Origin: a virus
DNA: 64,000 nt
Reading direction: 5' to 3' (one strand)
IMG/VR virus record: IMGVR_UViG_3300035034_002798
Span: 1 to 64,000 of that record
The notes under the pieces are model-generated. The model did not search any database. It was not told where the DNA came from and saw only the letters and a list, made by a program, of their open reading frames with translations. The position numbers and the translations under genes were made by a program. Of the stretch, positions 1 through 64,000 are shown piece by piece. Within the stretch, counting starts at the first letter, position 1. Each line of letters begins with the position of its first letter.

Positions 1-314
1 TTTACACTGCCATGAGAGCTTAAGTCACCTTCTACGTTGTTGCAATTTACCGCAAGATCAGTAGTTAGATTACCTTTGATATCGCCTTCTATTTTTAAAC
101 ATCTTACATCGCTGTTGATATCATCTACTTTTTTACCATCAACACGCACTTTCCCATGTGAAATATCAATAGTATTACCTTCATATGATTTTCCATTTAT
201 TATAACATTGCTTTTGCTACGGCCAGTAGGGTTTATATCCCTACCAGCTACAGTATTATTATCCCCCATTATAGAAGAATCACTCTTAAAAAACTTTAAT
301 ATTTTATCAAACAT
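1..314 (-). CDS. hypothetical protein, runs off window edge (G/N/D-rich, beta-solenoid-like)
   Basis: Manual translation from ATG 314 (MFDKILKFFKSDSSIMGDNNTVAGRD...IEGDIKGNLTTDLAVNCNNVEGDL), open to base 1; GGAGG SD upstream. Confidence 0.7.
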   Translation of the reverse strand, partial: MFDKILKFFKSDSSIMGDNNTVAGRDINPTGRSKSNVIINGKSYEGNTIDISHGKVRVDGKKVDDINSDVRCLKIEGDIKGNLTTDLAVNCNNVEGDLSSHGSV

Positions 315-510
315 GTTCTACCACCTCCGTTGGTTCATCTGATTTTTCAGCCTGTTCTTTATAGTACTCGCTTTCTACCTTATAGTGGTAAAAATAGTAG
401 AAAAAATTAACTGCCGCCATAAAGAAAGCGGCTATCTTTAGAACTTCTATATTTGTTTCTGCAACGGGAGCAGCCATGGTCATAAAAATTACAACAGACA
501 CAAAAGCCAT
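307..510 (-). CDS. small membrane protein
   Basis: Two hydrophobic segments; GAGGTG SD. Confidence 0.6.
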   Translation of the reverse strand: MAFVSVVIFMTMAAPVAETNIEVLKIAAFFMAAVNFFYYFYHYKVESEYYKEQAEKSDEPTEVVEHV

Positions 511-522
511 ACACTCACCTCT

Positions 523-699
523 CTAGTTTTGATTAACATAAAAGTTAGGACCCTTAAATAAAAGCCCAGAACCACCAGTTATTACTCTATTAAAATCTTT
601 TGATCCACAATCTGGACATTCATCAACTGCATCATCCTTAATACTCTGGTGTATGCTTTTATGTTCTTCACAATTACCACATTTATATTTATATTTCAT
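523..699 (-). CDS. FmdB-family zinc-ribbon protein (58 aa, not in ORF track)
   Basis: Manual translation MKYKYKCGNC...ECPDCGS...RVITGGSGLLFKGPNFY: CxxC..CPxCG with the FKGxxFY tail typical of the family. Confidence 0.75.
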   Translation of the reverse strand: MKYKYKCGNCEEHKSIHQSIKDDAVDECPDCGSKDFNRVITGGSGLLFKGPNFYVNQN

Positions 700-941
700 T
701 AATCTATTTCTAACCCCCTGTTCTCAGACAACCAATCCTTGGCCGCATTCAACCCTCTTTTATCTGTTGGTTTTCCATACCATTGATAATTGTCTTCAAT
801 ATTTTCTAAATCTACAACCATAATAGTATGATGGTAATGAAATAAATATAGAATATTATCGTCTATTATGGCTCTCCATTTCTTCTTAAGTGGTCTTTTA
901 CCGTCAAAAGCTCTGGAAAGACAAACATCCATCTGCTTCAT
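699..941 (-). CDS. hypothetical protein
   Basis: ORF in operon, GAGGAGG SD. Confidence 0.6.
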   Translation of the reverse strand: MKQMDVCLSRAFDGKRPLKKKWRAIIDDNILYLFHYHHTIMVVDLENIEDNYQWYGKPTDKRGLNAAKDWLSENRGLEID

Positions 942-942
942 G

Positions 943-2052
943 TTAGCCTCCTCTAATATCTAAATGCTCAGTTCCTGGTATTGCTCCTGTTCCATAAAAC
1001 CTACATCTGTCATTGCAGTTCTCACAAGCTTCAATTTGCTTTTTGTTTATCATATCAAGTTGGTAACCAAGACATCCACCCTGGCAGGTACTACTTAATC
1101 TACCTGAACATTCTTTACATCCATCCTGGTACACATTGAAAGTGTGCCTATTTATAGTATGCTTAAAAAAATCAGCTATATCTTTTATATCCTTGAAATC
1201 TCTTAGATTAACATTAGAAAGAGAGCTGGTGGCATAACATCTTATAACTGTTAAATCATATAAGACATCCATTGCGGTACCACATGTTTGATCTTTTAAT
1301 GACTCTGGTGCTATTTTAAATACTTTTCTCATATCCTCATCAACAAAAGTACATGGGATAAATGGTACACAATCACCTGTAAGTTTTTTTATTCCGTAAT
1401 CAGAACATCTTTTTAAGAATTCTGCAGCTACGGAATTCATCTCACTGTGATGCTTTAAGCCTTCAGACCAATCGGCCGGGTTTATCTGATTACATGATGT
1501 CTTCTCAGAGGAACTATTAGGGCTTGTAATTGCCCATCTTACATGTTTAATTCTTCCTTCGGGCATTTTATCCAATAGATTAAAATAATCCGACATATCC
1601 TGTTCTGGGCTGTATAAATTCATTCCAGGAGTTATTTTTATCTTGGTTTCCCTTGCAATTTTTAAAGTATTATTTTCTATTAGTTCATAATAGTCTCCAG
1701 TAATACTTTCTTCATTGTAGTTTACTGTAAATGATATCTTTTTCTGAAGTTTTTCGGGCAATTCTAAAAACATATTTAAAACACTTTCGTCAAAAGCTCC
1801 ATTTGTGAAAAGAGTAATTCTCTCAAAGAAAGGATCGTGTGCTATTTTTTTAAACCATTCTTTAAACTTTGGATGTATGGTAGGTTCTCCTCCAATAATT
1901 CTAAAACTTCTATTATTAGATCTTTTATGGAAGTTAATCACAAAGTTGAAATCTTTTTCACTCATTCTAAGCTTGGGGCTCTTGTCTTCACCATTAGGCG
2001 CAAAACAATAAGGGCAGTCTAAATTACAGTTCTGATTTATAGCAACATTCAT
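943..2052 (-). CDS. radical SAM protein with SPASM-like C-terminal domain
   Basis: CNLDCPYC motif, GGEPTIHP, C-terminal CKEC...CQGGC plus extra CENCNDRC. Confidence 0.9.
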   Translation of the reverse strand: MNVAINQNCNLDCPYCFAPNGEDKSPKLRMSEKDFNFVINFHKRSNNRSFRIIGGEPTIHPKFKEWFKKIAHDPFFERITLFTNGAFDESVLNMFLELPEKLQKKISFTVNYNEESITGDYYELIENNTLKIARETKIKITPGMNLYSPEQDMSDYFNLLDKMPEGRIKHVRWAITSPNSSSEKTSCNQINPADWSEGLKHHSEMNSVAAEFLKRCSDYGIKKLTGDCVPFIPCTFVDEDMRKVFKIAPESLKDQTCGTAMDVLYDLTVIRCYATSSLSNVNLRDFKDIKDIADFFKHTINRHTFNVYQDGCKECSGRLSSTCQGGCLGYQLDMINKKQIEACENCNDRCRFYGTGAIPGTEHLDIRGG

Positions 2053-3210
2053 CTAAAAACACCTATATCCTTGGCCAAGGTCTTCTTCTTTTGGCGGACG
2101 AGTATTTTGATAATTACCTAGATGTTCTGTACCCGGGATAGCACCCGTTCCGTAAAATCTACATTTATTCTTACAGTTTTCGCAGGCTGTTATCTGTCTT
2201 TGGTTCAACATATCTAACTGATATCCCATACATCCACCCTGACATGTGCTGCTTAACCTTGCTGTGCACTCTTTGCAATCATCCTTATGAACAGCAAACC
2301 TGTGTCTATCAACTGTATGTTGAAAAAAGTCAACAGCATCCCCTAATGTGGTAAAGTCTCTTACGTTAACATTTGTAAGTGCTGCGGTAGAATAACATCT
2401 AGTGATTGTTAAATCATACTCTACATCTAAAGCCACCTTGCATTTTTGTCTCTCAAGTACTTCTGGTGCTACTTTAACTATCTTTCTTAAGTCATCATCT
2501 TCCATAACACATGGTAAAAAGGGAGTACAGTCTGTCACAAATTCTTTTATACCAGCCTTTTTACACTCAAGAATGAAATCTGCGGCCACAGGTAGCATGG
2601 TTTCATGATGATTCAATCCGGTCTCCCAATCAGAAGGTACTATATCCTGATCCAGTTTATTTTCATCAGGATCACCTGGACTAGTAATAGCCCATCTTGC
2701 CTTGTATATTCTACCTTTTGGAACTTTTTCTATCATATCAAAGAAATGAGAAGTATCCTGTTCTGGATCATATAAGTTGAGGCCTAGCACAACTCTTGCC
2801 TTAGTCTTTTCTGTTAGTGCGAGGATGTTTCTGTCTATAGTTTCAGCATAATTTTCAGTAACATCTTCGTTATTATAATTTATAGTAAAGATCATCTTTT
2901 TTTGAAGTTCTTCTGGCACTGAAAGGAAAACATCTAATATACCTTCATTGAATGCAGCATTAGTAAATAATACTACCTTATCAAAAAACGGATCATATAC
3001 TACCTTTTCGTAGAACTCTTTAAACTTTGGATGGATTGTTGGCTCTCCTCCAAATATTTTAAATACTCTATGGTTTGAACGTTTGAAGAATTTAATTGCA
3101 AAATCATAATCTTCTTCACTCATTCTTAATTCTGGGTCCTTAGACTCTCCGTTTGGAGCAAAACAGTACGGACAGTCTAAGTTACAGTTTTGAGTTATTG
3201 CTAAATTCAA
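2053..3210 (-). CDS. radical SAM protein with SPASM-like domain (tandem paralogue of 943-2052)
   Basis: Same CNLDCPYC, GGEPTIHP and CKEC...CQGGC motifs; colinear along whole length. Confidence 0.9.
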   Translation of the reverse strand: MNLAITQNCNLDCPYCFAPNGESKDPELRMSEEDYDFAIKFFKRSNHRVFKIFGGEPTIHPKFKEFYEKVVYDPFFDKVVLFTNAAFNEGILDVFLSVPEELQKKMIFTINYNNEDVTENYAETIDRNILALTEKTKARVVLGLNLYDPEQDTSHFFDMIEKVPKGRIYKARWAITSPGDPDENKLDQDIVPSDWETGLNHHETMLPVAADFILECKKAGIKEFVTDCTPFLPCVMEDDDLRKIVKVAPEVLERQKCKVALDVEYDLTITRCYSTAALTNVNVRDFTTLGDAVDFFQHTVDRHRFAVHKDDCKECTARLSSTCQGGCMGYQLDMLNQRQITACENCKNKCRFYGTGAIPGTEHLGNYQNTRPPKEEDLGQGYRCF

Positions 3211-3216
3211 ATAGAA

Positions 3217-3438
3217 TCACCTTTCTTGTTTTAGGGACAATCCCTCTCTTATTTTAGGTCCTAGTTTATTTAATTTAGTTAATTTTTCTTCATTCCCTAC
3301 TTTATCTAATGTATTGAGTATTAATCTTATGTCATATAAAATCGTAACTTCCTTATCAATATTATTAGGATTATCCTCAAGAGCGGCATCATACAACCGC
3401 TCTACTGTGCTTTTAAGTTCTTGTATTCTATTAGTCAT
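3217..3438 (-). CDS. hypothetical protein
   Basis: ORF with AGGAG SD. Confidence 0.55.
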   Translation of the reverse strand: MTNRIQELKSTVERLYDAALEDNPNNIDKEVTILYDIRLILNTLDKVGNEEKLTKLNKLGPKIREGLSLKQER

Positions 3439-3450
3439 TTATTACTCCTC

Positions 3451-4680
3451 CTAGGCAGCAGTTTCTTTTTTAACTTCCTCATCCTCTTGAGTTTCCTCAG
3501 AGTCATCATAAACTTCTTCTGCGGCTTCAATATCAGCTCTAATAGGCATGAAGATATAATCATACTCTTCATTATCATTCATTTTAATAACTGCCTGGCT
3601 TTCTGAGCTTGTAAACTTCATTAATACTTTATCAGTATTCAACTTTTTAAGGCTGTCAGAGATAGTAGTGCCTTCACAGGAGATATGCACTTCTTCTCCT
3701 TCTATGTCTTCTACCGGCAGACTAACAAAGCCACCACCAGTTTCGGTACCTTTTGCTGTAATAAATAGTTTTTCCTTAGAAGAATTGACGTCCAATCTCA
3801 CTTCAAAGTTAGAAGCTAAAGGCTTGATTATTTTGAGATTATCTATTAGATCTTTTCTGTTTACAGTAAATTCAAAGTTTGTTGTATCTGGAATAATCTG
3901 AGATATTGACGGGAATACTCCGTGCAGTTTTGAACTGTGGAGTTTAACATCAAGATCGCCACCTATATTAAAATACATTTTATCTTCTTCAAAACAGATA
4001 TGAACAACATCTTCGTTACTATCAGAAAGTTCTTTGCCGAGTATCTTCAGCAGCTCATAAGGGATTACATCATCAACTTCTTCTATATCTGCTGTTCCTT
4101 CCATTAATATTTCCTTAGATAATCTAAAACTATCAGTTGATGCCAGGGATATCTGCTCACCGTTTGATTCAAATAACACGCCTTTTAGTATCTCATTGCC
4201 GTCATTACCTTTTTCTACGGTAACTCCAACTCTTTTTAAAACTTCTTTGAAAGATTTTTGTTCTATCTCAAACTGCCAGTTATCCTCGCGATCTGGAAAT
4301 ACTGGATAGTTAGCTGCTGAATCACACTGCATATTAAAATGATTATCACTGCAATAAATATCCATAGTCTTAGTTTCGTGGTCATATTCTAAATTTATCT
4401 CACTACCTCTTAAATTTGATACTAGCTTAATAAAATCTCTGGGTATTACAAATCTTGAGTCTGGAGTGTTTAAAATATCGTCCTCATCATCAATAGTTGC
4501 CGGTACGCTGCACTCTATACCAATAGCTCTGTCAGTTGCTTTGATTTCTACTGTCTCTCCATCTGTTACATTGAACATACTGCCTCTCAATAGGTCTATA
4601 TCTGTCTTTTTATTTATTGCAGACTTCACTGTTTTCAAGGCTTTTTTCAAATCAGATAAAGAAAATGTCATTTTTAACAT
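3451..4680 (-). CDS. dnaN: DNA polymerase III beta sliding clamp
   Basis: ATD..IGI, ILKGVLF, STDSFRLS, C-terminal YIFMPIR; start moved to ATG 4680 behind GAAGGGGG SD. Confidence 0.9.
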   Translation of the reverse strand: MLKMTFSLSDLKKALKTVKSAINKKTDIDLLRGSMFNVTDGETVEIKATDRAIGIECSVPATIDDEDDILNTPDSRFVIPRDFIKLVSNLRGSEINLEYDHETKTMDIYCSDNHFNMQCDSAANYPVFPDREDNWQFEIEQKSFKEVLKRVGVTVEKGNDGNEILKGVLFESNGEQISLASTDSFRLSKEILMEGTADIEEVDDVIPYELLKILGKELSDSNEDVVHICFEEDKMYFNIGGDLDVKLHSSKLHGVFPSISQIIPDTTNFEFTVNRKDLIDNLKIIKPLASNFEVRLDVNSSKEKLFITAKGTETGGGFVSLPVEDIEGEEVHISCEGTTISDSLKKLNTDKVLMKFTSSESQAVIKMNDNEEYDYIFMPIRADIEAAEEVYDDSEETQEDEEVKKETAA

Positions 4681-4698
4681 ATATATGCCCCCTTCTTT

Positions 4699-4727
4699 AA
4701 AAAAATAATGCGGGGCGGAAACCCCGC
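4699..4727 (-). terminator. intrinsic terminator
   Basis: GCGGGG/CCCCGC stem followed by T-run on minus strand. Confidence 0.7.
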
Positions 4728-4735
4728 TATTTGAT

Positions 4736-4933
4736 TTAGTAATTGCTTCTCCAGTTCTTACGAGGACCATCACCTTTATAATAGTCTCCAGTCTTCTTCT
4801 GCTCTTTTGTATCTCCAATTAGCTGTTCAACCTGCTCAGTTGCATCCATACAGGCCTTACCTTTAACTCCATCATATTCTAACTGTACCTCTCCGTCTGT
4901 ACCGATTAAGATTTCCATTTTTTCCATTGCCAT
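4736..4933 (-). CDS. DUF2997-family protein
   Basis: IxxDGxVxxxxxGxxGxxCxxxTxxxExxxG pattern; linked to DUF1257 and AAA genes. Confidence 0.75.
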   Translation of the reverse strand: MAMEKMEILIGTDGEVQLEYDGVKGKACMDATEQVEQLIGDTKEQKKTGDYYKGDGPRKNWRSNY

Positions 4934-4948
4934 TTTAGTTTCCCCCTT

Positions 4949-5230
4949 TTAGTTTTCATCGCCAAGTTTTGCGATGATGTATCTTGCATCTATTAATAAA
5001 TATTGCTTGTCGTCTATTTCAATTTCTTTACCTGCATAAGGCTTAACCACTACTCTTTCCTTAACGTTCAATTCATCTGATACTCCATTTCCAAGTCCTA
5101 AAATAGTAGCTGTAGTTGATGGTTTCTTAGATTCATCGGTTAAGATGATACCACCTGGGCTTTTATCACTTTTTTCATCCAAACTCAATAAGGCATATCC
5201 TCTAGTTGGCTTCAGTCTGTGCATCTCCAT
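4949..5230 (-). CDS. groES: co-chaperonin GroES
   Basis: LKP...KSPGGIIL mobile loop, YAGKEIEID..YLLI....IIA; start moved to 5230 behind GAGGAGG. Confidence 0.85.
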   Translation of the reverse strand: MEMHRLKPTRGYALLSLDEKSDKSPGGIILTDESKKPSTTATILGLGNGVSDELNVKERVVVKPYAGKEIEIDDKQYLLIDARYIIAKLGDEN

Positions 5231-5468
5231 CGTCGGCCTCCTCAATAATACCTAGTTCTTTTTCGTTTTTGATAACATCTCTTCTGTATCTAGTCAGAGA
5301 TTCGGGAATAGCGCCCCTGTCTACGATTTCTTTTGCTATATCTTCTGGTATATCTATACCGTTAAATATCTTCCAATACATAACAGTTAGTAGTTGATCG
5401 TCTTTTCGGGTGGCAGGTACTTTTTCTAATAAGTACCTGACCCCCTCATATTGATTATTTTTAGGCAT
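5202..5468 (-). CDS. hypothetical phage protein
   Basis: R.DD..L...YW...ESLTR.RR pattern; coupled to neighbours. Confidence 0.6.
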   Translation of the reverse strand: MPKNNQYEGVRYLLEKVPATRKDDQLLTVMYWKIFNGIDIPEDIAKEIVDRGAIPESLTRYRRDVIKNEKELGIIEEADDGDAQTEAN

Positions 5469-5842
5469 TAGGAACTCCAGCGACTAACTTCTAACTTGAT
5501 GGTTCCATCTTCTTTTGTTGTTTCTTTCTTAACCTTCCAACTATCTTTTTTCAGACTATCGAGTGTCTTATACTTTGAGTGCAGCTGAGTAACTTCCTGG
5601 GCAAAGTTGTCTCCGTTAATACCAGTACCGTACCAATCTGCCTCCATTTCAAGTTCACCTTCATCATTCATGATAAATCCTACAGGTAAGTCCTTAACCT
5701 CTAGTTCTACTTCTCTTGACTGGCCATAATCATTTCTCATAGTGTGTGTACCAGTAATGGCCTCATAACCCATCTGTTCTAGTGCCTCTTCTAACGCCTC
5801 TAAACTATCAATTTTAACCTCAATTTTTGTAAAGTGACTCAT
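5468..5842 (-). CDS. DUF1257 (Ycf35-like) protein
   Basis: MSHFTKIEVKI...L..AL..MGY, GF, ADW, terminal DGTIKLEVSRW. Confidence 0.8.
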   Translation of the reverse strand: MSHFTKIEVKIDSLEALEEALEQMGYEAITGTHTMRNDYGQSREVELEVKDLPVGFIMNDEGELEMEADWYGTGINGDNFAQEVTQLHSKYKTLDSLKKDSWKVKKETTKEDGTIKLEVSRWSS

Positions 5843-5877
5843 AATATAATCGCTCCCTTTTGTTTTATTTTTTTATA

Positions 5878-6279
5878 TTAAAATGGTGCATCGTTCTCAT
5901 AGTATTTATAAACATCTGCCAAAATCTGTGCTCTCAGTTCCTGAAGCTTCTGTATGACCTTTTCCTTACTTTCATCTTTCAACAGGTCTTTGGGGATAGA
6001 GCCTTCGTATTCCCCAGATATCACTAATTCTATAAAAGACCCTTTTGAACCAAGGGCTCCAAGGTGCTTTTCAAAGTAATCTGTTATCTTAAGATGTCCA
6101 ATCTTATCTTGAAATTCCATAAATGCTCCGTGAAACTCTTCAATATCTTCCTGTGCATGATCAAGAGCGATATCAAATTCCTCAGAATCTACATCTTTCT
6201 CTTTTTTAGTTTCTTTGGCTTCTTGCTCATACTTTTCAAAAATATCATCGACTATGCTTTTATTATCCTTTTCTTCCAC
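5878..6279 (-). CDS. hypothetical protein
   Basis: ORF with GAGGGG SD. Confidence 0.55.
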   Translation of the reverse strand: MEEKDNKSIVDDIFEKYEQEAKETKKEKDVDSEEFDIALDHAQEDIEEFHGAFMEFQDKIGHLKITDYFEKHLGALGSKGSFIELVISGEYEGSIPKDLLKDESKEKVIQKLQELRAQILADVYKYYENDAPF

Positions 6280-6295
6280 ATTAACATCCCCTCAA

Positions 6296-7876
6296 TTAAC
6301 TTAATAATGACATCCTATTTCTCTTACCACTTTTCTTAGATCTATCTGATACACCGTTTGCGGAACTTCCTTTCGTCTTCTCTTCTGAAGACTTAGAGGC
6401 AAATATAGCATTGTTTTTAGCCCACTGGCGTAATCTATCAAGCTCTCTACCTTTTGTTGTAGATAGTGGAATAGTGTTATCAACTGCCTGAACCAAGTCC
6501 TGAGTCTTAATATCTCCATCTGGTCTTTCTGTAAATACATCATACATGGCAGATACAATTGACTGTTCTAATTCGGCACCTGAGTAACCCTGACTTTGTT
6601 TTACAACATCTTCTAATTCAAAGTTCTCTGGATCTCTACCTCTTTTTTCTAAGTGGATCTTAAGAATTTCTTCTCTTTCTTCTTCGCCAGGTAAATCAAC
6701 GAAAAATCTTTCATCAAAACGACCTGGGCGCAGTAATTCGGGTGGTAATTTAGAGATGTCGTTAGCTGTAGCAATTACAAAAACAGGTGCATCTTTATCC
6801 TGCAACCAGCTAAGTAGATAACCAAACACACGAGAGCTAGTACCACCATCAGTCTTACCAGATGATTGATTACCTGACAAACCTTTTTCAATCTCGTCCA
6901 AGAATAAAACTACGGGCGCAACTGCCTCGGCGACCCTTAAAGCTTTTCTGATATTTTCCTCTGAAGAACCTACAAGACCAGAAAAGATACGACCCATATC
7001 GAGCTTAAGTAAGGGCATATTCCACAATCCAGCAACTGCTTTGGATATAAGTGATTTACCACATCCAGGAATACCTGTGAGTAAAACCCCTTTTGGCTGT
7101 GGGAGACCGAACTCTTTAGCTTCATCACTGAAGGCGTTACCTCTTTTTTCTAACCAGTGTTTTAGCTGCTCCATTCCACCTACATTACTAAACTCTTCTA
7201 AGTCATTGAAGTATTCAAGTATCTGACTCTTTTTGATGGTCTGTTTCTTTTCCTCAAGCACCACTGATACATCTAATTTCTGATGCTCAGTCCAACTTTT
7301 TGCTAATATATTTTCAATTTCCTGTTCAGTCAGGCCAGAGGAGGCTTTAATGAGCTCGTCTCTCTGTTTTTCTGAAGGTAAGTTCTCTTTATCGGTAAAG
7401 TGACTTAGCTGCTCAATAGCTCCGTCAATCAACTCAGCTATCTCTTCTTTGTTAGGAAGTGTAAGCTCAAGAACAGTTACCTTCTTTTCAAGCTCGATTG
7501 GAAGTACCAGCTTCGGGGCGATAATAACAATAGGAGTATAAATATCATCAGTCGATTTAATATTCTTTAAGGCCCTTTTAATCTGGTCATCTTCCATGAA
7601 AGCATGATAATCCTTTAACATGAACAAGGAATTATTTTCTCTTTCATTTACATACTGTAAAACTCCCAAAGGATCTAATTCCTCACTAACATTAACTTCA
7701 TCTTTACCCTGCCATAAACCACCAGGAAAACTCCAACTATAAAAATCAAGTGACAATTCATCTGATATATCCTGCAGTAATCTTTCAGCTCTATCTTCCT
7801 CATGTGTCTCAATGTAGAGAATTGGATACTGAGCCTTCAAGAGATTTACGATATCTTTAGTAGTGTTATCTAACAT
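6296..7876 (-). CDS. Ycf46-like AAA+ ATPase
   Basis: N-terminal YPILYIETHEEDR, Walker A GIPGCGKS, Walker B LFLDEIEK, SRH LPPELLRPGRFDE. Confidence 0.9.
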   Translation of the reverse strand: MLDNTTKDIVNLLKAQYPILYIETHEEDRAERLLQDISDELSLDFYSWSFPGGLWQGKDEVNVSEELDPLGVLQYVNERENNSLFMLKDYHAFMEDDQIKRALKNIKSTDDIYTPIVIIAPKLVLPIELEKKVTVLELTLPNKEEIAELIDGAIEQLSHFTDKENLPSEKQRDELIKASSGLTEQEIENILAKSWTEHQKLDVSVVLEEKKQTIKKSQILEYFNDLEEFSNVGGMEQLKHWLEKRGNAFSDEAKEFGLPQPKGVLLTGIPGCGKSLISKAVAGLWNMPLLKLDMGRIFSGLVGSSEENIRKALRVAEAVAPVVLFLDEIEKGLSGNQSSGKTDGGTSSRVFGYLLSWLQDKDAPVFVIATANDISKLPPELLRPGRFDERFFVDLPGEEEREEILKIHLEKRGRDPENFELEDVVKQSQGYSGAELEQSIVSAMYDVFTERPDGDIKTQDLVQAVDNTIPLSTTKGRELDRLRQWAKNNAIFASKSSEEKTKGSSANGVSDRSKKSGKRNRMSLLS

Positions 7877-7896
7877 AAATAATTTCCCCCTCTTAA

Positions 7897-8856
7897 TTAA
7901 TTTCCTAAAATCTTATTAAATCTGTTCTTGACGCCTTCATTCTTTCGTTTTTCTTTCTTCTCTTTTTTGACATTTTTATTAACTTCTTCATTTATCTTAA
8001 TCGACATTATTCTATTTGCGGTAACTGTATCAGAAGATCGTTTTGCCTGTAACTTCTTTATCTGCATCTCTCTTAAATCACCTGAAGTAAGGCTCTTTAA
8101 GATGGGGTGCTCATTAGTATTAAAAGTTACATAAGACTCTTCCCGGCCATAATCATCTATTCTGGCCCCTACAATGTCTATCTTTGTCTTATCATTGTAA
8201 TCAATGAATGACAATTTACAGTCACTGATTAACGGTTCATCTTCAAGACCGCTAGAGAATACAGCATCTTTTAACTTCCCTTTTGTCACAACAGTAGGAG
8301 AAGATATACCATCTTCCAGGCTGCCCTCGAAAACAAGTTCATCGAACCTAAGAACAACCGTGTCTTCATTACCTGTTTCTACAAGAACACCCTCTCCTTC
8401 AAAAGAGAATTCCTTATCAATATTATATTCTCGATACTTATCTTTAACATTTATCTTGCCGCTATTAAAATTAGCATCAAAAAGCCTGTTAGATGTATTG
8501 GTTAAATCTTCTCTTACCTCATCTATCAGTTTTTCAAAGTTTTCCTGCTCATGAAGTAGTATTCTTTCCTCTATACAATCGATAATCATTTCTTCAAACG
8601 CACTCTTATCTATGGTTATTGAAACCATGTCTTGAGTGTATCCTCCACCATTGGGGCTATCAAGAGTTCCTTTACATTTAAGAATAAGCTCTTCTCCCAT
8701 ATTCTGAGATAAGGTATAACTAAATTTAATCAACATATTCTTATCTTTATCTTCTTCATGGGTAAAAAGACTAGAGTCGTTTGGAATTTGCAAAACATCA
8801 AGCATATTATAATCTACATAATCAGTATTTTTATTTACTGCCTTCATACCTTTCAC
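7897..8856 (-). CDS. hypothetical protein
   Basis: 319-aa ORF, no motif recognised. Confidence 0.6.
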   Translation of the reverse strand: MKGMKAVNKNTDYVDYNMLDVLQIPNDSSLFTHEEDKDKNMLIKFSYTLSQNMGEELILKCKGTLDSPNGGGYTQDMVSITIDKSAFEEMIIDCIEERILLHEQENFEKLIDEVREDLTNTSNRLFDANFNSGKINVKDKYREYNIDKEFSFEGEGVLVETGNEDTVVLRFDELVFEGSLEDGISSPTVVTKGKLKDAVFSSGLEDEPLISDCKLSFIDYNDKTKIDIVGARIDDYGREESYVTFNTNEHPILKSLTSGDLREMQIKKLQAKRSSDTVTANRIMSIKINEEVNKNVKKEKKEKRKNEGVKNRFNKILGN

Positions 8857-8861
8857 CTCTC

Positions 8862-9425
8862 TTAATAATCGTATTCTACTATCTCACCCTGTTCTAGGCT
8901 TTTATTAATGTCTATAACTCTTTGATTTGAGCTACCTACAAACTTAAAGTTTCCAATCTCGAGTTTATTTTCTTTCTGAAATTCTCCATCTACCAAAATA
9001 TCTACAGATTCAATTAACTTCCTAGCCTCTTCAAAATAATCTGCCAGGTTATCACCCATTAAATCTTCATATTTATAGCCGGTATAACTTAATACTGTAA
9101 AATCATGTTCGTGCAGTATGTCAGCTATCTTAGCCAGCTGTCCTGCCCACAACATCGGTTCACCACCGCAAAAAGATACTTTTTTGTTGGGAGTATTTTC
9201 TATAAGATCAGCTGCAAGTTCTTCAACAGTGAGTTCTTTCCCACCACTAAGTTCCTGCAAGGATTCATTGAAGCAGTTTTCGCAAGACTTATAACATCCC
9301 TGAACATATATTGTAGTTGTTGGCCATGGTCCGCCAATCTTGTTTTTGTACTTTACACCGCCTAATCTTATTCTGTCTTTATACTTGACACCTTCTAATC
9401 CTGTTTTATTAGATTCCAACATCAA
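8862..9425 (-). CDS. nrdG: anaerobic ribonucleotide reductase activase (radical SAM)
   Basis: QGCYKSCENCFN, GGEP, YTGY, DILVDG.F, GSSNQR. Confidence 0.85.
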   Translation of the reverse strand: MMLESNKTGLEGVKYKDRIRLGGVKYKNKIGGPWPTTTIYVQGCYKSCENCFNESLQELSGGKELTVEELAADLIENTPNKKVSFCGGEPMLWAGQLAKIADILHEHDFTVLSYTGYKYEDLMGDNLADYFEEARKLIESVDILVDGEFQKENKLEIGNFKFVGSSNQRVIDINKSLEQGEIVEYDY

Positions 9426-9603
9426 GCTCCTTTCCGCATTCTACGCATATTATTTTGTGTCTAACATCTTTTACAGGTACTTCTTCGTAGTGCTTTAACT
9501 TCTTGTGATCCGTTGATATTTTGATCTCTTCTTCTTTCCTAAAATACTTAGAATCACAATCTTCACCTTCGCACCGATAAATACCAGTTTCATGAGTAAG
9601 CAT
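9409..9603 (-). CDS. small zinc-ribbon protein
   Basis: CxxxxC and CVECG. Confidence 0.55.
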   Translation of the reverse strand: MLTHETGIYRCEGEDCDSKYFRKEEEIKISTDHKKLKHYEEVPVKDVRHKIICVECGKELDVGI

Positions 9604-10454
9604 TAGTTTAACACCTTCTTCTGTAAGAGATTATTTTCCTTATAGGCAAATCTAAGCTGTGAAATTAATTCCATAATGTTTTCGTATGTTAAAACCATAT
9701 ACATAGCTTCTTCTTTCATTCTAAATACAAGTGCAGGTATCTGATTACTGCTTGCTTCGTTCTCGATCTTATTTAAAACCTGTTTTTTGATTGCATATTT
9801 AGCTTCACCCTTTGAATTTGTAGTGTTTCTCTGCTTTGCCTCGACAAGCATTATTTCGTCATTTACGTCACCTGGCATTGTCCATATAGCACCAGAACGT
9901 ATCTGCCTTCTCGACTCGCTTAACAAAGGGAATATGCTCTCCTCGTAGTCATCGCTGGCTATCTGGTCTTTAAATCTTATGTTTTCATCTATTAAAAACT
10001 TAAGGTGAACTACAAGGTCTGATATATAGCCATATTCAGTCATGATATAAGCTGTATCATCATTTTTGAACTTAAAACTTGTGGCAAAAGATTTTCCGTT
10101 AATGTCCGAGTATAAGTCCTTTTGATAGACTGTGTAACTACCTTCTCCTCTGACCTCACTAGCCTTACCATCTATTATTTCAAGATAGTTAGTATGATAT
10201 TCTTTCATGCCAAAAACTCTCTTTTTACTCAGTGATTTATATGCTGATTTAGCAATAGGAATTGCATTCAAACTGTCAGCAACCTGTTGTTCTAGGCCTT
10301 CCCAGCCGGACTGAGCTTTGTTGGAACGTTTTCTGTGTTTTTGGTTCCACTTATCTTTAGGAAGCTTAAGTAGTCTTAAATCATCACATAAATAACACTT
10401 ACTGCTGTTTTTACATCTGTCAAAATATTGACAATCGAATAGATTTTCTGACAT
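9603..10454 (-). CDS. putative PD-(D/E)xK nuclease / Holliday junction resolvase-like
   Basis: GWEGLEQQVA helix, SGA....GDV....LVEAK catalytic pattern, N-terminal Cys cluster. Confidence 0.55.
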   Translation of the reverse strand: MSENLFDCQYFDRCKNSSKCYLCDDLRLLKLPKDKWNQKHRKRSNKAQSGWEGLEQQVADSLNAIPIAKSAYKSLSKKRVFGMKEYHTNYLEIIDGKASEVRGEGSYTVYQKDLYSDINGKSFATSFKFKNDDTAYIMTEYGYISDLVVHLKFLIDENIRFKDQIASDDYEESIFPLLSESRRQIRSGAIWTMPGDVNDEIMLVEAKQRNTTNSKGEAKYAIKKQVLNKIENEASSNQIPALVFRMKEEAMYMVLTYENIMELISQLRFAYKENNLLQKKVLN

Positions 10455-10501
10455 ATTATCGCTCCATTTTTAAATATTTTATTAAATTACACCAAAAATA
10501 A

Positions 10502-10567
10502 ACTACATGGAGAGGGGTGAGGTCAAATCTATGATTTGACGGAATTCCCCTAGAAATGTAGTAGGTT
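10502..10567 (+). promoter_or_regulatory. dispersed hairpin element H1 (candidate ssDNA promoter, divergent copy)
   Basis: GTCAAATC-tat-GATTTGAC core with outer stems CTACAT/ATGTAG and AGGGG/CCCCT; TTGACG-20-TAGGTT on right arm. Confidence 0.5.
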
Positions 10568-10579
10568 TAGAATTAGATG

Positions 10580-11026
10580 TTAAATACTTGCCTCTATTTT
10601 TAGGATGCTGCTGTCAGTTATAAGCATATCTCTTTTAGCATCAAGAGATTTAACAATATCATCCATAAACATCTTTCTTCTCCTTAATTCTTTTTTGGCT
10701 TCGATCATTGTCTGATCCGTTTCCTCATAACTTACTCTACTGAGCGCCTCATTGACAAGTGCATCTCTTTCATCATTGTTTCTGCCTTCTTCAAATAGTT
10801 CGTTGAACAGGCCGCTTTTTACCATTGAAAGAGCTGTCTTTATGTTCTCAAAAGCACTTCTTATTCTAGAGTGAGTAACTCTTACCTCTGTGTAAACAGC
10901 GTCAATTTGAGAAATTAGATTCTTAATATCGGTTGTCGTTGGATCTGGAGGTATAACTATATCTTTAACTCTCCGCTCATAATCAAATTCAAGCTCGTTC
11001 CACTCTTCTGGAGTCAATAAGGTCAC
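10580..11026 (-). CDS. helical protein, possibly UvsY-like recombination mediator
   Basis: Size and coiled-coil pattern only. Confidence 0.35.
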   Translation of the reverse strand: MTLLTPEEWNELEFDYERRVKDIVIPPDPTTTDIKNLISQIDAVYTEVRVTHSRIRSAFENIKTALSMVKSGLFNELFEEGRNNDERDALVNEALSRVSYEETDQTMIEAKKELRRRKMFMDDIVKSLDAKRDMLITDSSILKIEASI

Positions 11027-11683
11027 CTACCTCTCAATGGACTTAATCTTACCAACTTTATCTACTAATTTTTCAAAAGTTTCTTCTACTGTTAAGTCGG
11101 TATTATCTATTTTTATATCAAATCTGGCATCATCAAGTGCTGTTTCTGTATTATGAGTTAACCATTCCTCTTTGATGATACCGTATTTTTCTTTCAGTCT
11201 TTCTTTCCTGACCTCTTCATCTGTTTCTAATCTTACTGTGTAGAAATCTTCCTGCCTTAACAAATCCATTTCTATTGGAAATCTCATATCATCAACTACA
11301 ACTCTATCGTGTTTCGGTAATTCGTCATTTATTAAATAATCTATCCAAACATCTGATTTAATATCTACTAATGTTTGGCCAAGATCCTGCAGTAGAGGTC
11401 TATTTTTACCTTCTACTGGATCATAAGAGTAAAATATATTGCCAACTGCCAATAAGGCCTTATTAAAATCGTTTATAGGTATCTGCCCAAATAAATCTAA
11501 AAGATGTTGTGTTAACTTTGGAGAAAGTTTGCCGGTATTGTCTAATAGTTCTGGCGTGTGGAGTTCTGCGATTTCTTTTATCTTGTCTGCTATGGATAAT
11601 TCTTCATTGTCAAGTTCATCTGCTATCTTATTTGCTAGCGTACTCTTACCTGTTGCCATTTTTCCAGAAATTGCTAGATTCAT
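11027..11683 (-). CDS. deoxynucleoside monophosphate kinase
   Basis: P-loop GKMATGKST, R.LLQ.LG, VVDDMRF..E, HNTETALD. Confidence 0.8.
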   Translation of the reverse strand: MNLAISGKMATGKSTLANKIADELDNEELSIADKIKEIAELHTPELLDNTGKLSPKLTQHLLDLFGQIPINDFNKALLAVGNIFYSYDPVEGKNRPLLQDLGQTLVDIKSDVWIDYLINDELPKHDRVVVDDMRFPIEMDLLRQEDFYTVRLETDEEVRKERLKEKYGIIKEEWLTHNTETALDDARFDIKIDNTDLTVEETFEKLVDKVGKIKSIER

Positions 11684-11775
11684 TGTTAGAAATATCCTCC
11701 CGTTATCTATTTATTGATATTAAATAAAAAAAGAGCCCCTATTTTTTCTAGGGACTCTTACTTAACAGAGAGAGG

Positions 11776-12333
11776 TCAATCTTTTTTAGCGTCAGACATA
11801 ATATCATTTAGGTTACTTTTTAATACTTGTCCTAATGCAATAGCTACTTCATCATCCTTGTTATCCTCGGAATCCTTTTGGCGACGAACTATTATTTCAT
11901 AATTATCGCCAAAGTCAATAGCTTTTATGACGCGTTCTTTCTGTTCCCTATACATATCTAATTCTTTGTGTAAATCCCTTATTAATTTACGGTTTTTCCT
12001 GAATATATCTAGTATATCCTTAGACATTTTTACTAACTCTTCGCCTTCTGTTATCCAATGGTCGAAGACTTCTAGGTCATTTTCTGAAGTGTCTAACGGA
12101 ATAATTTTATTCGGTTTACTTCTATCAGGTGTTTCCTCTATTTCTATTATGCCGTTATCTTCGAGTGTGTGCAGTGCTCTAAAGACTGTTGCGGTAGAAT
12201 GATTGGTTGCTGACGCGATGTCTGAAATAGATTCTTGCATAACCCCTTCATCCAATGATCTTCTTGTAATATAGTTTAATATATTATCTTCAGCTTTGGT
12301 CAATGATATTACCTCCTCTCCTTTTAATATCAA
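11776..12333 (-). CDS. winged-helix transcriptional regulator
   Basis: SISDIASATNHSTATVFRALHTLEDNGIIE HTH. Confidence 0.8.
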   Translation of the reverse strand: MILKGEEVISLTKAEDNILNYITRRSLDEGVMQESISDIASATNHSTATVFRALHTLEDNGIIEIEETPDRSKPNKIIPLDTSENDLEVFDHWITEGEELVKMSKDILDIFRKNRKLIRDLHKELDMYREQKERVIKAIDFGDNYEIIVRRQKDSEDNKDDEVAIALGQVLKSNLNDIMSDAKKD

Positions 12334-12351
12334 TTATTTTACTGTATTTTT

Positions 12352-12380
12352 AGTATATCACTTATGTATTACGAAGTCAA
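12352..12380 (-). promoter_or_regulatory. sigmaA-type promoter with GTAATAC motif
   Basis: TTGACT-17-TATACT with TG extension; GTAATAC in spacer. Confidence 0.75.
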
Positions 12381-12555
12381 TATATAAGTGATAATTTCTG
12401 TAATACACTTACTAAATACCTATTAAATAAGGGAATAATAGGGAATTAGATATAATAATGTATAGGGTGTAGGAGTTAATGTCGTATAACTCACTACTTT
12501 ACGAAATCATTATACCACACTGTGTTGAATATAGTAAGGGGTGTAATACAAAAAT

Positions 12556-12999
12556 TTACTTTAATTGAATAACTTCCATTTTAATTTCCTCTATTAGGTC
12601 CTCAGTAAGGTTATCATTATACCCATTTTTGTAATATACCGTGTTAACCCCTGCATTTATCAATATTTTAGTACAGATACTACAAGGCTTATCTGTACAG
12701 TACACCGTAGAGTCTTCTGTCTTTACTCCATGAAGAGCGGCCTGAGTGATTAGATTCTGTTCTGCATGCACACCTCTACATATTTCGTGTCGTTCACCAC
12801 TTGGTACATTTAATTCTTCTCTTAAACACCCTGTTACTTTACAGTGAGCAACATTCTTTGGGGCACCATTATACCCTGTGGCCAATATCTTTTTGTCTTT
12901 GACTAAAACTGCACCAACATTTCTTCTAAGGCAGGTTGACCTTTTAGAGGCCAACTCTGCCATTTCCATGAAGTATTGGTCCCAACTAGGCCGGGACAT
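12556..12999 (-). CDS. dCMP deaminase (ComEB family)
   Basis: RSTCLRR.VGAV, GYNGAP, HAEQN, PCSIC. Confidence 0.92.
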
Positions 13000-13333
13000 T
13001 TTCTTTCTCCACTTCTACATCTTCAACCTCAATTGCGTCAAACTCTCCGATTCTGACAGGGGTTTCTGAAATGAGATAGCCTATTCTATTTACCTTCCAG
13101 TAACCATCGAGTATGAAATCCTCTCCGTTATTTTCTAAAAGAGTATAGATGTGATACCCTTTTCTCTTGACAAGATCATACATTCTTTCTTTCATAGCCT
13201 CTCTCTCGTACTCATCCCATAAGTAGTACCAGATGTTATACTTAATTGCCTCGTCTTTATCCATTTTAGGTGGAATAAGATCAGTCTCATCCATGAATTC
13301 CTTATAGGTCTTTACTAGTTTCGGCTTTGCCAT
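12986..13333 (-). CDS. hypothetical protein
   Basis: Start moved to MAKPK behind GAGGAG SD. Confidence 0.6.
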
Positions 13334-13493
13334 CTTCTGTCTCCTCCTCATCTTTTTCTTCAACACTTCTGTGTTTATTGTACCTTAACTTTTTACTACA
13401 GGCACTACATTTATAATCCAATGATTTGGCAGTTTCTTCTTTATATACCTTCTTACAGTTGATACATAGACAATACCTGGCGACTATTATCAC
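13302..13493 (-). CDS. small zinc-binding protein
   Basis: CINC...CSAC. Confidence 0.55.
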   Translation of the reverse strand: MIIVARYCLCINCKKVYKEETAKSLDYKCSACSKKLRYNKHRSVEEKDEEETEDGKAETSKDL

Positions 13494-13496
13494 CTC

Positions 13497-13814
13497 TTAT
13501 TTCTCTGTCGTAAGTGTAATATCTTCTTCTTTTACTAACTCTTCTATATTTTCAAGTTCTACACTGTTTACATTATCCATTATCCAATCTACATCTTTAA
13601 TAGCATCTTGATATTCTGTAACACTATCGAATACAAGAAAACTCCACTGAGGATAATTGCCTGGGATTTGTTCATAACTTAATACCTTATTGTTGCCATC
13701 AGTATCTGGAATGATCACTGACCTATGCATATTATCCTCAACTGTTTGCCAAACATCTACTAAAGACTCTTTTGATTCATAAAGACCAAACTCTCTAATT
13801 TTAAGTTCTGTCAT
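13497..13814 (-). CDS. hypothetical protein
   Basis: ORF in operon. Confidence 0.55.
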   Translation of the reverse strand: MTELKIREFGLYESKESLVDVWQTVEDNMHRSVIIPDTDGNNKVLSYEQIPGNYPQWSFLVFDSVTEYQDAIKDVDWIMDNVNSVELENIEELVKEEDITLTTEK

Positions 13815-13820
13815 AATAAT

Positions 13821-15053
13821 TTATGCCCCCTTCTTATATGATATTAATTCTTCTTTATCCATTTCCAATTCTTTTATCAAATTATCTCTTTCAATGCCCA
13901 GCGCATTAGACGCTTGATTGATATATAAATCTTTCTCGGCGGGAGTAAAGGCTATCTCAAACAGTTCCTTAAGCTCCTCAATTGCCTCTATTTGAGACTC
14001 TGTAACTACCTTCCTGTATTTGTTTATAGACTTATCCAGGAAGAACTGAGAGGCAAATACGGCCTTGTTGTCGATAAATAAAGATATCTTATCTTTCATC
14101 GCATTACAGGCCTCTGCAGGATCTCCTACCTCACTCGATACTATCTTAGTAGTTATTCCTTCTTCTTTGAGTCTTTTTACCTGTCTATAGGCAAAATTAT
14201 GGCCAGCATTATCGTCATCAACAAAGATAATTACTTCATCTGCTAGCTTTTTGAGCATGTTTATGTGATGGTCAGATAAGGCAACACCCATAGTAGCAAC
14301 TGAATTGATTACATTATATTTATGAAGTAGCATTACATCTGTATAACCTTCAACAACTATGGCAGTATTGGTGTTTCTTATTTCCTTTTTAGCTTTATCA
14401 TAACCAAGTAGCAGGTTGGACTTTTTAAATATGTCCGATTCTTTCGAATTGATGTATTTTGGTCCATTTTCATCTAAAAACCTTCTGTATCCAAAACCCA
14501 CTGTTCTTCCTGCAGCATTCTGGATAGCAAAAGCTATTCGGTTCCTAATTGCTTTATAAGGATAATCGGAAGGAACTAAACCTATTCTCCATTCATCTAT
14601 ATCTTTAGTATCTAAACCCCTTTTTGACAGATACTCAAGGCCTTTCTTGTTGCTCTGAAGATTACCCCAAAACATTCTGTTTAGTTCTTCGGTTTCCTCA
14701 ACCTTTTGGATCATCCTCTTTTGTTTTGGTGATAAATCTTCTTCTGGTTTATCTATTCCAGCTCTGTCTGCAAGATGCAGAACAGCCTCCTGCCAGGTTA
14801 AATCTTCGATCTTTTCTATAAAAGATATTACATCTGATCCATTACTGTTTCTTCTTGTGCCAACTCCGCACCCATAACAATAAAACGATTGTGTTGACGG
14901 ATAAACTTTAAAACTGGCTGTATCTTCATCATGAAAAGGACAAAGGGACTGATAAATAGCCCCTTTTCTTTTTAAGTCAACATATTCTCCTATAACTTCT
15001 ATTATGTCATTTGTCTCTTTAACTTCTTCTATAAACTCATCTTCAAGATGCAT
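13821..15053 (-). CDS. dnaG: DNA primase
   Basis: CHC2 finger CPFH...CYGC, KYINS, TOPRIM VEGYTD and DDDNAG; start probably MHLEDEF. Confidence 0.92.
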   Translation of the reverse strand: MHLEDEFIEEVKETNDIIEVIGEYVDLKRKGAIYQSLCPFHDEDTASFKVYPSTQSFYCYGCGVGTRRNSNGSDVISFIEKIEDLTWQEAVLHLADRAGIDKPEEDLSPKQKRMIQKVEETEELNRMFWGNLQSNKKGLEYLSKRGLDTKDIDEWRIGLVPSDYPYKAIRNRIAFAIQNAAGRTVGFGYRRFLDENGPKYINSKESDIFKKSNLLLGYDKAKKEIRNTNTAIVVEGYTDVMLLHKYNVINSVATMGVALSDHHINMLKKLADEVIIFVDDDNAGHNFAYRQVKRLKEEGITTKIVSSEVGDPAEACNAMKDKISLFIDNKAVFASQFFLDKSINKYRKVVTESQIEAIEELKELFEIAFTPAEKDLYINQASNALGIERDNLIKELEMDKEELISYKKGA

Positions 15054-15693
15054 CCACTTCACATCCTTCTTTTTTATTATAAAAATCATCGTAACTTAAA
15101 TAATCTACTACTTTTCTTCCATTTACTACTAAAACGAAGTCACTAACATCATAAAATTCTTTCCCATCTTCTATGAGCTTTAAAGATGCGTTATTATTTA
15201 AGATATTAGCTATTTTTTCTTCTATTTTTTCAAATGGAGACATCTTATCATAAAATTCCCGGTAAAATTTTATTATCTTTTCTTCGGCAATCCATTCTCT
15301 ATCCATATTCTTGTAGTAGATATCGTCAGGTAGACTTCCTTTAATTTTATAATCTATTCTTTTATCGTCTACAGGATCGGGAGATTTATCGTAGCATTCT
15401 TTACATGCTGCCTTTAAGTTTTTTGGCCAATCAGAACCACCATCTGTCCTTCTCTTGATTCTTATGGCTTCTGTTGCCTCAGCTCCGCATTCCTGGCATA
15501 TATGATCATCACGCCAGATAACATAGTTTCTGAGTGCATTTCTTTCTTCTTTTGTTATTAATAACTTAATAGCTCTTCCCTGTACCTGTATGGCATGGCC
15601 TCTCTCAATTAATTCATTAGCTTCAGCAAGGCTGACAGGGTCTATCTCAATACCCTGCCTATTTACCACCTTAACTGGGTCTGTGTCCTCCAT
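15043..15693 (-). CDS. PLMP/RRXRR-like domain + degenerate HNH + C-terminal domain
   Basis: VKVVNRQG..I.P.....A..LI..G.A, RD.HICQECG, GG.D.PKNL..ACKEC; catalytic DH and final N/H absent. Confidence 0.6.
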   Translation of the reverse strand: MEDTDPVKVVNRQGIEIDPVSLAEANELIERGHAIQVQGRAIKLLITKEERNALRNYVIWRDDHICQECGAEATEAIRIKRRTDGGSDWPKNLKAACKECYDKSPDPVDDKRIDYKIKGSLPDDIYYKNMDREWIAEEKIIKFYREFYDKMSPFEKIEEKIANILNNNASLKLIEDGKEFYDVSDFVLVVNGRKVVDYLSYDDFYNKKEGCEVDAS

Positions 15694-15707
15694 AAACCGT
15701 CCTCCAA

Positions 15708-15902
15708 TCAGTAAATTATTATTAGATGTGTTAGTGTATAAATTAGTAGAGTGTCTCCAGCAAGCTGGATATAAAAGTTATATCTTTTTGGAGCGTTGAT
15801 GAACTGATTGTAATTCTTTATGATTACTCTGCCTATCATTCCAATATCATAAAGAGCAAATAGCAATAATAAAACACAAAATACTGTTAAATGTAATGGC
15901 AT
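15708..15902 (-). CDS. small membrane protein
   Basis: Two hydrophobic segments; AAGGAGG SD. Confidence 0.6.
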   Translation of the reverse strand: MPLHLTVFCVLLLLFALYDIGMIGRVIIKNYNQFINAPKRYNFYIQLAGDTLLIYTLTHLIIIY

Positions 15903-15916
15903 ATATGTGCCTCCTT

Positions 15917-16450
15917 TTACTTAGGTGACCTATAAACAAAAGTCTTAGATTCTTTTTCTGCTGTGCCTGGTAGTAATTTACCTGTATTTTTCTTTTGTTC
16001 CTCTACGTACTTCTTAAAATTTCTTTTTCTAATAGACTTTTTAGTTCTGATATACTCATCTGTCTGATCTTCTAACATAGATTCGATATAGGACATTGCC
16101 TCATCTTCATCTTCGATATCTATCTTAGTCTTTTGAGTAACATAAGCAGAGCCAACATCTGGATAGGAGAGAGTTTCTCCATCGTTTTGTTCAACGATAA
16201 ATGCCTCTAATCCATCTCTTATGATCTGAGCTTCAGACTCAAGACTATTAATCTTTTCTTTCAATACTTTTACTTTCTGCCTCTTGTAATCATTTAAGTC
16301 TTCAATCCTTGCCTGTAGGCTGTCGAGTTTGGCCATCATTTTAACGGCAGTATTTTTGTCTGTTATATCCAGGTCGTCTGTTCCTAATTCCTCATTAATG
16401 TCTTCATACTCAAAGTAATTTGTTAATGCTGGTGATCCCATATTATACAA
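15917..16450 (-). CDS. Mu Gam / Gp157-like host-nuclease inhibitor
   Basis: N-terminal coiled coil, TLSYPDVG, YIRTKKSI.K...KK. Confidence 0.6.
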   Translation of the reverse strand: MYNMGSPALTNYFEYEDINEELGTDDLDITDKNTAVKMMAKLDSLQARIEDLNDYKRQKVKVLKEKINSLESEAQIIRDGLEAFIVEQNDGETLSYPDVGSAYVTQKTKIDIEDEDEAMSYIESMLEDQTDEYIRTKKSIRKRNFKKYVEEQKKNTGKLLPGTAEKESKTFVYRSPK

Positions 16451-16718
16451 CCTCCCATGTTTTTTTGAAATGCTTTTTGGCTTTGTCCATTATCCATCCA
16501 ATACCATTGTGGTCTTTCATATATTCATCTACAGAGTTATAAAAAAGTATAGTTGAACCATGTCCTTCAACATTATCCCAGGCCACAACTTTTCTATCAT
16601 CAGTTAACCATACTAAATGCTTATCCTGACTATCAGGTATTGATGCCGCAAACAGGGCGTCGTTTTCCTGAAGTGTTATTCCGCTAGTCCCTGTTACTTC
16701 AAATCTCAGTTTTTTCAT
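16443..16718 (-). CDS. hypothetical protein
   Basis: Overlapping operon ORF. Confidence 0.55.
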   Translation of the reverse strand: MKKLRFEVTGTSGITLQENDALFAASIPDSQDKHLVWLTDDRKVVAWDNVEGHGSTILFYNSVDEYMKDHNGIGWIMDKAKKHFKKTWEVV

Positions 16719-16953
16719 ACTTTTTATCCTCCTCTGTCAAGTCGTCTACATTTAGTAGATTCTTTGTTGGGACAGACTTCCAATTCTTCCCTCTGCCTGC
16801 AAATGGTTCTGCACCATCAGTAAAGACAGTTATCTCTGAGTATTTTTTATCTTCTGTCATACTTTTTACTCTAAATAGAGGGTTATTATTAAAGGGCCAT
16901 CTTTCTAATATTACTCGATGATACACAATATTACTAGTTTTTATCTCTGCCAT
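16699..16953 (-). CDS. hypothetical protein
   Basis: ORF with GAGGAGG SD. Confidence 0.55.
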   Translation of the reverse strand: MAEIKTSNIVYHRVILERWPFNNNPLFRVKSMTEDKKYSEITVFTDGAEPFAGRGKNWKSVPTKNLLNVDDLTEEDKKYEKTEI

Positions 16954-16954
16954 C

Positions 16955-17278
16955 CTATCCCTCCTCTATATCTTTTAATTCTTTTAAAACAGCGTTTTTA
17001 ATTCTTCTAATATTACCGTGAAGATTATCAAACTTTTCGTTGATTATTTCCTCTGTCTTTTCTTCAACTACATGATCAAAGACACTTTCCATTCTTTTAG
17101 CAACTTCCATAAAAGAAACTTCGTGGCCATTAACGGTGAATTCTACTTCCATAGTCTCAGAATCAAATTCCTCTTCATAAATCATACTTGAATTTTCTTT
17201 TGTGATTGCAACCAGTATCATCCAGGCTGCAAAATCGCCATTATCATTAGCCTCTATCCAATTAATAGTTTCACTCAT
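16955..17278 (-). CDS. hypothetical phage protein
   Basis: EVEFTVNG.EV.F pattern; AAGGAG SD. Confidence 0.6.
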   Translation of the reverse strand: MSETINWIEANDNGDFAAWMILVAITKENSSMIYEEEFDSETMEVEFTVNGHEVSFMEVAKRMESVFDHVVEEKTEEIINEKFDNLHGNIRRIKNAVLKELKDIEEG

Positions 17279-17322
17279 CTGACCACTCCTTTAAAAATAG
17301 TTAATCAATTCAATTGTTATAA

Positions 17323-17385
17323 ACCATTTAAGGCAAGGGGAGTCAAACGGTTTTATTGACGCCCCGAAGCCGTAATGGTAAAAGT
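17323..17385 (+). promoter_or_regulatory. dispersed hairpin element H2
   Basis: GTCAA-acggtttta-TTGAC; stems ACCATT/AATGGT, GGC/GCC, GGGG/CCCC; TTGACG-17-TAAAAG(T). Confidence 0.65.
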
Positions 17386-17389
17386 AAGT

Positions 17390-17887
17390 CTAAGGCCTAT
17401 ACTTGGGATCGATTTCGTTTACGAATTGTTCGAATTTAGTCTTATAGACATCTTCGATAGGAGCTTTATACTCTCCCTCGTGCGGGCCATAAGTAAACTT
17501 ATATCTTTTATATGAGTTAGATGAAATATTTTTATCGAAAGGAAAGATTTTTTCAATCTTTTTCTTGATCAGCATTTTTTCTGGTCTATCTACAAGATAA
17601 ACAGAATCGCTTTCTATATACATTCCTGTTTCATCAATAACCTTTTCTGCTGTGGCTGTCTCTTTTCCGTAGAATAAGGGACTATCATTCCCAAATCTAG
17701 TACCGTCAAGAACATCATGCTTATGACCAATATTCATTGAAACTCTAAACTCAACATAATATTTAGAATCGTTGAAATTATAAAGTTTAATATCAACTCC
17801 TCTAAACCTTTCTAAGAATGCTTTTAAGTCTTTTTTCTCGAGCAAAAATCCATCATAAGTAATGCTTTTTTCCATCTTCATATACAA
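17390..17887 (-). CDS. hypothetical protein
   Basis: 165-aa ORF. Confidence 0.55.
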   Translation of the reverse strand: MYMKMEKSITYDGFLLEKKDLKAFLERFRGVDIKLYNFNDSKYYVEFRVSMNIGHKHDVLDGTRFGNDSPLFYGKETATAEKVIDETGMYIESDSVYLVDRPEKMLIKKKIEKIFPFDKNISSNSYKRYKFTYGPHEGEYKAPIEDVYKTKFEQFVNEIDPKYRP

Positions 17888-17909
17888 ATACCCCCAGATA
17901 TTTTATTGA

Positions 17910-18584
17910 TTAAAAGTTTAAACTAACCGCGGCAAAAGGTTTGGCATCTGACCCGTCTGAACCCGGGTCGTAAACCACACCTCCAGAAACACTAACATTA
18001 TTTGATGTTGACAGTTCTATAATTATTTCGTTCTGTTTTTTGATAGTATCGTATAAATCATCTATAGTAATTTCTAAGCTATCAACTGAGTCTTCAGCAT
18101 TATCATATTGTTTCCCCATAACTTCGTATTCTTTTTTATATTCTTCTGAGAGCCTGACTGCTTCATCTCTTTGGTTTTTAACCTTTACCAGTTCGTCTAA
18201 TGTGTCAAAATAAAGATCTTTCATTCCACTATAGGTATCGGGAAGACTTTCTTGTTCCTGAGCTCTACCGACACCTGTAAAAGAGATAACTATAATTATC
18301 ATAAAAATTAACATCTTAGGTCCGTTTTTCTTGATGTCATTCTTTAGACTTTCCAAAGAGTCATCTAATTTTTCTTTATTTGTCCTTGATTCATCCACCT
18401 TAGACTGCCTATCTTCCTGTTTCATCTTCTCTTCTGACTTGGTAGTATGATAATCCTCAGAGGCATCTTCCTTAAGCTTTCTTGCCTTCTGAAGTAGTTT
18501 ATTGTCTTTATACTTACCAAAAGTAATAACTGCCAGCGCGACACCACCAATAACTAAAAGTATAACCTTAATCTTGTTCCACAT
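17910..18584 (-). CDS. envelope protein (TM helix, coiled coil, second signal-like segment, C-terminal beta-strands ending in Phe)
   Basis: Hydrophobic N-terminus; internal MLIFMIIIVISFTGVGRA-QE; terminal PFAAVSLNF. Confidence 0.5.
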   Translation of the reverse strand: MWNKIKVILLVIGGVALAVITFGKYKDNKLLQKARKLKEDASEDYHTTKSEEKMKQEDRQSKVDESRTNKEKLDDSLESLKNDIKKNGPKMLIFMIIIVISFTGVGRAQEQESLPDTYSGMKDLYFDTLDELVKVKNQRDEAVRLSEEYKKEYEVMGKQYDNAEDSVDSLEITIDDLYDTIKKQNEIIIELSTSNNVSVSGGVVYDPGSDGSDAKPFAAVSLNF

Positions 18585-18600
18585 TTATTAACACCTCGTT

Positions 18601-19056
18601 TTAGAATTTACCTGTATGGCCAAAGCCGCCTTCTCCTCTTTCTGTCTCCTCTAACTGTTCGCAAATAACGGGATCCATATATGTTATCTTGGAGAAGATA
18701 CCCTGTGCTATTCGCTGTTGTTCATGTATTTTTCTTGGCCACAACTTGGTATTTTGAATAATGACACCAATATTACCGATATAACCACTGTCTATAGTTC
18801 CCGTATGGACAAGCCATCCACCTCTCGACATTCCACTTCTGCCTGTTATTTTAAACTGATATCCAGGTGGAATCTGAAGTCTTAAGTTGGTTTTTATCAA
18901 CACTGTCTGAAAAGGCAAGATCAACTTATTTTCGATAGAATATAAATCATAACCTGCATCATACTCATGTGCATGTTTGAAAGCCGGTACTTCATCATAT
19001 TCTTTAACATATTTTACTTTTCTATAGTCAACATCATTAACTTTAATTATTATCAC
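18601..19056 (-). CDS. dut: trimeric dUTPase
   Basis: AGYDL, GRSG, GTIDSGY.G, RIAQ, RGEGGFGHTG. Confidence 0.93.
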   Translation of the reverse strand: MIIIKVNDVDYRKVKYVKEYDEVPAFKHAHEYDAGYDLYSIENKLILPFQTVLIKTNLRLQIPPGYQFKITGRSGMSRGGWLVHTGTIDSGYIGNIGVIIQNTKLWPRKIHEQQRIAQGIFSKITYMDPVICEQLEETERGEGGFGHTGKF

Positions 19057-19234
19057 CCTTTTTGTACTTTGTTATATCTATTCCTTTATCTTTGAGAAAG
19101 GCCAGACAATCTTCGTATTCTCCAGCCATTTCTCTATGAAAATATTTATTTAATACTGTATATATTGTTATGTTGTCATCAATAACATGTAACTTAGCGA
19201 GCTTGTATTCGGGCTCCTTATAAGTTGTTAGCAT
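19043..19234 (-). CDS. hypothetical protein
   Basis: ORF with GAAGGAG SD. Confidence 0.5.
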   Translation of the reverse strand: MLTTYKEPEYKLAKLHVIDDNITIYTVLNKYFHREMAGEYEDCLAFLKDKGIDITKYKKGDNN

Positions 19235-19967
19235 TAATGTAATTTTCTCCTTCTGCTCTTGCTATAAGCTCATCTATTACTATTATCTTTAAGTCGCGGC
19301 GACCAAACTTTCTGGCCCAGTCTAAATCTGGATGATAAATATCTATTCTTTTACCCTGTATGTGCTTATAGGTACCATTGGATATTCTAGAGTTATCTCT
19401 TTTTCCTGTATCTTCAACAATAAAGAATCCGTTATTAGGTTTATCTGAAAACTCAGGAATATAAACTCTGGTTCCAATCGGTAAGACATTCGGATCAGCA
19501 GCTATGGTGTGCCATCTCTTAACCTCTTTCCCACTTTTAGTAATTCCATAAGCTGGGTGGCCAGGAGTTTTACCTGTTGATTCTGCCCCAGCTGTATAGG
19601 CAGTAGCCGTAAAGCTGTGAGTGGCAAGTGGTACTTGTTTTAGTATTGTTTCTATATTATAATTTAATATGGATTGTGTTTCTTTCAATCGAGAACTGGT
19701 TACTGCTAGGTCTGAACTAGCAGCGGCCAGTTCTTCTTTTAATGTACTGTTTTCTCTAATTGAGGCCTGATATTCTTCCTTCAATGTGTCATATCTGAAA
19801 GTAATATCAGCAACCTTATCCAAGAAAAAGCCGGTTATAGGTAATGAAACACCGAATATCACAAAAACCAGTAAAAGAAATAGAAAATTACTTATATTTA
19901 TACTGTAAGTATCATCATTCCTATTCAGAAGTCTACCAAATAGGGTATTCTCATATATATACTCCAT
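19218..19967 (-). CDS. membrane-anchored 3D-domain cell wall protein
   Basis: ATAYT, YGITKSG, IAADP.VLPIGT, EDTG, IDIY; N-terminal TM and coiled coil. Confidence 0.88.
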   Translation of the reverse strand: MEYIYENTLFGRLLNRNDDTYSINISNFLFLLLVFVIFGVSLPITGFFLDKVADITFRYDTLKEEYQASIRENSTLKEELAAASSDLAVTSSRLKETQSILNYNIETILKQVPLATHSFTATAYTAGAESTGKTPGHPAYGITKSGKEVKRWHTIAADPNVLPIGTRVYIPEFSDKPNNGFFIVEDTGKRDNSRISNGTYKHIQGKRIDIYHPDLDWARKFGRRDLKIIVIDELIARAEGENYINANNL

Positions 19968-19969
19968 TT

Positions 19970-21886
19970 CTAGGCCCCCTTAGATACTGAACTCTCGAAA
20001 TACTGTTCTTCCTTAAAGACACCAGGGTCTATTTCTTTTAAAAACTGTGATGGAGCTCTAAATACATGATTACCATATAAAAGTCGGCGGCGAGTGTAAG
20101 TCAAATGAAGTTCTTTTTCTGCTCTTGTAAGAGCAACGTAAGCTAGACGCCTCTCTTCATCTAAATCGCCTTCTTCCATACTCCTATCATGAGGGAAGAT
20201 TCCCTGCTCCATTCCAATTACAAATACTACTGGAAATTCTAAACCCTTTGCCGTATGAATGGTCATCATCTTTACACTGTTTTCATCATCTTCTATATTA
20301 TCTATATCACTTACTAAACTCATATTCTGTAGAAAACCTAAAACACTTGGGTCCTGTTCGTTCTGATCGTAGTCTTCAGCAACTTCTATTAGCTGATCTA
20401 CTCTGCCTACAGCTTTTGAGTCTAACTTTTCTTTATAATCAGTTACCTCAACTATTTTTTCTACAGTATCTTTTACTGTGCTCTCTTCTGAGACTGTTTT
20501 TAATACATCTACAAAAGATTTAACAGCATTTTTTGCCCTTGTACTGAGTGATCCAACTAAATTATAGGAAAATACCGCGCCCATCAGCCCAACTTCTTCA
20601 TGAATACCGTATTCTTCAAGCTTTTCTAAAGTTTTATCGCCTATACCTCTGGTCGGAGTATTGATAATACGTCTTAGGCTGATATTATCTTTAGGATTTG
20701 CTATAACCTTAAGATATGCAACCAGATCTTTAATCTCTTTACGGTCGAAAAAGTCAAAACCTTTAACAATTTCATAAGGGATTTGGTTTTTGATAAACTC
20801 TTTTTCTATTTTCTCAGTTAGGGCATTCAACCTGTATAAGATAGCAATATCTTCGAATTTATAATCGGTTGATCTAACTAAGTGTTTTATTTCTTCTGTA
20901 ATGTGCCATGCCTCGTGCTTTGGATCATCGCATTCTACTAGAGAGATAGGTTCTCCTGGATCTGATTCAGTCCATAACCTTTTGGGCTGTCTTTCTGGGT
21001 TCTGCTCAATTAAAGTATTGGCTGCATGGAGAATCGTATCTGTTGAACGATAGTTTTGTTCAAGCTTATACACCTGAGAATTATTATAGTCTTTTGCAAA
21101 TGATAAAATATTACTGACATCTGCTCCGCGAAACCCATAGATACTCTGGTCTGAATCTCCAACTACAAATACTTTAGCATTAGAACCTGTTATCTCTCTT
21201 AAAAACTCGTATTGAGCCTGGTTTGTGTCCTGATATTCGTCAACAAGTATATGCTGGAACCTTTTGTGAAGGCCCTGCTTTAAATCGGGATTTCTCTGAA
21301 TCATTGTAGCAGTATTTTTTATTAAATCACCGAAGTCCATCTTGTTTTCGAAGTGCAGCTCTTCCTGGTATTCATAAAATACTCTTACTGGAGGGTAATC
21401 TGAGCTATCTGTTTCTTCTTCCAGCTCTCTTGGCCCCTTCATCGAGCTTTTTAGAAAACTAAAGTATGAAGCCATCTCAGAAGCATCAAGTCTATCTTTA
21501 TAACCTAAATCTTTAATGATATTTCTAATCATCTTGACCTGGTCGTTTCTATCACATATCGTAAAATTATCTTCATAACCTAAAAGCTCTGCATTAGGCC
21601 TAAGTAACTGAATACATACACTATGGAATGTACCTGCCATTATATTCTTACCAACATCGCCCACAAGTTCAGTAACTCTTTCTTTCATTTCATTTGCCGC
21701 CTTGTTGGTAAATGTAAGTAGCATTATGTTATCTGGGTGCACTCCTGTATCTAATAAGTGGGCAACACGATAAGTCAGTACTCTTGTTTTACCACTACCC
21801 GCGCCGGCAATTACAAGTGAATGACCACCATCGTGATAGACAGCATCCATCTGTTGCTGATTCAGCCCGTTAAGCATATTTGGCAT
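19970..21886 (-). CDS. pcrA: UvrD/PcrA superfamily 1 DNA helicase
   Basis: AGAGSGKT, TFTNKAA, VDEYQDTN, VGDSDQSIYGFRGA, QNYRS, HTAKGLEF, EERRLAYVALTRA. Confidence 0.95.
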   Translation of the reverse strand: MPNMLNGLNQQQMDAVYHDGGHSLVIAGAGSGKTRVLTYRVAHLLDTGVHPDNIMLLTFTNKAANEMKERVTELVGDVGKNIMAGTFHSVCIQLLRPNAELLGYEDNFTICDRNDQVKMIRNIIKDLGYKDRLDASEMASYFSFLKSSMKGPRELEEETDSSDYPPVRVFYEYQEELHFENKMDFGDLIKNTATMIQRNPDLKQGLHKRFQHILVDEYQDTNQAQYEFLREITGSNAKVFVVGDSDQSIYGFRGADVSNILSFAKDYNNSQVYKLEQNYRSTDTILHAANTLIEQNPERQPKRLWTESDPGEPISLVECDDPKHEAWHITEEIKHLVRSTDYKFEDIAILYRLNALTEKIEKEFIKNQIPYEIVKGFDFFDRKEIKDLVAYLKVIANPKDNISLRRIINTPTRGIGDKTLEKLEEYGIHEEVGLMGAVFSYNLVGSLSTRAKNAVKSFVDVLKTVSEESTVKDTVEKIVEVTDYKEKLDSKAVGRVDQLIEVAEDYDQNEQDPSVLGFLQNMSLVSDIDNIEDDENSVKMMTIHTAKGLEFPVVFVIGMEQGIFPHDRSMEEGDLDEERRLAYVALTRAEKELHLTYTRRRLLYGNHVFRAPSQFLKEIDPGVFKEEQYFESSVSKGA

Positions 21887-22124
21887 CTAAATCATCTCCT
21901 ATATCTATTTTTAAATAGCACTGCATAAAACATTTACTTACTGGCCTTATGCCCTGCTTAAAACATTCTTTAATATCAGTAGATGAAACATAAGTCTCAT
22001 CCTCTAAAATTATTTCTCCTGTTAGTACCGAGTCTTTCCTATTTGTTATGTTGAACTCCCAACTGCTATCTACTCTATCTAGATTGGATATTGCTTTTTG
22101 AGATTCTATATCTGTGTTCCTCAT
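21870..22124 (-). CDS. hypothetical protein
   Basis: ORF with AGGAG SD. Confidence 0.5.
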   Translation of the reverse strand: MRNTDIESQKAISNLDRVDSSWEFNITNRKDSVLTGEIILEDETYVSSTDIKECFKQGIRPVSKCFMQCYLKIDIGDDLDAKYA

Positions 22125-22134
22125 ATAAGCACTC

Positions 22135-22458
22135 CTATTTATTATATTGATAATTACAATAGTGTCTTTTTCTCCTCTTTGAGTTCATCACAACCATGTG
22201 ATCGCAATCTTTACAACTATCTACATCACTTAATTCTCTGCCAAATATTGATTTTCTTCCAGTAAACATCGGTATCTTTGAACTGGCAAACATCAAATTT
22301 CCGCCCATAGGGACTAGAGATTCATCATAATCTGGATATTTCACTTCTAAAAGATACTTACAAATTAAAGGCTCAGGAGAAGGCATATTAAGAGGCCTCC
22401 TTTGAACCTTTAAGAAAGTCTTCAAGAGTTTTACTAGAATCTCTGTATCTTTCTGCAA
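22135..22458 (-). CDS. hypothetical Cys-containing protein (start uncertain, possibly MPSPEP)
   Basis: ORF filling gap; CKDC motif. Confidence 0.45.
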   Translation of the reverse strand: MQKDTEILVKLLKTFLKVQRRPLNMPSPEPLICKYLLEVKYPDYDESLVPMGGNLMFASSKIPMFTGRKSIFGRELSDVDSCKDCDHMVVMNSKRRKRHYCNYQYNK

Positions 22459-23005
22459 GATTGACTATTTCTCCCCACGACATACCCTCAAATCTTCTAT
22501 AAAATGTGCTTACGGAAGGAAAGCCCTGGCATTTTGTCTTCCATTCTTCAGAACTTGGAATAAAATCGAAAACATCTCTTGCATAAATTATATAATCCAG
22601 TAACTCTTCTTTAGAATAAGAACAATAACTTGGTCTTGGGTCTATTCCTGCTGCCTTGTATGTCTCCTCCATGCTTCCAAATTGTTTTCTAAATGTGGAA
22701 GGAGAGGGGGTGTAGGAATCATATCTGATATCTTTATTAGAAGGTGACCTACCCAATCTATCGGCTAAATCACGTATATATACAATTAATTCTTCTTTAT
22801 TATATTTAACTCTTGCAGTATTAACCTGTGGAATATCAGCCTGTTCAAGAGCATTAGACCAGGTACCAAAATGATTAAGAAAAGTCTGAGCTGAAGGATA
22901 GTCTGGATTTCTACTGATTGCGGTGGTTGTGGGTGTTTCCTTGTATAGCTCATAGTATTGCTGTAACATCTCTATTAAATCTATCTTTTTATATCCTTTA
23001 CCCAT
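22388..23005 (-). CDS. homing-endonuclease-associated repeat protein (three repeats, no nuclease domain seen)
   Basis: Three repeats of Y(S/N)KEEL...P.......PS..TF...FG.W. Confidence 0.75.
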   Translation of the reverse strand: MGKGYKKIDLIEMLQQYYELYKETPTTTAISRNPDYPSAQTFLNHFGTWSNALEQADIPQVNTARVKYNKEELIVYIRDLADRLGRSPSNKDIRYDSYTPSPSTFRKQFGSMEETYKAAGIDPRPSYCSYSKEELLDYIIYARDVFDFIPSSEEWKTKCQGFPSVSTFYRRFEGMSWGEIVNLAERYRDSSKTLEDFLKGSKEAS

Positions 23006-23020
23006 TTAATCCACCTCCGT

Positions 23021-24040
23021 TTAACCTGCTTTTTCCAGTTCCTCTTCATCATCATTGTCATCGTCTGTTCCATTATTTATTTTATCTTTAATTTCTTCAA
23101 ATACTTCCTCGTTAAGTCTTAGGTATTCAGAAAAGTTATCTCTACCCTGTTGTTTATGCTCTAAGCCCTCGTCATCTTCATAAGAGTACCAGGCACCATT
23201 TAATTGGATAATTTCCTTTTCTGTACCAACATCTATCAATTCTGCCACATTATCGATAGCTCTTTCATCATAAAATAGGTTGAATTCAGCTATTCTATAT
23301 GGAGCTGCAACCTTATTTTTAGTAACCTTACATTTAACCGGGTGGCCAACTTCAACCTTATCGAATTTAATTGGCTTTAATCCTCTAACTTTAATTCTAA
23401 TTGTTGAATAAAACTTAAGCGCACGTCCCCCGGGAGTAGTTTCTGGATTGCCAAACATTACACCAACCTTTTCTCTGATCTGATTTATCCAGATTACAAG
23501 GCAGTTATTTTTGGCCATAGCACCAGTAAGTTTTCTCATCGCTTTAGACATTAGTCTTGCCTGTAAAGCCATCTGCTGATCTTCCATTTCCCCTTCTAAT
23601 TCTGCCGCTGGAGCCATAGAAGCAACCGAGTCAACAACTAATACACTAACCTCACCAGAACGGATGAAAGCTTCTATTATATTAAGAGAGATTTCTCCAC
23701 CTTCAACTTGTACTAAATCTAATTCTTCATTATTTACGCCTAATTGAGCTGCTCTTTCCTTGTCATAAACTCTTTCATTATCTGCATAAACACAATGTAA
23801 CCCCATTTTCTGTGCCTGTGCCACAATCGACATTGCAACTGTTGACTTTCCTCCACCCTGGTTACCATATAATTCAACCGATCTTCCGAGTGGTAATCCA
23901 CCTACACCAGTTGCCTGATCTAATAAAAGACTTCCTGTTGGGATAATTATATTGTCTTCTATTTCATCTGCTGTTTTAATGGCGCCATCATATTTTTTAT
24001 TAATACTTTTTCTTAGTTTATCTAGTTTAGATTTAGACAT
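23021..24040 (-). CDS. recA: recombinase RecA
   Basis: TGSLLLD.A.G.GGLP.GR, GGKST, VVDSVA, QARLMSKAMRKL, INQIREKVGVMFGNPETTPGGRALKFY. Confidence 0.97.
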   Translation of the reverse strand: MSKSKLDKLRKSINKKYDGAIKTADEIEDNIIIPTGSLLLDQATGVGGLPLGRSVELYGNQGGGKSTVAMSIVAQAQKMGLHCVYADNERVYDKERAAQLGVNNEELDLVQVEGGEISLNIIEAFIRSGEVSVLVVDSVASMAPAAELEGEMEDQQMALQARLMSKAMRKLTGAMAKNNCLVIWINQIREKVGVMFGNPETTPGGRALKFYSTIRIKVRGLKPIKFDKVEVGHPVKCKVTKNKVAAPYRIAEFNLFYDERAIDNVAELIDVGTEKEIIQLNGAWYSYEDDEGLEHKQQGRDNFSEYLRLNEEVFEEIKDKINNGTDDDNDDEEELEKAG

Positions 24041-24306
24041 TACAGCACCTCCTTTAAGGATAACTTTAAATCTAAAAGTCTTCTTCTTACTAAGGAACTT
24101 TCTTCTTTCTGTAATTCTAAAATAGCTTCTAATTCATCATAAACATCTCTAACATCAGTTATATTTTGCTTAAGAGAATAATCAGAACCGTGTCTTATTT
24201 CATCTACCTCGTCTTTTAAGAAATCTACACAATCTTTTTTAGAACTTTTGTCGCATAATGCGATCACAAAATTATGGATAGCATTTTCTAATTTTTCTTG
24301 TTCCAC
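24040..24306 (-). CDS. hypothetical protein
   Basis: AAGGAGG SD; coupled to recA. Confidence 0.6.
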   Translation of the reverse strand: MEQEKLENAIHNFVIALCDKSSKKDCVDFLKDEVDEIRHGSDYSLKQNITDVRDVYDELEAILELQKEESSLVRRRLLDLKLSLKEVL

Positions 24307-24325
24307 ATAAATCCTCCTTAGAATT

Positions 24326-24619
24326 ATAGGTCGAGCAGGATTTTAACCTGCCTACCGGTTACCCTCGTCTTATTAATTACGGTGGGGCGGCGTTTCCCAC
24401 ATCTCTTTTTATAACCTTAATCTAATTGCTATCATAAAAGTTAATGTTGATTTATTTCAGTGCTTACCAAAAGAATAAGGTAGTGATAGTTGCCCGTTCT
24501 ATCCTCGTAGTTAATTAGACTTCGGATTTTGTATTTACATTCCGACCATTAGTAAAAATGAGAGGGAGGTTTCCTATTGCAGTTAAGAAAGAGCCGGCTA
24601 AAGCTCGACTACCTCCCCC
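24326..24619 (-). ncRNA. candidate structured ncRNA with tRNA-like 3' end
   Basis: ORF-free gap; 3' T-arm-like GCAGG-TTAAAAT-CCTGC then TCGACCTA; long helix GTCTAATTAACTACG/CGTAATTAATAAGAC. Confidence 0.5.
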
Positions 24620-24641
24620 GAAAATCTATTTAAATAATGTA

Positions 24642-24664
24642 CAGGGAGCCCTCAAAGCTCCCTG
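24642..24664 (-). terminator. hairpin downstream of ssb, probable terminator
   Basis: CAGGGAGC/GCTCCCTG stem. Confidence 0.55.
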
Positions 24665-24679
24665 GTTAATTATTCGTGA

Positions 24680-25135
24680 TTAAAATGGAACATCTACATT
24701 ATTTTGGTTGGGATTAGAGTTCTGGTTGTAGTTTCCTTGATTATTGTTCTGCTGATTGTTGCGCTGGTTGTTATTGCGTTGATTGTTCTGCTGATTATTG
24801 TTCTTCCCACTATTTTTAGCAGAATCTAAAAACTCAACGTTATTTGCTCTTACTTCAATCCAGGTCTTTTTATCTCCACTTCTGTCGTTATAGGAGTCTA
24901 CTCTGATTGCACCATTTACTGCCACTTTACGTCCTTTATTCAGATACTGATTTACTGTGCCTGCAAGTTTCCCCCAGCATACAATAGGTACAAAATCTGT
25001 ACCCTGTTCTCCATTAGAGTCAGTGTACGGTCTATCTGCCGCCAGTCTGAAATTGGCCTTTGGAGTGTTGTTATTTCCAACCTCCTGATATTCTGGGTCT
25101 GCTGTCAACCTACCGATTAAATTAATGTTATTCAT
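24680..25135 (-). CDS. ssb: single-stranded DNA-binding protein
   Basis: N.I.LIGRLT.DPE, DFVPIVCWGKLA, KG..VAV.G, N/Q-rich linker, DVPF tail. Confidence 0.95.
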   Translation of the reverse strand: MNNINLIGRLTADPEYQEVGNNNTPKANFRLAADRPYTDSNGEQGTDFVPIVCWGKLAGTVNQYLNKGRKVAVNGAIRVDSYNDRSGDKKTWIEVRANNVEFLDSAKNSGKNNNQQNNQRNNNQRNNQQNNNQGNYNQNSNPNQNNVDVPF

Positions 25136-25189
25136 AAATACTCATCCTTTCCTAATTTTTAATATTATTTTTGTTACAAATTTAACGCG

Positions 25190-25256
25190 ACCGCTCAGAA
25201 GGGGGATAAATCAAGTTGTTTTTTACTTGAATTATCACCCGATGAGTGGCATTAAT
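25190..25256 (+). promoter_or_regulatory. dispersed hairpin element H3 (directly upstream of ssb)
   Basis: TCAAG/CTTGA core, CCGCTCA/TGAGTGG outer stem; TTGAAT-17-CATTAA(T). Confidence 0.55.
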
Positions 25257-25506
25257 TGATTTTACTCACAAGTTTAAGTAATTCACTTTTAGAATCGATA
25301 TTCTCATAAAGACTATCAAACTGTTCTTGGTCTAATTTAATAGTCACATAATTGTAATTGAATATCATCGTAAATTCTAACTGACTTGCTTCTGGGTTGT
25401 AGAGTTCTAAGTCTATTGAGTTGTCTGTTTTTTCTGCTATATAGAATAATCCTTCTTCTATAGATCTTTCTATGTCGTTGTATGCTGCAAATAAGTAGTG
25501 TTCCAA
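25252..25506 (-). CDS. hypothetical protein
   Basis: ORF with GGAAGGA SD. Confidence 0.5.
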   Translation of the reverse strand: MEHYLFAAYNDIERSIEEGLFYIAEKTDNSIDLELYNPEASQLEFTMIFNYNYVTIKLDQEQFDSLYENIDSKSELLKLVSKIN

Positions 25507-25512
25507 AAAAGA

Positions 25513-25686
25513 TCAATCCTTCCTATTGTTGTGGTTTTTAATCATATAGTATATTTTCTTGAACAACCCCCTTAAAAAATAATCTACTTCTTCGATAACA
25601 AACATCACAAGGTGAATGATTATGCCAAACCAGAGTAGATAAAGCCAAACCGCTAAAAGAAAAAAGGCTGGTAAGATCATATACAT
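25513..25686 (-). CDS. small hydrophobic protein (57 aa, not in ORF track)
   Basis: MYMILPAFFLLAVWLYLLWFGIIIHLVMFVIEE...; GGGAGG SD. Confidence 0.55.
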   Translation of the reverse strand: MYMILPAFFLLAVWLYLLWFGIIIHLVMFVIEEVDYFLRGLFKKIYYMIKNHNNRKD

Positions 25687-25845
25687 ATTAAATTCCTCCC
25701 AATAGTAGGCGCCAAAAGTGTTTTATTTATAAAGACGACATAAATCCCCCTAAAAATCTCGTCTCTTTACATATAAGTACCTATCGGCGCCATTTGGGAA
25801 TTAATGGCGGGAATAACCCCACCACTTAAGTACTTATAATTAAGA

Positions 25846-26367
25846 TTACTCTATTTCTGACTCCAGCTGCTGCTTAACCGCTTCTCCAAACTCGATATCT
25901 TGAGTAAATCCATTTTCGATACCGTTTTCTTTGGAGATCTGAGCCTTATAAAGGTCTTTCTTTACGGCCATTAAAGTATCTTCAAGAAAATCTTGATACT
26001 TATATTCTGGAGTTAAGTCTTTGCTGTGCATTAATTCAAGTGCTTTATTATAGATTTTCTCTACATCTCTACCCATAATATCTGCAATTGTTTTATCTTC
26101 AGCATCTCCAGCGGCCTTTTTCATTAACTTACCTGTCCAGTAAGAGTTGGCTGCATTCTTAAATAGACTTTGATACGAGTCTTCAATGTCTTTAAGCTTA
26201 ACACCAGCTTTTTCTGCAACTTCTTCGAATATCTCCATTACTTCTTTTTTCTCTAAGAATAAACCCTTAACTTCATTACCCATTAACATATCTAATTCAG
26301 TCCAGGGCATTGATTCTACTAACTCACTATGTCCTTCTTTAAGTGCTTCAATCTTGTAATCTTCCAA
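25846..26367 (-). CDS. hypothetical protein
   Basis: AGGAGG SD, 173 aa. Confidence 0.6.
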   Translation of the reverse strand: MEDYKIEALKEGHSELVESMPWTELDMLMGNEVKGLFLEKKEVMEIFEEVAEKAGVKLKDIEDSYQSLFKNAANSYWTGKLMKKAAGDAEDKTIADIMGRDVEKIYNKALELMHSKDLTPEYKYQDFLEDTLMAVKKDLYKAQISKENGIENGFTQDIEFGEAVKQQLESEIE

Positions 26368-26388
26368 ATTATAGCCTCCTATTTTAGT

Positions 26389-29300
26389 TTAAAATAATGC
26401 TTTTTTGTATTCTTTAATCTCTTTTCTTGGGGTATCTTTTGTATATAATAAGATGTCATCAGCTAATATAGCCTTATCATCTTTTTTGATATCTTTTTTA
26501 CCTCGGACTATGATCAGATTATCTTTTTTACATCTATCTTTACGTTTTTCCCATAATCTAGGGAATACTACTACATCACTAAAATAAGTCTGAGTTTCTA
26601 TAGTCAAAAAGGCCATCTTATTGTTTCTTTTAGTAGTTATCTCTTTTACCTTATTGATTACACAACCTACATCGAATTGTTCTTCTCCGACTATCTCGTC
26701 CCATGGTATATGAGGCATTGAATCAAGCGGATGTCCTGTTACATAAAAACCAAGATACTCTTTTTCATAAGCAAGTCTTGTCTGCTTGTTCCACTCTGGG
26801 AATTCCATCGGTGGATCCTCGCCTCTTAGGTCATAATAGTCTCTTAATACTTCTATTCGATTAGTTTTATAGTTTCCAAACATACCAGCTCTTATCATAG
26901 CGTCGTAGACGCCCTTGTGGAGCTTTCTGTTGTCTCCTTTTTCATAGGCGTCCGCTAGGTCATCAAAAGGACGAGCGTCCTTAATAGCCTTTATAGCGGA
27001 TGCGCCGACCTGTTTAACAGATACTAAACCAAATCTTATTTTGCCGTTTTCAACTGTAAAACCAGCTGGTGATTTATTAATATCTGGTGGGAGCATTTCT
27101 ATATCCATCCTCTTAGCCTCTCCTAGATATTCGGTTACTTTATCAGTATTACCACTGTAACTTGAAAGTAAGCTGGCCATAAACTCTGCCGGGTAATGTA
27201 CTTTAAGATAACCAGTTATATAGGATAATAATGTATAGGCTGCAGAATGACTGCGGTTAAAACCATAAGAAGCAAACTCAACTATATTTTCCCAAAGGTT
27301 TTCAAGAAACTTCTTATCATAACCATTGTCTAGTCCACCATCTATGAACTTTTCTTTCTGTTCATTCATTACTTTTTCTTTCTTTTTACCTACAGCTCGA
27401 CGGAGAAGATCACTCTCACCCAGTGTGTAACCAGCAATTGTCTGTACTATTTCGAGTATTTGTTCCTGATAGAGTAAGACACCATAAGTATCTTCATAGA
27501 TAGGTTTTAAATCTTCATGCTGGTAATCTATCTTTTCATATTTCCTGTTTGCTATGGCCCTATTTTCTTTATAAGTCTTATCAAAACCATTATTTAGTGG
27601 GCCAGGTCTATTCATAGCGTTAATATCAACTAACTCATTGAATATCTTAGGATTGATAGTTTTGAGTAAACCCTTAGCTGAATTGGATGAAAACTGGAAT
27701 ACGCCAGTAGTCTCACCATTCTGGAATAACTTAAAAGTTTCTTCATCATCTAAAGGTAGATCGTAAGGTTCAATATCATCATCTATATTTTCAATAGTAT
27801 TTGCTATTACCGATAACGTCTTCAATCCCAAAAGGTCTATCTTAAGCAATCCAATCTCTTCACATATCGGATATTCAAACTGAGTTAACATCATCTCACC
27901 GTTTGGGTTTCTTTTAAGCGGTATATGATTGGTTATAGTATCTGGTGCAACTATAACTCCGGCCGCGTGGACACCGGTTTGTCTTGGTACATTCTCTACA
28001 GCTGTTGCTATATCGAATAAATCTTGATAGTCACTGTAGTATTCCTGCAGTCTGGTGTTTTCTTCATCTTCGAGTTCCTCCTGCAGTAGCTCACCAGTAC
28101 CCATTTCCTCCGTTACCTTATTTGATTCATCAAATCCCTTATCGAAAACCCTAAATACATCTTTTACAGCTGTTTTACCTAATATATAACCAAAAGTTAT
28201 TATCTGGGCAACTCTATCTTCACCGTATTTGTCTTTGATGTATTCAATTACCTCTTGTCTTCTATCATCGGGTACGTCCTGGTCGATATCTGGAGGGCTT
28301 GGCCGAGCGGGATTTAAAAACCTTTCAAATAGTAGCTTGTGTTCTATCGGGTCTATCTTAGTAATACCTAAAAGGTAACTGACAAGACTTCCTGCAGCAC
28401 TACCACGACCCGGTCCCATTAATATCCCTTTTTCTTCTTCTCCCCACTTAATAAAGTCTCTAACAATGAGGAAATAGCCGGGATAACCTTTTTCATTGAT
28501 AATATCTAACTCATATTCTAATCTTTTATAATATTTATCTGTATCTGGTATCTTATCTTGCATGTGAAAGTTCAAAAAAGCTTTATCTAAGAGCTTCCTT
28601 AACCAGCTTTTTTCTGTTTCTCCTTCTGGAACAGGTGATTCGGGGTACTTATTACCCTCAAGTTCCAGTTCTAAATTACATTGATCGGCTATCTTCTTGG
28701 TATTTTTTATAGCTTCATCTGGTATATCATATTCTTTAATTTCATCTATAGACTTTATCCAGAAGTTTTCTTCTTCCAGTCTGTATCTATCTTCATCATT
28801 CATACTCTTATGCATATTTATAGCCATCAATACTTCCTGGTTATATGCGTCTTCTTTAGTTACATAATGTGCATCAGAAGTAACAACAAGAGGAATACCA
28901 GTATCTTCACTAAGTCTTTTTATCTCTGAGTTTAAAAATTCCTGACCAGTAATTGTGTGAGGCTGCATTTCAAGATAGAATGAATCGAACATATCTCTAT
29001 ATTCTAAAGCAAGTTTCCTAGCTTCTTCATATTCATTATCTAATAGTTTTTGAGGTATTCTTCCCTGCATACAGGCACTTAAGGCTATTATTCCATCGGA
29101 GTGGTCTTCAAGAAAATCATCATCAGTTCTAGGCTTTCTAAAAAACCCATTGGCATTTGCGTCTGTGACTATCTTAAGTAAATTCTTATAGCCAGTATCG
29201 TTTTTAGCAAGTAACACTAGATGATAATTTTGGTTATTAAGCTGATCCATCCCTTTTTGAGTCTGTATATTCCTATTTTCGGTAGCATACACCTCACACC

Positions 29301-29511
29301 CTATGATAGGCTTAATCCCCGCGGCTTTACATTTCTTATAAAAAGGGACAACACCATAAAGAGCACCGTGGTCTGTTATAGCAACTGCTTCCTGTCCGAG
29401 TTCTTTTACTCTATCTATTAGATCATCTATCTTACACAAACCATCAAGCAAACTCGAAGGAGTGTGTACATGCAGGTGAACTAAATCTGACTCATTCAAT
29501 ATAATCACCAA
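26389..29511 (-). CDS. dnaE: DNA polymerase III alpha subunit
   Basis: PHP HLHVH..SLLDG, AITDHG, GRGSAAGSLV, PDIDQD, HAAGV, GFNRSHSAAY, C-terminal OB fold. Confidence 0.97.
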   Translation of the reverse strand: MVIILNESDLVHLHVHTPSSLLDGLCKIDDLIDRVKELGQEAVAITDHGALYGVVPFYKKCKAAGIKPIIGCEVYATENRNIQTQKGMDQLNNQNYHLVLLAKNDTGYKNLLKIVTDANANGFFRKPRTDDDFLEDHSDGIIALSACMQGRIPQKLLDNEYEEARKLALEYRDMFDSFYLEMQPHTITGQEFLNSEIKRLSEDTGIPLVVTSDAHYVTKEDAYNQEVLMAINMHKSMNDEDRYRLEEENFWIKSIDEIKEYDIPDEAIKNTKKIADQCNLELELEGNKYPESPVPEGETEKSWLRKLLDKAFLNFHMQDKIPDTDKYYKRLEYELDIINEKGYPGYFLIVRDFIKWGEEEKGILMGPGRGSAAGSLVSYLLGITKIDPIEHKLLFERFLNPARPSPPDIDQDVPDDRRQEVIEYIKDKYGEDRVAQIITFGYILGKTAVKDVFRVFDKGFDESNKVTEEMGTGELLQEELEDEENTRLQEYYSDYQDLFDIATAVENVPRQTGVHAAGVIVAPDTITNHIPLKRNPNGEMMLTQFEYPICEEIGLLKIDLLGLKTLSVIANTIENIDDDIEPYDLPLDDEETFKLFQNGETTGVFQFSSNSAKGLLKTINPKIFNELVDINAMNRPGPLNNGFDKTYKENRAIANRKYEKIDYQHEDLKPIYEDTYGVLLYQEQILEIVQTIAGYTLGESDLLRRAVGKKKEKVMNEQKEKFIDGGLDNGYDKKFLENLWENIVEFASYGFNRSHSAAYTLLSYITGYLKVHYPAEFMASLLSSYSGNTDKVTEYLGEAKRMDIEMLPPDINKSPAGFTVENGKIRFGLVSVKQVGASAIKAIKDARPFDDLADAYEKGDNRKLHKGVYDAMIRAGMFGNYKTNRIEVLRDYYDLRGEDPPMEFPEWNKQTRLAYEKEYLGFYVTGHPLDSMPHIPWDEIVGEEQFDVGCVINKVKEITTKRNNKMAFLTIETQTYFSDVVVFPRLWEKRKDRCKKDNLIIVRGKKDIKKDDKAILADDILLYTKDTPRKEIKEYKKALF

Positions 29512-29859
29512 CTAAATATCTATTTTTTCAACTGAATATCCTACTACTTTGGTTTCTTTATTGTCTGCTTGGTCTTTTAACATAAATAATCTGCCCTCGA
29601 TAACTAGTATGTTGCTCAACTTTATGTTTTCTTCGTTATCTTTATATATATCATTTGGCAGCATTACTGTTATTTCTCCGACACCGTCGTCTAAAATTAA
29701 AAAACAGGCGGCATCAGCGTTGTCTTCTTTTTCCTCGAAATTAAAAACATCTATCGAAGTAATCTCACCACCAACGGTGAGTGGAGAACCGTGCTCACCT
29801 TTTTTAAGCATTGGTGAGAACACGGTAACCCATTTGTTCAACTTATCAGTTATTGGCAT
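29512..29859 (-). CDS. stand-alone OB-fold protein resembling the DnaE C-terminal OB domain
   Basis: VGGEIT...FLILDDGVGEITV.L....Y...ILVIEG. Confidence 0.7.
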   Translation of the reverse strand: MPITDKLNKWVTVFSPMLKKGEHGSPLTVGGEITSIDVFNFEEKEDNADAACFLILDDGVGEITVMLPNDIYKDNEENIKLSNILVIEGRLFMLKDQADNKETKVVGYSVEKIDI

Positions 29860-29884
29860 ACAATCACCGCCTATTTAGTTTTTT

Positions 29885-30364
29885 TTAAAAAAAGATGTCT
29901 TTAGACTTGCTTCTAAGCTCGCTTTCAGTTACTATTCCCCTATCTAGCAGCACTTCTTGAACAGTAGCCGCAGTAATCATGCCTTCAAGTAGTTCCATGA
30001 GTACAAAAACAGGAACTTTTATTTTATCTGTGATATGAGCACCATTAACGGTTTCTAAAAGCTCTGCCAACCCAACATGTTCTAAATCGCCTAAGTCGCC
30101 CATATCACCCATGTTGATTCCTTCTTTTGCTGACTGGGCAATATTCTTTGCGAGGTCTTCTTTAAACTCTTCCTCACTCATCTGACGAATTTCAGCATTA
30201 GATAAATCGATTCCTAACTGTCGGGATAAAAAATCTTCTATCTCTTTTGGAGGTCTTTCTGGATCTCTTTCTTTTTTTCTGGATCTTTCTCTGCGGCTTT
30301 TACCTTCAAGATTCTTCATTTCTTTTTTAAACATATTAATAAAGTCCTCTCTATTCATTAACAA
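29885..30364 (-). CDS. hypothetical protein
   Basis: AGGAGGG SD. Confidence 0.6.
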   Translation of the reverse strand: MLMNREDFINMFKKEMKNLEGKSRRERSRKKERDPERPPKEIEDFLSRQLGIDLSNAEIRQMSEEEFKEDLAKNIAQSAKEGINMGDMGDLGDLEHVGLAELLETVNGAHITDKIKVPVFVLMELLEGMITAATVQEVLLDRGIVTESELRSKSKDIFF

Positions 30365-30726
30365 TCCCTCCTAGGATTAAAGTTTTGTGGCATTTTATCG
30401 CCTTTTTTAACATTGCAACTTTTACAAGAACAAACTAAATTAGTGGGATAATAACTACCACCCTTTGATTTAGGTACAACATGATCTATAGTAGCATTAT
30501 CTTCATTTAGTTCTTTTCCACAATACTGACAGATATAATCATCTCTTTCTAAGACCTCATGTCTTATCTCTATTTTTCTGTCAGTAGTCATAATTAAAAC
30601 TATTGAATTGTAATTATCTCCAAGCCATTCAGCATGTCTTTTATCGACTAACTTACTGGCTTTGTTTTTGGAGCACGGATATAATAAGTCACCCTTTTTA
30701 GAAATAACGTGTACCTCTTCACCCAT
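30358..30726 (-). CDS. PLMP(RRXRR)-HNH endonuclease, IshB-like architecture
   Basis: VHVISKKGDLLYPC...A.KLV....A; intact HNH: RD.YICQYCG, TIDHVVPKSKGG, NLVCSC..CN..KG; no RuvC segments. Confidence 0.8.
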   Translation of the reverse strand: MGEEVHVISKKGDLLYPCSKNKASKLVDKRHAEWLGDNYNSIVLIMTTDRKIEIRHEVLERDDYICQYCGKELNEDNATIDHVVPKSKGGSYYPTNLVCSCKSCNVKKGDKMPQNFNPRRDC

Positions 30727-30776
30727 AATGACACCTCTAAGTTCAAATTTGTATTACGATTTTGAATACTAATTTA

Positions 30777-30805
30777 AGTATATCAGTTTCATTTATGAAT
30801 TTCAA
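30777..30805 (-). promoter_or_regulatory. sigmaA-type promoter for the PLMP-HNH/dnaE operon
   Basis: TTGAAA-17-TATACT with TG extension; GTAATAC motif at 30751-30757. Confidence 0.7.
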
Positions 30806-30829
30806 GGGTGAAATACGATTAATTTTAAT

Positions 30830-31063
30830 TTAATCATGTTGTGCTACCCAAAAACCGAAAAAGATGTATACAACTATGAATAAAGCAGTAAGCGGAAGAG
30901 GTACAACCAAAAAGATTACTGCCAGTAAAGGTATAAGCCAAATAGCGTATCTTAAAAGTTCTAATATCTTATTTAATACTTTTAATTCCCATGTCTCACC
31001 CCTTTCATCTAGTTTCTTTCGTCTTTTTTCTTTCCAGTTAAGATGCTCTTTGTCTTCGCCCAT
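30830..31063 (-). CDS. small membrane protein
   Basis: Two C-terminal TM segments; start moved to MGEDKE. Confidence 0.6.
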   Translation of the reverse strand: MGEDKEHLNWKEKRRKKLDERGETWELKVLNKILELLRYAIWLIPLLAVIFLVVPLPLTALFIVVYIFFGFWVAQHD

Positions 31064-31685
31064 GATTTTTGCTCCCTTCATCAAGTGCCTTGTTGGCCAA
31101 CATATCAGCATAGGCATTACTTTCTCTTGATATATATTTAACATCTATAAAAGAAAATCGCTCTATGAGGGATCTTGCTTCATCCCTAAGAGCGACCAGT
31201 TCTGGCTTACTTGCCTTGTATATCATTTTAAGTTGATTAACAATCGGTTTATAATCAGAGAAGACGGTTACCTTCCTCTTTCTGTAACCGTCTCTTAATA
31301 GCCTTCTCAGGCTTGCAATAAGGGCCTTGTATTCTGCCACAACAGAAGTTGTTGAATCGATTCTCTTATAGTCTTCGAAAACAAGTTTATTGCTGTCATA
31401 TATAGCAAACGCAATTGAGGACTTGTTTTCCTTCTTATTATTGTGGCTGTTTCTAGATGCCCCATCGACATAAGCATAAACTTTTTCTTTTTTGTGGGAC
31501 ATCTTGGAGTTGGAAGTAATTCGACTAAACATCTTTTCTGTATCTTTACCTTCTTCTTCAAGCCTCTTTTTTATATCATTAATTTCTTTTAATATGGCTT
31601 TTGCTTTTCTAGGGTTAGTTGAACGATAAAGATAAAGCCTATCGAAAAGATATTCTACGAAATCTACTGTTGTTTCTTCATTCAT
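31038..31685 (-). CDS. ribonuclease HI family protein with N-terminal extension
   Basis: YVDGASR, AEYKAL, FSD, RE.N..AD.LAN. Confidence 0.85.
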   Translation of the reverse strand: MNEETTVDFVEYLFDRLYLYRSTNPRKAKAILKEINDIKKRLEEEGKDTEKMFSRITSNSKMSHKKEKVYAYVDGASRNSHNNKKENKSSIAFAIYDSNKLVFEDYKRIDSTTSVVAEYKALIASLRRLLRDGYRKRKVTVFSDYKPIVNQLKMIYKASKPELVALRDEARSLIERFSFIDVKYISRESNAYADMLANKALDEGSKNHGRRQRAS

Positions 31686-31693
31686 GTCTATTC

Positions 31694-32281
31694 TCAAAAA
31701 AGATCCTCCTCCTTCTCCCAAATATCATATATATCATCTATACTGTAATCTCCACTTACTCTTATACCAGAATCAACATACTTCATTTCAAATTCCATCT
31801 CTGTTCTTTCTCTCTGGTATTCGTTCTCGTGATAAGCGTCTCTTGTTGGGTCCTTCCTTACAAGTTTGGCAACAGTACCCCTTCTGGTCAGAGTAAATCT
31901 TTTATTGCTCCACTCTTCTTCAAACTTATTTTTTAAGAATCTCTTGTCGTTTCTCAAACAGGTAGGGCATACTGTTATTGCCTTACTACGCCTGCTTGCA
32001 CCGCGTCTTTTATAATCTCCATACTCATCTATTAAGGTTTGCCCACATCTAGCACATATTCTTAACTTTAAATCGGGATCTCCTTCCTCATCAGTATGTT
32101 TTTCTCGCCAATCTGGATCGATTTCATCATAATTATCTGCATTATCTATATACCATCTATCATTTTCTTTTACTATTTCTGGCATATCAACCTTCGGTAT
32201 TTGCTTAACATCTCTCATATACTTTAAAATGAGTTCATTGCTTTCAACTTCTTCTGTTTCTTCTTGAGTTTCTAATTTCAT
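31694..32281 (-). CDS. hypothetical zinc-binding protein
   Basis: CARCG...CPTC. Confidence 0.55.
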   Translation of the reverse strand: MKLETQEETEEVESNELILKYMRDVKQIPKVDMPEIVKENDRWYIDNADNYDEIDPDWREKHTDEEGDPDLKLRICARCGQTLIDEYGDYKRRGASRRSKAITVCPTCLRNDKRFLKNKFEEEWSNKRFTLTRRGTVAKLVRKDPTRDAYHENEYQRERTEMEFEMKYVDSGIRVSGDYSIDDIYDIWEKEEDLF

Positions 32282-32295
32282 TTTTTACCCCTCCA

Positions 32296-34047
32296 TTACA
32301 TATTAGCTGCTTTTTTGGTCAACTCATCTAATACTCTATTTTGTTCACCGGTGTTTTCTATTATAGATTCTGAAAGTGTCCTCTTATTTTCAATAGTTTC
32401 CATCATTCTTTCATCTATCATATTCTTACAAATGATATTGAACACATTAACAGTATCGTATTTACTTCCTAAACGCTGAATACGACCTACTCTCTGATCA
32501 ATTGTGCTTGGATTCCAGGTAAGGTCATAATTTATTAATGCTTTAGAGAACTGAAGGTTCAAACCTTCCGCACCTGCGTCCGACATTACTATTACACCGC
32601 AGAAAGGGTCATTCTCAAACTGAGTTACGGCCTCATCTCTCTGCTTTGAGCTTTTAGCTCCAAATAGTGTCGCACATCTTGTCATCTCAGATAATTCTCT
32701 TTCTATTATCTTAACCATTCGCGCAAACTGACTGAAGATGATAACTTTGTAGTCCATTTCGATAAATTCTTTCACAATACGCTTAAGCTCAATTAATTTA
32801 GGCGATTTAGTATCTGTTATTTCGTAATTATTTCTAACCGCCTCGCTGTGACTCATATTAAATAATTCAGGGCCATCAGAAGCTCCAATTGCTAAAGCAT
32901 TTTTACCCTGCAGCGCTCCTTCAAGGGTGTCTATAGTTTCCTGAATTTCTGATCCTTTATTCTTTACCTTCTTAAGTTTCTTTAACCGTTCTGACAGGTC
33001 ATCTTGTTCTTCCTGTATTTGCTTATACAGCCTTTTCTGTAGTGGAGTGGGGTCAACATATACATTAGTCATAGGAGCGTCTGGAAGTTGTCCTTTAACA
33101 TCCTCAAGCTTTCTTCTAAGCATTAAAGGTGCGACTTTCTGGTTTAACTCCTCAAAGTTTATATACCCCTGTAATATCGGGTACCCTTGACTATAATCCT
33201 CTACTATATATTCCTTTTTAAATGTACTGTAGGGGCCAAAAAAGTCTTTATCTATAAACTCTATAATAGAATAAAGCTCATCTGGCTTATTTTGTACGGG
33301 TGTACCAGTTAAGGCAAATTTATACTTACTTTTTAGTTTCTTTATTTTCTTAGTTCTCTTTGATGACCTGGATTTTATATAGTGGGCCTCATCTAAAGTT
33401 ATTAAATCGGCTTTCAGCCCTTTTATTAAGTCGAAGTCATAATATAGAAGCGAATAGTTTAAGACAGTTATAAAAGAGTCTTTAGCTTTCTTATATAACT
33501 TTTTTCGCTGTGACTTAGTTCCGTCTATTACGGTTACTAAATCTTTATCTATATGCTCTTCCTCGAGGAACTTATGTGCCTCATTACCCCACTGCTTTTT
33601 GAGTGAGCTCGGGCAGACTACAAGCATTTTCTCTATCTCACCCCTGTTGTATAACTCTAAGGCGGCAAATAAGGCCTCTGGTGTCTTACCCAGCCCCATA
33701 TCATCAGCAAGTAAGGCATTCTTTTTTTCAACTAAAAATGAAATACCTACTTTTTGAAACGGATAAGGGTCAAGTTTTTTACCTTCTATATCTCCTACTA
33801 ATGTTAAGTCTTCGTGTGTTGGAAGATCAGGCTCAACTCCTTTGATTACATAAGGCGGAGTAAGCCAAGCCAAGCTCTCAGGGAACATATGCTCAAGCAA
33901 ATGAACCTGTTCGCGCGGGATAGACCAATATTTATCCTCGGGATTAAAAGATGCACCCGGGATAGACTTAATGAGGTCTATTTTCTCCCTGCTCCACTTA
34001 AAATTTAGTTTCAGTCTATTATTTGTTAGTAATTTAATTCCTATCAA
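32296..34047 (-). CDS. SNF2-family helicase with HARP-like N-terminus
   Basis: ADDMGLGKT, DEAH, LTGTPVQN, GAEGLNLQ, WNP...QRVGRIQR. Confidence 0.92.
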   Translation of the reverse strand: MIGIKLLTNNRLKLNFKWSREKIDLIKSIPGASFNPEDKYWSIPREQVHLLEHMFPESLAWLTPPYVIKGVEPDLPTHEDLTLVGDIEGKKLDPYPFQKVGISFLVEKKNALLADDMGLGKTPEALFAALELYNRGEIEKMLVVCPSSLKKQWGNEAHKFLEEEHIDKDLVTVIDGTKSQRKKLYKKAKDSFITVLNYSLLYYDFDLIKGLKADLITLDEAHYIKSRSSKRTKKIKKLKSKYKFALTGTPVQNKPDELYSIIEFIDKDFFGPYSTFKKEYIVEDYSQGYPILQGYINFEELNQKVAPLMLRRKLEDVKGQLPDAPMTNVYVDPTPLQKRLYKQIQEEQDDLSERLKKLKKVKNKGSEIQETIDTLEGALQGKNALAIGASDGPELFNMSHSEAVRNNYEITDTKSPKLIELKRIVKEFIEMDYKVIIFSQFARMVKIIERELSEMTRCATLFGAKSSKQRDEAVTQFENDPFCGVIVMSDAGAEGLNLQFSKALINYDLTWNPSTIDQRVGRIQRLGSKYDTVNVFNIICKNMIDERMMETIENKRTLSESIIENTGEQNRVLDELTKKAANM

Positions 34048-34130
34048 GTTAAGATATCACCTCTTCTTTTTTATTTCTGGAAAGACAAACTATAATATCG
34101 TCAATGTCAAACTGTCTCATATACACCTCC

Positions 34131-34337
34131 TTATAAATCGGCTGGTTTTCCTATGCCTTCGTAGTTATAGTTACCCTTCATAACCTCTTCTAACTCTTTT
34201 CGGCGGGCCTTGTCATAATCTGGGTGATTCTTTTCTACTTCTTTACAGCCCATACATATAAGTTCTTTATTAAACATACTCATTGTATGAGCTGTTATTT
34301 CTTTGCCACACCTTTGACAATTTTCTACTATATCCAT
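34131..34337 (-). CDS. small zinc-binding protein
   Basis: CQRCG...MSMFN...ICMGC...GNYNYEGIG. Confidence 0.65.
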   Translation of the reverse strand: MDIVENCQRCGKEITAHTMSMFNKELICMGCKEVEKNHPDYDKARRKELEEVMKGNYNYEGIGKPADL

Positions 34338-34408
34338 TTACATATCCTCCTCGTACCACTCGAATTCTTCAACTTGTTATCACAATAATTTGGCATTTTA
34401 TCAGCTCC

Positions 34409-35017
34409 CTATTCTCTAAAGTGTGGTTTAATACATATATATCCTTCTGGCGGTTTTTCGGTAGTTACGTGAACACGAGATCCAGCCCAAGAACTAATGA
34501 AATACTCATCTGTTGCATTGCGAGACCTATAGTCTCCGCTACCAAGACCAATCCCTACTCCATTTAGTATTGGTAATGGATGGACTTTCCAACGTTCTCC
34601 ATTAGATTCAATTAAGTTTTTATCAATATATTCCCTGTCAGTAACATTAACTATATAACGATGTTCTTTTGAAGTTTCATCGTTGAACCAACCCTTATTA
34701 AAATCTGGATGTGTATAAAACTCAGAAGCTATCAAATAAGGTGGTTTATCCTCCATACTTTGAAATTCACTTTCAGTAAATAACGGTTCTCCCATACAAT
34801 TTTCTATGATATTTTCGTATTCTGGTGGCAACTCGTAGTAATCACCAAACCAGATAACTCTATCATTCTTCCAGGATTTCTCATACTTTCCCGATAAAAG
34901 AGACTCGACTTTATTCATAGTCCTGTTGTAGATATAGGCATGCTCCATCAACTTAACTCCATTCGGCCTCACAAATTCTTTTCTATCAATATTTACTATA
35001 AGATAATACTGTCCCAT
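34409..35017 (-). CDS. hypothetical phage protein
   Basis: MGQYY..VN.D.KE pattern repeated internally (YIVNVTDREYI). Confidence 0.65.
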   Translation of the reverse strand: MGQYYLIVNIDRKEFVRPNGVKLMEHAYIYNRTMNKVESLLSGKYEKSWKNDRVIWFGDYYELPPEYENIIENCMGEPLFTESEFQSMEDKPPYLIASEFYTHPDFNKGWFNDETSKEHRYIVNVTDREYIDKNLIESNGERWKVHPLPILNGVGIGLGSGDYRSRNATDEYFISSWAGSRVHVTTEKPPEGYICIKPHFRE

Positions 35018-35029
35018 AATCTTCCTCCT

Positions 35030-35338
35030 TTAATTTAAATAACAGGCTAAAAATTTAGCTGCATTCTTAAGACTAGCCTCATCTGCCTCATTAAAAGTTG
35101 CATATTCTAAAACATCTCCATTCTCGTGATAATATGCTATTGTCTGATGATCTTCTGGTGAATCTAAGGTAAAATCTTCTAATATTCTATATCCATAATA
35201 ATCACTGAATTCGCCATAAGATTGAGTTTCAACAAGCCATAGTTTATCTTTATTAGCTTCAAGTTCTTCTAACCTATCTATCATCTGATTATGGAGTCTA
35301 TGCATTTTAAGCTCCCTTCTTGTCTTTAAAATTTCCAA
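35030..35338 (-). CDS. hypothetical protein (likely start MHRLH)
   Basis: ORF in operon. Confidence 0.5.
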   Translation of the reverse strand: MEILKTRRELKMHRLHNQMIDRLEELEANKDKLWLVETQSYGEFSDYYGYRILEDFTLDSPEDHQTIAYYHENGDVLEYATFNEADEASLKNAAKFLACYLN

Positions 35339-35534
35339 AAAGACTCAACTGTACTGGATCATCTTCATAGAAGTGTTCATCTATACTCTCATCTATAATT
35401 TCGTGATAACCAAGCTCCTCAAGTCTGCCGTTAACAAGTGAAGTCAATTCGTTAATGTCATCCTTAGTAGGGATTAACCCCTTATTAAGGCACATTTCAC
35501 TAATATCAAGTTTTATCATCTTCATAAATAACAA
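35307..35534 (-). CDS. hypothetical protein
   Basis: C-terminal QLSLF resembles a beta-clamp-binding motif. Confidence 0.5.
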   Translation of the reverse strand: MLFMKMIKLDISEMCLNKGLIPTKDDINELTSLVNGRLEELGYHEIIDESIDEHFYEDDPVQLSLFGNFKDKKGA

Positions 35535-35551
35535 CCCCTTTTTAGACTTTT

Positions 35552-35755
35552 TTATCTATGGTATCCTTCCTGTTTAAGATAAGCTATCAACTCGTCTTTT
35601 TCTTCAAATATAAGCATATTAATCTCTGGTCCAACCTCAACTCCAATATATTTGTTGTCAATTTCCCAAATAATGATTGTGTGCCCTAAAGCCCTGCTTT
35701 TAAATAAGAAATTCTTATCCTTGTAAAAATCCTTATCAAAATCTATAGAAATCAA
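35552..35755 (-). CDS. hypothetical protein
   Basis: ORF in operon. Confidence 0.5.
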   Translation of the reverse strand: MISIDFDKDFYKDKNFLFKSRALGHTIIIWEIDNKYIGVEVGPEINMLIFEEKDELIAYLKQEGYHR

Positions 35756-36033
35756 ATAGCTTCCTCCTTTCTTTTTTCATTTCTCTCTTTCCGTATCTCC
35801 TCAACAGTCTTATCTGGATATTTATTAGATATCTTATCCAGAACATTCTCAAGGTACTCTACATCGCGCTCCATAGACTTAACTGTTTCATCTATTTCAC
35901 ACCATTCGTCAAATTCGAGTAAACCAAGGCCAGACGCAAATGATAGCCCCTCATTAAAAGAGTTAAGTTTTTCTGTAATTTCACCTAACTCTTCTTTGAA
36001 CTGTCTTGATATTTCTACTGGACCTGCAGCCAT
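35752..36033 (-). CDS. hypothetical protein
   Basis: AAGGAGG SD. Confidence 0.6.
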   Translation of the reverse strand: MAAGPVEISRQFKEELGEITEKLNSFNEGLSFASGLGLLEFDEWCEIDETVKSMERDVEYLENVLDKISNKYPDKTVEEIRKERNEKRKEEAI

Positions 36034-36077
36034 ATTGTTACCTCCTTATAATAAAATTAATTGGAACAATTTATATA

Positions 36078-36141
36078 ACCCACACGATTAAGGGGCGTCA
36101 AGTGGTTTTCTTGACGTCCCGCGATGAAGTGTGGTAGAACT
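36078..36141 (+). promoter_or_regulatory. dispersed hairpin element H4
   Basis: GGGGCGTCAA-gtggttttc-TTGACGTCCC, CCACAC/GTGTGG; TTGACG-18-TAGAAC(T). Confidence 0.65.
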
Positions 36142-36962
36142 TATTCTAAAAAAGGTAATGCTTGTTCACCATATAATAGAGCATTCTTAACACGCTCATT
36201 TATAATCTCTTCCGCCATATCAACAATAACGCCTCTTATGCTTGTATATTCACCTATAAGAAGCTCGTTACATCTTAAAAGAGAAGGATCTTCTAACTCG
36301 TTTTCCTTGATGACCTGATAAAGATTTTCGTGAGTTATGGCATTCTGTGCCTCATTCCAGGAGGCATCTCTAACAGCATCTTCATCTTTTGCAAGATCAC
36401 CATCTTCTAAGTCTTCTCTTATGATGTTGACAACCTTATCAACAAGCTGGTTTGTCAGATTCTTATACTTATCAATACCTGTTATAACCCATTCAAAGTC
36501 TTCTCTTATGGATATTTCAATCTTGGCATTGCCGGCATAAACTATATACATATCTTTTTCTACTGACTCTATGCTTACTGATGTTATCTCTTCAAGATCA
36601 GCTGTTAACTGCTCGTTATCTACAACATCACCATCTTTATAGTTATCAACCACATAATCAAAAATACTTTCATGAAACTTAACATCGTCTGATACTAAGA
36701 TATCATCACTCCCTTTCGTTTTCTCTATCTCTTCAATCATCGTCCCACTTCCTTCTTCAGAAGATATAAGCAGTGCAACATTAGCAAATTTCATAGAATA
36801 AGTAGTTTTAATTGCAGTACTTAATATAACGTTGGTCTCTATCTCAAGGCCTGAACGTTCAAGTTTGTTCTTAAGCTCGAAATCATTTATATAATCACCA
36901 ACACTGTATTCGGAATCAATATAGTCGTACACATCATCATAAAGTTTTTCATCTTTTTCCAT
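36141..36962 (-). CDS. acidic hypothetical protein with internal duplication
   Basis: KLYDDVYDYI...Y..GD and KFHESIFDYV...YKDGD repeats. Confidence 0.6.
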   Translation of the reverse strand: MEKDEKLYDDVYDYIDSEYSVGDYINDFELKNKLERSGLEIETNVILSTAIKTTYSMKFANVALLISSEEGSGTMIEEIEKTKGSDDILVSDDVKFHESIFDYVVDNYKDGDVVDNEQLTADLEEITSVSIESVEKDMYIVYAGNAKIEISIREDFEWVITGIDKYKNLTNQLVDKVVNIIREDLEDGDLAKDEDAVRDASWNEAQNAITHENLYQVIKENELEDPSLLRCNELLIGEYTSIRGVIVDMAEEIINERVKNALLYGEQALPFLE

Positions 36963-37336
36963 TATTTCTCCTCCTCTGCTGGGGTCATATACCCCTCTTT
37001 AAGTAAAATCTGACCTCGTTCTACTCCTTCAACCTCTCGCCCCGAAGGTCCACTGTCCATCCAACTTAATAGAATACTTACAGTATCCTTCTTTTTGGGA
37101 TAGGCGCTACAGATATTATCTATTAATTCTTCTAATTCTTTATCATCCATCACTATTTTTCTAGGATCAACATCCACCTTACCTTCTGGATAGTCATTAT
37201 CTTCTCTATAAAACTTAAGTATCTTATTAAAAAGAGAAATTAATACTTTAGCACTAAAATCTCTTGGATCTTCTGTAATTTCTATCCCTTCGGATAATTC
37301 TTCGAAACTATAACTTTGAATAGACTTATCAACCAT
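36962..37336 (-). CDS. hypothetical protein
   Basis: AAGGAGG SD. Confidence 0.6.
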   Translation of the reverse strand: MVDKSIQSYSFEELSEGIEITEDPRDFSAKVLISLFNKILKFYREDNDYPEGKVDVDPRKIVMDDKELEELIDNICSAYPKKKDTVSILLSWMDSGPSGREVEGVERGQILLKEGYMTPAEEEK

Positions 37337-37347
37337 AAGATACCTCC

Positions 37348-37539
37348 TTATATGTCCTTTAATTCTAAAAATCTAATTATAACTGCTCTCTGGTACTTAT
37401 CGATAACACCTTTACTGACTAAGGACTGGAGTTCTTCTCTACATTGATATTTACTTACTGGTTCTGCAAAGTATGAACCATAATGATAACCGACAAACAT
37501 ACAGAGAGCGCCAAAGGCAATGAAAAATAATACGATCAT
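37348..37539 (-). CDS. small membrane-anchored protein
   Basis: N-terminal TM segment. Confidence 0.55.
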   Translation of the reverse strand: MIVLFFIAFGALCMFVGYHYGSYFAEPVSKYQCREELQSLVSKGVIDKYQRAVIIRFLELKDI

Positions 37540-37550
37540 AATAACACTCC

Positions 37551-38465
37551 CTAACTTGCTTTCTTGCTGTTGATTGCCTTATAGGTTGTGTACTTAGACT
37601 TACCGATTTTGTATCCCTTTTCTCTTAAGTCGCCTTTATTACCATATTTACTGTTTCTTTTATAATATGTTTCATATTCTAGTTTATCTTCATTTAATTC
37701 CCACCAGCCTTTGATAATGTTAATAGCTTTAGGGGAATAATAAGTCATTTGACCTATGTTGTCGCCACCAAATACTATCTTTACATATTCATCTTCATAG
37801 GGTGCCGACTCATCGCTTCTAATTCCTATATGCTTGGTAACTTTACCGATAAGTGCTGAGTGCAGTCTGTCATTTGATGATGTTAAGTTTAACTTTAAAG
37901 CTATCTTAGCAGCATTCAGATAACCTTCTGGTACTTTTTTAGAGGTAATATCATCAACTTTATTATTGATATCTGCTATCTGTTTTTGCTGACGCTGTTG
38001 TTCCTTTTTTATTTCCATCTGTCTTTTTATATTATTTTCCATATTATCCAAGACATCTCTCATTAGATCTATTCTTGCCAGCCCAGAATTTCTTATGCTT
38101 ACAAAACCAGTTCTTCTCAATTCTTTGATCACATTTCTCACGAATCGCCTAAATTCCTTGGCCTTTGGTTGACTTGAATTAATAGTTACCTCAATTACTC
38201 CATCCTCAGTGAAGACCCTGGTATCTTGGGTGCCTCCACTAGGGGTAGTCAAAGCGACTACCCCTGAATATTCTTCTTTTTTTAAATAAGGATTTCTTTT
38301 TAATATCTTACTTATTGACTGAACCGGGTTTGCATATTCTAAAACCTCACCTAACTGTTTTGTTGTCATAAAAATATCATCTGAATTATCATTTTTATAG
38401 AAATCACACTCTATACCGGCAAACTTTTCTTCGCGTACCTTCTGTAAATCTATAACTTCTCCCAT
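37551..38465 (-). CDS. Bro-N domain antirepressor-like protein
   Basis: QLGEVLEYANP, TPSGGTQ..VFTEDG, SQPKAKEFRRFV..VI..LRRTG. Confidence 0.85.
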   Translation of the reverse strand: MGEVIDLQKVREEKFAGIECDFYKNDNSDDIFMTTKQLGEVLEYANPVQSISKILKRNPYLKKEEYSGVVALTTPSGGTQDTRVFTEDGVIEVTINSSQPKAKEFRRFVRNVIKELRRTGFVSIRNSGLARIDLMRDVLDNMENNIKRQMEIKKEQQRQQKQIADINNKVDDITSKKVPEGYLNAAKIALKLNLTSSNDRLHSALIGKVTKHIGIRSDESAPYEDEYVKIVFGGDNIGQMTYYSPKAINIIKGWWELNEDKLEYETYYKRNSKYGNKGDLREKGYKIGKSKYTTYKAINSKKAS

Positions 38466-38660
38466 TTATAATTCCTCCTCAGTATTTTCCGACCAACAGA
38501 TACAATTGCTATTAGATTTAGTACTCATCAAACCGCTCCAGCACCATTCATCAATCTTTCTATCTAGATTGGCACCAAAGGAATCACAGTTTTTACATAT
38601 TCTCTTCGTTTTCATCATCTTGATCATCCTCACTCCTGGCTTCTGCTTTGCCGAGTTCAT
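38466..38660 (-). CDS. small Cys-rich protein
   Basis: CKNC...C...C.CW. Confidence 0.5.
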   Translation of the reverse strand: MNSAKQKPGVRMIKMMKTKRICKNCDSFGANLDRKIDEWCWSGLMSTKSNSNCICWSENTEEEL

Positions 38661-38826
38661 ACATCTTTTCTAAAAGTTCCATTGATTTATCATATATATC
38701 AGAATAGGCTAAATAGTCTATATCACCTACGGAATTAAGTCCGTGCAGGTAATAATCTCCCATATCTGCTTTAATCTTTTCATTTTCTGGTGCCTTACTG
38801 CTTATTCCCAGCCTCCCATAATACAC
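38593..38826 (-). CDS. hypothetical protein
   Basis: AGGAGG SD. Confidence 0.5.
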   Translation of the reverse strand: MYYGRLGISSKAPENEKIKADMGDYYLHGLNSVGDIDYLAYSDIYDKSMELLEKMYELGKAEARSEDDQDDENEENM

Positions 38827-38831
38827 ACCTC

Positions 38832-39110
38832 CTATTTGTCGTTATCTCCAAAATATTCAAGAATATTAAGCGGCGGATAAGATGGTAAAGGATTGTCAGT
38901 TAAAACTTTATTAGTGTCAGGATCGAATTCATATATTCTACGACACTTATTATTAGTACACTGAGCATAAATCTGAATTGTCCTACCTACATACTTTCTA
39001 CGACGCGGTGTCTCCTCTGGTTCACCATTATTTTTTACATCAAATTCAAGCATCTCATCAATGTGTTCATATACTCTCAAGTCTGAACAACATACAGGAC
39101 ATTCCAACAT
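38832..39110 (-). CDS. zinc-ribbon protein
   Basis: CPVC...CTNNKC. Confidence 0.55.
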   Translation of the reverse strand: MLECPVCCSDLRVYEHIDEMLEFDVKNNGEPEETPRRRKYVGRTIQIYAQCTNNKCRRIYEFDPDTNKVLTDNPLPSYPPLNILEYFGDNDK

Positions 39111-39114
39111 ATTA

Positions 39115-39373
39115 TTACCCCCTTATAGACATACTGCCCGTTATTCTAACGAGTTCTTCTTCTGAAATGTGATCTACCATACTAACAAAGTCTTTCATAT
39201 TGGCCATTACTGGGTAAAACTTTTCTTCTCCAGTGCTTTCTTTTTTTTGCCTTAACGCATAATTCTCCATCAATAGACATATATAGAACTGTTCCGTTCA
39301 ACTCGACACTGTTTTTTAGCTGTCTCCTACTTAAATATTTAAAAACGATACTAGCTTTTTGAAGTTTAGTCAC
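39115..39373 (-). pseudogene. hypothetical gene interrupted by a frameshift in an A-run
   Basis: Removing one A near 39241-39248 gives an 85-aa ORF ending at TAA 39115-39117 next to the following SD. Confidence 0.5.
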
Positions 39374-39387
39374 TTCTGCCTCCTAAT

Positions 39388-39555
39388 TTAATCGTTGTAA
39401 GTAATCATTACAGTATGTTCTGTCCCCTCATAAGGGATCAGATACGATTGATACTGAATATCTAAATAGTCGTGAGTTGTTAGAAATTCTCCAACCTCTT
39501 CTTCGAATTCCTTAATTGGCCTACTTCCTCGTTCTATAATTTTTATTCTTTTCAT
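39388..39555 (-). CDS. Cse60/DUF2758-like small protein (55 aa, not in ORF track)
   Basis: MKRIKII....KEFEEEVGEFL.....DIQYQ....HTVMITY; AAGGAGG SD. Confidence 0.5.
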   Translation of the reverse strand: MKRIKIIERGSRPIKEFEEEVGEFLTTHDYLDIQYQSYLIPYEGTEHTVMITYND

Positions 39556-39606
39556 CTACACCCCTCCTTAAATAAGAAAACCATCTCGATATGAGATGGC
39601 TATAAA

Positions 39607-39954
39607 TTATGCAGCTTCCTCAACTACAGTATCTTCTTCTGGTTTTTCTTCTGTCTCCTCGACCTCTTCTGTCTCCTCGACCTCTTCTAGTTCCTCAATC
39701 TCATTCACATATTCCTGCTCTCGACCAATTTCTTTTTTCCTTTTGATCATACCAAGAATGGTATCTTTAGTTACTGTCTTTTCAATCTCGATTCTTTCGA
39801 ATTCAAAGATGCTTTTTACCGAGATGGTATCTTTAATTTCATCTTCTTTAATCTTAAACTTTTCGATAAAATTATCTTTGGCCTCATCTTTATCAACTCC
39901 GTAAATTGAAGACTTATATCCTGGTTTGCTGCATTTAACGTTATATTTTGGCAT
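39607..39954 (-). CDS. hypothetical protein with acidic tail
   Basis: AGGAG SD; EEVEET repeats. Confidence 0.6.
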   Translation of the reverse strand: MPKYNVKCSKPGYKSSIYGVDKDEAKDNFIEKFKIKEDEIKDTISVKSIFEFERIEIEKTVTKDTILGMIKRKKEIGREQEYVNEIEELEEVEETEEVEETEEKPEEDTVVEEAA

Positions 39955-39964
39955 AAACTCACTC

Positions 39965-41215
39965 CTAACCTTTAATGACTGCTCTAGTTTTCATCTTATC
40001 TATTGGTTTTATTAAATCACTTTGCTGATCTATTACATTATGGATATCTTTATAAGCTCCCTTATATTCTTCAGTGATATCCTGTTTATTTTCTTTACCC
40101 AGGACTATGTTGTTAGCCTTGAGGTCTTCAATAACCTCTTGAACAGTGAATTCTTCTCGGGCTGCTGTTCTGGTATGTGTTCTACCTGCTCCGTGACTAC
40201 AGCTTTTAAAAGAGTCTTCATTGCCTAATCCCTCACAAATATAACTATAAGTACTCATTGAACCGGGTATAGGGATTATTTCTCCTTTTCTAGCTCTTAC
40301 CGCACCTTTACGGTGCACCATATAATTCTTTCTATCTATATTTTCATACGCTGCATAATTGTGATGGACATTCACATCAGTTTCAACATCATATCCATCA
40401 AAATCAGTATATTTAGTAATAGATTTTAATAATTTCTTTTCTGCTAACTTCATTATTTCTTCTCTATTAATCTCTGCAATTTCAAGAGCGAAGTTCATCC
40501 ATTTTAAGTAATCCTGACCTTCTTCAGAGTATAAAGGTAAAAAGGGTAGATTAACATTATCTGATAAAACATCAACATACCACTTCTTATTAAGTTTTTT
40601 AGCAAGATTACTAAAGTGCTTGTTTACCTTAGCTCCCACATTGCGGCTGCCGGTGTGAAGCATTATCCCAAGTTTTCCGTCTTTATTTTCTTGCAATTCC
40701 AGAAAATGGTTGCCGCCCCCAAGAGTTCCAACAACTTCAAAAGATTCTTTAACTGCATCTTCTAGGGGTGTGTTTTCTATTGCACCCGGGCCACCATCAA
40801 AGTCGTGAATTGCATTAAGTATTCTCATATTATCTTTATTTAACTCTGGATCTTTATGTTCAAACCCTGTAGGAAGGTCACGCATAATAGAACCTACAAG
40901 TTGTTGAGCAAGACTGCCAGAACCGGTCTTAACATCTAAGACTTCTATAGGTAGATTGGTTTGCTTAAAAGCAACGCCGCAGCCTATGTCACTAGACACA
41001 GCGGCAGGTATAATCACATCTTCAGTAGCAATAACACCACCAACAGGCATCTTAAAGCCGGTAGCGTGACAATCTGCCATTAATGCTATATGAGATTTAG
41101 CAAATGGTAAATCAGCTATAGCAAATGCTTCTTCCAGAGTAGTATCTTCTATCTGCATACTTCTTTCAAGCCAGACTTTTATGTCGACTCCTCTTTCATT
41201 TCTTATATTAAACAT
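39965..41215 (-). CDS. rtcB: RNA ligase RtcB
   Basis: ADCH, DIGCG, GTLGGGNHFLE, HTGSR, HHNY, HRKGA, PGSM, SHGAGR, AYKDI. Confidence 0.93.
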   Translation of the reverse strand: MFNIRNERGVDIKVWLERSMQIEDTTLEEAFAIADLPFAKSHIALMADCHATGFKMPVGGVIATEDVIIPAAVSSDIGCGVAFKQTNLPIEVLDVKTGSGSLAQQLVGSIMRDLPTGFEHKDPELNKDNMRILNAIHDFDGGPGAIENTPLEDAVKESFEVVGTLGGGNHFLELQENKDGKLGIMLHTGSRNVGAKVNKHFSNLAKKLNKKWYVDVLSDNVNLPFLPLYSEEGQDYLKWMNFALEIAEINREEIMKLAEKKLLKSITKYTDFDGYDVETDVNVHHNYAAYENIDRKNYMVHRKGAVRARKGEIIPIPGSMSTYSYICEGLGNEDSFKSCSHGAGRTHTRTAAREEFTVQEVIEDLKANNIVLGKENKQDITEEYKGAYKDIHNVIDQQSDLIKPIDKMKTRAVIKG

Positions 41216-41216
41216 T

Positions 41217-41705
41217 CTAGGCGCTCCTCTCTTGTGTTCCTGCAAATTCTTCGCGTGCCTGAAGATGAATTCTTAAATCCATCAGGTGCTTACCGAGATG
41301 ATTCTTACCCTCTTTATCGGTATTGGTGGCATTACCCCAATAGTCATCTCCCCAAAAATTAGTTTCTTCTAGATAAGCATCTCCAGTATCTAAAAGTCTT
41401 TGTGTGAGCTCGGGGTTTTGAGTAAATTTCTCGTAAAGCCCCTTCTTCATAACATCATGCTTTAAACCATCATCCCAGTCATCTCTTAATTTTACCTGTC
41501 TACCAATTTTTTTAGCTTCTCCAGGGCTGTCAAGATTTGAGATATACTTTCTTTTATTTAAGTCAAGAGTTTTCATTGCCTGGAAGAAATGTTCGTTTGT
41601 GGGGTAATAGATACCTCTAAACTCAAAACCGTATTCACTAAAATTGCTTAAAAAATTATATGGGCCCTCAAAACCTTCTACTTTAATATCACTAATATGA
41701 ATCAC
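41217..41705 (-). CDS. NADAR (YbiA-like) family hydrolase
   Basis: FLSNF, EHFFQAMK, AKKIGR, KFTQN..L...L..TG, D.YWG, GKNHLGK.LM. Confidence 0.9.
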   Translation of the reverse strand: MIHISDIKVEGFEGPYNFLSNFSEYGFEFRGIYYPTNEHFFQAMKTLDLNKRKYISNLDSPGEAKKIGRQVKLRDDWDDGLKHDVMKKGLYEKFTQNPELTQRLLDTGDAYLEETNFWGDDYWGNATNTDKEGKNHLGKHLMDLRIHLQAREEFAGTQERSA

Positions 41706-41708
41706 TCC

Positions 41709-42137
41709 TTAGAATGGTACTTTTACTTCTCTAAATAAATGGTTTTCTTTCTGCCTTTCTACAAATTTATCTATTTTTCTCATAGTTAGGTGTTCCATTT
41801 CTCGCGGGGACAATCGACTTGTGAATTTACATTCTGGATAGTTAGTACAACCCCAAAATCTCTGGTCATCTCTTTTATTGATTTTAGGTACTAGTTCACC
41901 ATCCTCACAACTTGGGCAGGTGTGATCGGTAAATACTTTTAAGTTGTAAAATGTTATAATATAGTCTTTTATTAGTTCCTGTCTTTTATCAACCATATTT
42001 ATACCAGAGTCTAGAACCACTTCTGCACCGCACTTGGGACAACGTGGTATATAATCTTCTTCTGAAGTCCCTATCCAAAACTTTTCCTCACAAGAAGGGC
42101 AATCATATTCATAAACGACCTGTTTATCTGATTTCAT
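41709..42137 (-). CDS. zinc-ribbon protein with topoisomerase C4-type finger
   Basis: CPSC...CPKCG and CPSC.DG.L...FWGCTNYPECKFT. Confidence 0.75.
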   Translation of the reverse strand: MKSDKQVVYEYDCPSCEEKFWIGTSEEDYIPRCPKCGAEVVLDSGINMVDKRQELIKDYIITFYNLKVFTDHTCPSCEDGELVPKINKRDDQRFWGCTNYPECKFTSRLSPREMEHLTMRKIDKFVERQKENHLFREVKVPF

Positions 42138-42175
42138 ATAGGCCCTCCTTTTCTGTAATTCAATAATGTAATATC

Positions 42176-42204
42176 AGTATATCATTTAGTAATACAAAAA
42201 TCAA
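42176..42204 (-). promoter_or_regulatory. sigmaA-type promoter with GTAATAC motif
   Basis: TTGATT-17-TATACT with TG extension. Confidence 0.7.
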
Positions 42205-42247
42205 ATGCTAAAATAAGGGGGCGGGAAGCCCCCAGTATTAGAGTTTA

Positions 42248-42712
42248 TTAAAAAGGTACATCCTTGTCATTACCATTGTTATAGTTTTGAGCCTGGCTGG
42301 CGTTCTGTCTCTGGTTAGGTGCAACCTGTTGCTGATTTCTGTATTGCTGTTGCTGGCCATTGTTCTGCTGATACTGATTGTTCTGGTTGTTACCGTTATT
42401 CTTATTAGGTGAATCTAAAAACTTCACGTTATCAGCCACAAACTCGTGACCGTATTCTTTCTCGCCATTCTTTTCAGTTACATAAGAACGATAACTACAC
42501 TCTACGGCAACTAAACGGCCTTTGCTGAGGTGTTTTGCACAAATCTCTCCAAGACCGTTCCAAGCTGAGATAGGAGGATAGTCAACAGGTCTGTCACCAT
42601 TATCGTCGCTGTAATTTCTTTCAACAGCCAAAGTCATCAAGGTCTTATTGCGTCCGTTTACAGTAAATACGTTAGGGTCCCTTACTAATCTTCCCACAAA
42701 TGTTGTACTCAT
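42248..42712 (-). CDS. ssb: second single-stranded DNA-binding protein
   Basis: VGRLVRDP, LAVER, KGRLVAVE, ADNVKFLD, Q/N linker, DVPF tail. Confidence 0.92.
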   Translation of the reverse strand: MSTTFVGRLVRDPNVFTVNGRNKTLMTLAVERNYSDDNGDRPVDYPPISAWNGLGEICAKHLSKGRLVAVECSYRSYVTEKNGEKEYGHEFVADNVKFLDSPNKNNGNNQNNQYQQNNGQQQQYRNQQQVAPNQRQNASQAQNYNNGNDKDVPF

Positions 42713-42754
42713 AAAATTCCACTCTCCTTAAAGTTTTTTAGTTTAATGTTATGC

Positions 42755-43186
42755 CTATACAGCCTGTCTTTTAAGCTTAGACTCCTCATAGTAATCAATA
42801 AACATATCTTTATTAGATTCTGACATAAAAAAGCTTTCAATTTCCTCACAAATACTTATTATATTAAGGTGACTGCCTGCCACACTTGATTTAGACATTC
42901 CTGAGACAACAGGAGAGGAATCTATATCCTCTAAAATTCCCTCGTGAACCTCTTTTTCAACAGCGATAAACTTAAGTACAGTGTTTATAAAATCCCTACC
43001 AGTATCCTTAAAATTGTGATTATTATACACTTCATAATAGTTATCGAGTATCATCTTATTCTCAACTAGAAACTCATAGAAGTTCCTAAGCTGTAATAAT
43101 CTGATATCCTGTATCTTTTGACCAGAAGTCTCATCTAACATTTGATTGTAATCAGATAAAACTGAATCTATAATATCTCCAATCAT
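42755..43186 (-). CDS. hypothetical protein
   Basis: AAGGAGGTG SD. Confidence 0.6.
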   Translation of the reverse strand: MIGDIIDSVLSDYNQMLDETSGQKIQDIRLLQLRNFYEFLVENKMILDNYYEVYNNHNFKDTGRDFINTVLKFIAVEKEVHEGILEDIDSSPVVSGMSKSSVAGSHLNIISICEEIESFFMSESNKDMFIDYYEESKLKRQAV

Positions 43187-43254
43187 CTAATTCACCTCCT
43201 TTAGAGTAAATTAATTGTAAAAAAGAAAAATGTTTATTTAATCTAATTTAAACG

Positions 43255-43316
43255 AGCTGGAATAACCAAGACTGTCAAATGGTTTTCTTGACAGTTGCCG
43301 GTTATGGAAGCATTCT
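43255..43316 (+). promoter_or_regulatory. dispersed hairpin element H5
   Basis: ACTGTCAA-atggttttc-TTGACAGT, ATAACC/GGTTAT; TTGACA-17-CATTCT. Confidence 0.65.
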
Positions 43317-43411
43317 TTTGAACTTATTGGAGAAAGTCAGTGAAAATACTAAAAAGCGATTTAAACTTATTTAGCTTAGTCAGTAATTTATGTTTTTTAT
43401 CATCTTTTTCT

Positions 43412-43891
43412 CTATACAGCGCAATCACTCCTAATATCGAATTTTATTTCTGGATAATCTCTTTTAATTGAGGTATAATTTTTGGTACTTACTACAAGAT
43501 GGTCAATAATCGGAATATTAAGCAGAATACCTGCTTCTATTAAATTCTCAGTAACTCTGATATCATCATCACTTGGCGTACTGCGGTCACTTGTGTGGTT
43601 ATGCGCTAGAACAATTGCCGTTGCATTCATCAAAATAGCGGCCTGAAAAACACTTGAGGTATCAAATATTGCTTTATTGATAGAACCTCTTGAAATTTCC
43701 ATATAACCTATGACATTATTGTTATTATTTAGTCCTACAGCAACCATTATTTCTTTTGGCCGAAGGTCTAATTCGACCTCTCTTACCAGAAAATCATAAA
43801 AACTTGTGGGATCAGTTACCTTATATTCAGCAGACATTTCTTTTTCCTTGACTGGTTTCAATCTCAAGTCATATTCTTTTATCACTCTCAT
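43412..43891 (-). CDS. RadC-like JAB domain protein
   Basis: E...L...N.VIG...IS.GS, AHNHTS....PS.DD, IDHLVV. Confidence 0.88.
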   Translation of the reverse strand: MRVIKEYDLRLKPVKEKEMSAEYKVTDPTSFYDFLVREVELDLRPKEIMVAVGLNNNNNVIGYMEISRGSINKAIFDTSSVFQAAILMNATAIVLAHNHTSDRSTPSDDDIRVTENLIEAGILLNIPIIDHLVVSTKNYTSIKRDYPEIKFDIRSDCAV

Positions 43892-43903
43892 ATTTTCTCC
43901 TTT

Positions 43904-44221
43904 CTAAAAAGGGCAGGTACTTATAGTCTCATTATCTACCTGTACCTGCCGCTCTTTTAAGTCATCATGGTCTGCACGCTGGCCCGGGCCATTGCAACTT
44001 GTCTTATAGATAGAACAATTAGAACAAGAATCAAGGCCGAGAGTAGAGGCCATCTCAACAGTTTTTTGATACGTCTCACAATCCGCCTCACAACAGGGCG
44101 TATCAATATAGCAATTATCACACTTTTTTGAACGTATTTTTCTAAAGTGGCTTGGATGTGAGTCTAGATTGTGTAAAGTTGAGGTGCGGCTAAAAGTCTT
44201 CGGTGGTTTAATCATATACAT
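43904..44221 (-). CDS. Cys-rich hypothetical protein
   Basis: Nine Cys; start moved to MYMIK behind AAAGGAG. Confidence 0.55.
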   Translation of the reverse strand: MYMIKPPKTFSRTSTLHNLDSHPSHFRKIRSKKCDNCYIDTPCCEADCETYQKTVEMASTLGLDSCSNCSIYKTSCNGPGQRADHDDLKERQVQVDNETISTCPF

Positions 44222-44309
44222 CGGAGCTCCTTTACCGATAGTATCCACCTTCTTTGTAGTATGCAGTGTGTTGCCAAAATAACATATTATTACCCCCTGT
44301 ATTGTCTGT

Positions 44310-44440
44310 TTAATCTGGTTTTATTGTTTCTATTTTTTCATCACTGATATCCTGATTGCAGTACGGACAAATCCACTCCCCCCCTTTTTTCTTGAGCTGT
44401 AAGATTTATCACCACATTCGGGACATTTTTTCATATACAT
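44310..44440 (-). pseudogene. small zinc-ribbon gene broken at an A/G homopolymer tract
   Basis: MKKCPECGDKSYSS in one frame and EWICPYCNQDIS in another, joined by a 13-nt A/G run at 44378-44390. Confidence 0.55.
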
Positions 44441-44452
44441 TTTCCTCACCTC

Positions 44453-44914
44453 CTACTTTAATGAATAAATATAAAGTTGCTTATCTGATTCAGAATATAC
44501 GTGTTTTATTATATTCTTAACTTTATTCCAGTCGCCGCCGGCAAGGCCGCAACCGATGAATTTCGGGATAGCAACAGCTCCTTCAAAGCTGTCTCTTAAC
44601 TTAATAAGACATATCTGGAGTGCTTGATAGTCCGTGTATCGTTTATCTCTGCCATATCCATACTGACTAAACATATTGACAACTGCTTTATCGTTCTCAG
44701 TTTCAATTACCTGTATCTTACCTAATAGATCGTCAACCTTATCGTGAGCCATCTTATATTGAGCAAAAACTTCTGGATAGGAGTTTTTTATCTGTTTTGC
44801 AAGTCCTGCACCCATCACACCCTTGCAATTAACCTGGTGAGCGATGGCAACTACATCATCTCTATTGAAAGCACTTAGTAAATCTCCTTTAATATTAGTG
44901 AACAAATGAACCAA
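44453..44914 (-). CDS. macrodomain (ADP-ribose processing) protein
   Basis: KGDLL, AHQVNC.GVMGAGLAKQI, AIP..IGCGLAGGDW. Confidence 0.9.
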   Translation of the reverse strand: MVHLFTNIKGDLLSAFNRDDVVAIAHQVNCKGVMGAGLAKQIKNSYPEVFAQYKMAHDKVDDLLGKIQVIETENDKAVVNMFSQYGYGRDKRYTDYQALQICLIKLRDSFEGAVAIPKFIGCGLAGGDWNKVKNIIKHVYSESDKQLYIYSLK

Positions 44915-44949
44915 CTCCTTAAAATATTTTATTAATCTACCCTAAATAA

Positions 44950-45013
44950 ACCGAAAACGACCAAGACTGTCAAATGGTTTTCTTGACAGTAGCCGGCCGT
45001 TGTAGGTAGGTCT
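44950..45013 (+). promoter_or_regulatory. dispersed hairpin element H6
   Basis: Core identical to H5 (CCAAGACTGTCAAATGGTTTTCTTGACAGT) with different, still pairing outer arms; TTGACA-18-TAGGTC(T). Confidence 0.65.
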
Positions 45014-47041
45014 TTACCAACTTGTATATGAAAGCTCCTTGTTTTCCGTCCATTCATTGACAAAATCTAACGCGTCTTCTGGTGGTTTATTGTTGTGCTT
45101 TGATTTGACCTGCACAACATCATCTCCTCTTACTTCAACTGTTGCGACTCTCTCGTTGTCTTTAGTTCTTAAAAAGTAAATCTTACATGAACCCCGAGCC
45201 AGCATCTTATCGTATGTGCCAACGCAATGACCCATTTCCATTCCCTCTTTGCTCAACTCTTCTAGTGATTGAGGAGTTTTAATCACATAATGGTCACCAT
45301 CAAACTCTAGTTTCTTGTTTTCTTCATATCTTTCATTATAGGCTTTGTTTAATCTTTTATTTTTGTTCTTGTTATAAAGGTCGGTTAAATTGTCATGAAT
45401 ATCTACAAGTTCAGATACAGAATAAGAAATTATGTCTAAATTCAAATCCATACCTTCTTGTATTAAGTCCTCATATATTCTATATGAATCTCTATATAGA
45501 TACATATCGTTATCAGAAAAGATTTTGTGTAATTTACTCTTAATCATTGTCATATCACCATTGTAATATCTAAGTAAATCTTTAAATAACTGTTTATTAT
45601 AAGTATCATAAGTAGATTCAAATACGTCATCATCTTCGATATCATCGTCTAATATAAATTTACGAAAAAACTTAATAAACTTTTTCATTTGTTTAGAATT
45701 AATTATATCTCTACCATTATCGAGACCAAACAATTTATAGATTTCAAGAGAAGTAAGGAAACCATCATAACTTCTAATATAGTAGTTTTTAGTTATCTCT
45801 CTCAAAAGAGGTTTAGTTATCTCTCTGTTAAAAATAGTAGATAGTACTTTTTCTGGTGCTCCTGTAAAATCACCTCTGGGGTAGTTCTCAAGCATTGAAA
45901 GTACTATAAAATCAATAAGAAGTTTGTTATCTACATTATCGTATATAAACTGCAGTAGATCCTTTAACTCTGGATTTCTATTTATTACAGCTAAATAGTG
46001 AGGTAATTTTCTTATTATAGTTTGATTGATTTTCTCCATAGACGGAATCTTTCTAAAAGGTTCAACTACCTCAGTTTTGGCTGATTTGTCAGTAAAGACA
46101 GAATCAATAGCACTTTCTATGAATTCTACTTTAAACTTTTTCCTAGCAAATGCTCTATATAATTGAATCTTTTCGGTATCACCAACATAAGTACTATGAT
46201 GTGTTTTAAGGGCACGAACTCTGAATTGCTGATATTCGTGATTTTTAAATAGATAGAAACTTCGTCCGCTTTTTAAATTTAATACTATTTTGTTGTGATA
46301 TTTTATTTCAAAGTATCTTTTACCACTCTTTATATTATAGCCAGATTCCAATCTCTTAGATGACACCTTAATTTTACTACCATCTTCGAAAAAATCTTGA
46401 TAAGCTTCAACGCTTTGTGGTGTAGGGTTCTGTACCAATTGCTTAAAGTTAGAATTCAAGCACTCTGAACAGACTGTCTTTATACGGTGTCGCTTCAAAT
46501 CGCCATCCATTAAAACTCCGTGTATTTTTACCCCCCGGGTTTTAACCTCATCTTCATGTCCACAAGAACAAAAATAGTGGGACTCCATTAATCTTTCAGA
46601 AACATTATAATGCTTATATGATATAGAGTAAGTTCTATCCTTTGTATCTGATAGCCTAACATCGAACGATAAAAGCTTTTTTATAAATAATTCATACAAA
46701 TTTTTTCTAAAGTTAATTCTTATTTCTTTTTCACTGTTATAATAGTGATTAACTTCAGCATTATCTTCTTTAAAACGGTCTAGATAAGTCATAAACCTCT
46801 TGAATACGTCAAATATTTTTCTTGGTTTTATCTTCTTTATTATTTCAATAAGTTCTACCTCTTGAGATACGAGACTTATTTTTTTATAAATGTCAGTGCT
46901 GCTGTCTAAACCGCTCAGAAGAGATAACATTGTAGCTTTTGTTACTTTTTTGATGTTATTTTTGCAATTGTCTTTATCACAATAATGCATTAGAGCCTCA
47001 CCAAAACCCTCTTCGCCAATATAAAGCGCTTGAATGTCCAT
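45014..47041 (-). CDS. PcfJ-domain protein
   Basis: C-terminal HD.L...P.S..EL..EG..M.HCVGTY...IYFLR...ATVEV....QVK...N. Confidence 0.8.
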   Translation of the reverse strand: MDIQALYIGEEGFGEALMHYCDKDNCKNNIKKVTKATMLSLLSGLDSSTDIYKKISLVSQEVELIEIIKKIKPRKIFDVFKRFMTYLDRFKEDNAEVNHYYNSEKEIRINFRKNLYELFIKKLLSFDVRLSDTKDRTYSISYKHYNVSERLMESHYFCSCGHEDEVKTRGVKIHGVLMDGDLKRHRIKTVCSECLNSNFKQLVQNPTPQSVEAYQDFFEDGSKIKVSSKRLESGYNIKSGKRYFEIKYHNKIVLNLKSGRSFYLFKNHEYQQFRVRALKTHHSTYVGDTEKIQLYRAFARKKFKVEFIESAIDSVFTDKSAKTEVVEPFRKIPSMEKINQTIIRKLPHYLAVINRNPELKDLLQFIYDNVDNKLLIDFIVLSMLENYPRGDFTGAPEKVLSTIFNREITKPLLREITKNYYIRSYDGFLTSLEIYKLFGLDNGRDIINSKQMKKFIKFFRKFILDDDIEDDDVFESTYDTYNKQLFKDLLRYYNGDMTMIKSKLHKIFSDNDMYLYRDSYRIYEDLIQEGMDLNLDIISYSVSELVDIHDNLTDLYNKNKNKRLNKAYNERYEENKKLEFDGDHYVIKTPQSLEELSKEGMEMGHCVGTYDKMLARGSCKIYFLRTKDNERVATVEVRGDDVVQVKSKHNNKPPEDALDFVNEWTENKELSYTSW

Positions 47042-47191
47042 TGTTTAAGCACTCCTTTCATTTTCGTATAAGAATTCCTGTTTGATATTTTCTAATCATA
47101 CTATCCTGCTTTTATATTATTAAAGAAACATGATTGTTTAGTATTAAAATATTAAGTTATTATAATAATTTAATATTTTAGTAACAAAGTA

Positions 47192-47220
47192 AACCCCGCT
47201 AATTAAAGCGGGGTTCTTTT
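47192..47220. terminator. bidirectional intrinsic terminator
   Basis: AACCCCGCT/AGCGGGGTT stem with T-rich flanks. Confidence 0.65.
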
Positions 47221-47225
47221 ATATA

Positions 47226-47609
47226 TTATTTAATTATTTTTACAGCATCATTAACCGTAAAACATTTTAGATATAGTTTTGTTCTATTTATTGAACTGTC
47301 AATATCATAAACTGGCTCATTAAATTTAACATCAAAACAACCATCGCTAAAAATAATCTTACCTTCTATCCAATTGCCCTTGTGATTTAAAGCAAGCGTG
47401 TTTATTTTAACTTCATCTTTATTGTATATTCTGTTATCCCTTTTATCCTTCATGCCTGTGTATTGACCCACAGTTTCGGGAATAACTTCATTTTCTTTTG
47501 TGTCTATATATACTTTGCCGTCACGACCGTGTATTAGATCACCATATACATAATGACCAAGCTCTTTGTGTTTGCCCTTGAAATGTATTTCATCTATTTC
47601 CATTTTCAT
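47226..47609 (-). CDS. YopX family protein
   Basis: I.FKGK......VYGDL, VIPETVGQYTG.KDK....IY..D. Confidence 0.85.
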   Translation of the reverse strand: MKMEIDEIHFKGKHKELGHYVYGDLIHGRDGKVYIDTKENEVIPETVGQYTGMKDKRDNRIYNKDEVKINTLALNHKGNWIEGKIIFSDGCFDVKFNEPVYDIDSSINRTKLYLKCFTVNDAVKIIK

Positions 47610-47811
47610 TTATAATCACCCTTTGCATTGTTTAGAAGAACTAACATTTTTTATTATTTGATTTATTCTTTCTTTATATATTTTTATTCTTTTTTCTGAA
47701 TCAGGTTTTTTTCTGATAGGTGGGTATAAACATATCAAAACCAGATAAAAAACTACTGAAGGTTATCATTAACATCATCTCCTAATAATTTTATTTAATT
47801 CAACTATCACA

Positions 47812-47874
47812 TACCTGTGTGAGCAAGTTCGTCAAACGGTCTTCTTGACGAGCACAGCTCTAAACAGGTAGATT
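47812..47874 (+). promoter_or_regulatory. dispersed hairpin element H7
   Basis: GTTCGTCAA-acggtcttc-TTGACGAGC, GAGC/GCTC, TACCTGT/ACAGGTA; TTGACG-18-TAGATT. Confidence 0.65.
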
Positions 47875-48505
47875 AGTTTTTGACCTTTTTGCGGATACTA
47901 TTTAAGTTTAAATTCCATACAGGGATGCGATCCTGTACTTTTTCTGATAGGTACTGTGGTCCATCTCTGAAAATAGCAATAAAAACTGTGTTATTTGTTT
48001 TAACATTGATAATTGAGTTAAATTCGTGCTCTCTATGCCGAAGGCCGTCTATATAGTCAGCTCTATCTGGGTCTTCGATAGTTTCGCTGGCCCAGGCATA
48101 CTGGGCATTTGATATATTAGAGTTTCTTAAAGCCTGCTTGGCGTCCTCAACAATCTCATCTGATCTTGAAGCATGTTCAACTATAAATGCCTTATCATAA
48201 GCTTCTACCTTTTCCAGTTTATTTCTGATATACATATTTTCATCGGAAATGGTGCGCGGCAGAACAACAACAAACTTGGCATTCATATTCATTAAAGCTT
48301 CCATAAAGTGTATAGACTGACTAATAGCTGGAAGAGCAAACACATAACCCTGATTGTGCAACTGTCCCAACTTAGACATAATAGGCTTTCTAATTAATTG
48401 ATACTCCCTGTAAGAGATACGGGGCAGGTCGATTACACACCAGTTAGAATATTTTCTTGTTAAGGAACCTAGTCCATCATTTGTTGAATACTGAGTATAA
48501 GCCAT
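47873..48505 (-). CDS. hypothetical protein (weak SLOG/YspA-like alpha/beta pattern)
   Basis: AAGGAGG SD; fold guess only. Confidence 0.5.
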   Translation of the reverse strand: MAYTQYSTNDGLGSLTRKYSNWCVIDLPRISYREYQLIRKPIMSKLGQLHNQGYVFALPAISQSIHFMEALMNMNAKFVVVLPRTISDENMYIRNKLEKVEAYDKAFIVEHASRSDEIVEDAKQALRNSNISNAQYAWASETIEDPDRADYIDGLRHREHEFNSIINVKTNNTVFIAIFRDGPQYLSEKVQDRIPVWNLNLNSIRKKVKN

Positions 48506-48569
48506 TTTAATTCCTCCTTATAATATTTGCCCCCGAGTAGATAAAACCCGAGGGCGCAGACAAGGTAAA

Positions 48570-49421
48570 CTATGCAGCCATCAACTTAACTGTGTTCTCT
48601 AAATAAAACTTAAAGTCGCTCCAGTGATAACCTGGTAGAGCAAGTAACTCCCTTAAGTCTCTATCAACAACTAATCTCATATCAACCAACTGTTTAAGAT
48701 ACTTTGTTTTATCTAACTCCTCAGAATGAACTGTGTCTCCCTTATAGGTAAAGGTAAACTTTAAGACGTCTCTTAACTCATCATGCATTAAGTTAACATC
48801 AACTACGTTTTCATCTTTATTGAGAATTTCATCTTCCTGTATAAGTTCAACAATTTTACTTAGCTCTTCAACTAATGCATTTTCATCATTCATATAAGGC
48901 TCAAGCTCGGGTTCGGAGTAGAGCTGATATAATGAATCTTGACCATCAATGAAAGACTGAATTAAATCAGATAACTTAATCTCTTTTGCAGTAGCGATAG
49001 TTTTAAATGAAATCTGTTCTTCTGATTCTGAGATTACCTTTTCTAAGATGTCTTTATGATGCTGGACGGTAAATAATTCCTCGTTCTCCTCAACAAATGA
49101 ATCATCATAAACTGATTTAGATAGCTCTAAAGACTGTTCTGATACCTTTATATCGATTGTTTCATCTTCACTGAGACCAGGATTAAAGTTACTAAGACTT
49201 ACTTTATAACTATTTCCATCCTCTGTTATAAGTGTCTTACCAATCTGATTTTCATTAGTAAGCAATAAAAGCATAGGAACCATATCAAATCCGCCATAAA
49301 CACCAACAGAATCTTCAGCCATCTCTTCAGGTAAAAGACCACTCTCTTTATTTGTCTTAATTGCGTCCATCCAACCTTCAAAAAACTCTTTTACATTAAC
49401 ATTCTTTATCATAATTATCAT
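48570..49421 (-). CDS. acidic hypothetical protein
   Basis: 283-aa ORF, AGGAG SD. Confidence 0.6.
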   Translation of the reverse strand: MIIMIKNVNVKEFFEGWMDAIKTNKESGLLPEEMAEDSVGVYGGFDMVPMLLLLTNENQIGKTLITEDGNSYKVSLSNFNPGLSEDETIDIKVSEQSLELSKSVYDDSFVEENEELFTVQHHKDILEKVISESEEQISFKTIATAKEIKLSDLIQSFIDGQDSLYQLYSEPELEPYMNDENALVEELSKIVELIQEDEILNKDENVVDVNLMHDELRDVLKFTFTYKGDTVHSEELDKTKYLKQLVDMRLVVDRDLRELLALPGYHWSDFKFYLENTVKLMAA

Positions 49422-49436
49422 CTCCTATAAGTATTT

Positions 49437-49778
49437 TTAGTTACTAAAAGCTCTTCTCTTCTTTTCAGCTATCGCTTTTTCAGTGAGTTCATAAACAGGT
49501 GCAACAACATATCCACTCGTGATTTCATCGATTCTTTCATCTTTGATAACTTCAGCCTTTATCAACGCTTTTGCCATCCCTTCATTCTCGCTCCAATTCT
49601 TGATAGCGACCTGGTGACCGGGAAGGTTGACAAGATTGACAGTTGCCGTTGTGAAAGGCATACCTTCTTCTACGGTTGTGAGAGTTATTGCGACGTTATC
49701 GTTTTCTACATAGTGACTGAAATTGACATCACAAAGCTCTCCATGATAATCCACAACTATTTCGGACATAATTAACAA
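49437..49778 (-). CDS. DUF4313-like protein
   Basis: Y..N.N.AI.L......PF..ATVNL, SGYV..PVY. Confidence 0.6.
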   Translation of the reverse strand: MLIMSEIVVDYHGELCDVNFSHYVENDNVAITLTTVEEGMPFTTATVNLVNLPGHQVAIKNWSENEGMAKALIKAEVIKDERIDEITSGYVVAPVYELTEKAIAEKKRRAFSN

Positions 49779-49801
49779 CTCCTTTATAAGATAGTTAAAT
49801 T

Positions 49802-49887
49802 AATCTAACTTTAACAAACCCTCGCGAGCAAGCCTGTCAAATGATCTTCTTGACAGGCGCCGCGAAGTCGAAGGGTAGAACTAGATT
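49802..49887 (+). promoter_or_regulatory. dispersed hairpin element H8
   Basis: GCCTGTCAA-atgatcttc-TTGACAGGC, ACCCT/AGGGT, bubble, AATCTA/TAGATT; TTGACA-20-TAGAAC(T) with the -10 in the bubble. Confidence 0.65.
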
Positions 49888-50591
49888 TAGCTGGCGTTTT
49901 GAAATTCTTCGGGAGGTCTTAAGTCTGGTGGAACGGCATGTATTAGCTCTCCATTTATGATATAACCTTCGGTGCAGGATGGGTTATCAAATACTAAATA
50001 CTGTTCATCATTGTATCTAGCAAGTGTCCAGCTCCTGTGCTCAATAGAATACATGACGCGGCGGCAGTGGTCAGAATTATAATCAAACTCTAAGTGACCA
50101 AACCCTATATTAAACTCCTTTGGTGGCCACTGTTCATTCTCGTTTATCACCTTAGCCATATACTCAGCCACTTCCTTTATCTCAAAGTCTATATAGTCAA
50201 GTAAGTCCTTTTCATTAGGACCCTGAACAAAGTCTAAAAAGGCTTCACTCTTCCAGTCACCATTCTCTGTGTCGAAGACCATCAACTTCTTTGGTGTTTC
50301 CATAGTATATCTGGCAATAAGTGATGCAGTACCTGTCAAAGGACTAGAAATACTGCCTACTAGAATAACCTGTGTCGAATAATCTATTAACTGAATAATA
50401 TAATCTTTGTCACTACCATCTGGCTGGTGACTATCATTGAAATTAGCATAGATACTATCTATTACGTCTGATTGGATTTCGGGGACCACAACCTTGCGAT
50501 CACCTTTTTGTCCTAAATTGTTCAAAATACCCTTACAATAATTAATAATCTTGTCTGATTTACCCATTGGGAACACTATAACTCTTTCCAT
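49887..50591 (-). CDS. hypothetical protein
   Basis: 234-aa ORF, AGGAAGGA SD. Confidence 0.6.
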   Translation of the reverse strand: MERVIVFPMGKSDKIINYCKGILNNLGQKGDRKVVVPEIQSDVIDSIYANFNDSHQPDGSDKDYIIQLIDYSTQVILVGSISSPLTGTASLIARYTMETPKKLMVFDTENGDWKSEAFLDFVQGPNEKDLLDYIDFEIKEVAEYMAKVINENEQWPPKEFNIGFGHLEFDYNSDHCRRVMYSIEHRSWTLARYNDEQYLVFDNPSCTEGYIINGELIHAVPPDLRPPEEFQNAS

Positions 50592-50684
50592 TTATATCCT
50601 TCCTTTCTTTATTTAGGAACTATTTAATGCCAACAAGGCCATTTTTAAGCAATTATTCGAAGTTTTTAACGTCATAACATGATT

Positions 50685-50732
50685 TGGTTAGTATCGACTT
50701 GACAAAATGGGGGTTTTTGACGGTATTATATA
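50685..50732 (+). promoter_or_regulatory. 19-bp-spacer promoter class, copy 1
   Basis: TGGTTAG...cTTGACAaaa, 19-bp spacer, TATTATATA; same layout at 60739 and 62776. Confidence 0.6.
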
Positions 50733-50735
50733 AAT

Positions 50736-51080
50736 AGAGCGTCACTTTTCTGGGAAAAGGACTTTGGTCTTAATTCTTAGGCCTTTCGAGTTCTGTGATT
50801 TGAAAGTCTCCAGAAAACACAACACTGACGCTTTAACGAATTTGATATCAGAACTAAAGACGTTACTTGAACTTAGTTAATCAGTTATTGAACGATTTAT
50901 TGACAACTACCTAAAATGGGAGAGGTGTACTAAGAGGAGTGTCCTCTCAGACTCTTACATTCAGGGATAAATCCCTAAAAACCCTGGACTCATTGTTAAA
51001 AAGGGAGGGCGCGCAATAGCAGGTACACAAAAGTAACATTCAGATAGAGATCCCTTCTTAGGTGAAACCCTCTCCCCTTT
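50736..51080 (+). ncRNA. orphan large structured ncRNA, HEARO/omegaRNA-like architecture
   Basis: Nested helices with G-U wobbles on + strand, pseudoknot-type pairings, promoter immediately upstream, no ORF. Confidence 0.6.
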
Positions 51081-51120
51081 CAATTGCGATTGTTTTCCCC
51101 TGTCCCTTAACTATAATACC

Positions 51121-51149
51121 AGTGTATCATTTCTGTAATACATAATCAA
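51121..51149 (-). promoter_or_regulatory. sigmaA-type promoter with GTAATAC motif, convergent on the ncRNA
   Basis: TTGATT-17-TACACT with TG extension; near-copy of the promoter at 42176. Confidence 0.65.
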
Positions 51150-51319
51150 TAGTCATAACATAACTTATATACCTATCTCGTAATACAACCAAAAAGCCCG
51201 GCGCGGCAGGGAACATTATAACCATACTCTTGATTCTCCTTCTAATAGTGGTACTACTAACTCTACTAAGGATACTAAGGATACTAGCCAACTAGCCACT
51301 ACTAACTCACCCCCCAATA

Positions 51320-51425
51320 CTGCTTGCACTTGCACTTGTACCAGTAACTGTACCAGCACCTACACTTACACAATTGCTTACAATGTTACCAACACTTACA
51401 CTTGCGATTACATCTCCACTCACAA
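51320..51425 (-). repeat. distal copy of parS-like hexamer repeats
   Basis: Reverse complement reads GCAAGT/ACAAGT/GCTGGT/GTAAGT units like 58126-58505. Confidence 0.55.
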
Positions 51426-51623
51426 TAATGAATACAGACCAACCTGTTCCCTATTACACATCACTAAGAATACGACTGTCTCTCCCCGTCACACCTCACT
51501 ATTATTTAAGAGATGACTGTGACACGACACTTACTCTCCTTCGTATCGACTAATGTTGTCACTACCTATTCAATCACCTCATAACTAGATGTAACCACAA
51601 CTTATATAGATGAAAAGAACAAT

Positions 51624-51740
51624 TAATATAGGAGTAACTAAACCTGTAATATATGGGTAACTAGACCTGCTCCCTTAATATAGGGGTAACAATTAATATA
51701 TGGGTAACTAGTAATATAGGGGTAACTAGACCTGCTCCCT
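51624..51740 (+). repeat. five iteron-like 15-mer direct repeats
   Basis: TAATATA(G/T)G(G/A)GTAAC at 51624, 51647, 51676, 51694, 51712; two followed by TAGACCTGCTCCCT. Confidence 0.8.
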
Positions 51741-51850
51741 CCGGCCTCGGCGAATCTTCCCCCTAATACGGCTATACGAGATTAGCACGCTAGAGGGTCA
51801 TATGAGCGAGACCAGAGTTGAGAGGCTTCAATATATAGCTTAGATGCTAA

Positions 51851-52321
51851 CTAGTCCTTAAGCAGGCGCTCACGGACGAGAGAGAGTATATATCCCATCT
51901 TCGCTTTGTCCCTGTAGGTTTCCTGTGGGAATAGTTTCTTGCCATCATAGTCTATATTAATCGTGAAGCTAGTTTTGGTATCTCTTCTAGGGTTATAAAT
52001 CGAACCTTGTACGCGTGCCAGGCCTGAGGCAGGGTGTCTCCCTAGGGCGTCGGCAAGTTTAGACTGGTCTATATTAACACTTTCGAGCTTAATATCCTCC
52101 TGAAAGGCTCTACCTGAGCTGAAAGCTAGGTACCAGGGTTTATTTTCGGGCTTAGAGGCCACTTTGGTGCATTCATCTAAGAACACACGCATAGTATTAC
52201 CCTCACTTGTAGTAACGGGTAGTACATAGTGACCAAAGGTGCTATTATAGAACGGATTACCTTCTACTTTATATTTACCTCTCCAGCCTTCTACCTTCAC
52301 TGTATCGTTTTTAGTAATCAT
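51851..52321 (-). CDS. hypothetical protein
   Basis: GAGGAG SD. Confidence 0.6.
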   Translation of the reverse strand: MITKNDTVKVEGWRGKYKVEGNPFYNSTFGHYVLPVTTSEGNTMRVFLDECTKVASKPENKPWYLAFSSGRAFQEDIKLESVNIDQSKLADALGRHPASGLARVQGSIYNPRRDTKTSFTINIDYDGKKLFPQETYRDKAKMGYILSLVRERLLKD

Positions 52322-52579
52322 CTATTTACTCTCCTCTCTGCTTGCCTGAGCCTGGATTACTTCATAGTCATTATATACTCCTTGTTGGCCAAGAGAACGA
52401 ACACAACTGCCATCGTCGTAGAAAGTATACGACTCAACTACCGGGCCATCATCATCTCTGGCGATATCTAAATTAAGGCTGATATCATCACACTGGATAT
52501 TCTGAATCTTTTTCTGTTCCATAACCTCTGACATAACACTAATTTGTCTGTAACTTAACTCAAAATGCATATTAACCAC
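52322..52579 (-). CDS. hypothetical protein
   Basis: AAGGAG SD. Confidence 0.55.
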   Translation of the reverse strand: MVNMHFELSYRQISVMSEVMEQKKIQNIQCDDISLNLDIARDDDGPVVESYTFYDDGSCVRSLGQQGVYNDYEVIQAQASREESK

Positions 52580-52635
52580 TCCTTATATAGTATTTACTTA
52601 AAGACTAATAAACTGAACAACTAATAAATCTTACC

Positions 52636-52706
52636 CAATACGTATCCACGACCACCGCGGCGTGTCAAATGGGTTTCTTGACACGGTAGGACGGGCGTGA
52701 TATTGT
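52636..52706 (+). promoter_or_regulatory. dispersed hairpin element H9
   Basis: CGTGTCAA-atgggtttc-TTGACACG, CACG/CGTG, CAATA/TATTG; TTGACA-17-TATTGT with TG extension. Confidence 0.65.
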
Positions 52707-52860
52707 TTTAGTACAGGACAATAAACATACTACAAAGCTAGAACTTTTAAACTTCAGGCCGAGTGTACAACCACCCGACCCGAAGGGTCTGTCTAAGTTT
52801 CAGAACTAGACTCAATACGAGAACATACCTAACAACCAGGGCCCGAAGGGCCTATAAGAG

Positions 52861-54168
52861 TTACGCCTTAATATAGGCATCTCTTACTTTGTCAGTTATA
52901 AACTGAGCGGTAGCTTCTCTTTTGATGCTAGTATTCTGATCCTTATCAAAGAATCTTAGGGAGCCATTATAGAACACAGCTACAAACTGTGCTTTCTTGT
53001 CTCCTGCTTCTAGTTCAACATCCGCTATTGCGGTGCCATTAGTGATGTCTTCTAGGTCATCACGCAATTTAGAAATGCTCCAGCGATCTAGTCCATGATC
53101 GGCAGTCTTCTGCTTTCTCTTTGGATTAGTATCTACTGGGGCTTTCTTTGTTTTAGGAGCGGGTTTCTTGCTGGCCCGCTTTTTGTTTGCTGCTTCTTGA
53201 GCAAAGTACTCAGTAGCAGGGATTTCTTTGATTAGTCTGCGTCCATTAACCTTAACAACCATGCCGTTCTTAACTAGCACAGTTTCTTCTTCGTCTTGAT
53301 TCTTACGCACAGGATTCACCCCCTCGTCTTTAGTATTTTCACCAGTGTTAAAGTCTGCCTCTGCCCGCTTTTTCTTACGGGTATATACTTTTCTGATCTC
53401 ACCAATTAGGTGCTTTGTTACGTGATCAGGAACCTCATCCCCAGCTTCTTCTTTATCTAATGCATCTTCATACTTAATAAATAGGGACTCGTCATTATAG
53501 ATTGCTTCACCGCTGATATAGCTGCCATCTCCTCTAATTAGGGTAACGTCAGCTACTAAGTCACTATCAGCAAGCTCTTCCTTGTAATACACCTCATCTA
53601 CTGTTACTTCTCTGAATCCGTCTTCTACCAGTGTCTTCATCTGCTCTCCTGAAACTAATACTTCTTCAGGATCCTCGTTAACCTCGCCCAGTTCTTTCTT
53701 ATAGGCGCGGATTAAGGCCATCTTGATAGCTTCCCATTCTTTTCCTCGCAGGTCATCACCATAGGTTTCATATTCTAAGTTGCCATCTATAAGGGAAACC
53801 TCAAGTATCTGGTTGTGGCCGGATCCATAGGTTATCTTCAGGTCGGCTACATAGGTCTCAGCATCTAAATTAACCGCGGAGTCCCCAAGGTAGTAAGCAT
53901 TAACAGCAACTTTCTCAATGCTCTCAACGTTCCTTAGAATCACATCTTTTTCTTCTGTCATCTTCTTTTCCTCCTTATTAGTAGTATCTGTCTCTTCTTC
54001 TGGTAGCTCATCGATAATAGACTGAGCGCGCTTCTCACCGATCCCTTTGATGGAGGTTAATCCACCCTGGGATACCTCAACTGATTCTATCCCTTCCTCT
54101 GCCGCCACTTTATGCATTCTCTTTGTGATTAAGTCCAGGTCAAATAGTCTCTCTACTGTAATTGTCAT
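52861..54168 (-). CDS. HhH motif plus three repeated beta-sheet/helix domains
   Basis: LTSIKGIGEKRAQSI; three units with (V/I)AD(L/V).(I/L)...L.(Y/F)...R.(A/V)Y. Confidence 0.6.
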   Translation of the reverse strand: MTITVERLFDLDLITKRMHKVAAEEGIESVEVSQGGLTSIKGIGEKRAQSIIDELPEEETDTTNKEEKKMTEEKDVILRNVESIEKVAVNAYYLGDSAVNLDAETYVADLKITYGSGHNQILEVSLIDGNLEYETYGDDLRGKEWEAIKMALIRAYKKELGEVNEDPEEVLVSGEQMKTLVEDGFREVTVDEVYYKEELADSDLVADVTLIRGDGSYISGEAIYNDESLFIKYEDALDKEEAGDEVPDHVTKHLIGEIRKVYTRKKKRAEADFNTGENTKDEGVNPVRKNQDEEETVLVKNGMVVKVNGRRLIKEIPATEYFAQEAANKKRASKKPAPKTKKAPVDTNPKRKQKTADHGLDRWSISKLRDDLEDITNGTAIADVELEAGDKKAQFVAVFYNGSLRFFDKDQNTSIKREATAQFITDKVRDAYIKA

Positions 54169-54271
54169 AATATATACCCCCTGGCTGATTGAGGAGCCAC
54201 CCTATATATTTGATGTTAAATAAAATAATGCCAGACATTTATAGAGCGCCTCTGAGCCGGGCGCTGTGAGA

Positions 54272-55216
54272 TTACTTAAAGTTAACGATAATATTTGGTA
54301 AATAGACTCTATTTAGATCTCTTCTCCAGATAGCTCTCTCTGGTATAACTCTGTGTGGTGCATAGAAAGGGCATTTATCTGCATGGTAGGCAAAGTCAGC
54401 CTCACGCAGCTCGGACATATCAGTATGCTTTCCCCCAGTCTTTACTGAAAAGAAAGCGTTATCTGAATAAGTCCCTCCTCCTGTCACACGTTTTTCACCA
54501 TTGAGATACATGTGGCCTTTGAGACCGTGTAATAGACCATGATCTCTTGTTGCCAACCAGTTCCCTGACTCAGAAGCGCCATCATCCAGAGTTTCCCCTG
54601 TCATAGCACATCTATTACTTGGTTTAAAGGCATCTCCTGAAACTGGTCCTTCAGCCGGCTGGACATAGCACTTGTTAACACAGTTAGAGCAGGACGGGAA
54701 CTCATCATTGTAGTCATTATCATGCCAGAAGCGGTTATCGACCTCATCATGCTTCTGGGTCAATATGAGGTTAAGCTTCTTCCACATTGCAACCGATGCT
54801 GCACCTCTAAGTGCATTTGTTAAATAGAAGATCCCTGTATCAGCCTCAATTGAACCAATAGTCTGGCCGCGGATATCACCGGGATTCTCTAATAAGAACA
54901 ACTCTTCTTCTGTCTTCATGGCCCCCGGCTTCTCTAAGCCAGAACTAACGGGCACAACTGTAATCTTATTCTGCCTGATCTCATCAAGTCCCTTATAAGT
55001 CTTTAGATTAACAAGTATCTTAATAAGTGGATCTTCATTCCACTCCTCGTTAATCTCAAACCGTCCTTTAAGTTTGATCAGTACTTCACCCAGGAAGTTA
55101 GTTTTCCAGGACTTATACTGATTACCACCATTGCCGTGATTCTTTCCCATAATCCTAACTGTTTCTATACTAGCCTCTAATACATCTTGGCCAAACTTCT
55201 TTAAATAAACGCTCAT
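54272..55216 (-). CDS. hypothetical Cys-containing protein
   Basis: CSNC...C...C...CPFY; AAGGAGG SD. Confidence 0.6.
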   Translation of the reverse strand: MSVYLKKFGQDVLEASIETVRIMGKNHGNGGNQYKSWKTNFLGEVLIKLKGRFEINEEWNEDPLIKILVNLKTYKGLDEIRQNKITVVPVSSGLEKPGAMKTEEELFLLENPGDIRGQTIGSIEADTGIFYLTNALRGAASVAMWKKLNLILTQKHDEVDNRFWHDNDYNDEFPSCSNCVNKCYVQPAEGPVSGDAFKPSNRCAMTGETLDDGASESGNWLATRDHGLLHGLKGHMYLNGEKRVTGGGTYSDNAFFSVKTGGKHTDMSELREADFAYHADKCPFYAPHRVIPERAIWRRDLNRVYLPNIIVNFK

Positions 55217-55228
55217 ATTAATTCCTCC

Positions 55229-55411
55229 TTAAAATGGTAAATCAGTCGTCTCAGTATTGTCGGTGTCTGTATTATCTGGACAGTAAACATGGACGCGGCC
55301 ATTACCGCGCTTTTCATTTAAAGTCAGGTCAGCAAGCCTCTGATCGTCCTCAGAGTACACTTGCTCTCCTCCTTCAATCCATGTATAATCATAACTAGGC
55401 AAAGTAATCAC
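55229..55411 (-). CDS. small protein ending in SSB-like DLPF tail
   Basis: AAGGAGG SD; acidic tail TETTDLPF. Confidence 0.5.
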   Translation of the reverse strand: MITLPSYDYTWIEGGEQVYSEDDQRLADLTLNEKRGNGRVHVYCPDNTDTDNTETTDLPF

Positions 55412-55437
55412 CTCCTTTCTTTGGAGTCTTATTTTGT

Positions 55438-55626
55438 CTACTCAAATAAAGACATCTGCACGAGATCACTAGTCTCTGCAGAAGAACGGTTACGCATGGG
55501 CCAGCCCTTAGAAGACGCTTTCTTGGCGATAGCGTATCTTTGCTTATATGGCATGTTATTCCAACGGTCCATGTTATAACCGTTAGCATCCCACCAGCCC
55601 TTTCCTTTACTTACAAGTCCAGTCAT
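55438..55626 (-). CDS. hypothetical protein
   Basis: GGAGG SD; terminal QMSLF clamp-binding-like motif. Confidence 0.5.
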   Translation of the reverse strand: MTGLVSKGKGWWDANGYNMDRWNNMPYKQRYAIAKKASSKGWPMRNRSSAETSDLVQMSLFE

Positions 55627-56034
55627 TTACTTCACCTCCAGTCCTAATTCTTTTCTGAAGACACTCTTCCAGCCATTTTCTCTTACCTGCTGCATGATCT
55701 CATCATCATAGCCATTAGCAAACATGATATTAGTCTTAGGCCCTTGAGCTCGCCACTTAATGTCAATCTTAAAGCCGGCATCCTCCAGGGTTTCTAATAC
55801 TGAGTCCACATCAACATCTGTGGTACCCACATAGTCTAAAAGCCACCTCCTCTGGTGCTCGCTCTTAGACTCATGACGCTTTCTTCGATCTTTCTTGGAG
55901 GATAAGTCAACAAAGCGGCTCTTTTGGTGGTACTGAGCCTTACTCATCTCACCTCTCCTTGAATCGTGACCTCTCTTTTCCGCACTTACCAAACAATCAA
56001 ATACCTCTTTATCAACAAAGCAATCGAATCTCAT
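55627..56034 (-). CDS. hypothetical protein
   Basis: AAGGAGG SD. Confidence 0.55.
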   Translation of the reverse strand: MRFDCFVDKEVFDCLVSAEKRGHDSRRGEMSKAQYHQKSRFVDLSSKKDRRKRHESKSEHQRRWLLDYVGTTDVDVDSVLETLEDAGFKIDIKWRAQGPKTNIMFANGYDDEIMQQVRENGWKSVFRKELGLEVK

Positions 56035-56306
56035 TATTTAGCCTCCTTTAATACGGGTACCTTGACCCTACTGCCAATACTCAACATTAAGTCCTGTCCA
56101 TTTTCCTGTCTGAAGTAATAAACGGCCTTCCTTGTGTCAACCTCTGGTGAGTTATAGACCTGCACTATATCCCAGGCTGTATCGCCTGAGCTTACATTGT
56201 GCATAATGACATCGTAATCTTCTACTTCCCCAACCCCTGACATCCCCACAACAACAAAAGACCCCAGCACAACAACTAGGGCAATAACAGTAATTAACTT
56301 CTTCAT
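56034..56306 (-). CDS. membrane-anchored LysM protein, YneA-like
   Basis: N-terminal TM, then HNVSSGDTAWDI...D.R..V......N......IG..VKVP. Confidence 0.75.
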   Translation of the reverse strand: MKKLITVIALVVVLGSFVVVGMSGVGEVEDYDVIMHNVSSGDTAWDIVQVYNSPEVDTRKAVYYFRQENGQDLMLSIGSRVKVPVLKEAK

Positions 56307-56371
56307 ATATATCTCCTCCTAAAGAGAATTAGTTTGGCAGTTTAACGCCATGCCTAGGGCGCCACAAGGGA

Positions 56372-56554
56372 TTAATGAGTAATAGATTCCAGTACATCCA
56401 CTGGGTAGCCCTCTAGAGTACCGTCTTTACGTACCCTATAGAGCTCGTTACCTATTAGCTCGTAGTGTGAGAAACAACCCAGCTCAGGACAGCGCTTATT
56501 CATACGACCATACATGGCCTTAACCTCATGTGACTTGAGTACTCTTACTCTCAT
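56372..56554 (-). CDS. hypothetical protein
   Basis: GGAGG SD. Confidence 0.5.
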   Translation of the reverse strand: MRVRVLKSHEVKAMYGRMNKRCPELGCFSHYELIGNELYRVRKDGTLEGYPVDVLESITH

Positions 56555-56559
56555 TGTAG

Positions 56560-57732
56560 TTACGCCTCCTTATTATTGTCTTCGCCTTTGAAGCCCTCTA
56601 CAAAAGAAGACTTAAGAGATTTAAAGAAACCACCAGTATTATTCGCGGCAGAAGCAGTCTTTTCTATTACTGTACCTGCTGCCTCATCAACCTTTCTTAT
56701 ACCAGTACCAGCTAGCTTACTGGCACCCTGGACACCTTGACCAGTCTTAGTGATAGCTGTCTTAACACCAGATCCAGTCTTCTTTACCCCAGCCTCTAAG
56801 CCCATAGCTGTCTTACCTAAGCCACGACCCAGCTTGTCTGATAATCTAGCCTTCTCTTTCTTAAGCTTATCTGTCATCTTATTCACCTCCTTAGTCTTAG
56901 TCTTGCTCTCTGCCTGCTCGTCAGAGGACTCATTGATAATAACTACTCTGCCCTCATCTAGCTGTCTCTTGATCTCTGTTACTACCTGTTTGAACTTAGG
57001 CTTCCAGATACCACTCATATCATTGGAACCTGAGAACCACTCGTATGTCAGCTCATCTATATCCTCACCATGTTCAAGCATAGACTCAATAGTAGCTCTA
57101 AGCTCCTCGTTCATAGCGTCTACCATCTTGAGTATGTCCTTGTCTGCCATCTTAATCTTAGTCTTCTTAGTCATTGTTGTTGCCCCCTTATTAGTGCTAG
57201 CTGCCTCAGCTTCCAGGCCAGCCGCTTCTTCTGTTGTATCCTTCTCCTCAGCACTCACCTCCTTTTCCTTTGAGATAGCATCTAAGATATCACCTCTTAT
57301 GCCACTATCTGCTGCCATAAACGCATCAAAATCAGCAAGTGACTCAGTAGGCACGTCATCTAGTTTAGTACCTTTATCGGCAGCAGCCTCTAATACTGCC
57401 TTAGCCTCTCTCTCTCTTTCTTCTCTATTTACTTGGTAAGGAGCAGGATAACTCCCTACATCCATCAGGCCTTCCCTCTTCTCTGGATTGTACTTCTTAA
57501 TGAAGATGGTTCTTTCTTCAGGCAGTATTACATACTGTACAGGCACGCCAGAGATCCATGTCTTGGCAACAATATCTTGCTCCCTGTTGCCTATTGCGTC
57601 ATTAAGAGCACGCACAAGACTAACTGGATTATTGAATGTAACCTCACCATCACCAACAGAAAGAGTAACCTCTCTGTTGTCTGAGTCGTTAAATAATGCC
57701 TTTGCTAAGTCGATATTGTTATTGATTCTCAT
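56560..57732 (-). CDS. hypothetical protein with C-terminal amphipathic G/K/T/A-rich repeats
   Basis: First gene of the minus-strand arm; AGGAAGGAG SD. Confidence 0.65.
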   Translation of the reverse strand: MRINNNIDLAKALFNDSDNREVTLSVGDGEVTFNNPVSLVRALNDAIGNREQDIVAKTWISGVPVQYVILPEERTIFIKKYNPEKREGLMDVGSYPAPYQVNREEREREAKAVLEAAADKGTKLDDVPTESLADFDAFMAADSGIRGDILDAISKEKEVSAEEKDTTEEAAGLEAEAASTNKGATTMTKKTKIKMADKDILKMVDAMNEELRATIESMLEHGEDIDELTYEWFSGSNDMSGIWKPKFKQVVTEIKRQLDEGRVVIINESSDEQAESKTKTKEVNKMTDKLKKEKARLSDKLGRGLGKTAMGLEAGVKKTGSGVKTAITKTGQGVQGASKLAGTGIRKVDEAAGTVIEKTASAANNTGGFFKSLKSSFVEGFKGEDNNKEA

Positions 57733-57747
57733 GATAAAACTCCTTCC

Positions 57748-57844
57748 TGTTTGACACCTATACTAACTTGGTCCTCCTCTTGCGAGTGAGGAATAGTTAT
57801 AAGTGACGCCTTCTCTAGATGGGTCGGGCGTCGAACGTCAAACA
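57748..57844 (-). other. structured 5' leader (three-way junction)
   Basis: TGTTTGAC/GTCAAACA closing stem, GACGCC/GGCGTC arm, long arm capped by CTC-GCAA-GAG. Confidence 0.5.
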
Positions 57845-58070
57845 TAAATGTATATATAATACGTGGTCCCCCTCTAGGTTTTTACCCCAATTTTTGATAT
57901 CTACAATGGCATTTTTCCAACTTCATACAACAACCGTAAAGGGGTGGGGTCTATATATGGCCCGGGCGGAAGATAAATAAAAGGGGTGGTCTCAAAATAT
58001 TTTCATATAATTTTTGATAATCCCAATAGCTTTTTGCTATAAAAAAACAGGATTCATTAAAATAAAAAGC

Positions 58071-58095
58071 AGGAATAAAGAGATAGACCGAGAAT
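58071..58095 (+). promoter_or_regulatory. possible sigmaH-type promoter for par operon
   Basis: GCAGGAAT, 17 nt, GAAT matches Bacillus sigmaH consensus layout. Confidence 0.4.
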
Positions 58096-58125
58096 AATTA
58101 GAACAAGACAGGCCAAAAACCATGA

Positions 58126-58505
58126 CAGCAAATTGCTGTTGCAAGTAATGTCCTGGTGCAATTGCTGGTAATGGTAATGGCAATAGTGCAAGCAAGTTAA
58201 TTACTCTTATGACGGGGATTTAATTGCTGGCAATGGTACAAGCCCATCAACAATGATGGTGCAAGTGCTGGTAATGTGATGGTGCAAGTGCTGGCAGAAT
58301 AATGGCAGAAGTGCTGTTAAAATTACTGGTGCAAGTAATGTTGAAATCAAAACCACAAGTACTGGTAATTCTACAAGCGAAAGCACAAGGGCTTTTACAA
58401 TTGAATCCAGAATTAAAAGTAATTGCACAATTGCTTATGGAAGTACAAGTGAGGTTGCAAGCACAATTGCAAGTAACACTAATGGCAAAACTAGAATTAA
58501 TGGCA
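58126..58505 (+). repeat. parS/centromere-like degenerate hexamer array
   Basis: Tandem GCAAGT/GCTGGT/AATGGT/GATGGT/ACAAGT units directly upstream of parA. Confidence 0.65.
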
Positions 58506-58519
58506 AAGGAGATGGTAAT

Positions 58520-59284
58520 TTGAAGAAAATTGCGGTTATGAATAACAAGGGAGGGGTCGGAAAATCTACCACAGCAGTAAACTGTGCCCATGGTCTAACT
58601 AAATTAGACTATAAGGTGCTAATAGTAGATATGGATGACCAAAACAATGGCAGTTCTTTTCTAGGCTTTGATGAGGATGATTATGATAAGACTATCTATG
58701 ACATGATAAAGCGGGAAGACAATCAAATACCTGCTAAGTTCGAGGAAGTGGTGGTCAGTGCAAGAGAAAACTTAGACTTACTTCCTAACTCTAAAATGAA
58801 ATATATTGAATCCTATTTTAATAATCACAGAAGATTGGACATAGCTTTAGATGAAATCTTAGGAGATTTAGAGGAGAGAGGTTATGATTTTGTAATATTC
58901 GACTGCGGACCAAAAAGATCGATGGTAAATGATGCTGTATTATTATATGTAAGCGCAATCATAATGCCGGTCCAGACTGAAGGAGCTTCAGTAGAGTCGG
59001 TTGGTAATATGTACGACTACCTAAATGATCTAAGATTAAGCAGCGATATGATCCAGGTAGTAATACCAACTATGTTTGATATTAGAACTAATGAAGCCAA
59101 AGATAAATATAAACTATTAAAAGAGATATTCGAGGACGAACAGGAGCTCTTAACTGAGCCAGTTCACAGAAGGACAAAAATAGCCGAATCAACTTCTTTA
59201 GGTAAGACTGTATTTGAATACGACGAGGAAGCGGCAAAGCAGTACTTTACCGTGCTAGAAAAGGTGGTGGAGAGAATTGTCTAA
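58520..59284 (+). CDS. parA: ParA/Soj partition ATPase (type Ib size)
   Basis: KGGVGKST, VDMDDQ.N, YDFVIFDCGP, PTMFD.RT. Confidence 0.93.
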   Translation: MKKIAVMNNKGGVGKSTTAVNCAHGLTKLDYKVLIVDMDDQNNGSSFLGFDEDDYDKTIYDMIKREDNQIPAKFEEVVVSARENLDLLPNSKMKYIESYFNNHRRLDIALDEILGDLEERGYDFVIFDCGPKRSMVNDAVLLYVSAIIMPVQTEGASVESVGNMYDYLNDLRLSSDMIQVVIPTMFDIRTNEAKDKYKLLKEIFEDEQELLTEPVHRRTKIAESTSLGKTVFEYDEEAAKQYFTVLEKVVERIV

Positions 59285-59690
59285 AAAAGATGATCAAAAT
59301 GAAGAGTTCTTTAATGGTTTGAAAGAGAAGACTAAAAAAGAGGACGAAGAAAAACAGGAAGCTAATGAAAAGCTTAAAGATAAGGTTAAAGGTAAGAAGG
59401 ATAAAGCCAAATCGGAAGATGTTGATGGTGAAAGTGATGGTGCAAGTGAAAGTGATGGCACTTCTGCAAGTGCAAGTGATGTTAAAAGTGATTCTGAAAG
59501 TGAAAGGGATGATTCTTTTATACTTAAATCTAAGGGAATTAAGGAGCAGAAGACAAAAAAGACTTATTACTTCTATCCAACTCAATTGAGGAAAGTAAGA
59601 GAGTTATCTGAGCGTTCAGGCAGAGATATGTCAGATATCATCAGAACATCTATCGACTATTTCTACGAACATGTTGAAGTAAGAGACTAA
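59277..59690 (+). CDS. ribbon-helix-helix centromere-binding protein
   Basis: Disordered N-terminus, C-terminal KTYYF...Q..KV.ELS..SG..MSDIIR..ID; overlaps parA stop. Confidence 0.75.
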   Translation: MSKKDDQNEEFFNGLKEKTKKEDEEKQEANEKLKDKVKGKKDKAKSEDVDGESDGASESDGTSASASDVKSDSESERDDSFILKSKGIKEQKTKKTYYFYPTQLRKVRELSERSGRDMSDIIRTSIDYFYEHVEVRD

Positions 59691-59941
59691 TTAGGGGCTT
59701 ATATTAATGAATACCCAATATAGACTTAACATTCTCGAATAAGTAAGCCACAGCAGGGAACAGCGACCATTATAAGAGCTTGTAGCCGGAGGGTGCATAT
59801 TTGATCATCACTAACCCTAAATCCTTATAGTAGGTGTTTATTAAGCTTAGAAGACAAACAAAAAAAGTCCCAGCCAGAAAATGGCCAGGACTAAAATATA
59901 GTGGTGTGTAAAATAAAATTTTTGGAAAACCATAAATAAGT

Positions 59942-59977
59942 AAGACTGGCCTAAATAAATGGGCCAGTCTTTTTTAT
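59942..59977. terminator. terminator between convergent genes
   Basis: AAGACTGGCC/GGCCAGTCTT stem plus T-run. Confidence 0.7.
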
Positions 59978-59988
59978 GTTAAGTCTAT

Positions 59989-60390
59989 TTATCTTAGTAG
60001 TCTATGCTTTCTCATGTTCTGAAAACATTCTTCGCAGACATATTTTTCTTTTGCTGGTATTAAATCATAACTACCAGTCCTATCCTTTTCACAGACAACA
60101 CATTCATCTTTTTCAAACTCTATTGAAACCGAACCGTCATCATTAACAAAGGTGCTATAATTTTGACCATTACTTAGTTCGAACAATTCAATTATGGTGT
60201 CTGGTATCTCTAGGGTATTACCAATGGCCTCACTGCTAAATTCCTCATTGCAGCTCACACACATAAGAGTACTACCACATTCTCTTCTTAATACTTTAAG
60301 CGATAGGTCACCTGTTATGTTTATACATCTACTACCTGTTTCCCCTTGAAGCTCTACAGTGTTGTCCAACATAACCGCCTTAAATCCCAT
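59989..60390 (-). CDS. AbrB-like regulator with C-terminal zinc ribbon
   Basis: LEIP..I.E.FEL..G......V.D.G.V.I followed by CVVC...VCEEC; true start MGFKAV. Confidence 0.55.
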   Translation of the reverse strand: MGFKAVMLDNTVELQGETGSRCINITGDLSLKVLRRECGSTLMCVSCNEEFSSEAIGNTLEIPDTIIELFELSNGQNYSTFVNDDGSVSIEFEKDECVVCEKDRTGSYDLIPAKEKYVCEECFQNMRKHRLLR

Positions 60391-60543
60391 CTTTAAATTC
60401 AACTCCTTAATCGTTTGATATATTATTGATCTTCTCCTGTTCTTTAAATTCAACTCCTTAATCGTTTGATATATTATTGATCTTCTCCTGTTCTTTAAAT
60501 TCAACTCCTTAATCGTTTGATATATTATTGATCTTCTCCTGTT
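60391..60543. repeat. three exact tandem 51-bp repeats
   Basis: CTTTAAATTCAACTCCTTAATCGTTTGATATATTATTGATCTTCTCCTGTT x3, no spacers. Confidence 0.95.
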
Positions 60544-60738
60544 CTTATAATCAAAAAATTATCAACATAATCTATGTTATCATGATAACTTAGTCTTTAA
60601 AAGAACTTTTTTTATTCGACAAATTAAGACAAATAATGCTCGTATACCGTGATAACAGGTTATATATTATCACAAGTTTTTTCATATTAAAAGGATAAAT
60701 GCACAAACATCTGTTTTTTTAACGTAAAAAACGGGATT

Positions 60739-60796
60739 TGGTTAGGAATCCCAGTCTCTACTTGGCAAAACACCCTCTAAAATGCGTATTATATAT
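60739..60796 (+). promoter_or_regulatory. 19-bp-spacer promoter class, copy 2
   Basis: TGGTTAGGAA...CTTGGCAAAACACCCTCTAAAATGCGTATTATATATA. Confidence 0.6.
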
Positions 60797-60833
60797 AATA
60801 GAAGATAATTTAATTTTAACAAGGGGGAGAAGT

Positions 60834-62048
60834 ATGTTATTAGTTAAACCAGTACTAAAATGCGATTTAAACTGCGATTATTGTTACGAACACCAGGAAG
60901 GACTTTTAGAATCAGATAAGTCCAATGTAGAAACTGATATAGAACTAATGAAAGAGTCGATAGAAAAACATCATGAAAGATTTGGCAATAGAGATGGGAT
61001 CACAATCCACGGTGGTGAGCCGCTACTGCTTCCGATAGACGAGTTAGAAGAATTGATTAGATTTTCAAACGAGATTCTGGATAAAAACGATCTAGGAAAA
61101 AAAGTAGGAATCCAAACAAATGGAAATCTTATCACCGATGAGCATGTAGAATTATTTAAAAAACATGATGTTGGTGTTGGAATTTCTTTTGATGGATTCG
61201 GTGACTTGAATGATCTAAGAGGTTATCCAGATGTTGAAAGAACAAAAGAATACACTAACAGACTTGAAGATACTCTTAAAAAACTGGTAGATGCTGGTGT
61301 ACGCCCAGGTTTTATTTCCGTATTGCACCAAGGTAATGTTGGCACTGATGAAAAATTAGACAAGTTTTTAAACTTTTTAAGAAGATTAGAAGAAGAATTT
61401 GATATTACAGGTGGTAGGTTAAACCTTGCATTCATAGATGGAGATACTCCAGAAATAGAACTAAGTAGAGAGAGAGCTGCAATAGTTTATGAAAGACTAG
61501 CTGAATACGTCCTGAGTTCGCCTCGTAGAAGATATAATCCTTTTAGGGAATTTGCTGACAACTTAATGGGATACGGATTAGGCTGCTGCACTCAAACAAA
61601 GTGCGAACCTTTCAAAACACCAGCAGGCAGGGTTGTATTACCAGACGGAGACCTTTCTACGTGTGTAAAACAGGTAGATGAAGGCGGTAATCCAATTCCT
61701 TTTGATGATAATAGTTTTACTGGTAGACATGAGTTATTATTACAGAAAGACTGCCAAGGATGCCGTTTCTTCAAGGTGTGTTACGGTGGTTGTCCAGGAA
61801 GAGCAAGAGACGATGATTATATGAGAAAAGATCATTATTGTAAAGCAACTTTTAAAACTTATGCTTACATCACAGAGAGAATGCAGTCCATGTTTCCACA
61901 TATAGACCTAGTAGTAGATGAACCGATAAGAATAGAAGATGAACATAAAGATTACAGAAATAGATCCGGCAGAAACAGTAAGCACAATCCATTCAAGAGA
62001 ATGCATGCTCAAAGATCTTTATTTGACAGCAGTAAATTAAATAGATAG
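60834..62048 (+). CDS. radical SAM/SPASM peptide maturase candidate
   Basis: CDLNCDYC, HGGEPLL, IQTNG, GISFDG, CC...C, DGDLSTC, CQGCRFFKVCYGGCP...YC; start at ATG 60834 behind GGGGGAG. Confidence 0.9.
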   Translation: MLLVKPVLKCDLNCDYCYEHQEGLLESDKSNVETDIELMKESIEKHHERFGNRDGITIHGGEPLLLPIDELEELIRFSNEILDKNDLGKKVGIQTNGNLITDEHVELFKKHDVGVGISFDGFGDLNDLRGYPDVERTKEYTNRLEDTLKKLVDAGVRPGFISVLHQGNVGTDEKLDKFLNFLRRLEEEFDITGGRLNLAFIDGDTPEIELSRERAAIVYERLAEYVLSSPRRRYNPFREFADNLMGYGLGCCTQTKCEPFKTPAGRVVLPDGDLSTCVKQVDEGGNPIPFDDNSFTGRHELLLQKDCQGCRFFKVCYGGCPGRARDDDYMRKDHYCKATFKTYAYITERMQSMFPHIDLVVDEPIRIEDEHKDYRNRSGRNSKHNPFKRMHAQRSLFDSSKLNR

Positions 62049-62065
62049 AGAAAGAAGGTGCTAGG

Positions 62066-62395
62066 ATGGGAGGACATACAGACTACCCCCATGATAATTG
62101 GGGGGTAGATTCTGATAGACTAAAAGGAGAAAACGTAAAAGACGCCAGGGATATCAAAAATAATGATAGTAAGTTCAGAGGGAATGTGGTAGATAACGAC
62201 GCAAAGCAAAGCAACCATATTCCAGAAAATGACGACAAGGCAAGGTGGACACATTTCGACCACAGTGATTACACAGACACTCATCGGGATTATGGTTATG
62301 ATGTTTATACAAATACCGGTCATGATGACCACACAAATAGTGGCCACGACGATCACACAAATTCTGGGCATGATACACATACTGACAGAGGTTAG
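62066..62395 (+). CDS. His/Tyr-x-Asp/Asn repeat peptide 1 (putative rSAM substrate)
   Basis: HFD HSD YTD HRD YTN and (G)HDDHTNS x2; repeats differ at synonymous positions. Confidence 0.75.
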   Translation: MGGHTDYPHDNWGVDSDRLKGENVKDARDIKNNDSKFRGNVVDNDAKQSNHIPENDDKARWTHFDHSDYTDTHRDYGYDVYTNTGHDDHTNSGHDDHTNSGHDTHTDRG

Positions 62396-62426
62396 TAATA
62401 TCAAAAGAAGATAGAGGTGATTTAAT

Positions 62427-62744
62427 TTGGGATATGATTTATATGTAGATGATTACGCTAAATATGATAAAACAGGATCTTATGATGCTGGATCATACGG
62501 GGACGGTCATTCGGACGACTCTGGTAGTGGTTATAGTGATGATGGTGGTTATAGCGAGTCAAGTCATGATACTCACAGCGATCACGATACGCACAGCAAC
62601 TATGGTCATGATACGCATTCAAATTACGGCTATGATGATCATAATGACAATGGTAGTCACGATAACCACACAGACGGAACCTACAATCAGCATACAGATG
62701 CTCCCCACGACAATAGTCACAGCGATTCTCCAGATTTATGGTAG
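62427..62744 (+). CDS. His/Tyr-x-Asp/Asn repeat peptide 2 (putative rSAM substrate)
   Basis: HDTHSD HDTHSN HDTHSN YDDHND HDNHTD YNQHTD; GAGGTGA SD. Confidence 0.75.
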   Translation: MGYDLYVDDYAKYDKTGSYDAGSYGDGHSDDSGSGYSDDGGYSESSHDTHSDHDTHSNYGHDTHSNYGYDDHNDNGSHDNHTDGTYNQHTDAPHDNSHSDSPDLW

Positions 62745-62775
62745 ATTATTTTCTTTTAACAAGAAAAACTGGAAA

Positions 62776-62835
62776 TGGTTAGGAAAATCTTTTTCGACTT
62801 GGCAAAACACCCCCTAAAACGGGTATTATATATAT
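62776..62835 (+). promoter_or_regulatory. 19-bp-spacer promoter class, copy 3
   Basis: TGGTTAGGAA...CTTGGCAAAACACCCCCTAAAACGGGTATTATATATA. Confidence 0.6.
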
Positions 62836-62879
62836 AGAAGCACATTTAAATAAAGGCGTGCTTACAGGAGTGACAACGG

Positions 62880-63038
62880 ATGAAATGCAACAAATGCCAC
62901 AGCAATGTTCAGAAAATATTACTAGACAATAGGAAAAAGCCCAGCATGTATGCATATTACTGTAGTAACTGCGGCAATTTCTGGGTTAAGTTAGAAAATG
63001 ACGATGATAAGGATAGTCAGAGCAGGGAAAACTCATAA
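62880..63038 (+). CDS. small zinc-ribbon protein (52 aa, not in ORF track)
   Basis: MKCNKC...YYCSNCGNFW; AGGAG SD. Confidence 0.6.
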   Translation: MKCNKCHSNVQKILLDNRKKPSMYAYYCSNCGNFWVKLENDDDKDSQSRENS

Positions 63039-63075
63039 ACCAGCCTGGAGCTCGGCTATCCTTCATATATAGATT

Positions 63076-63753
63076 ATGGAGGTTGAAGTTATGAGCGATT
63101 CTCAAGAAGTTATAGAACAAGAAGCAGAAGACAACTATCCCAGTGAATGGAATCTCTCAGAAGAGGGGAAGAGAAATATAGCCCACGCAAAGACAGAGCA
63201 ACAGGTTAAGCACGGTCTTTATGCCGGCATACCTATGATATGTCTTGATGATAAATGTCCTTACAAGGAGACGTGTGGCTATTACAAAAACGATAATGCC
63301 CCAGAAGGAGAGCGTTGTCCAAAAGAGATCGCAAAAGTATTAGACCTTTATGAGAAATACAGTAAACAAATGGGTTTAGAAAGTAAAGACATGGTTGAAT
63401 TATCACTGCTTAAAGAGGTAATAGACCTTGACATAAAAATAGACAGGGCTGACAGGAAACAGGCGGCTGATCCAGATTTAATTAATGATGTGCCGGTAGC
63501 TGTTAGTGATTCTGGTAAGGTAATCAGAAAGCCAGAGATCAATAAAGTAGCTGAGTTAAAAGATAAGCTATTAGATAGAAGACATAAGATATTAAGTTAC
63601 CTGAATGCAACACCAAAAGACCAATCAGCTGATAAACTCGAGATATCTCAGGATCCAAGTACTTATGCTGCCAAGCTTCTGAAAAAGAAGCAGGAATCAG
63701 AAAAGGAAAAGACTGTTGAGATAGAGGCAGAGTCGGAAGCTGAAGAAGAATAA
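63076..63753 (+). CDS. possible terminase small subunit-like protein
   Basis: KHGLYA motif, Cys cluster, helical body ending LNATPKD; position at start of + strand arm. Confidence 0.4.
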   Translation: MEVEVMSDSQEVIEQEAEDNYPSEWNLSEEGKRNIAHAKTEQQVKHGLYAGIPMICLDDKCPYKETCGYYKNDNAPEGERCPKEIAKVLDLYEKYSKQMGLESKDMVELSLLKEVIDLDIKIDRADRKQAADPDLINDVPVAVSDSGKVIRKPEINKVAELKDKLLDRRHKILSYLNATPKDQSADKLEISQDPSTYAAKLLKKKQESEKEKTVEIEAESEAEEE

Positions 63754-63891
63754 ATCATTCCCTAGTCTTTTCAATAAATTTTTATAGATTGATACAAACC
63801 AAATTAAATCCCTCGCAACAAATACTCCCTCCAATAGGAGTGCCCTCATGAGTGGTACTCCTATAACACATCCATTCAAGGAGGCTTTCCA

Positions 63892-64000
63892 ATGAAAAGA
63901 CAATTAGACGAAAACAGATTAGTAGATGTATATGTTCACAATAGACTGGATGAGATCATTATCTCCAGAAAGAACACTCAGGAGGAGATAAATCAAAGGA
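63892..64000 (+). CDS. hypothetical protein, partial
   Basis: AAGGAGG SD, MKRQLDENRLVDV..., open to window end. Confidence 0.55.
   Translation, partial: MKRQLDENRLVDVYVHNRLDEIIISRKNTQEEINQR

Follow-up and report, generated by a model that had tools for sequence, protein, structure and literature searches.

Nine three-tier hairpins of 53–61 nt were found on the + strand of the analysed window (the whole stretch of 64,000 nucleotides from a tailed phage), each upstream of a minus-strand gene and each with a 3′ arm that is laid out like a σ70-type promoter when the + strand is folded. We tentatively read these nine elements as template-strand hairpin promoters used by the host σA RNA polymerase.

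The hairpin family and its genomic setting

Terminase, portal and major capsid genes mark the element that carries the hairpins as a tailed phage; the label "phage-like element" in the earlier note was too weak. This large phage from lake water is a relative of the 0305phi8-36-like jumbo phages, with a terminase 42% identical to that of Moorella phage MTATph1 and 36% identical to that of the Bacillus jumbo phage 0305phi8-36. The contig covers ~39% of the phage genome and is a perfect palindrome, which is probably an assembly artefact. The strong Shine-Dalgarno sites and TGn-extended −10 promoters look like a Firmicutes-type setting, and the phage encodes its own DnaG primase.

The core motif GTCAA-N9-TTGAC occurs eight times in the window versus 0.32 expected (0 of 100 shuffles reached eight), and a ninth core, that of H3 near 25210, is the register-shifted variant TCAAGT-N8-ACTTGA. 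The 9-nt centre of the core is conserved but asymmetric; the 19-bp core is palindromic in its outer 5+5 bases. The covariance model that the earlier note had proposed building and mapping was run over the window (model R1) and returned exactly nine copies, every one on the + strand (37–58 bits; E ≤ 2e-8); the same sites scored ≤15.6 bits on the − strand and made up the next-best matches (E ≥ 0.05). The family of nine dispersed GTCAA/TTGAC hairpins described in that note thus stands, with eight exact cores and the H3 variant. No copy was found by the R1 search in the structural arm (64–85 kb), the family has no Rfam match, and no sequence similarity to plasmids was found among 72,556 of them. 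All nine copies are intergenic and are confined to the replication/counter-defence arm, where they are spread across 42 kb in front of operons. They start 0–20 nt past the upstream stop codon.

From left to right, H1 (10502–10562; 36.8 bits), whose apex is a variant (8 bp, 3-nt loop) and whose 3′ arm is TTGACG-20-TAGGTT, lies upstream of a 283-aa gene (9603–10454; this and all following target genes are on the − strand), and H2 (17323–17379; 51.1 bits; TTGACG-17-(TGG)TAAAAG) lies upstream of a 107-aa gene (16955–17278) and an operon continuing to dnaG. H3 (25191–25249; 39.1 bits), with the variant core and the 3′ arm TTGAAT-17-(TGG)CATTAA, precedes ssb1 (24680–25135); H4 (36080–36134; 51.1 bits; TTGACG-18-(TGG)TAGAAC) precedes a 93-aa gene (35752–36033); and H5 (43256–43311; 46.7 bits; TTGACA-17-CATTCT) precedes a 143-aa gene (42755–43186) and ssb2 (42248–42712). 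H6 (44950–45007; 57.7 bits; TTGACA-18-TAGGTC), with a predicted +1 near 44938, is followed in the leftward direction by the genes for Macro (44453–44914), a 114-aa protein and RadC (43412–43891), H7 (47812–47870; 50.1 bits; TTGACG-18-TAGATT; PWM score 11.3) by a tiny ORF and a YopX gene (47226–47609), H8 (49818–49876; 44.8 bits; TTGACA-20-TAGAAC) by a 113-aa gene (49437–49778) and then a 283-aa gene, and H9 (52647–52699; 51.2 bits; TTGACA-17-(TGA)TATTGT; PWM score 13.1) by an 85-aa gene (52322–52579). The TATTGT of H9 is close to the phage's conventional TGATATACT. C(UUCG)G hairpins adjoin this copy. The placement ahead of minus-strand genes, including both ssb operons and the macrodomain/RadC operon, is as the earlier note had described it, and its list of right-arm hexamers and spacings is correct.

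Conventional promoters and terminators delimit the transcription units in which the hairpins sit, and no terminator lies upstream of the hairpins themselves; they will therefore also be present in read-through mRNA, as stable RNA hairpins of −19 to −28 kcal/mol. Neither a conventional promoter nor a conventional terminator occurs in the gaps that hold the hairpins; elsewhere, gaps hold TTGAnn-17-TGATATACT promoters that are nearly identical to one another, and terminators rich in GC.

Covariation and promoter geometry

Fold z-scores of the nine copies ranged from −2.3 to −5.6 for + strand DNA and from −1.4 to −5.5 for − strand (gene-sense) RNA, the latter folds having energies of −18.7 to −27.9 kcal/mol. 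The outer arms had been said to diverge in sequence and nonetheless to pair, and cognate arms did pair ~10 kcal/mol better than non-cognate arms under RNA parameters (gene-sense/antisense means of −23.9/−26.0 vs −13.4/−13.9 kcal/mol); under DNA parameters the values were −12.7/−14.3 vs −6.4/−6.6. Of the 90 consensus pairs compared across orthologue sets, 15 presented a two-sided change, none a one-sided change, and eight were broken; the two-sided changes and the advantage of cognate arms indicate that the hairpin is under selection. Phage B, a relative at 35–70% amino acid identity, has seven copies at orthologous positions and oriented likewise with respect to genes, with stems rewritten through compensatory changes (the middle stem of the H2 orthologue entirely so); no H6 orthologue is present at the corresponding phage B site.

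By DNA energies, 15 of 18 elements had a template-strand hairpin more stable than the mirrored one (p = 0.0016, Wilcoxon test, in a set whose orthologues are not independent). Under RNA parameters, sense-strand folds were richer in G-U pairs (29 vs 12), with near-even wobble use between the strands (roughly 16 vs 12) when the loop-closing pair is excluded. By eye, the loop ends are G...Y on the sense strand in 13 of 14 core-type copies of the window and phage B, where a G-U or G-C pair is possible, and usually A...C on the template strand.

Promoter geometry was assessed in 20 elements from four or more lineages. TTGACN stands at the hairpin apex, in the −35 position of the + strand 3′ arm, with a spacer of 16–20 nt (17–18 nt in 14 elements) and TGn in 12 of the 20. 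The final stem pair falls at −12 (Y; T:A or C:G), and the A at −11 is unpaired in all 20 elements, facing A or C and never T; the A that the earlier note had placed at hexamer position 2 is thus invariant, and the end of pairing at that A, which it had reported for most copies, holds for all of them. A T|R dinucleotide is conserved where +1 is predicted, 12 nt from the −12 partner in nine of ten script-scored elements (most others agree by inspection), and the 5′ UTRs downstream of the predicted +1 are ~30–60 nt long. T/G-rich motifs (TTGTAT, TGTGTT) are found downstream of the hairpins. Mean σ70-type PWM scores were 8.9 for the + strand 3′ arm, 6.2 for the mirrored arm, read as sense-strand duplex, and 4.0 for random windows of 73 nt (95th percentile 8.0); five elements scored 11.3–14.8, comparable to the phage's conventional promoters (9.4–13.9). 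The mirrored arm, already remarked to lack the critical A in most copies, carries T or G there and has no usable −10.

Past Y-A, the "−10" is poorly conserved, with hexamers of the relative including CAAGGG, CACAGA and CACGCT; T at −7 in only ~8 of the 20 elements and the 20-nt spacers of H1 and H8 count against the hairpin-promoter reading. In phage B the H1 orthologue has an 18-nt spacer, and the H8 orthologue has TAAAAT with a spacer also of 20 nt; orthologues of H9 retain TGn-TA in phage B, L122 and L128, and the unrelated contigs L029/L031 bear an H4-like copy with TAGAAT/TATAAT. The geometric argument for single-stranded-DNA promoters passes these tests and extends to relatives, the poorly conserved hexamer beyond Y-A counts against it, and the T claimed at hexamer position 6 or 7, although present, says little because the flanks are T-rich.

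Proposed function of the folded template strand

The promoter would exist only with the template (+) strand folded into the hairpin, whose 3′ arm would provide the −35 box (TTGACN) at the apex, a 16–20-nt spacer in the form of the interrupted stem, often TGn-ended, and a last stem pair as −12, next to an unpaired −11 A resembling the fork junction of an open complex. RNA polymerase, most probably the host σA holoenzyme, would transcribe the + strand leftwards from a start ~12 nt beyond the stem base, at the conserved T|R, and would thereby yield gene-sense transcripts of, among others, ssb1, ssb2, Macro/RadC and the dnaG operon. Because the duplex sense strand has T or G at −11, the promoter is predicted to be off in duplex form. 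Structure, covariation, strand-specific geometry and placement come from the analysis itself, whereas the activity of the hairpins as DNA, the polymerase and the route to an unpaired strand are what we infer: the fold may arise by supercoil-driven extrusion, with help from SSB and from a downstream flank that is very AT-rich, or the + strand may be exposed by replication or recombination. Local extrusion in the manner of N4 would do equally well, with no + strand single-stranded over 40 kb.

Extrusion is costly for a palindrome of 55–60 nt that pairs imperfectly and has internal loops besides its 9-nt loop, replication, if it starts at the 58-kb strand switch, would have the leftward fork expose the − strand rather than the + strand, and a single-stranded or extruded + strand state is not known for a tailed dsDNA phage; these points count against the hairpin-promoter reading, as do the stable read-through RNA hairpins, the G...Y loop ends of the sense strand and the G-U excess.

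On single-stranded DNA, host RNA polymerase uses Frpo/ssi hairpin promoters, which lie ahead of ssb and which SSB stimulates (PMC11541004). Those of the F and ColIb-P9 leading regions share with the arrangement proposed here a template-strand hairpin that rebuilds −35/−10 for the host polymerase, a mismatched or unpaired −10 region, inactivity once the DNA is duplex, and several copies in one orientation upstream of ssb and counter-defence-type genes (PMC11541004; PMC8708921). Unlike them, the present elements belong to a tailed jumbo phage rather than a conjugative element, with no oriT or T-strand, have the −10 at the stem base or beyond instead of within the stem, span 42 kb, and stand in a Firmicutes-type setting with no sequence similarity to the plasmids searched. 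At filamentous-phage minus-strand origins and the sso of rolling-circle plasmids, host RNA polymerase holoenzyme recognises −35/−10-like boxes in folded single-stranded DNA; the products there are short primers made at one site per replicon, in contrast to nine pre-operon sites in a phage with its own primase. The hairpins of phage N4 are tiny (5–7 bp stem, 3-nt loop), and a T7-like giant vRNAP recognises them by a −11 G, whereas those described here are long and three-tiered, with a σ70-type −35, TGn and −11 A, and no vRNAP gene was seen. The likeness to the N4 early promoters, which are extruded by supercoiling with SSB, lies in phage promoter recognition via a template-strand DNA hairpin and in an extrusion route that needs no long single-stranded DNA (PMC13492108).

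Alternative readings

It is possible, and only slightly less probable than the hairpin-promoter reading, that the hairpins act as RNA, i.e., as intercistronic processing or stability elements in long polycistronic mRNAs of the early or middle class (sites for cleavage of the RNase III or RNase Y type, 3′-end protectors of the upstream cistron or 5′ stabilisers of the downstream cistron), and that the promoter likeness is coincidental. The position of the hairpins just past the upstream stop, with no terminator before them and inside conventional promoter/terminator units, fits such a role, as do the stable sense-strand RNA folds, the ~20 interrupted base pairs that suit RNase III, the pairable G...Y loop ends, the larger number of G-U pairs in sense-strand folds and the occurrence of RNA-type hairpins elsewhere in the phage (e.g., C(UUCG)G beside H9). 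However, an RNA role leaves unexplained why the apex is an exact −35 consensus, why the antisense arm has a spacer-like length, TGn at −15/−14 and an invariant unpaired A at −11, and why T|R stands 12 nt from the stem base; in addition, the near-even wobble use outside the loop-closing pair is unlike a typical RNA family, the structural arm is without the family, and Rfam gave no match. T7 R-sites and SP82 sites are ~60-nt interrupted intercistronic hairpins with a processing/stability role, repeated along long early transcripts and with sequence common to the copies, much as here; these RNase III sites have no promoter geometry or fixed relation to a downstream start point, and the present elements, unlike them, are absent from the late arm.

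We consider it unlikely that the elements, as template-strand hairpin promoters, serve an RNA polymerase that the phage itself encodes in the ~60% of its genome outside the contig, functioning by N4 logic as middle-class promoters of the non-structural arm. The terminase ties to MTATph1 and 0305phi8-36 speak for such a polymerase, as 0305phi8-36 has an RdRP/YonO-like RNA polymerase gene (PF05183, E = 1e-20) and, in the non-structural arm, a set of "21-bp promoters" published as specific to the phage (PMC2147016). We found that the latter, candidate promoters for that phage's own polymerase, are covarying mini-hairpins whose GCGA loop lies on the gene-antisense strand; there are 17 copies of a single orientation, each with a T/G-rich motif and then a Shine-Dalgarno sequence downstream. 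In both of these distantly related lineages, the elements are dispersed in one orientation, only in the non-structural arm and just upstream of genes, as covarying hairpins with the stable loop on the template strand, and T/G-rich motifs follow the hairpins here too. Nevertheless, neither the 85 kb of this phage nor ~77 kb of phage B contains a PF05183 domain, a σ70 region 2 or a tblastn match to ORF99, PF05183 is absent from the closest cultured relatives except 0305phi8-36, and the Moorella phage has no comparable repeat family; the 0305phi8-36 motif (a CGT-GCGA-ACG mini-hairpin of 6–8 bp with no −35/−10 likeness) is entirely different in sequence and size, and a phage polymerase would make the σA-like features a coincidence.

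It is quite improbable that the copies are ordinary duplex elements, either rightward antisense σA promoters, whose short transcripts would be complementary to the 3′ ends of upstream genes, or a palindromic operator, bound by a dimeric regulator, beside back-to-back −35 boxes: the + strand arms are the best duplex promoter matches in these gaps (a simple promoter scan lists H9 and H7) and the outer core is palindromic, but outer-arm pairing would not be needed, yet the arms covary completely between copies and orthologues, the conserved centre is asymmetric, nine antisense RNAs without a common target have no obvious purpose, and a 14-bp half-site spacing is unusual for a dimeric helix-turn-helix protein, which counts against the operator form.

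If the nine elements are indeed template-strand hairpin promoters read by the host σA RNA polymerase, they would represent a promoter type new for a tailed phage.

Hairpin family and genomic setting

The motif GTCAA-N9-TTGAC occurred eight times in the window, as compared to 0.32 expected occurrences, and a ninth hairpin represents a register-shifted variant of this core. A covariance model trained on 19 family members matched the window at exactly nine sites (H1 to H9, between 10502 and 52699), all on the + strand and with scores of 37–58 bits; the same nine sites scored ≤15.6 bits on the − strand, and no other match was better than E ~1. An earlier note on this DNA had described nine dispersed hairpins with a common core and had suggested mapping them with such a model, which recovered this set and orientation. 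Each hairpin is 53–61 nt long and is built in three tiers (from base to apex, an outer stem, an internal loop, the middle stem, and an apical stem closing a 9-nt loop), with fold z-scores of −2.3 to −5.6 for + strand DNA and −1.4 to −5.5 for − strand RNA. All nine are intergenic, starting 0–20 nt past the upstream stop codon, and the next start codon lies ~40–75 nt downstream of the hairpin base, consistent with the earlier placement of the hairpins shortly upstream of minus-strand genes. None of the hairpins matched an Rfam family at the gathering threshold in the window, and no Rfam match at E ≤5 overlapped a hairpin between 42 and 53 kb.

Three near-identical conventional promoters on the − strand (TTGAnn-17-TGATATACT; 12352–12380, 30777–30805, and 42176–42204) are presumably host σA-dependent early promoters of the phage; the antisense arm of H9 (TGATATTGT) resembles them. 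Weaker conventional promoters were found at 47187 and 25648, and GC-rich terminators at 47216, 42233, 39601, 24664, 11759, and 4727. These conventional signals occupy gaps other than the hairpin gaps, and the hairpins lie inside the units that they bound, with no terminator upstream of the hairpins in these units; the hairpins thus constitute a second class of element, and they are also present in any read-through mRNA. An intrinsic terminator was defined as a GC-rich uninterrupted stem directly before a U tract, and the hairpins were rejected as candidates because the terminator scan listed none of the nine in full; it picked up the apex of H5 only, with a "tail" that falls inside the hairpin. 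The genuine terminators of the phage belong to another class.

Several other features were observed in the window. A skipping-rope RNA (RF02924; 24374–24513, − strand; 58.6 bits versus a gathering score of 36.7) is located just downstream of the terminator of ssb1, and two hairpins with C(UUCG)G tetraloops on the gene-sense strand (52707–52860) lie between a gene encoding a 435-aa protein and H9, suggesting a structured 3′ UTR or a small RNA. Directly downstream of H7, an ORF of ~22 codons with its own Shine-Dalgarno sequence (47740–47805, − strand) is followed by an A-rich spacer of ~130 nt before the YopX gene. A stretch of 1,259 nt (50592–51850) contains no ORF of at least 60 aa on the tiling path and no Rfam match at E ≤5.

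The window represents the first 64 kb of a single virus record of 170,948 bp, which is a perfect palindrome of 2 × 85,474 bp (0 mismatches against its own reverse complement; center at 85,474, outside the window), so that the unique sequence amounts to 85.5 kb. In one lake-water run, a Logan contig (L162:1-3000) diverges ~7 nt past the palindrome center, while a 228-nt palindromic contig crosses the center in another lake-water run; this most probably reflects an artefact, from fold-back or assembly, at a short palindrome that is naturally present. The record ends carry the IMG/VR label "inverted terminal repeats", and the sequence enters the completeness figure given there twice; as CheckV completeness of the doubled record is 78%, the true genome would be ~220 kb, with ~39% present on the contig. 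The phage sequence was present in three lake-water metagenome DNA runs, and no RNA run was among the run matches.

From 58 kb down to 1 kb all genes are on the − strand. This arm encodes DNA polymerase III alpha, beta clamp, DnaG, UvrD, SNF2, RecA, dUTPase, dNMP kinase, RtcB, NADAR, Macro, RadC, YopX, a PcfJ-like protein, and two SSBs. ParA is located at 58.5 kb, and the large terminase, portal, and major capsid protein are encoded on the + strand beyond 64 kb; the covariance model found no hairpin copy in this structural arm. By terminase comparison, the nearest phages are Moorella phage MTATph1, at 42% identity, and Bacillus jumbo phage 0305phi8-36, at 36%. The scanned ORFs included no relaxase or T4SS gene. 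Behind the hairpins, the genes for SSB, Macro, RadC, and DUF488, with PcfJ, RtcB, and NADAR adjoining, resemble the cargo of plasmid anti-defence islands.

Covariation and relatives

In an arm-swap test, every left arm was joined to every right arm via the common core. Cognate arms folded at −23.9 (sense) and −26.0 (antisense) kcal/mol with RNA parameters, as compared to −13.4 and −13.9 kcal/mol for non-cognate arms; with DNA parameters, the corresponding values were −12.7 and −14.3 versus −6.4 and −6.6 kcal/mol. The arms therefore vary between copies but match within a copy, as the earlier note had proposed for the outer arms.

A pattern scan combined with a protein walk recovered a related phage, here phage B (represented by a 202,621-nt ENA contig that also occurs in JGI samples), which is syntenic with the window over 10–58 kb at 35–70% amino-acid identity. 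Seven phage B hairpins are found at orthologous positions (H1, H2, H3, H4, H5, H8, and H9) in the same orientation relative to the genes, and H9 orthologues were also present on two more distant contigs, L122 and L128 (38% identity in the L128 flanking protein). Orthologous stems are largely rewritten; for example, an AG-repeat stem takes the place of the G-rich middle stem in H2. Among 90 consensus pairs compared between orthologues in crude sequence alignments, 15 were changed on both sides, none on one side, and eight were broken. The otherwise unrelated contigs L029 and L031 carry an H4-like copy before a DUF488 gene. DUF488-N3 genes were observed near or directly downstream of family members (L029:177-833, directly preceded by the hairpin, and L116:17589-17921), and phage B carries DUF488-N3 in its Macro/RadC region.

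When metagenome and genome contigs were scanned with the degenerate core, 59 and 45 matches were obtained, a yield that by a rough estimate is about the chance level for a pattern with 16 fixed bases in databases this large; L023/L051/L069 and L029/L031 proved to be true relatives, and the remaining matches were dismissed as unrelated repeat families or single matches. Across IMG/VR, the exact core had no match, and the seven matches to the degenerate core were all unrelated (terminators or chance); the PcfJ-like protein and a 314-aa protein had no relatives there, while the portal protein identified two short structural contigs, which are hairpin-free. No match was obtained by megablast of 36–53 kb against plasmids and phages or by distant blastn of 43.2–45.0 kb against phages, and Moorella phage MTATph1 showed no comparable intergenic repeat family. 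The chromosomes of Halobacillus, Thalassobacillus, and Sediminibacillus contain many multi-tier hairpins of ~85 nt whose apex is the 19-mer of the phage elements, and Anaerolineales MAGs contain another repeated hairpin with the same apex (L074, L082, L085, L087, L091, L093, L094, L099–L104, L109, L111–L113, and L115); the hairpins of these chromosomes and MAGs have no −10-like flank.

Promoter geometry on the template strand

Genes behind the hairpins are read from the − strand, so the + strand is their template. On this strand, all 20 elements (window copies and those of relatives) carry TTGACN at the apex (TTGAAT or TTGAGT in H3), followed by a spacer of 16–20 nt (17 or 18 nt in 14 of the 20), with TGn at −15 to −13 in 12 elements. 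Position −12 is a pyrimidine; in most elements it closes the stem as its final pair, whereas the window copies of H3, H4, and H9 leave it unpaired. Position −11 is an A that is unpaired in 20 of 20 elements, because the base opposite is A or C. The earlier note had proposed this spaced hexamer, with pairing that in most copies stops at its A, and both features extend to every element compared; its further observation that the mirrored minus arm mostly lacks the A also stands, as the −11 equivalent on the sense strand is T or G. The −10 hexamer is otherwise variable, ranging from good (TATTGT, TAGATT, TAAAAT, TAGAAT/TATAAT) to poor (CAAGGG, CACAGA, CACGCT). With a σ70-type weight matrix, the mean best score was 8.9 for the template arm versus 6.2 for the sense-strand duplex reading, i.e., the mirrored arm; random 73-nt windows had a mean of 4.0 and a 95th percentile of 8.0, and the phage's own conventional promoters scored 9.4–13.9.

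The +1 position of a canonical promoter falls 12 nt beyond −12. On the sense strand, the site 12 nt beyond the partner of −12 is T|G in nine of ten script-scored elements and, by inspection, T|A or T|G in most of the remaining ones. By DNA energies, 15 of 18 elements fold more stably on the template strand than on the sense strand (p = 0.0016, for elements that are not fully independent). As a strand test, wobble asymmetry gave conflicting results, with energies pointing to the template strand and G-U counts to the sense strand. Two duplex alternatives were considered. A sense-strand duplex promoter was rejected, as TANNNT does not occur at a consistent 16–19 nt spacing and several elements of the relative have none, and a second candidate (CTTGNT in the 3′ arm with TAGATT), which by eye fits three to five copies, was not adopted.

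Proposed folded-template promoters and competing explanations

A selected hairpin and a promoter-like arm that points the "wrong" way in the duplex are both accounted for if the template strand folds, and we tentatively interpret the nine elements as template-strand hairpin promoters. The same logic, in which a folded template strand serves as promoter, is described for Frpo/ssi promoters, which host holoenzyme reads from ssDNA with stimulation by SSB (PMC11541004) and which are silent as duplex DNA. As in those promoters, the template-strand hairpin of the phage elements sets −35 and −10 a promoter-like distance apart and leaves the −10 unpaired or mismatched; in contrast, the −10 lies at the foot of the stem and not within it, blastn of a 17-kb stretch and of a single hairpin against 72,556 plasmid records revealed no sequence homology, and the elements reside in a tailed phage, which encodes terminase, portal, and major capsid proteins, rather than in a conjugative leading region. 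The earlier proposal of Frpo/ssi-like promoters is supported in part, by the geometry and by the preference of the weight matrix for the template arm. On paper, the elements work like Frpo/ssi promoters without being members of that family, and their function is putative.

The explanation nearest to this one, which we regard as only slightly less likely, is that the hairpins are RNA processing or stability elements. Hairpin placement and RNA stability are consistent with such a role, as is a G...Y loop-closing pattern on the sense strand, and an interrupted dsRNA hairpin of ~20 bp between cistrons, as expected of an RNase III-type site, is what the sense-strand RNA folds provide (17–21 pairs, no upstream terminator). 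However, this explanation leaves the whole promoter geometry to coincidence.

To our knowledge, folded-ssDNA promoters for host RNAP occur only in conjugative plasmids, filamentous-phage origins, and rolling-circle plasmids; the hairpin promoters of phage N4 serve its own polymerase. N4 hairpins have a 5–7 bp stem and a 3-nt loop and are read by the phage vRNAP through a G at −11; the hairpin principle is common to the elements described here, while size, sequence, and polymerase are not. That our elements likewise are promoters for a phage-encoded polymerase is a serious variant of the promoter interpretation, though an unlikely one. The distantly related phage 0305phi8-36 lends some support to this idea, since Hardies et al. 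describe 14 phage-specific "21-bp promoters" and an RdRP/YonO-like RNAP (PMC2147016), the gene for which we confirmed. In our analysis, its 21-bp motif forms a covarying mini-hairpin in which CGT-GCGA-ACG is flanked by a variable stem and the GCGA loop lies on the gene-antisense (template) strand; 17 copies occur in one orientation in the non-structural arm (EF583821.1, L140–L150, 144–212 kb), and further copies in the terminal repeats. The passages on this motif in the 2007 text make no mention of a hairpin (PMC2147016). Placement and strand logic are shared with the phage elements but the sequence is unrelated, and the core pattern of our family is as frequent in 0305phi8-36 and three relatives as control patterns are. 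The 85 kb of unique sequence contain neither a large RNAP-like ORF nor any RNAP or σ factor gene, with ~60% of the genome lying outside this sequence; the same holds for RNAP and σ factor genes in ~77 kb of phage B, a further walk of ~19 kb included. Duplex antisense promoters or a protein operator are improbable, as neither explains the covarying arms.

Under the template-strand promoter interpretation, the 3′ arm of the folded strand would act as the non-template strand of a leftward promoter, the stem end would coincide exactly with the −12/−11 fork junction, and the 5′ flank would serve as template. For fork-junction templates, the only requirements are pairing at −12 and an unpaired A at −11 of the non-template strand. 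The strand could become unpaired by extrusion through supercoiling and SSB, which very AT-rich downstream flanks would help, or, alternatively, through exposure by replication or recombination. Such extrusion has a precedent in N4, where a promoter hairpin can emerge from the duplex phage genome under supercoiling and with SSB (PMC13492108); the AT-rich flanks and the two phage ssb genes are compatible with extrusion from supercoiled duplex here. In the most novel form of this interpretation, which is about as tentative, this tailed jumbo phage may gate host σA transcription by DNA structure: nine promoters would arise only through unpairing and folding of the template strand, and the ssb, counter-defence, and replication operons would be expressed in dependence on DNA topology or on intermediates of replication and recombination; the Frpo principle would then have evolved independently, in a phage with a Firmicutes-type host.

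The elements are short and sharply defined and make a clear prediction for the off state (T at −11 in the duplex), so that oligonucleotides and purified holoenzyme would suffice for a direct test, with no need for the host. Should they be RNA processing sites instead, they would represent a new, well-delimited structured family with good comparative data. If the promoter interpretation is true, a dispersed set in a tailed dsDNA phage, located before ssb and counter-defence-type genes, would indicate that structure-gated transcription is wider among mobile elements, and would imply a previously unrecognised single-stranded or extruded state of the jumbo-phage genome early in infection.

Follow-up and report, generated by a model that had tools for sequence, protein, structure and literature searches.

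We analysed a 64,000-nucleotide stretch of viral DNA (positions 1 to 64,000 of the IMG/VR record IMGVR_UViG_3300035034_002798, hereafter the window) and found at positions 60834-62744 a three-gene cassette in which a radical SAM (rSAM)/SPASM enzyme gene is followed by two short genes, pepA and pepB, whose products are dense in His-x-Asp/Asn triads. The enzyme belongs to a large, almost wholly viral family whose genes lie beside such triad arrays, usually carried on tail-fibre-like proteins, that is, on host-recognition parts. The window holds the smallest version seen, with one 404-aa enzyme, two soluble 105-aa candidate substrates, no partner and no large fibre domain, and this stripped-down unit is a convenient test case for the chemistry of the family. 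We propose, at about an even chance, that the cassette is a phage-encoded RiPP-like maturation unit whose enzyme crosslinks aromatic-x-Asp/Asn triads. In peptide natural products of bacteria, rSAM enzymes are known to introduce crosslinks after translation; to our knowledge, no virus-encoded protein is known to be crosslinked in this way.

Organization of the cassette and its genomic setting

The cassette reads, 5' to 3', rSAM/SPASM gene, pepA and pepB, all on the plus strand. The rSAM gene (60834..62048) starts with ATG at 60834, ends with TAG at 62048 and carries the Shine-Dalgarno sequence GGGGGAG. pepA (62066..62395) encodes 109 aa behind the Shine-Dalgarno sequence AGAAGGTG, and pepB (62427..62744) encodes 105 aa from a TTG start behind AGAGGTG. 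TAG is a normal stop codon here, terminating 22 of 89 long ORFs; a fusion of the three genes by TAG recoding was excluded by this ordinary use and by their differing frames.

Two plus-strand promoter-like elements, P1 (60739..60806) and P2 (62776..62843), flank the cassette. P1 consists of a TGGTTAG box, cTTGGCAAAA, a 19-nt spacer and TATTATATA; P2 is of the same class and heads the next plus-strand genes into the packaging/structural arm. Both follow the layout TGGTTAG ... cTTGGCAAAACACCC ... TATTATATA, starting at 60739 and 62776, and their 23-nt core occurs twice in the window against 0 copies expected by chance, confirming the claim of a first-pass annotation of this DNA that near-identical promoters bracket the cassette. 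Counting a looser third copy at 50685, this class occurs three times within 85 kb of unique genome sequence, always on the plus strand.

The record is approximately 78% complete, and its contig is palindromic. The same annotation had placed the cassette in a virus with no protease or transporter beside it, and both points held: replication genes gave PHROG matches, the source is an IMG/VR virus record, and the ORFs neighbouring the cassette included no protease or transporter gene. The cassette adjoins partition-like genes and lies upstream of the packaging arm, outside the tail module. Searching its nucleotide sequence against 50,697 phage records returned zero matches.

Repeat structure and conservation of pepA and pepB

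Each peptide contains 10 H-x-[DN] triads, compared with 3.6 ± 1.5 in 5000 shuffles (p ≤ 0.0002). When all aromatic residues were counted at position 1, pepA had 12 triads and pepB 14, against 6.3 and 7.3 in shuffled sequences (p about 0.003), while Y-x-[DN] alone showed no enrichment over composition in either peptide (shuffles, p 0.44-0.48). These counts bear out the roughly ten His/Tyr-x-Asp/Asn triads per peptide that the annotation described. Among the ORFs of the 85 kb unique genome, pepA and pepB alone had 10 triads or more, at a density of about 9 per 100 aa; the next-best ORF had 2.3 per 100 aa, and no other had more than 5 triads.

In pepA, residues 1-62, comprising the N-terminal part and the junction, are conserved and precede the H/Y-x-D/N array, which includes GHD[DT]H[TS][ND]x units. 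The peptide is 62% and 59% identical to its copies in two close metagenomic relatives, L005 and L004, respectively; pepB is more variable, with 48% identity to a cut copy in L005. Both are acidic (pI 5.2 for pepA, 4.3 for pepB). Neither contains Cys, which excludes thioether (sactipeptide/ranthipeptide) chemistry.

The repeat codons had been described as differing synonymously, with selection acting on the peptide. Read directly, five of the eight codons are different between the two GHDDHTNS units (ggt cat gat gac ... agt vs ggc cac gac gat ... tct). Between relatives, pepA showed a pN of 0.23-0.29 and a saturated pS of 0.78-0.84, giving a pN/pS of about 0.3, and on these rates it is under purifying selection, in line with the earlier description. 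This ratio, at saturated pS, together with the Shine-Dalgarno sites indicates that the peptides are real genes. The possibility that the repeats are non-coding low-complexity DNA was contradicted by the pN/pS value and the synonymous repeat codons.

Scans of Pfam, NCBIfam and PHROG assigned neither peptide to a family. The ESM Atlas model of pepA was disordered (pLDDT 0.38), with no usable neighbours, and the pepA leader was found in one other cluster only among 1.84 billion representatives.

Sequence and predicted structure of the enzyme

The enzyme matched the radical SAM superfamily model PF04055 with 71.4 bits (cut-off 29.5). Its CX3CX2C motif corresponds to C10, C14 and C17 and was invariant in 39 sequences; as the motif begins at residue 10, an N-terminal RRE is absent. 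The SPASM cysteines (C252, C257-x14-G272-x4-C277, C307-x2-C310-x5-C316-x3-C320 and C336) were likewise invariant in 39 relatives and follow the SPASM pattern for two auxiliary clusters (CX9-15GX4C ... CX2CX5CX3C ... C). R129, R195, R298 and R330 are conserved arginines, one of which may face the Asp of a triad. The Pfam SPASM model PF13186 gave no match to it at E ≤ 1 and is also missing from the precomputed Pfam lists for family members.

The best NCBIfam match was DynA (NF041298), which scored 115.7 bits (cut-off 450). The alignment ran end to end (enzyme 3-352, profile 4-355 of 356 positions), and all 39 family members matched this model. Also near the top of the matches, with lower scores, were YhhB (90.6 bits, cut-off 445), AmcB (76.8, 425), FxsB (67.5, 370), GrrM (60, 310) and XyeB (57.2, 450), and HxsB matched only the N-terminal core (40.1, 370). 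With every score far under its curated cut-off, the enzyme lies, by profile comparison, outside every named cyclophane family. The anSME model TIGR03942 scored nearly as well as DynA (93.2 bits, cut-off 349.45), so that sequence leaves the reaction unfixed.

The AF2 model of the enzyme had a pLDDT of 89. A search by fold put anSME (4K39) level with ChlB, a triceptide synthase (9GM3/9GMC), at TM 0.66-0.74 over the full length, and a PDB profile search ranked anSME (E 3.6e-33, full length) above ChlB (5e-23). Anaerobic sulfatase maturases (PDB 4K36-4K39) are thus the closest solved structures by both profile and fold, and they share the three-cluster architecture. These matches, the TIGR03942 score and several triads that read H-S-D or H-S-N would suit an anSME-like oxidation, in which Ser or another triad residue becomes an aldehyde or keto form and no crosslink is made. 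We judge such an oxidation highly improbable: the score is far below the cut-off, the middle triad residue varies while positions 1 and 3 are fixed, the enzyme's family is tied to H-x-D/N arrays and not to a sulfatase substrate, the sulfatase motif C/S-x-P/A-x-R is absent from pepA and pepB, and no ORF neighbouring the cassette matched a sulfatase family.

The enzyme tail contains the motif HKD-YRN, as the annotation had noted, and it is kept as [HY]-x-D-Y in the closest relatives, L004 and L005. C-terminal tails with at least two HxD motifs were present in 51 of 60 family enzymes. Complex prediction for the enzyme with pepA, run without controls, scored 0.00 and is evidence neither way.

Pairing of the enzyme with triad arrays across the family

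A single-protein query of IMG/VR found no relative, while an alignment-based query recovered the family, which is mainly viral (254 IMG/VR contigs). We also surveyed prokaryotes, using one genome each of 185,579 species and a 7-sequence alignment as the query. Only two family members were found there, both with arrays (19 and 26 triads), and none was a close relative of the window's clade.

The results showed a same-strand ORF with 10-112 H-x-[DN] triads within 4 kb of the enzyme gene at 70 of the 77 loci read, and a triad-rich ORF abuts the enzyme gene in 45 of the family loci. Among 78 control loci with other SPASM enzymes, none had an ORF with at least 10 triads, the maximum being 7. The enzyme and its triad-rich peptide are therefore a conserved pair, in L004 and L005 as well as in the wider family, and the survey of viral genomes that had been suggested bears out the pairing. 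Homologues that lack arrays and group with anSMEs had been named as evidence against the annotation; those found carry arrays, and the family stands apart from anSMEs, the window enzyme staying far below the anSME cut-off.

Within array regions, 97% of His residues have Asp (81%) or Asn (16%) at +2, and the enrichment of Asp after His is 4.7-fold, at +2 only. Phe is paired with Asn and almost never with Asp, and Asn usage follows the enzyme clades. The middle residue is free (T, S, D, G, F, R, A or V) between fixed positions 1 and 3. Arrays of this kind have the aromatic-x-X3 motifs seen in the substrates of triceptide synthases.

The triceptide analogy put forward in the annotation proved the best available, on the aromatic-x-D/N motif, the SPASM architecture without RRE, the ChlB/anSME fold tie and the matches to cyclophane families. 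Triceptide synthases (XyeB/XncB, GrrM/OscB, FxsB, YhhB, AmcB, HaaB, HtkB and ChlB) are SPASM enzymes of about 400 aa without RRE, as in the window, and adjoin substrates with repeated aromatic-x-X3 motifs, a genomic feature that the window shares with its 12 + 14 triads. The window differs in having Asp/Asn as X3, with 10-100 motifs in the arrays of its family, and in being a viral unit without protease or exporter, whose chemistry is inferred. Among His-based synthases, HtkB joins C2 of His to the beta-carbon of Lys in HTK, and HaaB targets HAA; the known His triceptide motifs have Ala, Lys or Arg as their last residue rather than Asp, which counts against the crosslink reading (PMC11499958).

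The window lineage and the Thermus phage module

The window enzyme fell inside the array-linked rSAM clade with an SH-aLRT support of 100 against 8 outgroup SPASM enzymes, and it matched IMG/VR members with E-values of 1e-55 to 1e-33. With L004 and L005 it forms a separate, long-branched clade. In L005 the enzyme gene is followed by pepA and pepB; in L004 it is followed by a second rSAM gene and then pepA.

The canonical form of the family is a module of an H-x-D array protein, an rSAM/SPASM enzyme and a DUF483-like protein (Thermus phages Cumys, phiMa and phiLo). Its enzymes belong to the window's family, with 28-38% identity and a common clade that excludes other SPASM enzymes, and both forms share the H/Y/F/W-x-D/N grammar, a similar basic/aromatic junction ahead of the first triad and an HxD motif in the enzyme tail. 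They differ in substrate and position. The canonical array is the C-terminal part of one 190-1400 aa protein, coded 5' of the enzyme and carrying a fibre-like N-terminal part, whereas the window has two free peptides of about 105 aa, coded 3' of the enzyme and lacking that fibre-like part; the canonical module lies inside the tail module, whereas the window cassette lies ahead of the packaging arm. Homologues of the DUF483-like proteins (Cumys_11, phiLo_141 and L006:7316-8164) were present in 67 loci. None was detected in L004, L005 or the window's genome, and a PF04467 search of the latter returned nothing; at approximately 78% completeness of the record, a partner gene may sit in the missing part. 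As read from gene content, the window lineage is a minimal variant: the enzyme gene leads, the two substrates are short and free, and the DUF483-like partner is missing.

The annotation had stated that no viral system of this form was described. That is only partly true: a related three-gene "rSAM module" has been published for the Thermus phages Cumys and phiMa, in a paper that reads it as possible DNA modification and does not remark on its His arrays (PMC11437467). Our literature search found no paper on the triad-array system itself, and only this one on the related module.

The DNA modification proposed for the Thermus phages (PMC11437467) also bears on a reading in which the H-x-D/N arrays are themselves metal-binding modules and the enzyme acts on DNA or another protein. 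His and Asp are classic metal ligands, HxH motifs at the tip of T4 gp37 bind seven iron ions (PMC11705849), and enzyme tails with PHGDHTD could equally bind metal. The pairing of enzyme and array is, however, strict and specific (70/77 vs 0/78), the enzyme's neighbours by fold and by family modify proteins or peptides, and the window cassette consists only of the enzyme and two peptides, with neither DNA-modification genes nor a DUF483-like partner. Crosslinking and metal binding can, moreover, coexist. We regard metal binding by unmodified arrays as quite unlikely.

Proposed maturation of the triads

We return to the crosslinking of triads as the preferred reading. Transcription would start from the phage promoter class that also heads the adjoining packaging/structural arm, and would yield the 404-aa rSAM/SPASM enzyme together with the two peptides, which are disordered, acidic, free of Cys and about 105 aa long. 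One SAM-cleaving cluster and two auxiliary clusters are predicted for the enzyme, which has no RRE. pepA and pepB are very likely its substrates. A 5'-deoxyadenosyl radical would abstract hydrogen from the beta-carbon of the position-3 Asp/Asn in each triad, the presumed site of attack, and the substrate radical would then join the position-1 imidazole (or phenol) ring, so that a three-residue ring closes and each triad becomes 2 Da lighter. One such crosslink per triad is likely. With about 10-14 rings per peptide, the product would be a stiff chain, yet its His nitrogens and Asp carboxylates would remain exposed and could plausibly form a metal-binding surface.

Arrays of the wider family end tail-fibre-like proteins, so a role in the virion or in adsorption is the first guess for the product. 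A rigid virion appendage, as the annotation suggested, fits these arrays on fibre-like proteins but is unsupported for the free 105-aa peptides of the window. It is equally possible, by analogy, that the free peptides act as a released or intracellular effector, either in metal binding or in an HXS-like exclusion of rival phages. A more specific version, in which free, ring-closed His-Asp "poly-triceptides" are stand-alone effectors (a metal binder or a counterpart of the HXS gatekeeper) and the enzyme suffices without a DUF483-like partner, is possible, and we hold it well short of an even chance. The window has no such partner, and the enzyme alone may accordingly not suffice, or may do less.

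Free poly-triceptides, if real, would mark the first case of a radical-SAM RiPP encoded by a virus, and His-x-Asp could prove to be a new class of triceptide motif. An enzyme that works unaided would give the whole fibre-linked family its minimal catalytic pair. A rigid His/Asp scaffold, if that is what the product is, may explain the function of the fibre arrays, for example in metal-mediated adhesion.

Possible HXS-like chemistry and a second radical SAM gene

The enzyme could instead modify the H-x-D/N arrays by another rSAM reaction: a C-N or C-O link, epimerisation, or an HXS-like carbon insertion of +8 Da. DynA, the best family match, makes two kinds of bond, one C-C and the other from His-N to Tyr-C-beta, and DarE makes ethers. 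As the dynobactin maturase, DynA acts on the core WNSNVHSYRF (PMC10125368), which holds W-x-N and H-x-Y triads recalling those of the window, though dynobactin, from Photorhabdus, consists of one short core peptide and the window encodes repeat arrays.

The HXS antiphage system, composed of the His-x-Ser repeat effector HxsA with HxsB, HxsC and HxsD, provides a precedent in which two rSAM enzymes add 8 Da at one motif (PMC13128918). Both HXS and the window combine a tandem His-x-polar repeat protein with radical SAM enzymes, two of them in L004, in a setting of phage-host conflict. HXS is host-encoded, whereas the window cassette is phage-encoded and lacks HxsD, a peptidoglycan-binding domain and a signal peptide; its repeats are acidic (pI 4.3-5.2) and end in Asp/Asn, those of HXS being basic and ending in Ser. 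Membership in HXS (TIGR03976-03979) failed on the low HxsB score and on pepA and pepB, which match no NCBIfam model. As the nearest His-x-polar repeat analogue, HXS shows +8 Da and not -2 Da, an observation that runs against the crosslink reading.

We consider another rSAM reaction rather unlikely overall. The i/i+2 grammar, in which H, F, Y and W are interchangeable and D/N follows at +2, is the hallmark of a three-residue ring; the HxsB match is confined to the N-terminal core at 40 bits against 370; and none of the canonical loci has the second rSAM type. That second type might nevertheless help in such a reaction, and it adjoins SPASM enzymes in bacterial RiPP-like clusters. In L004 its gene (L004:4917-5927) sits inside the cassette, between the SPASM enzyme and pepA. 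The window has two tandem paralogous rSAM genes on the minus strand (943..3210, divided into 943-2052 and 2053-3210; 369 and 385 aa, 58.5% identical), possible accessory genes, which matched the L004 gene over the full length with 36% and 31% identity (E 6e-73 and 6e-63). By analogy with L004, we infer that these paralogues may be linked to the window cassette.

Cassette genes and promoter-like elements

The cassette consists of three co-directional plus-strand genes, each with a good ribosome-binding site: a radical SAM/SPASM enzyme of 404 aa (60834-62048), pepA of 109 aa (62066-62395) and pepB of 105 aa with a TTG start (62427-62744). Neither peptide contains Cys; both are highly hydrophilic and acidic (pI 5.2 for pepA, 4.3 for pepB), and each contained 10 H-x-[DN] triads versus 3.6 expected from shuffles (p ≤ 0.0002). 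These results bore out the three-gene unit with repeat peptides proposed in the first-pass annotation, which had described the triads as His- or Tyr-based; the His part held, whereas Tyr-x-Asp/Asn alone was not above chance in the shuffle test. Across the 85 kb of non-redundant genome sequence, no other ORF approached this triad density. The two identical GHDDHTNS units differed in 5 of 8 codons, and between relatives pepA had a pN of 0.23-0.29 versus saturated pS, in agreement with the earlier reading of synonymous repeat codons as selection on the peptide. Based on triad density, codon differences and pN against pS, we consider pepA and pepB to be real coding sequences under selection. All three genes end in TAG; genome-wide, stop codons in ORFs of at least 120 aa were TAA 63, TAG 22 and TGA 4.

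A sequence search identified a rare promoter-like element (TGGTTAG, cTTG(A/G)CAAAA, an unusual 19-nt spacer and TATTATATA) in three copies genome-wide, at 50685, 60739 and 62776, all on the plus strand. One copy each precedes an intergenic stretch, the cassette and the packaging arm. The two copies flanking the cassette carry the cTTGGCAAAA box, confirming that near-identical promoter-like elements bracket it.

The enzyme lies outside named families

The enzyme has the cluster motif CX3CX2C at residues 10-17 and a complete SPASM cysteine set (C252, C257, G272-x4-C277, C307-x2-C310-x5-C316-x3-C320, C336), invariant in 39 relatives; no N-terminal recognition domain was found in its 404 residues. 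In a Foldseek search with the confident AF2 model (pLDDT 89), the anaerobic sulfatase-maturating enzyme (anSME; 4K36-4K39) and the triceptide synthase ChlB (9GM3, 9GMC) ranked level at the top (TM 0.66-0.74), and a PDB-sequence profile search returned anSME at 3.6e-33 over the full length and ChlB at 5e-23. The best curated model was DynA (115.7 bits, end to end), followed by anSME, YhhB, TIGR04083, AmcB, FxsB, GrrM, PapB and XyeB, with the same pattern in 39 of 39 family members. Since every one of these scores lies far under its cut-off, the sequence places the enzyme outside every named family.

Enzyme relatives are paired with triad arrays

About 80 unnamed metagenomic proteins matched the enzyme at E < 1e-30, and an alignment-based IMG/VR scan found relatives on 254 contigs, of which 80 loci were read. 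An ORF on the enzyme's strand carrying 10 or more H-x-[DN] triads (maximum 112) lay within 4 kb in 70 of 77 family loci, versus none of 78 control loci around other SPASM enzymes in prokaryote genomes (maximum 7 triads). The array ORF ended at the enzyme gene start in 45 of the 70; in most of the loci without one, either the enzyme lay at the end of its contig or F-x-N repeats took the array's place. The enzyme-peptide pairing thus recurs in other viral genomes, and the contrary picture named in the first-pass annotation, anSME-like homologues lacking triad peptides, did not emerge: the family pairs with arrays, and the anSME model scores far under its cut-off. Among one genome per prokaryote species, the only true members were in a Nanohaloarchaea MAG and Chengkuizengella axinellae, with arrays of 19 and 26 H-x-D triads directly upstream of the enzyme. 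Apart from these two, the family is almost exclusively viral.

In the arrays, the +2 position after His was Asp or Asn in 97% of cases (81% and 16%, respectively), percentages that are partly circular because array regions were picked by triad density; H..D was 4.7-fold enriched at +2 spacing only. Phe was paired with Asn and almost never Asp, and Asn use tracked enzyme clades. Upstream arrays at six loci (L039, L046, L047, L056, L072 and L073) mixed H-x-D/N with 9-15 F-x-N per protein, F-x-D being nearly absent. As read from these sequences, the rule is that Phe takes Asn and His takes either Asn or Asp.

Some arrays terminate proteins with fibre-type domains (Gly_rich_2, Laminin_G_3). At locus L006, the gene order is GpJ-like tail-tip protein, 568-aa protein, enzyme and 282-aa protein, and the last ~460 residues of the 568-aa protein are H/Y-x-D triads. 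The gene preceding the enzyme in Thermus phages Cumys and phiMa comes after baseplate and fibre genes; its 343-aa product contains 54 H-x-D triads. The enzyme is joined in 67 loci by a third gene whose homologues include Cumys_11 and phiLo_141, annotated by the depositors as DUF483 or methyltransferase.

Short H-x-D arrays (PHGDHTD, HGDRPHGD) were also present in the C-terminal tails of 51 of 60 family enzymes, suggesting recognition of the motif itself by the active site. The tails may serve self-modification, act as pseudo-substrate or bind metal, and HKD-YRN in the window enzyme is a remnant of this feature. Examples of tail arrays are L006:6001-7302, L055, L026 and L001.

The window carries a minimal variant

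In a tree rooted on eight other SPASM enzymes, the window enzyme formed a fully supported, long-branched clade with those of L005 and L004, nested close to the base of the array-linked family; the tree came from a quick search, and its deep branches are only moderately supported. L005 (76% identity) has the order enzyme, pepA, pepB, and L004 (60% identity) has enzyme, a second radical SAM gene and pepA. The Cumys_11/phiLo_141 homologue was not found in the window's genome (estimated 78% complete), L004 or L005, and a search of 1.84 billion representatives returned just one further cluster matching the conserved N-terminal part of pepA. Because of its own clade, this rare N-terminal part, the gene order and the absent partner, we read the window unit as a rare, minimal variant in which the enzyme gene comes first, the two predicted substrates are short and free, and no partner protein accompanies them. 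A weak lead is that the K-A-R-W-T-H-F-D stretch before the first pepA triad may resemble the basic/aromatic junction preceding many canonical arrays.

The three-gene module of Cumys and phiMa has been described, with DNA modification suggested and histidine not mentioned (PMC11437467). The earlier statement that no viral system of this form is described is therefore only partly true, this related module being in print; what is new is the minimal, free-peptide, partner-less form of the array-linked system. For experiments on this almost purely viral, putative protein-modification system, it is the simplest entry point.

Two tandem radical SAM paralogues of a second type (943-2052 and 2053-3210, minus strand; 58.5% identical to each other) are 36% and 31% identical, full length, to the extra radical SAM in the L004 cassette. 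In Firmicutes, members of their large family are encoded beside SPASM enzymes within RiPP-like clusters; those of Dehalobacter and of a metagenomic contig lie next to another SPASM enzyme, a U32 peptidase or FtsX permeases. None occurred in canonical loci. The two paralogues may help to mature pepA and pepB.

Predicted chemistry

In the array grammar, the aromatic residue is interchangeable, the middle residue free and Asp/Asn fixed, which by sequence is the grammar of triceptides. His-based triceptide synthases are documented: HtkB forms a His-C2 to Lys-C-beta bond, and HaaB acts on HAA (PMC11499958). Given this grammar and these precedents, the most likely reaction is that the enzyme would close one three-residue ring per triad, to which we give about an even chance. 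Other radical chemistry on the same H-x-D/N arrays ranks second and seems rather unlikely. The bacterial antiphage system HXS provides an example of radical SAM-matured His-x-polar repeats that function in phage-host conflict; its effector gains 8 Da on one motif and is basic and periplasmic (PMC13128918), whereas pepA and pepB are acidic. The crosslinked-polypeptide interpretation is supported in part, by the enzyme-array pairing and triceptide-like grammar and not by Tyr-x-Asp/Asn enrichment. T4 gp37, whose His-x-His motifs bind iron, shows that fibres can contain metal sites (PMC11705849). Because His nitrogens and Asp carboxylates would stay free after ring closure, crosslinking and metal binding would be compatible.

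Phage genome and neighbourhood

The window is phage DNA: its minus arm encodes a DnaE-type polymerase, helicases, primase, a clamp-like factor and RtcB, and the plus arm beyond it contains long, structural-looking ORFs. The 170,948-bp record, estimated as 78% complete in IMG/VR, is its own exact reverse complement, with a perfect fold-back around 85474/85475; therefore only 85,474 bp are unique, and the mirrored cassette copy is the same DNA. A patatin-like ORF is interrupted at the centre of symmetry. IMG/VR labels the record 'inverted terminal repeats'; the palindrome is most likely an assembly artefact. The anaerobic-type radical SAM genes and the G+C of 36.8% suggest an anaerobic, low-G+C host.

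Directly upstream of the cassette (58520-59690, plus strand) lie, in this order, a ParA/CbiA-type ATPase and a 137-aa protein that is both highly acidic and highly basic. ParA also precedes the cassette in L004, which hints at a plasmid-like prophage stage. The minus-strand ORF at 59989-60504, read from its annotated TTG start, opens with 17 residues exactly duplicated in tandem (LNLKNRRRSIIYQTIKE twice); rather than coding sequence, this may be a DNA repeat that precedes the true start.
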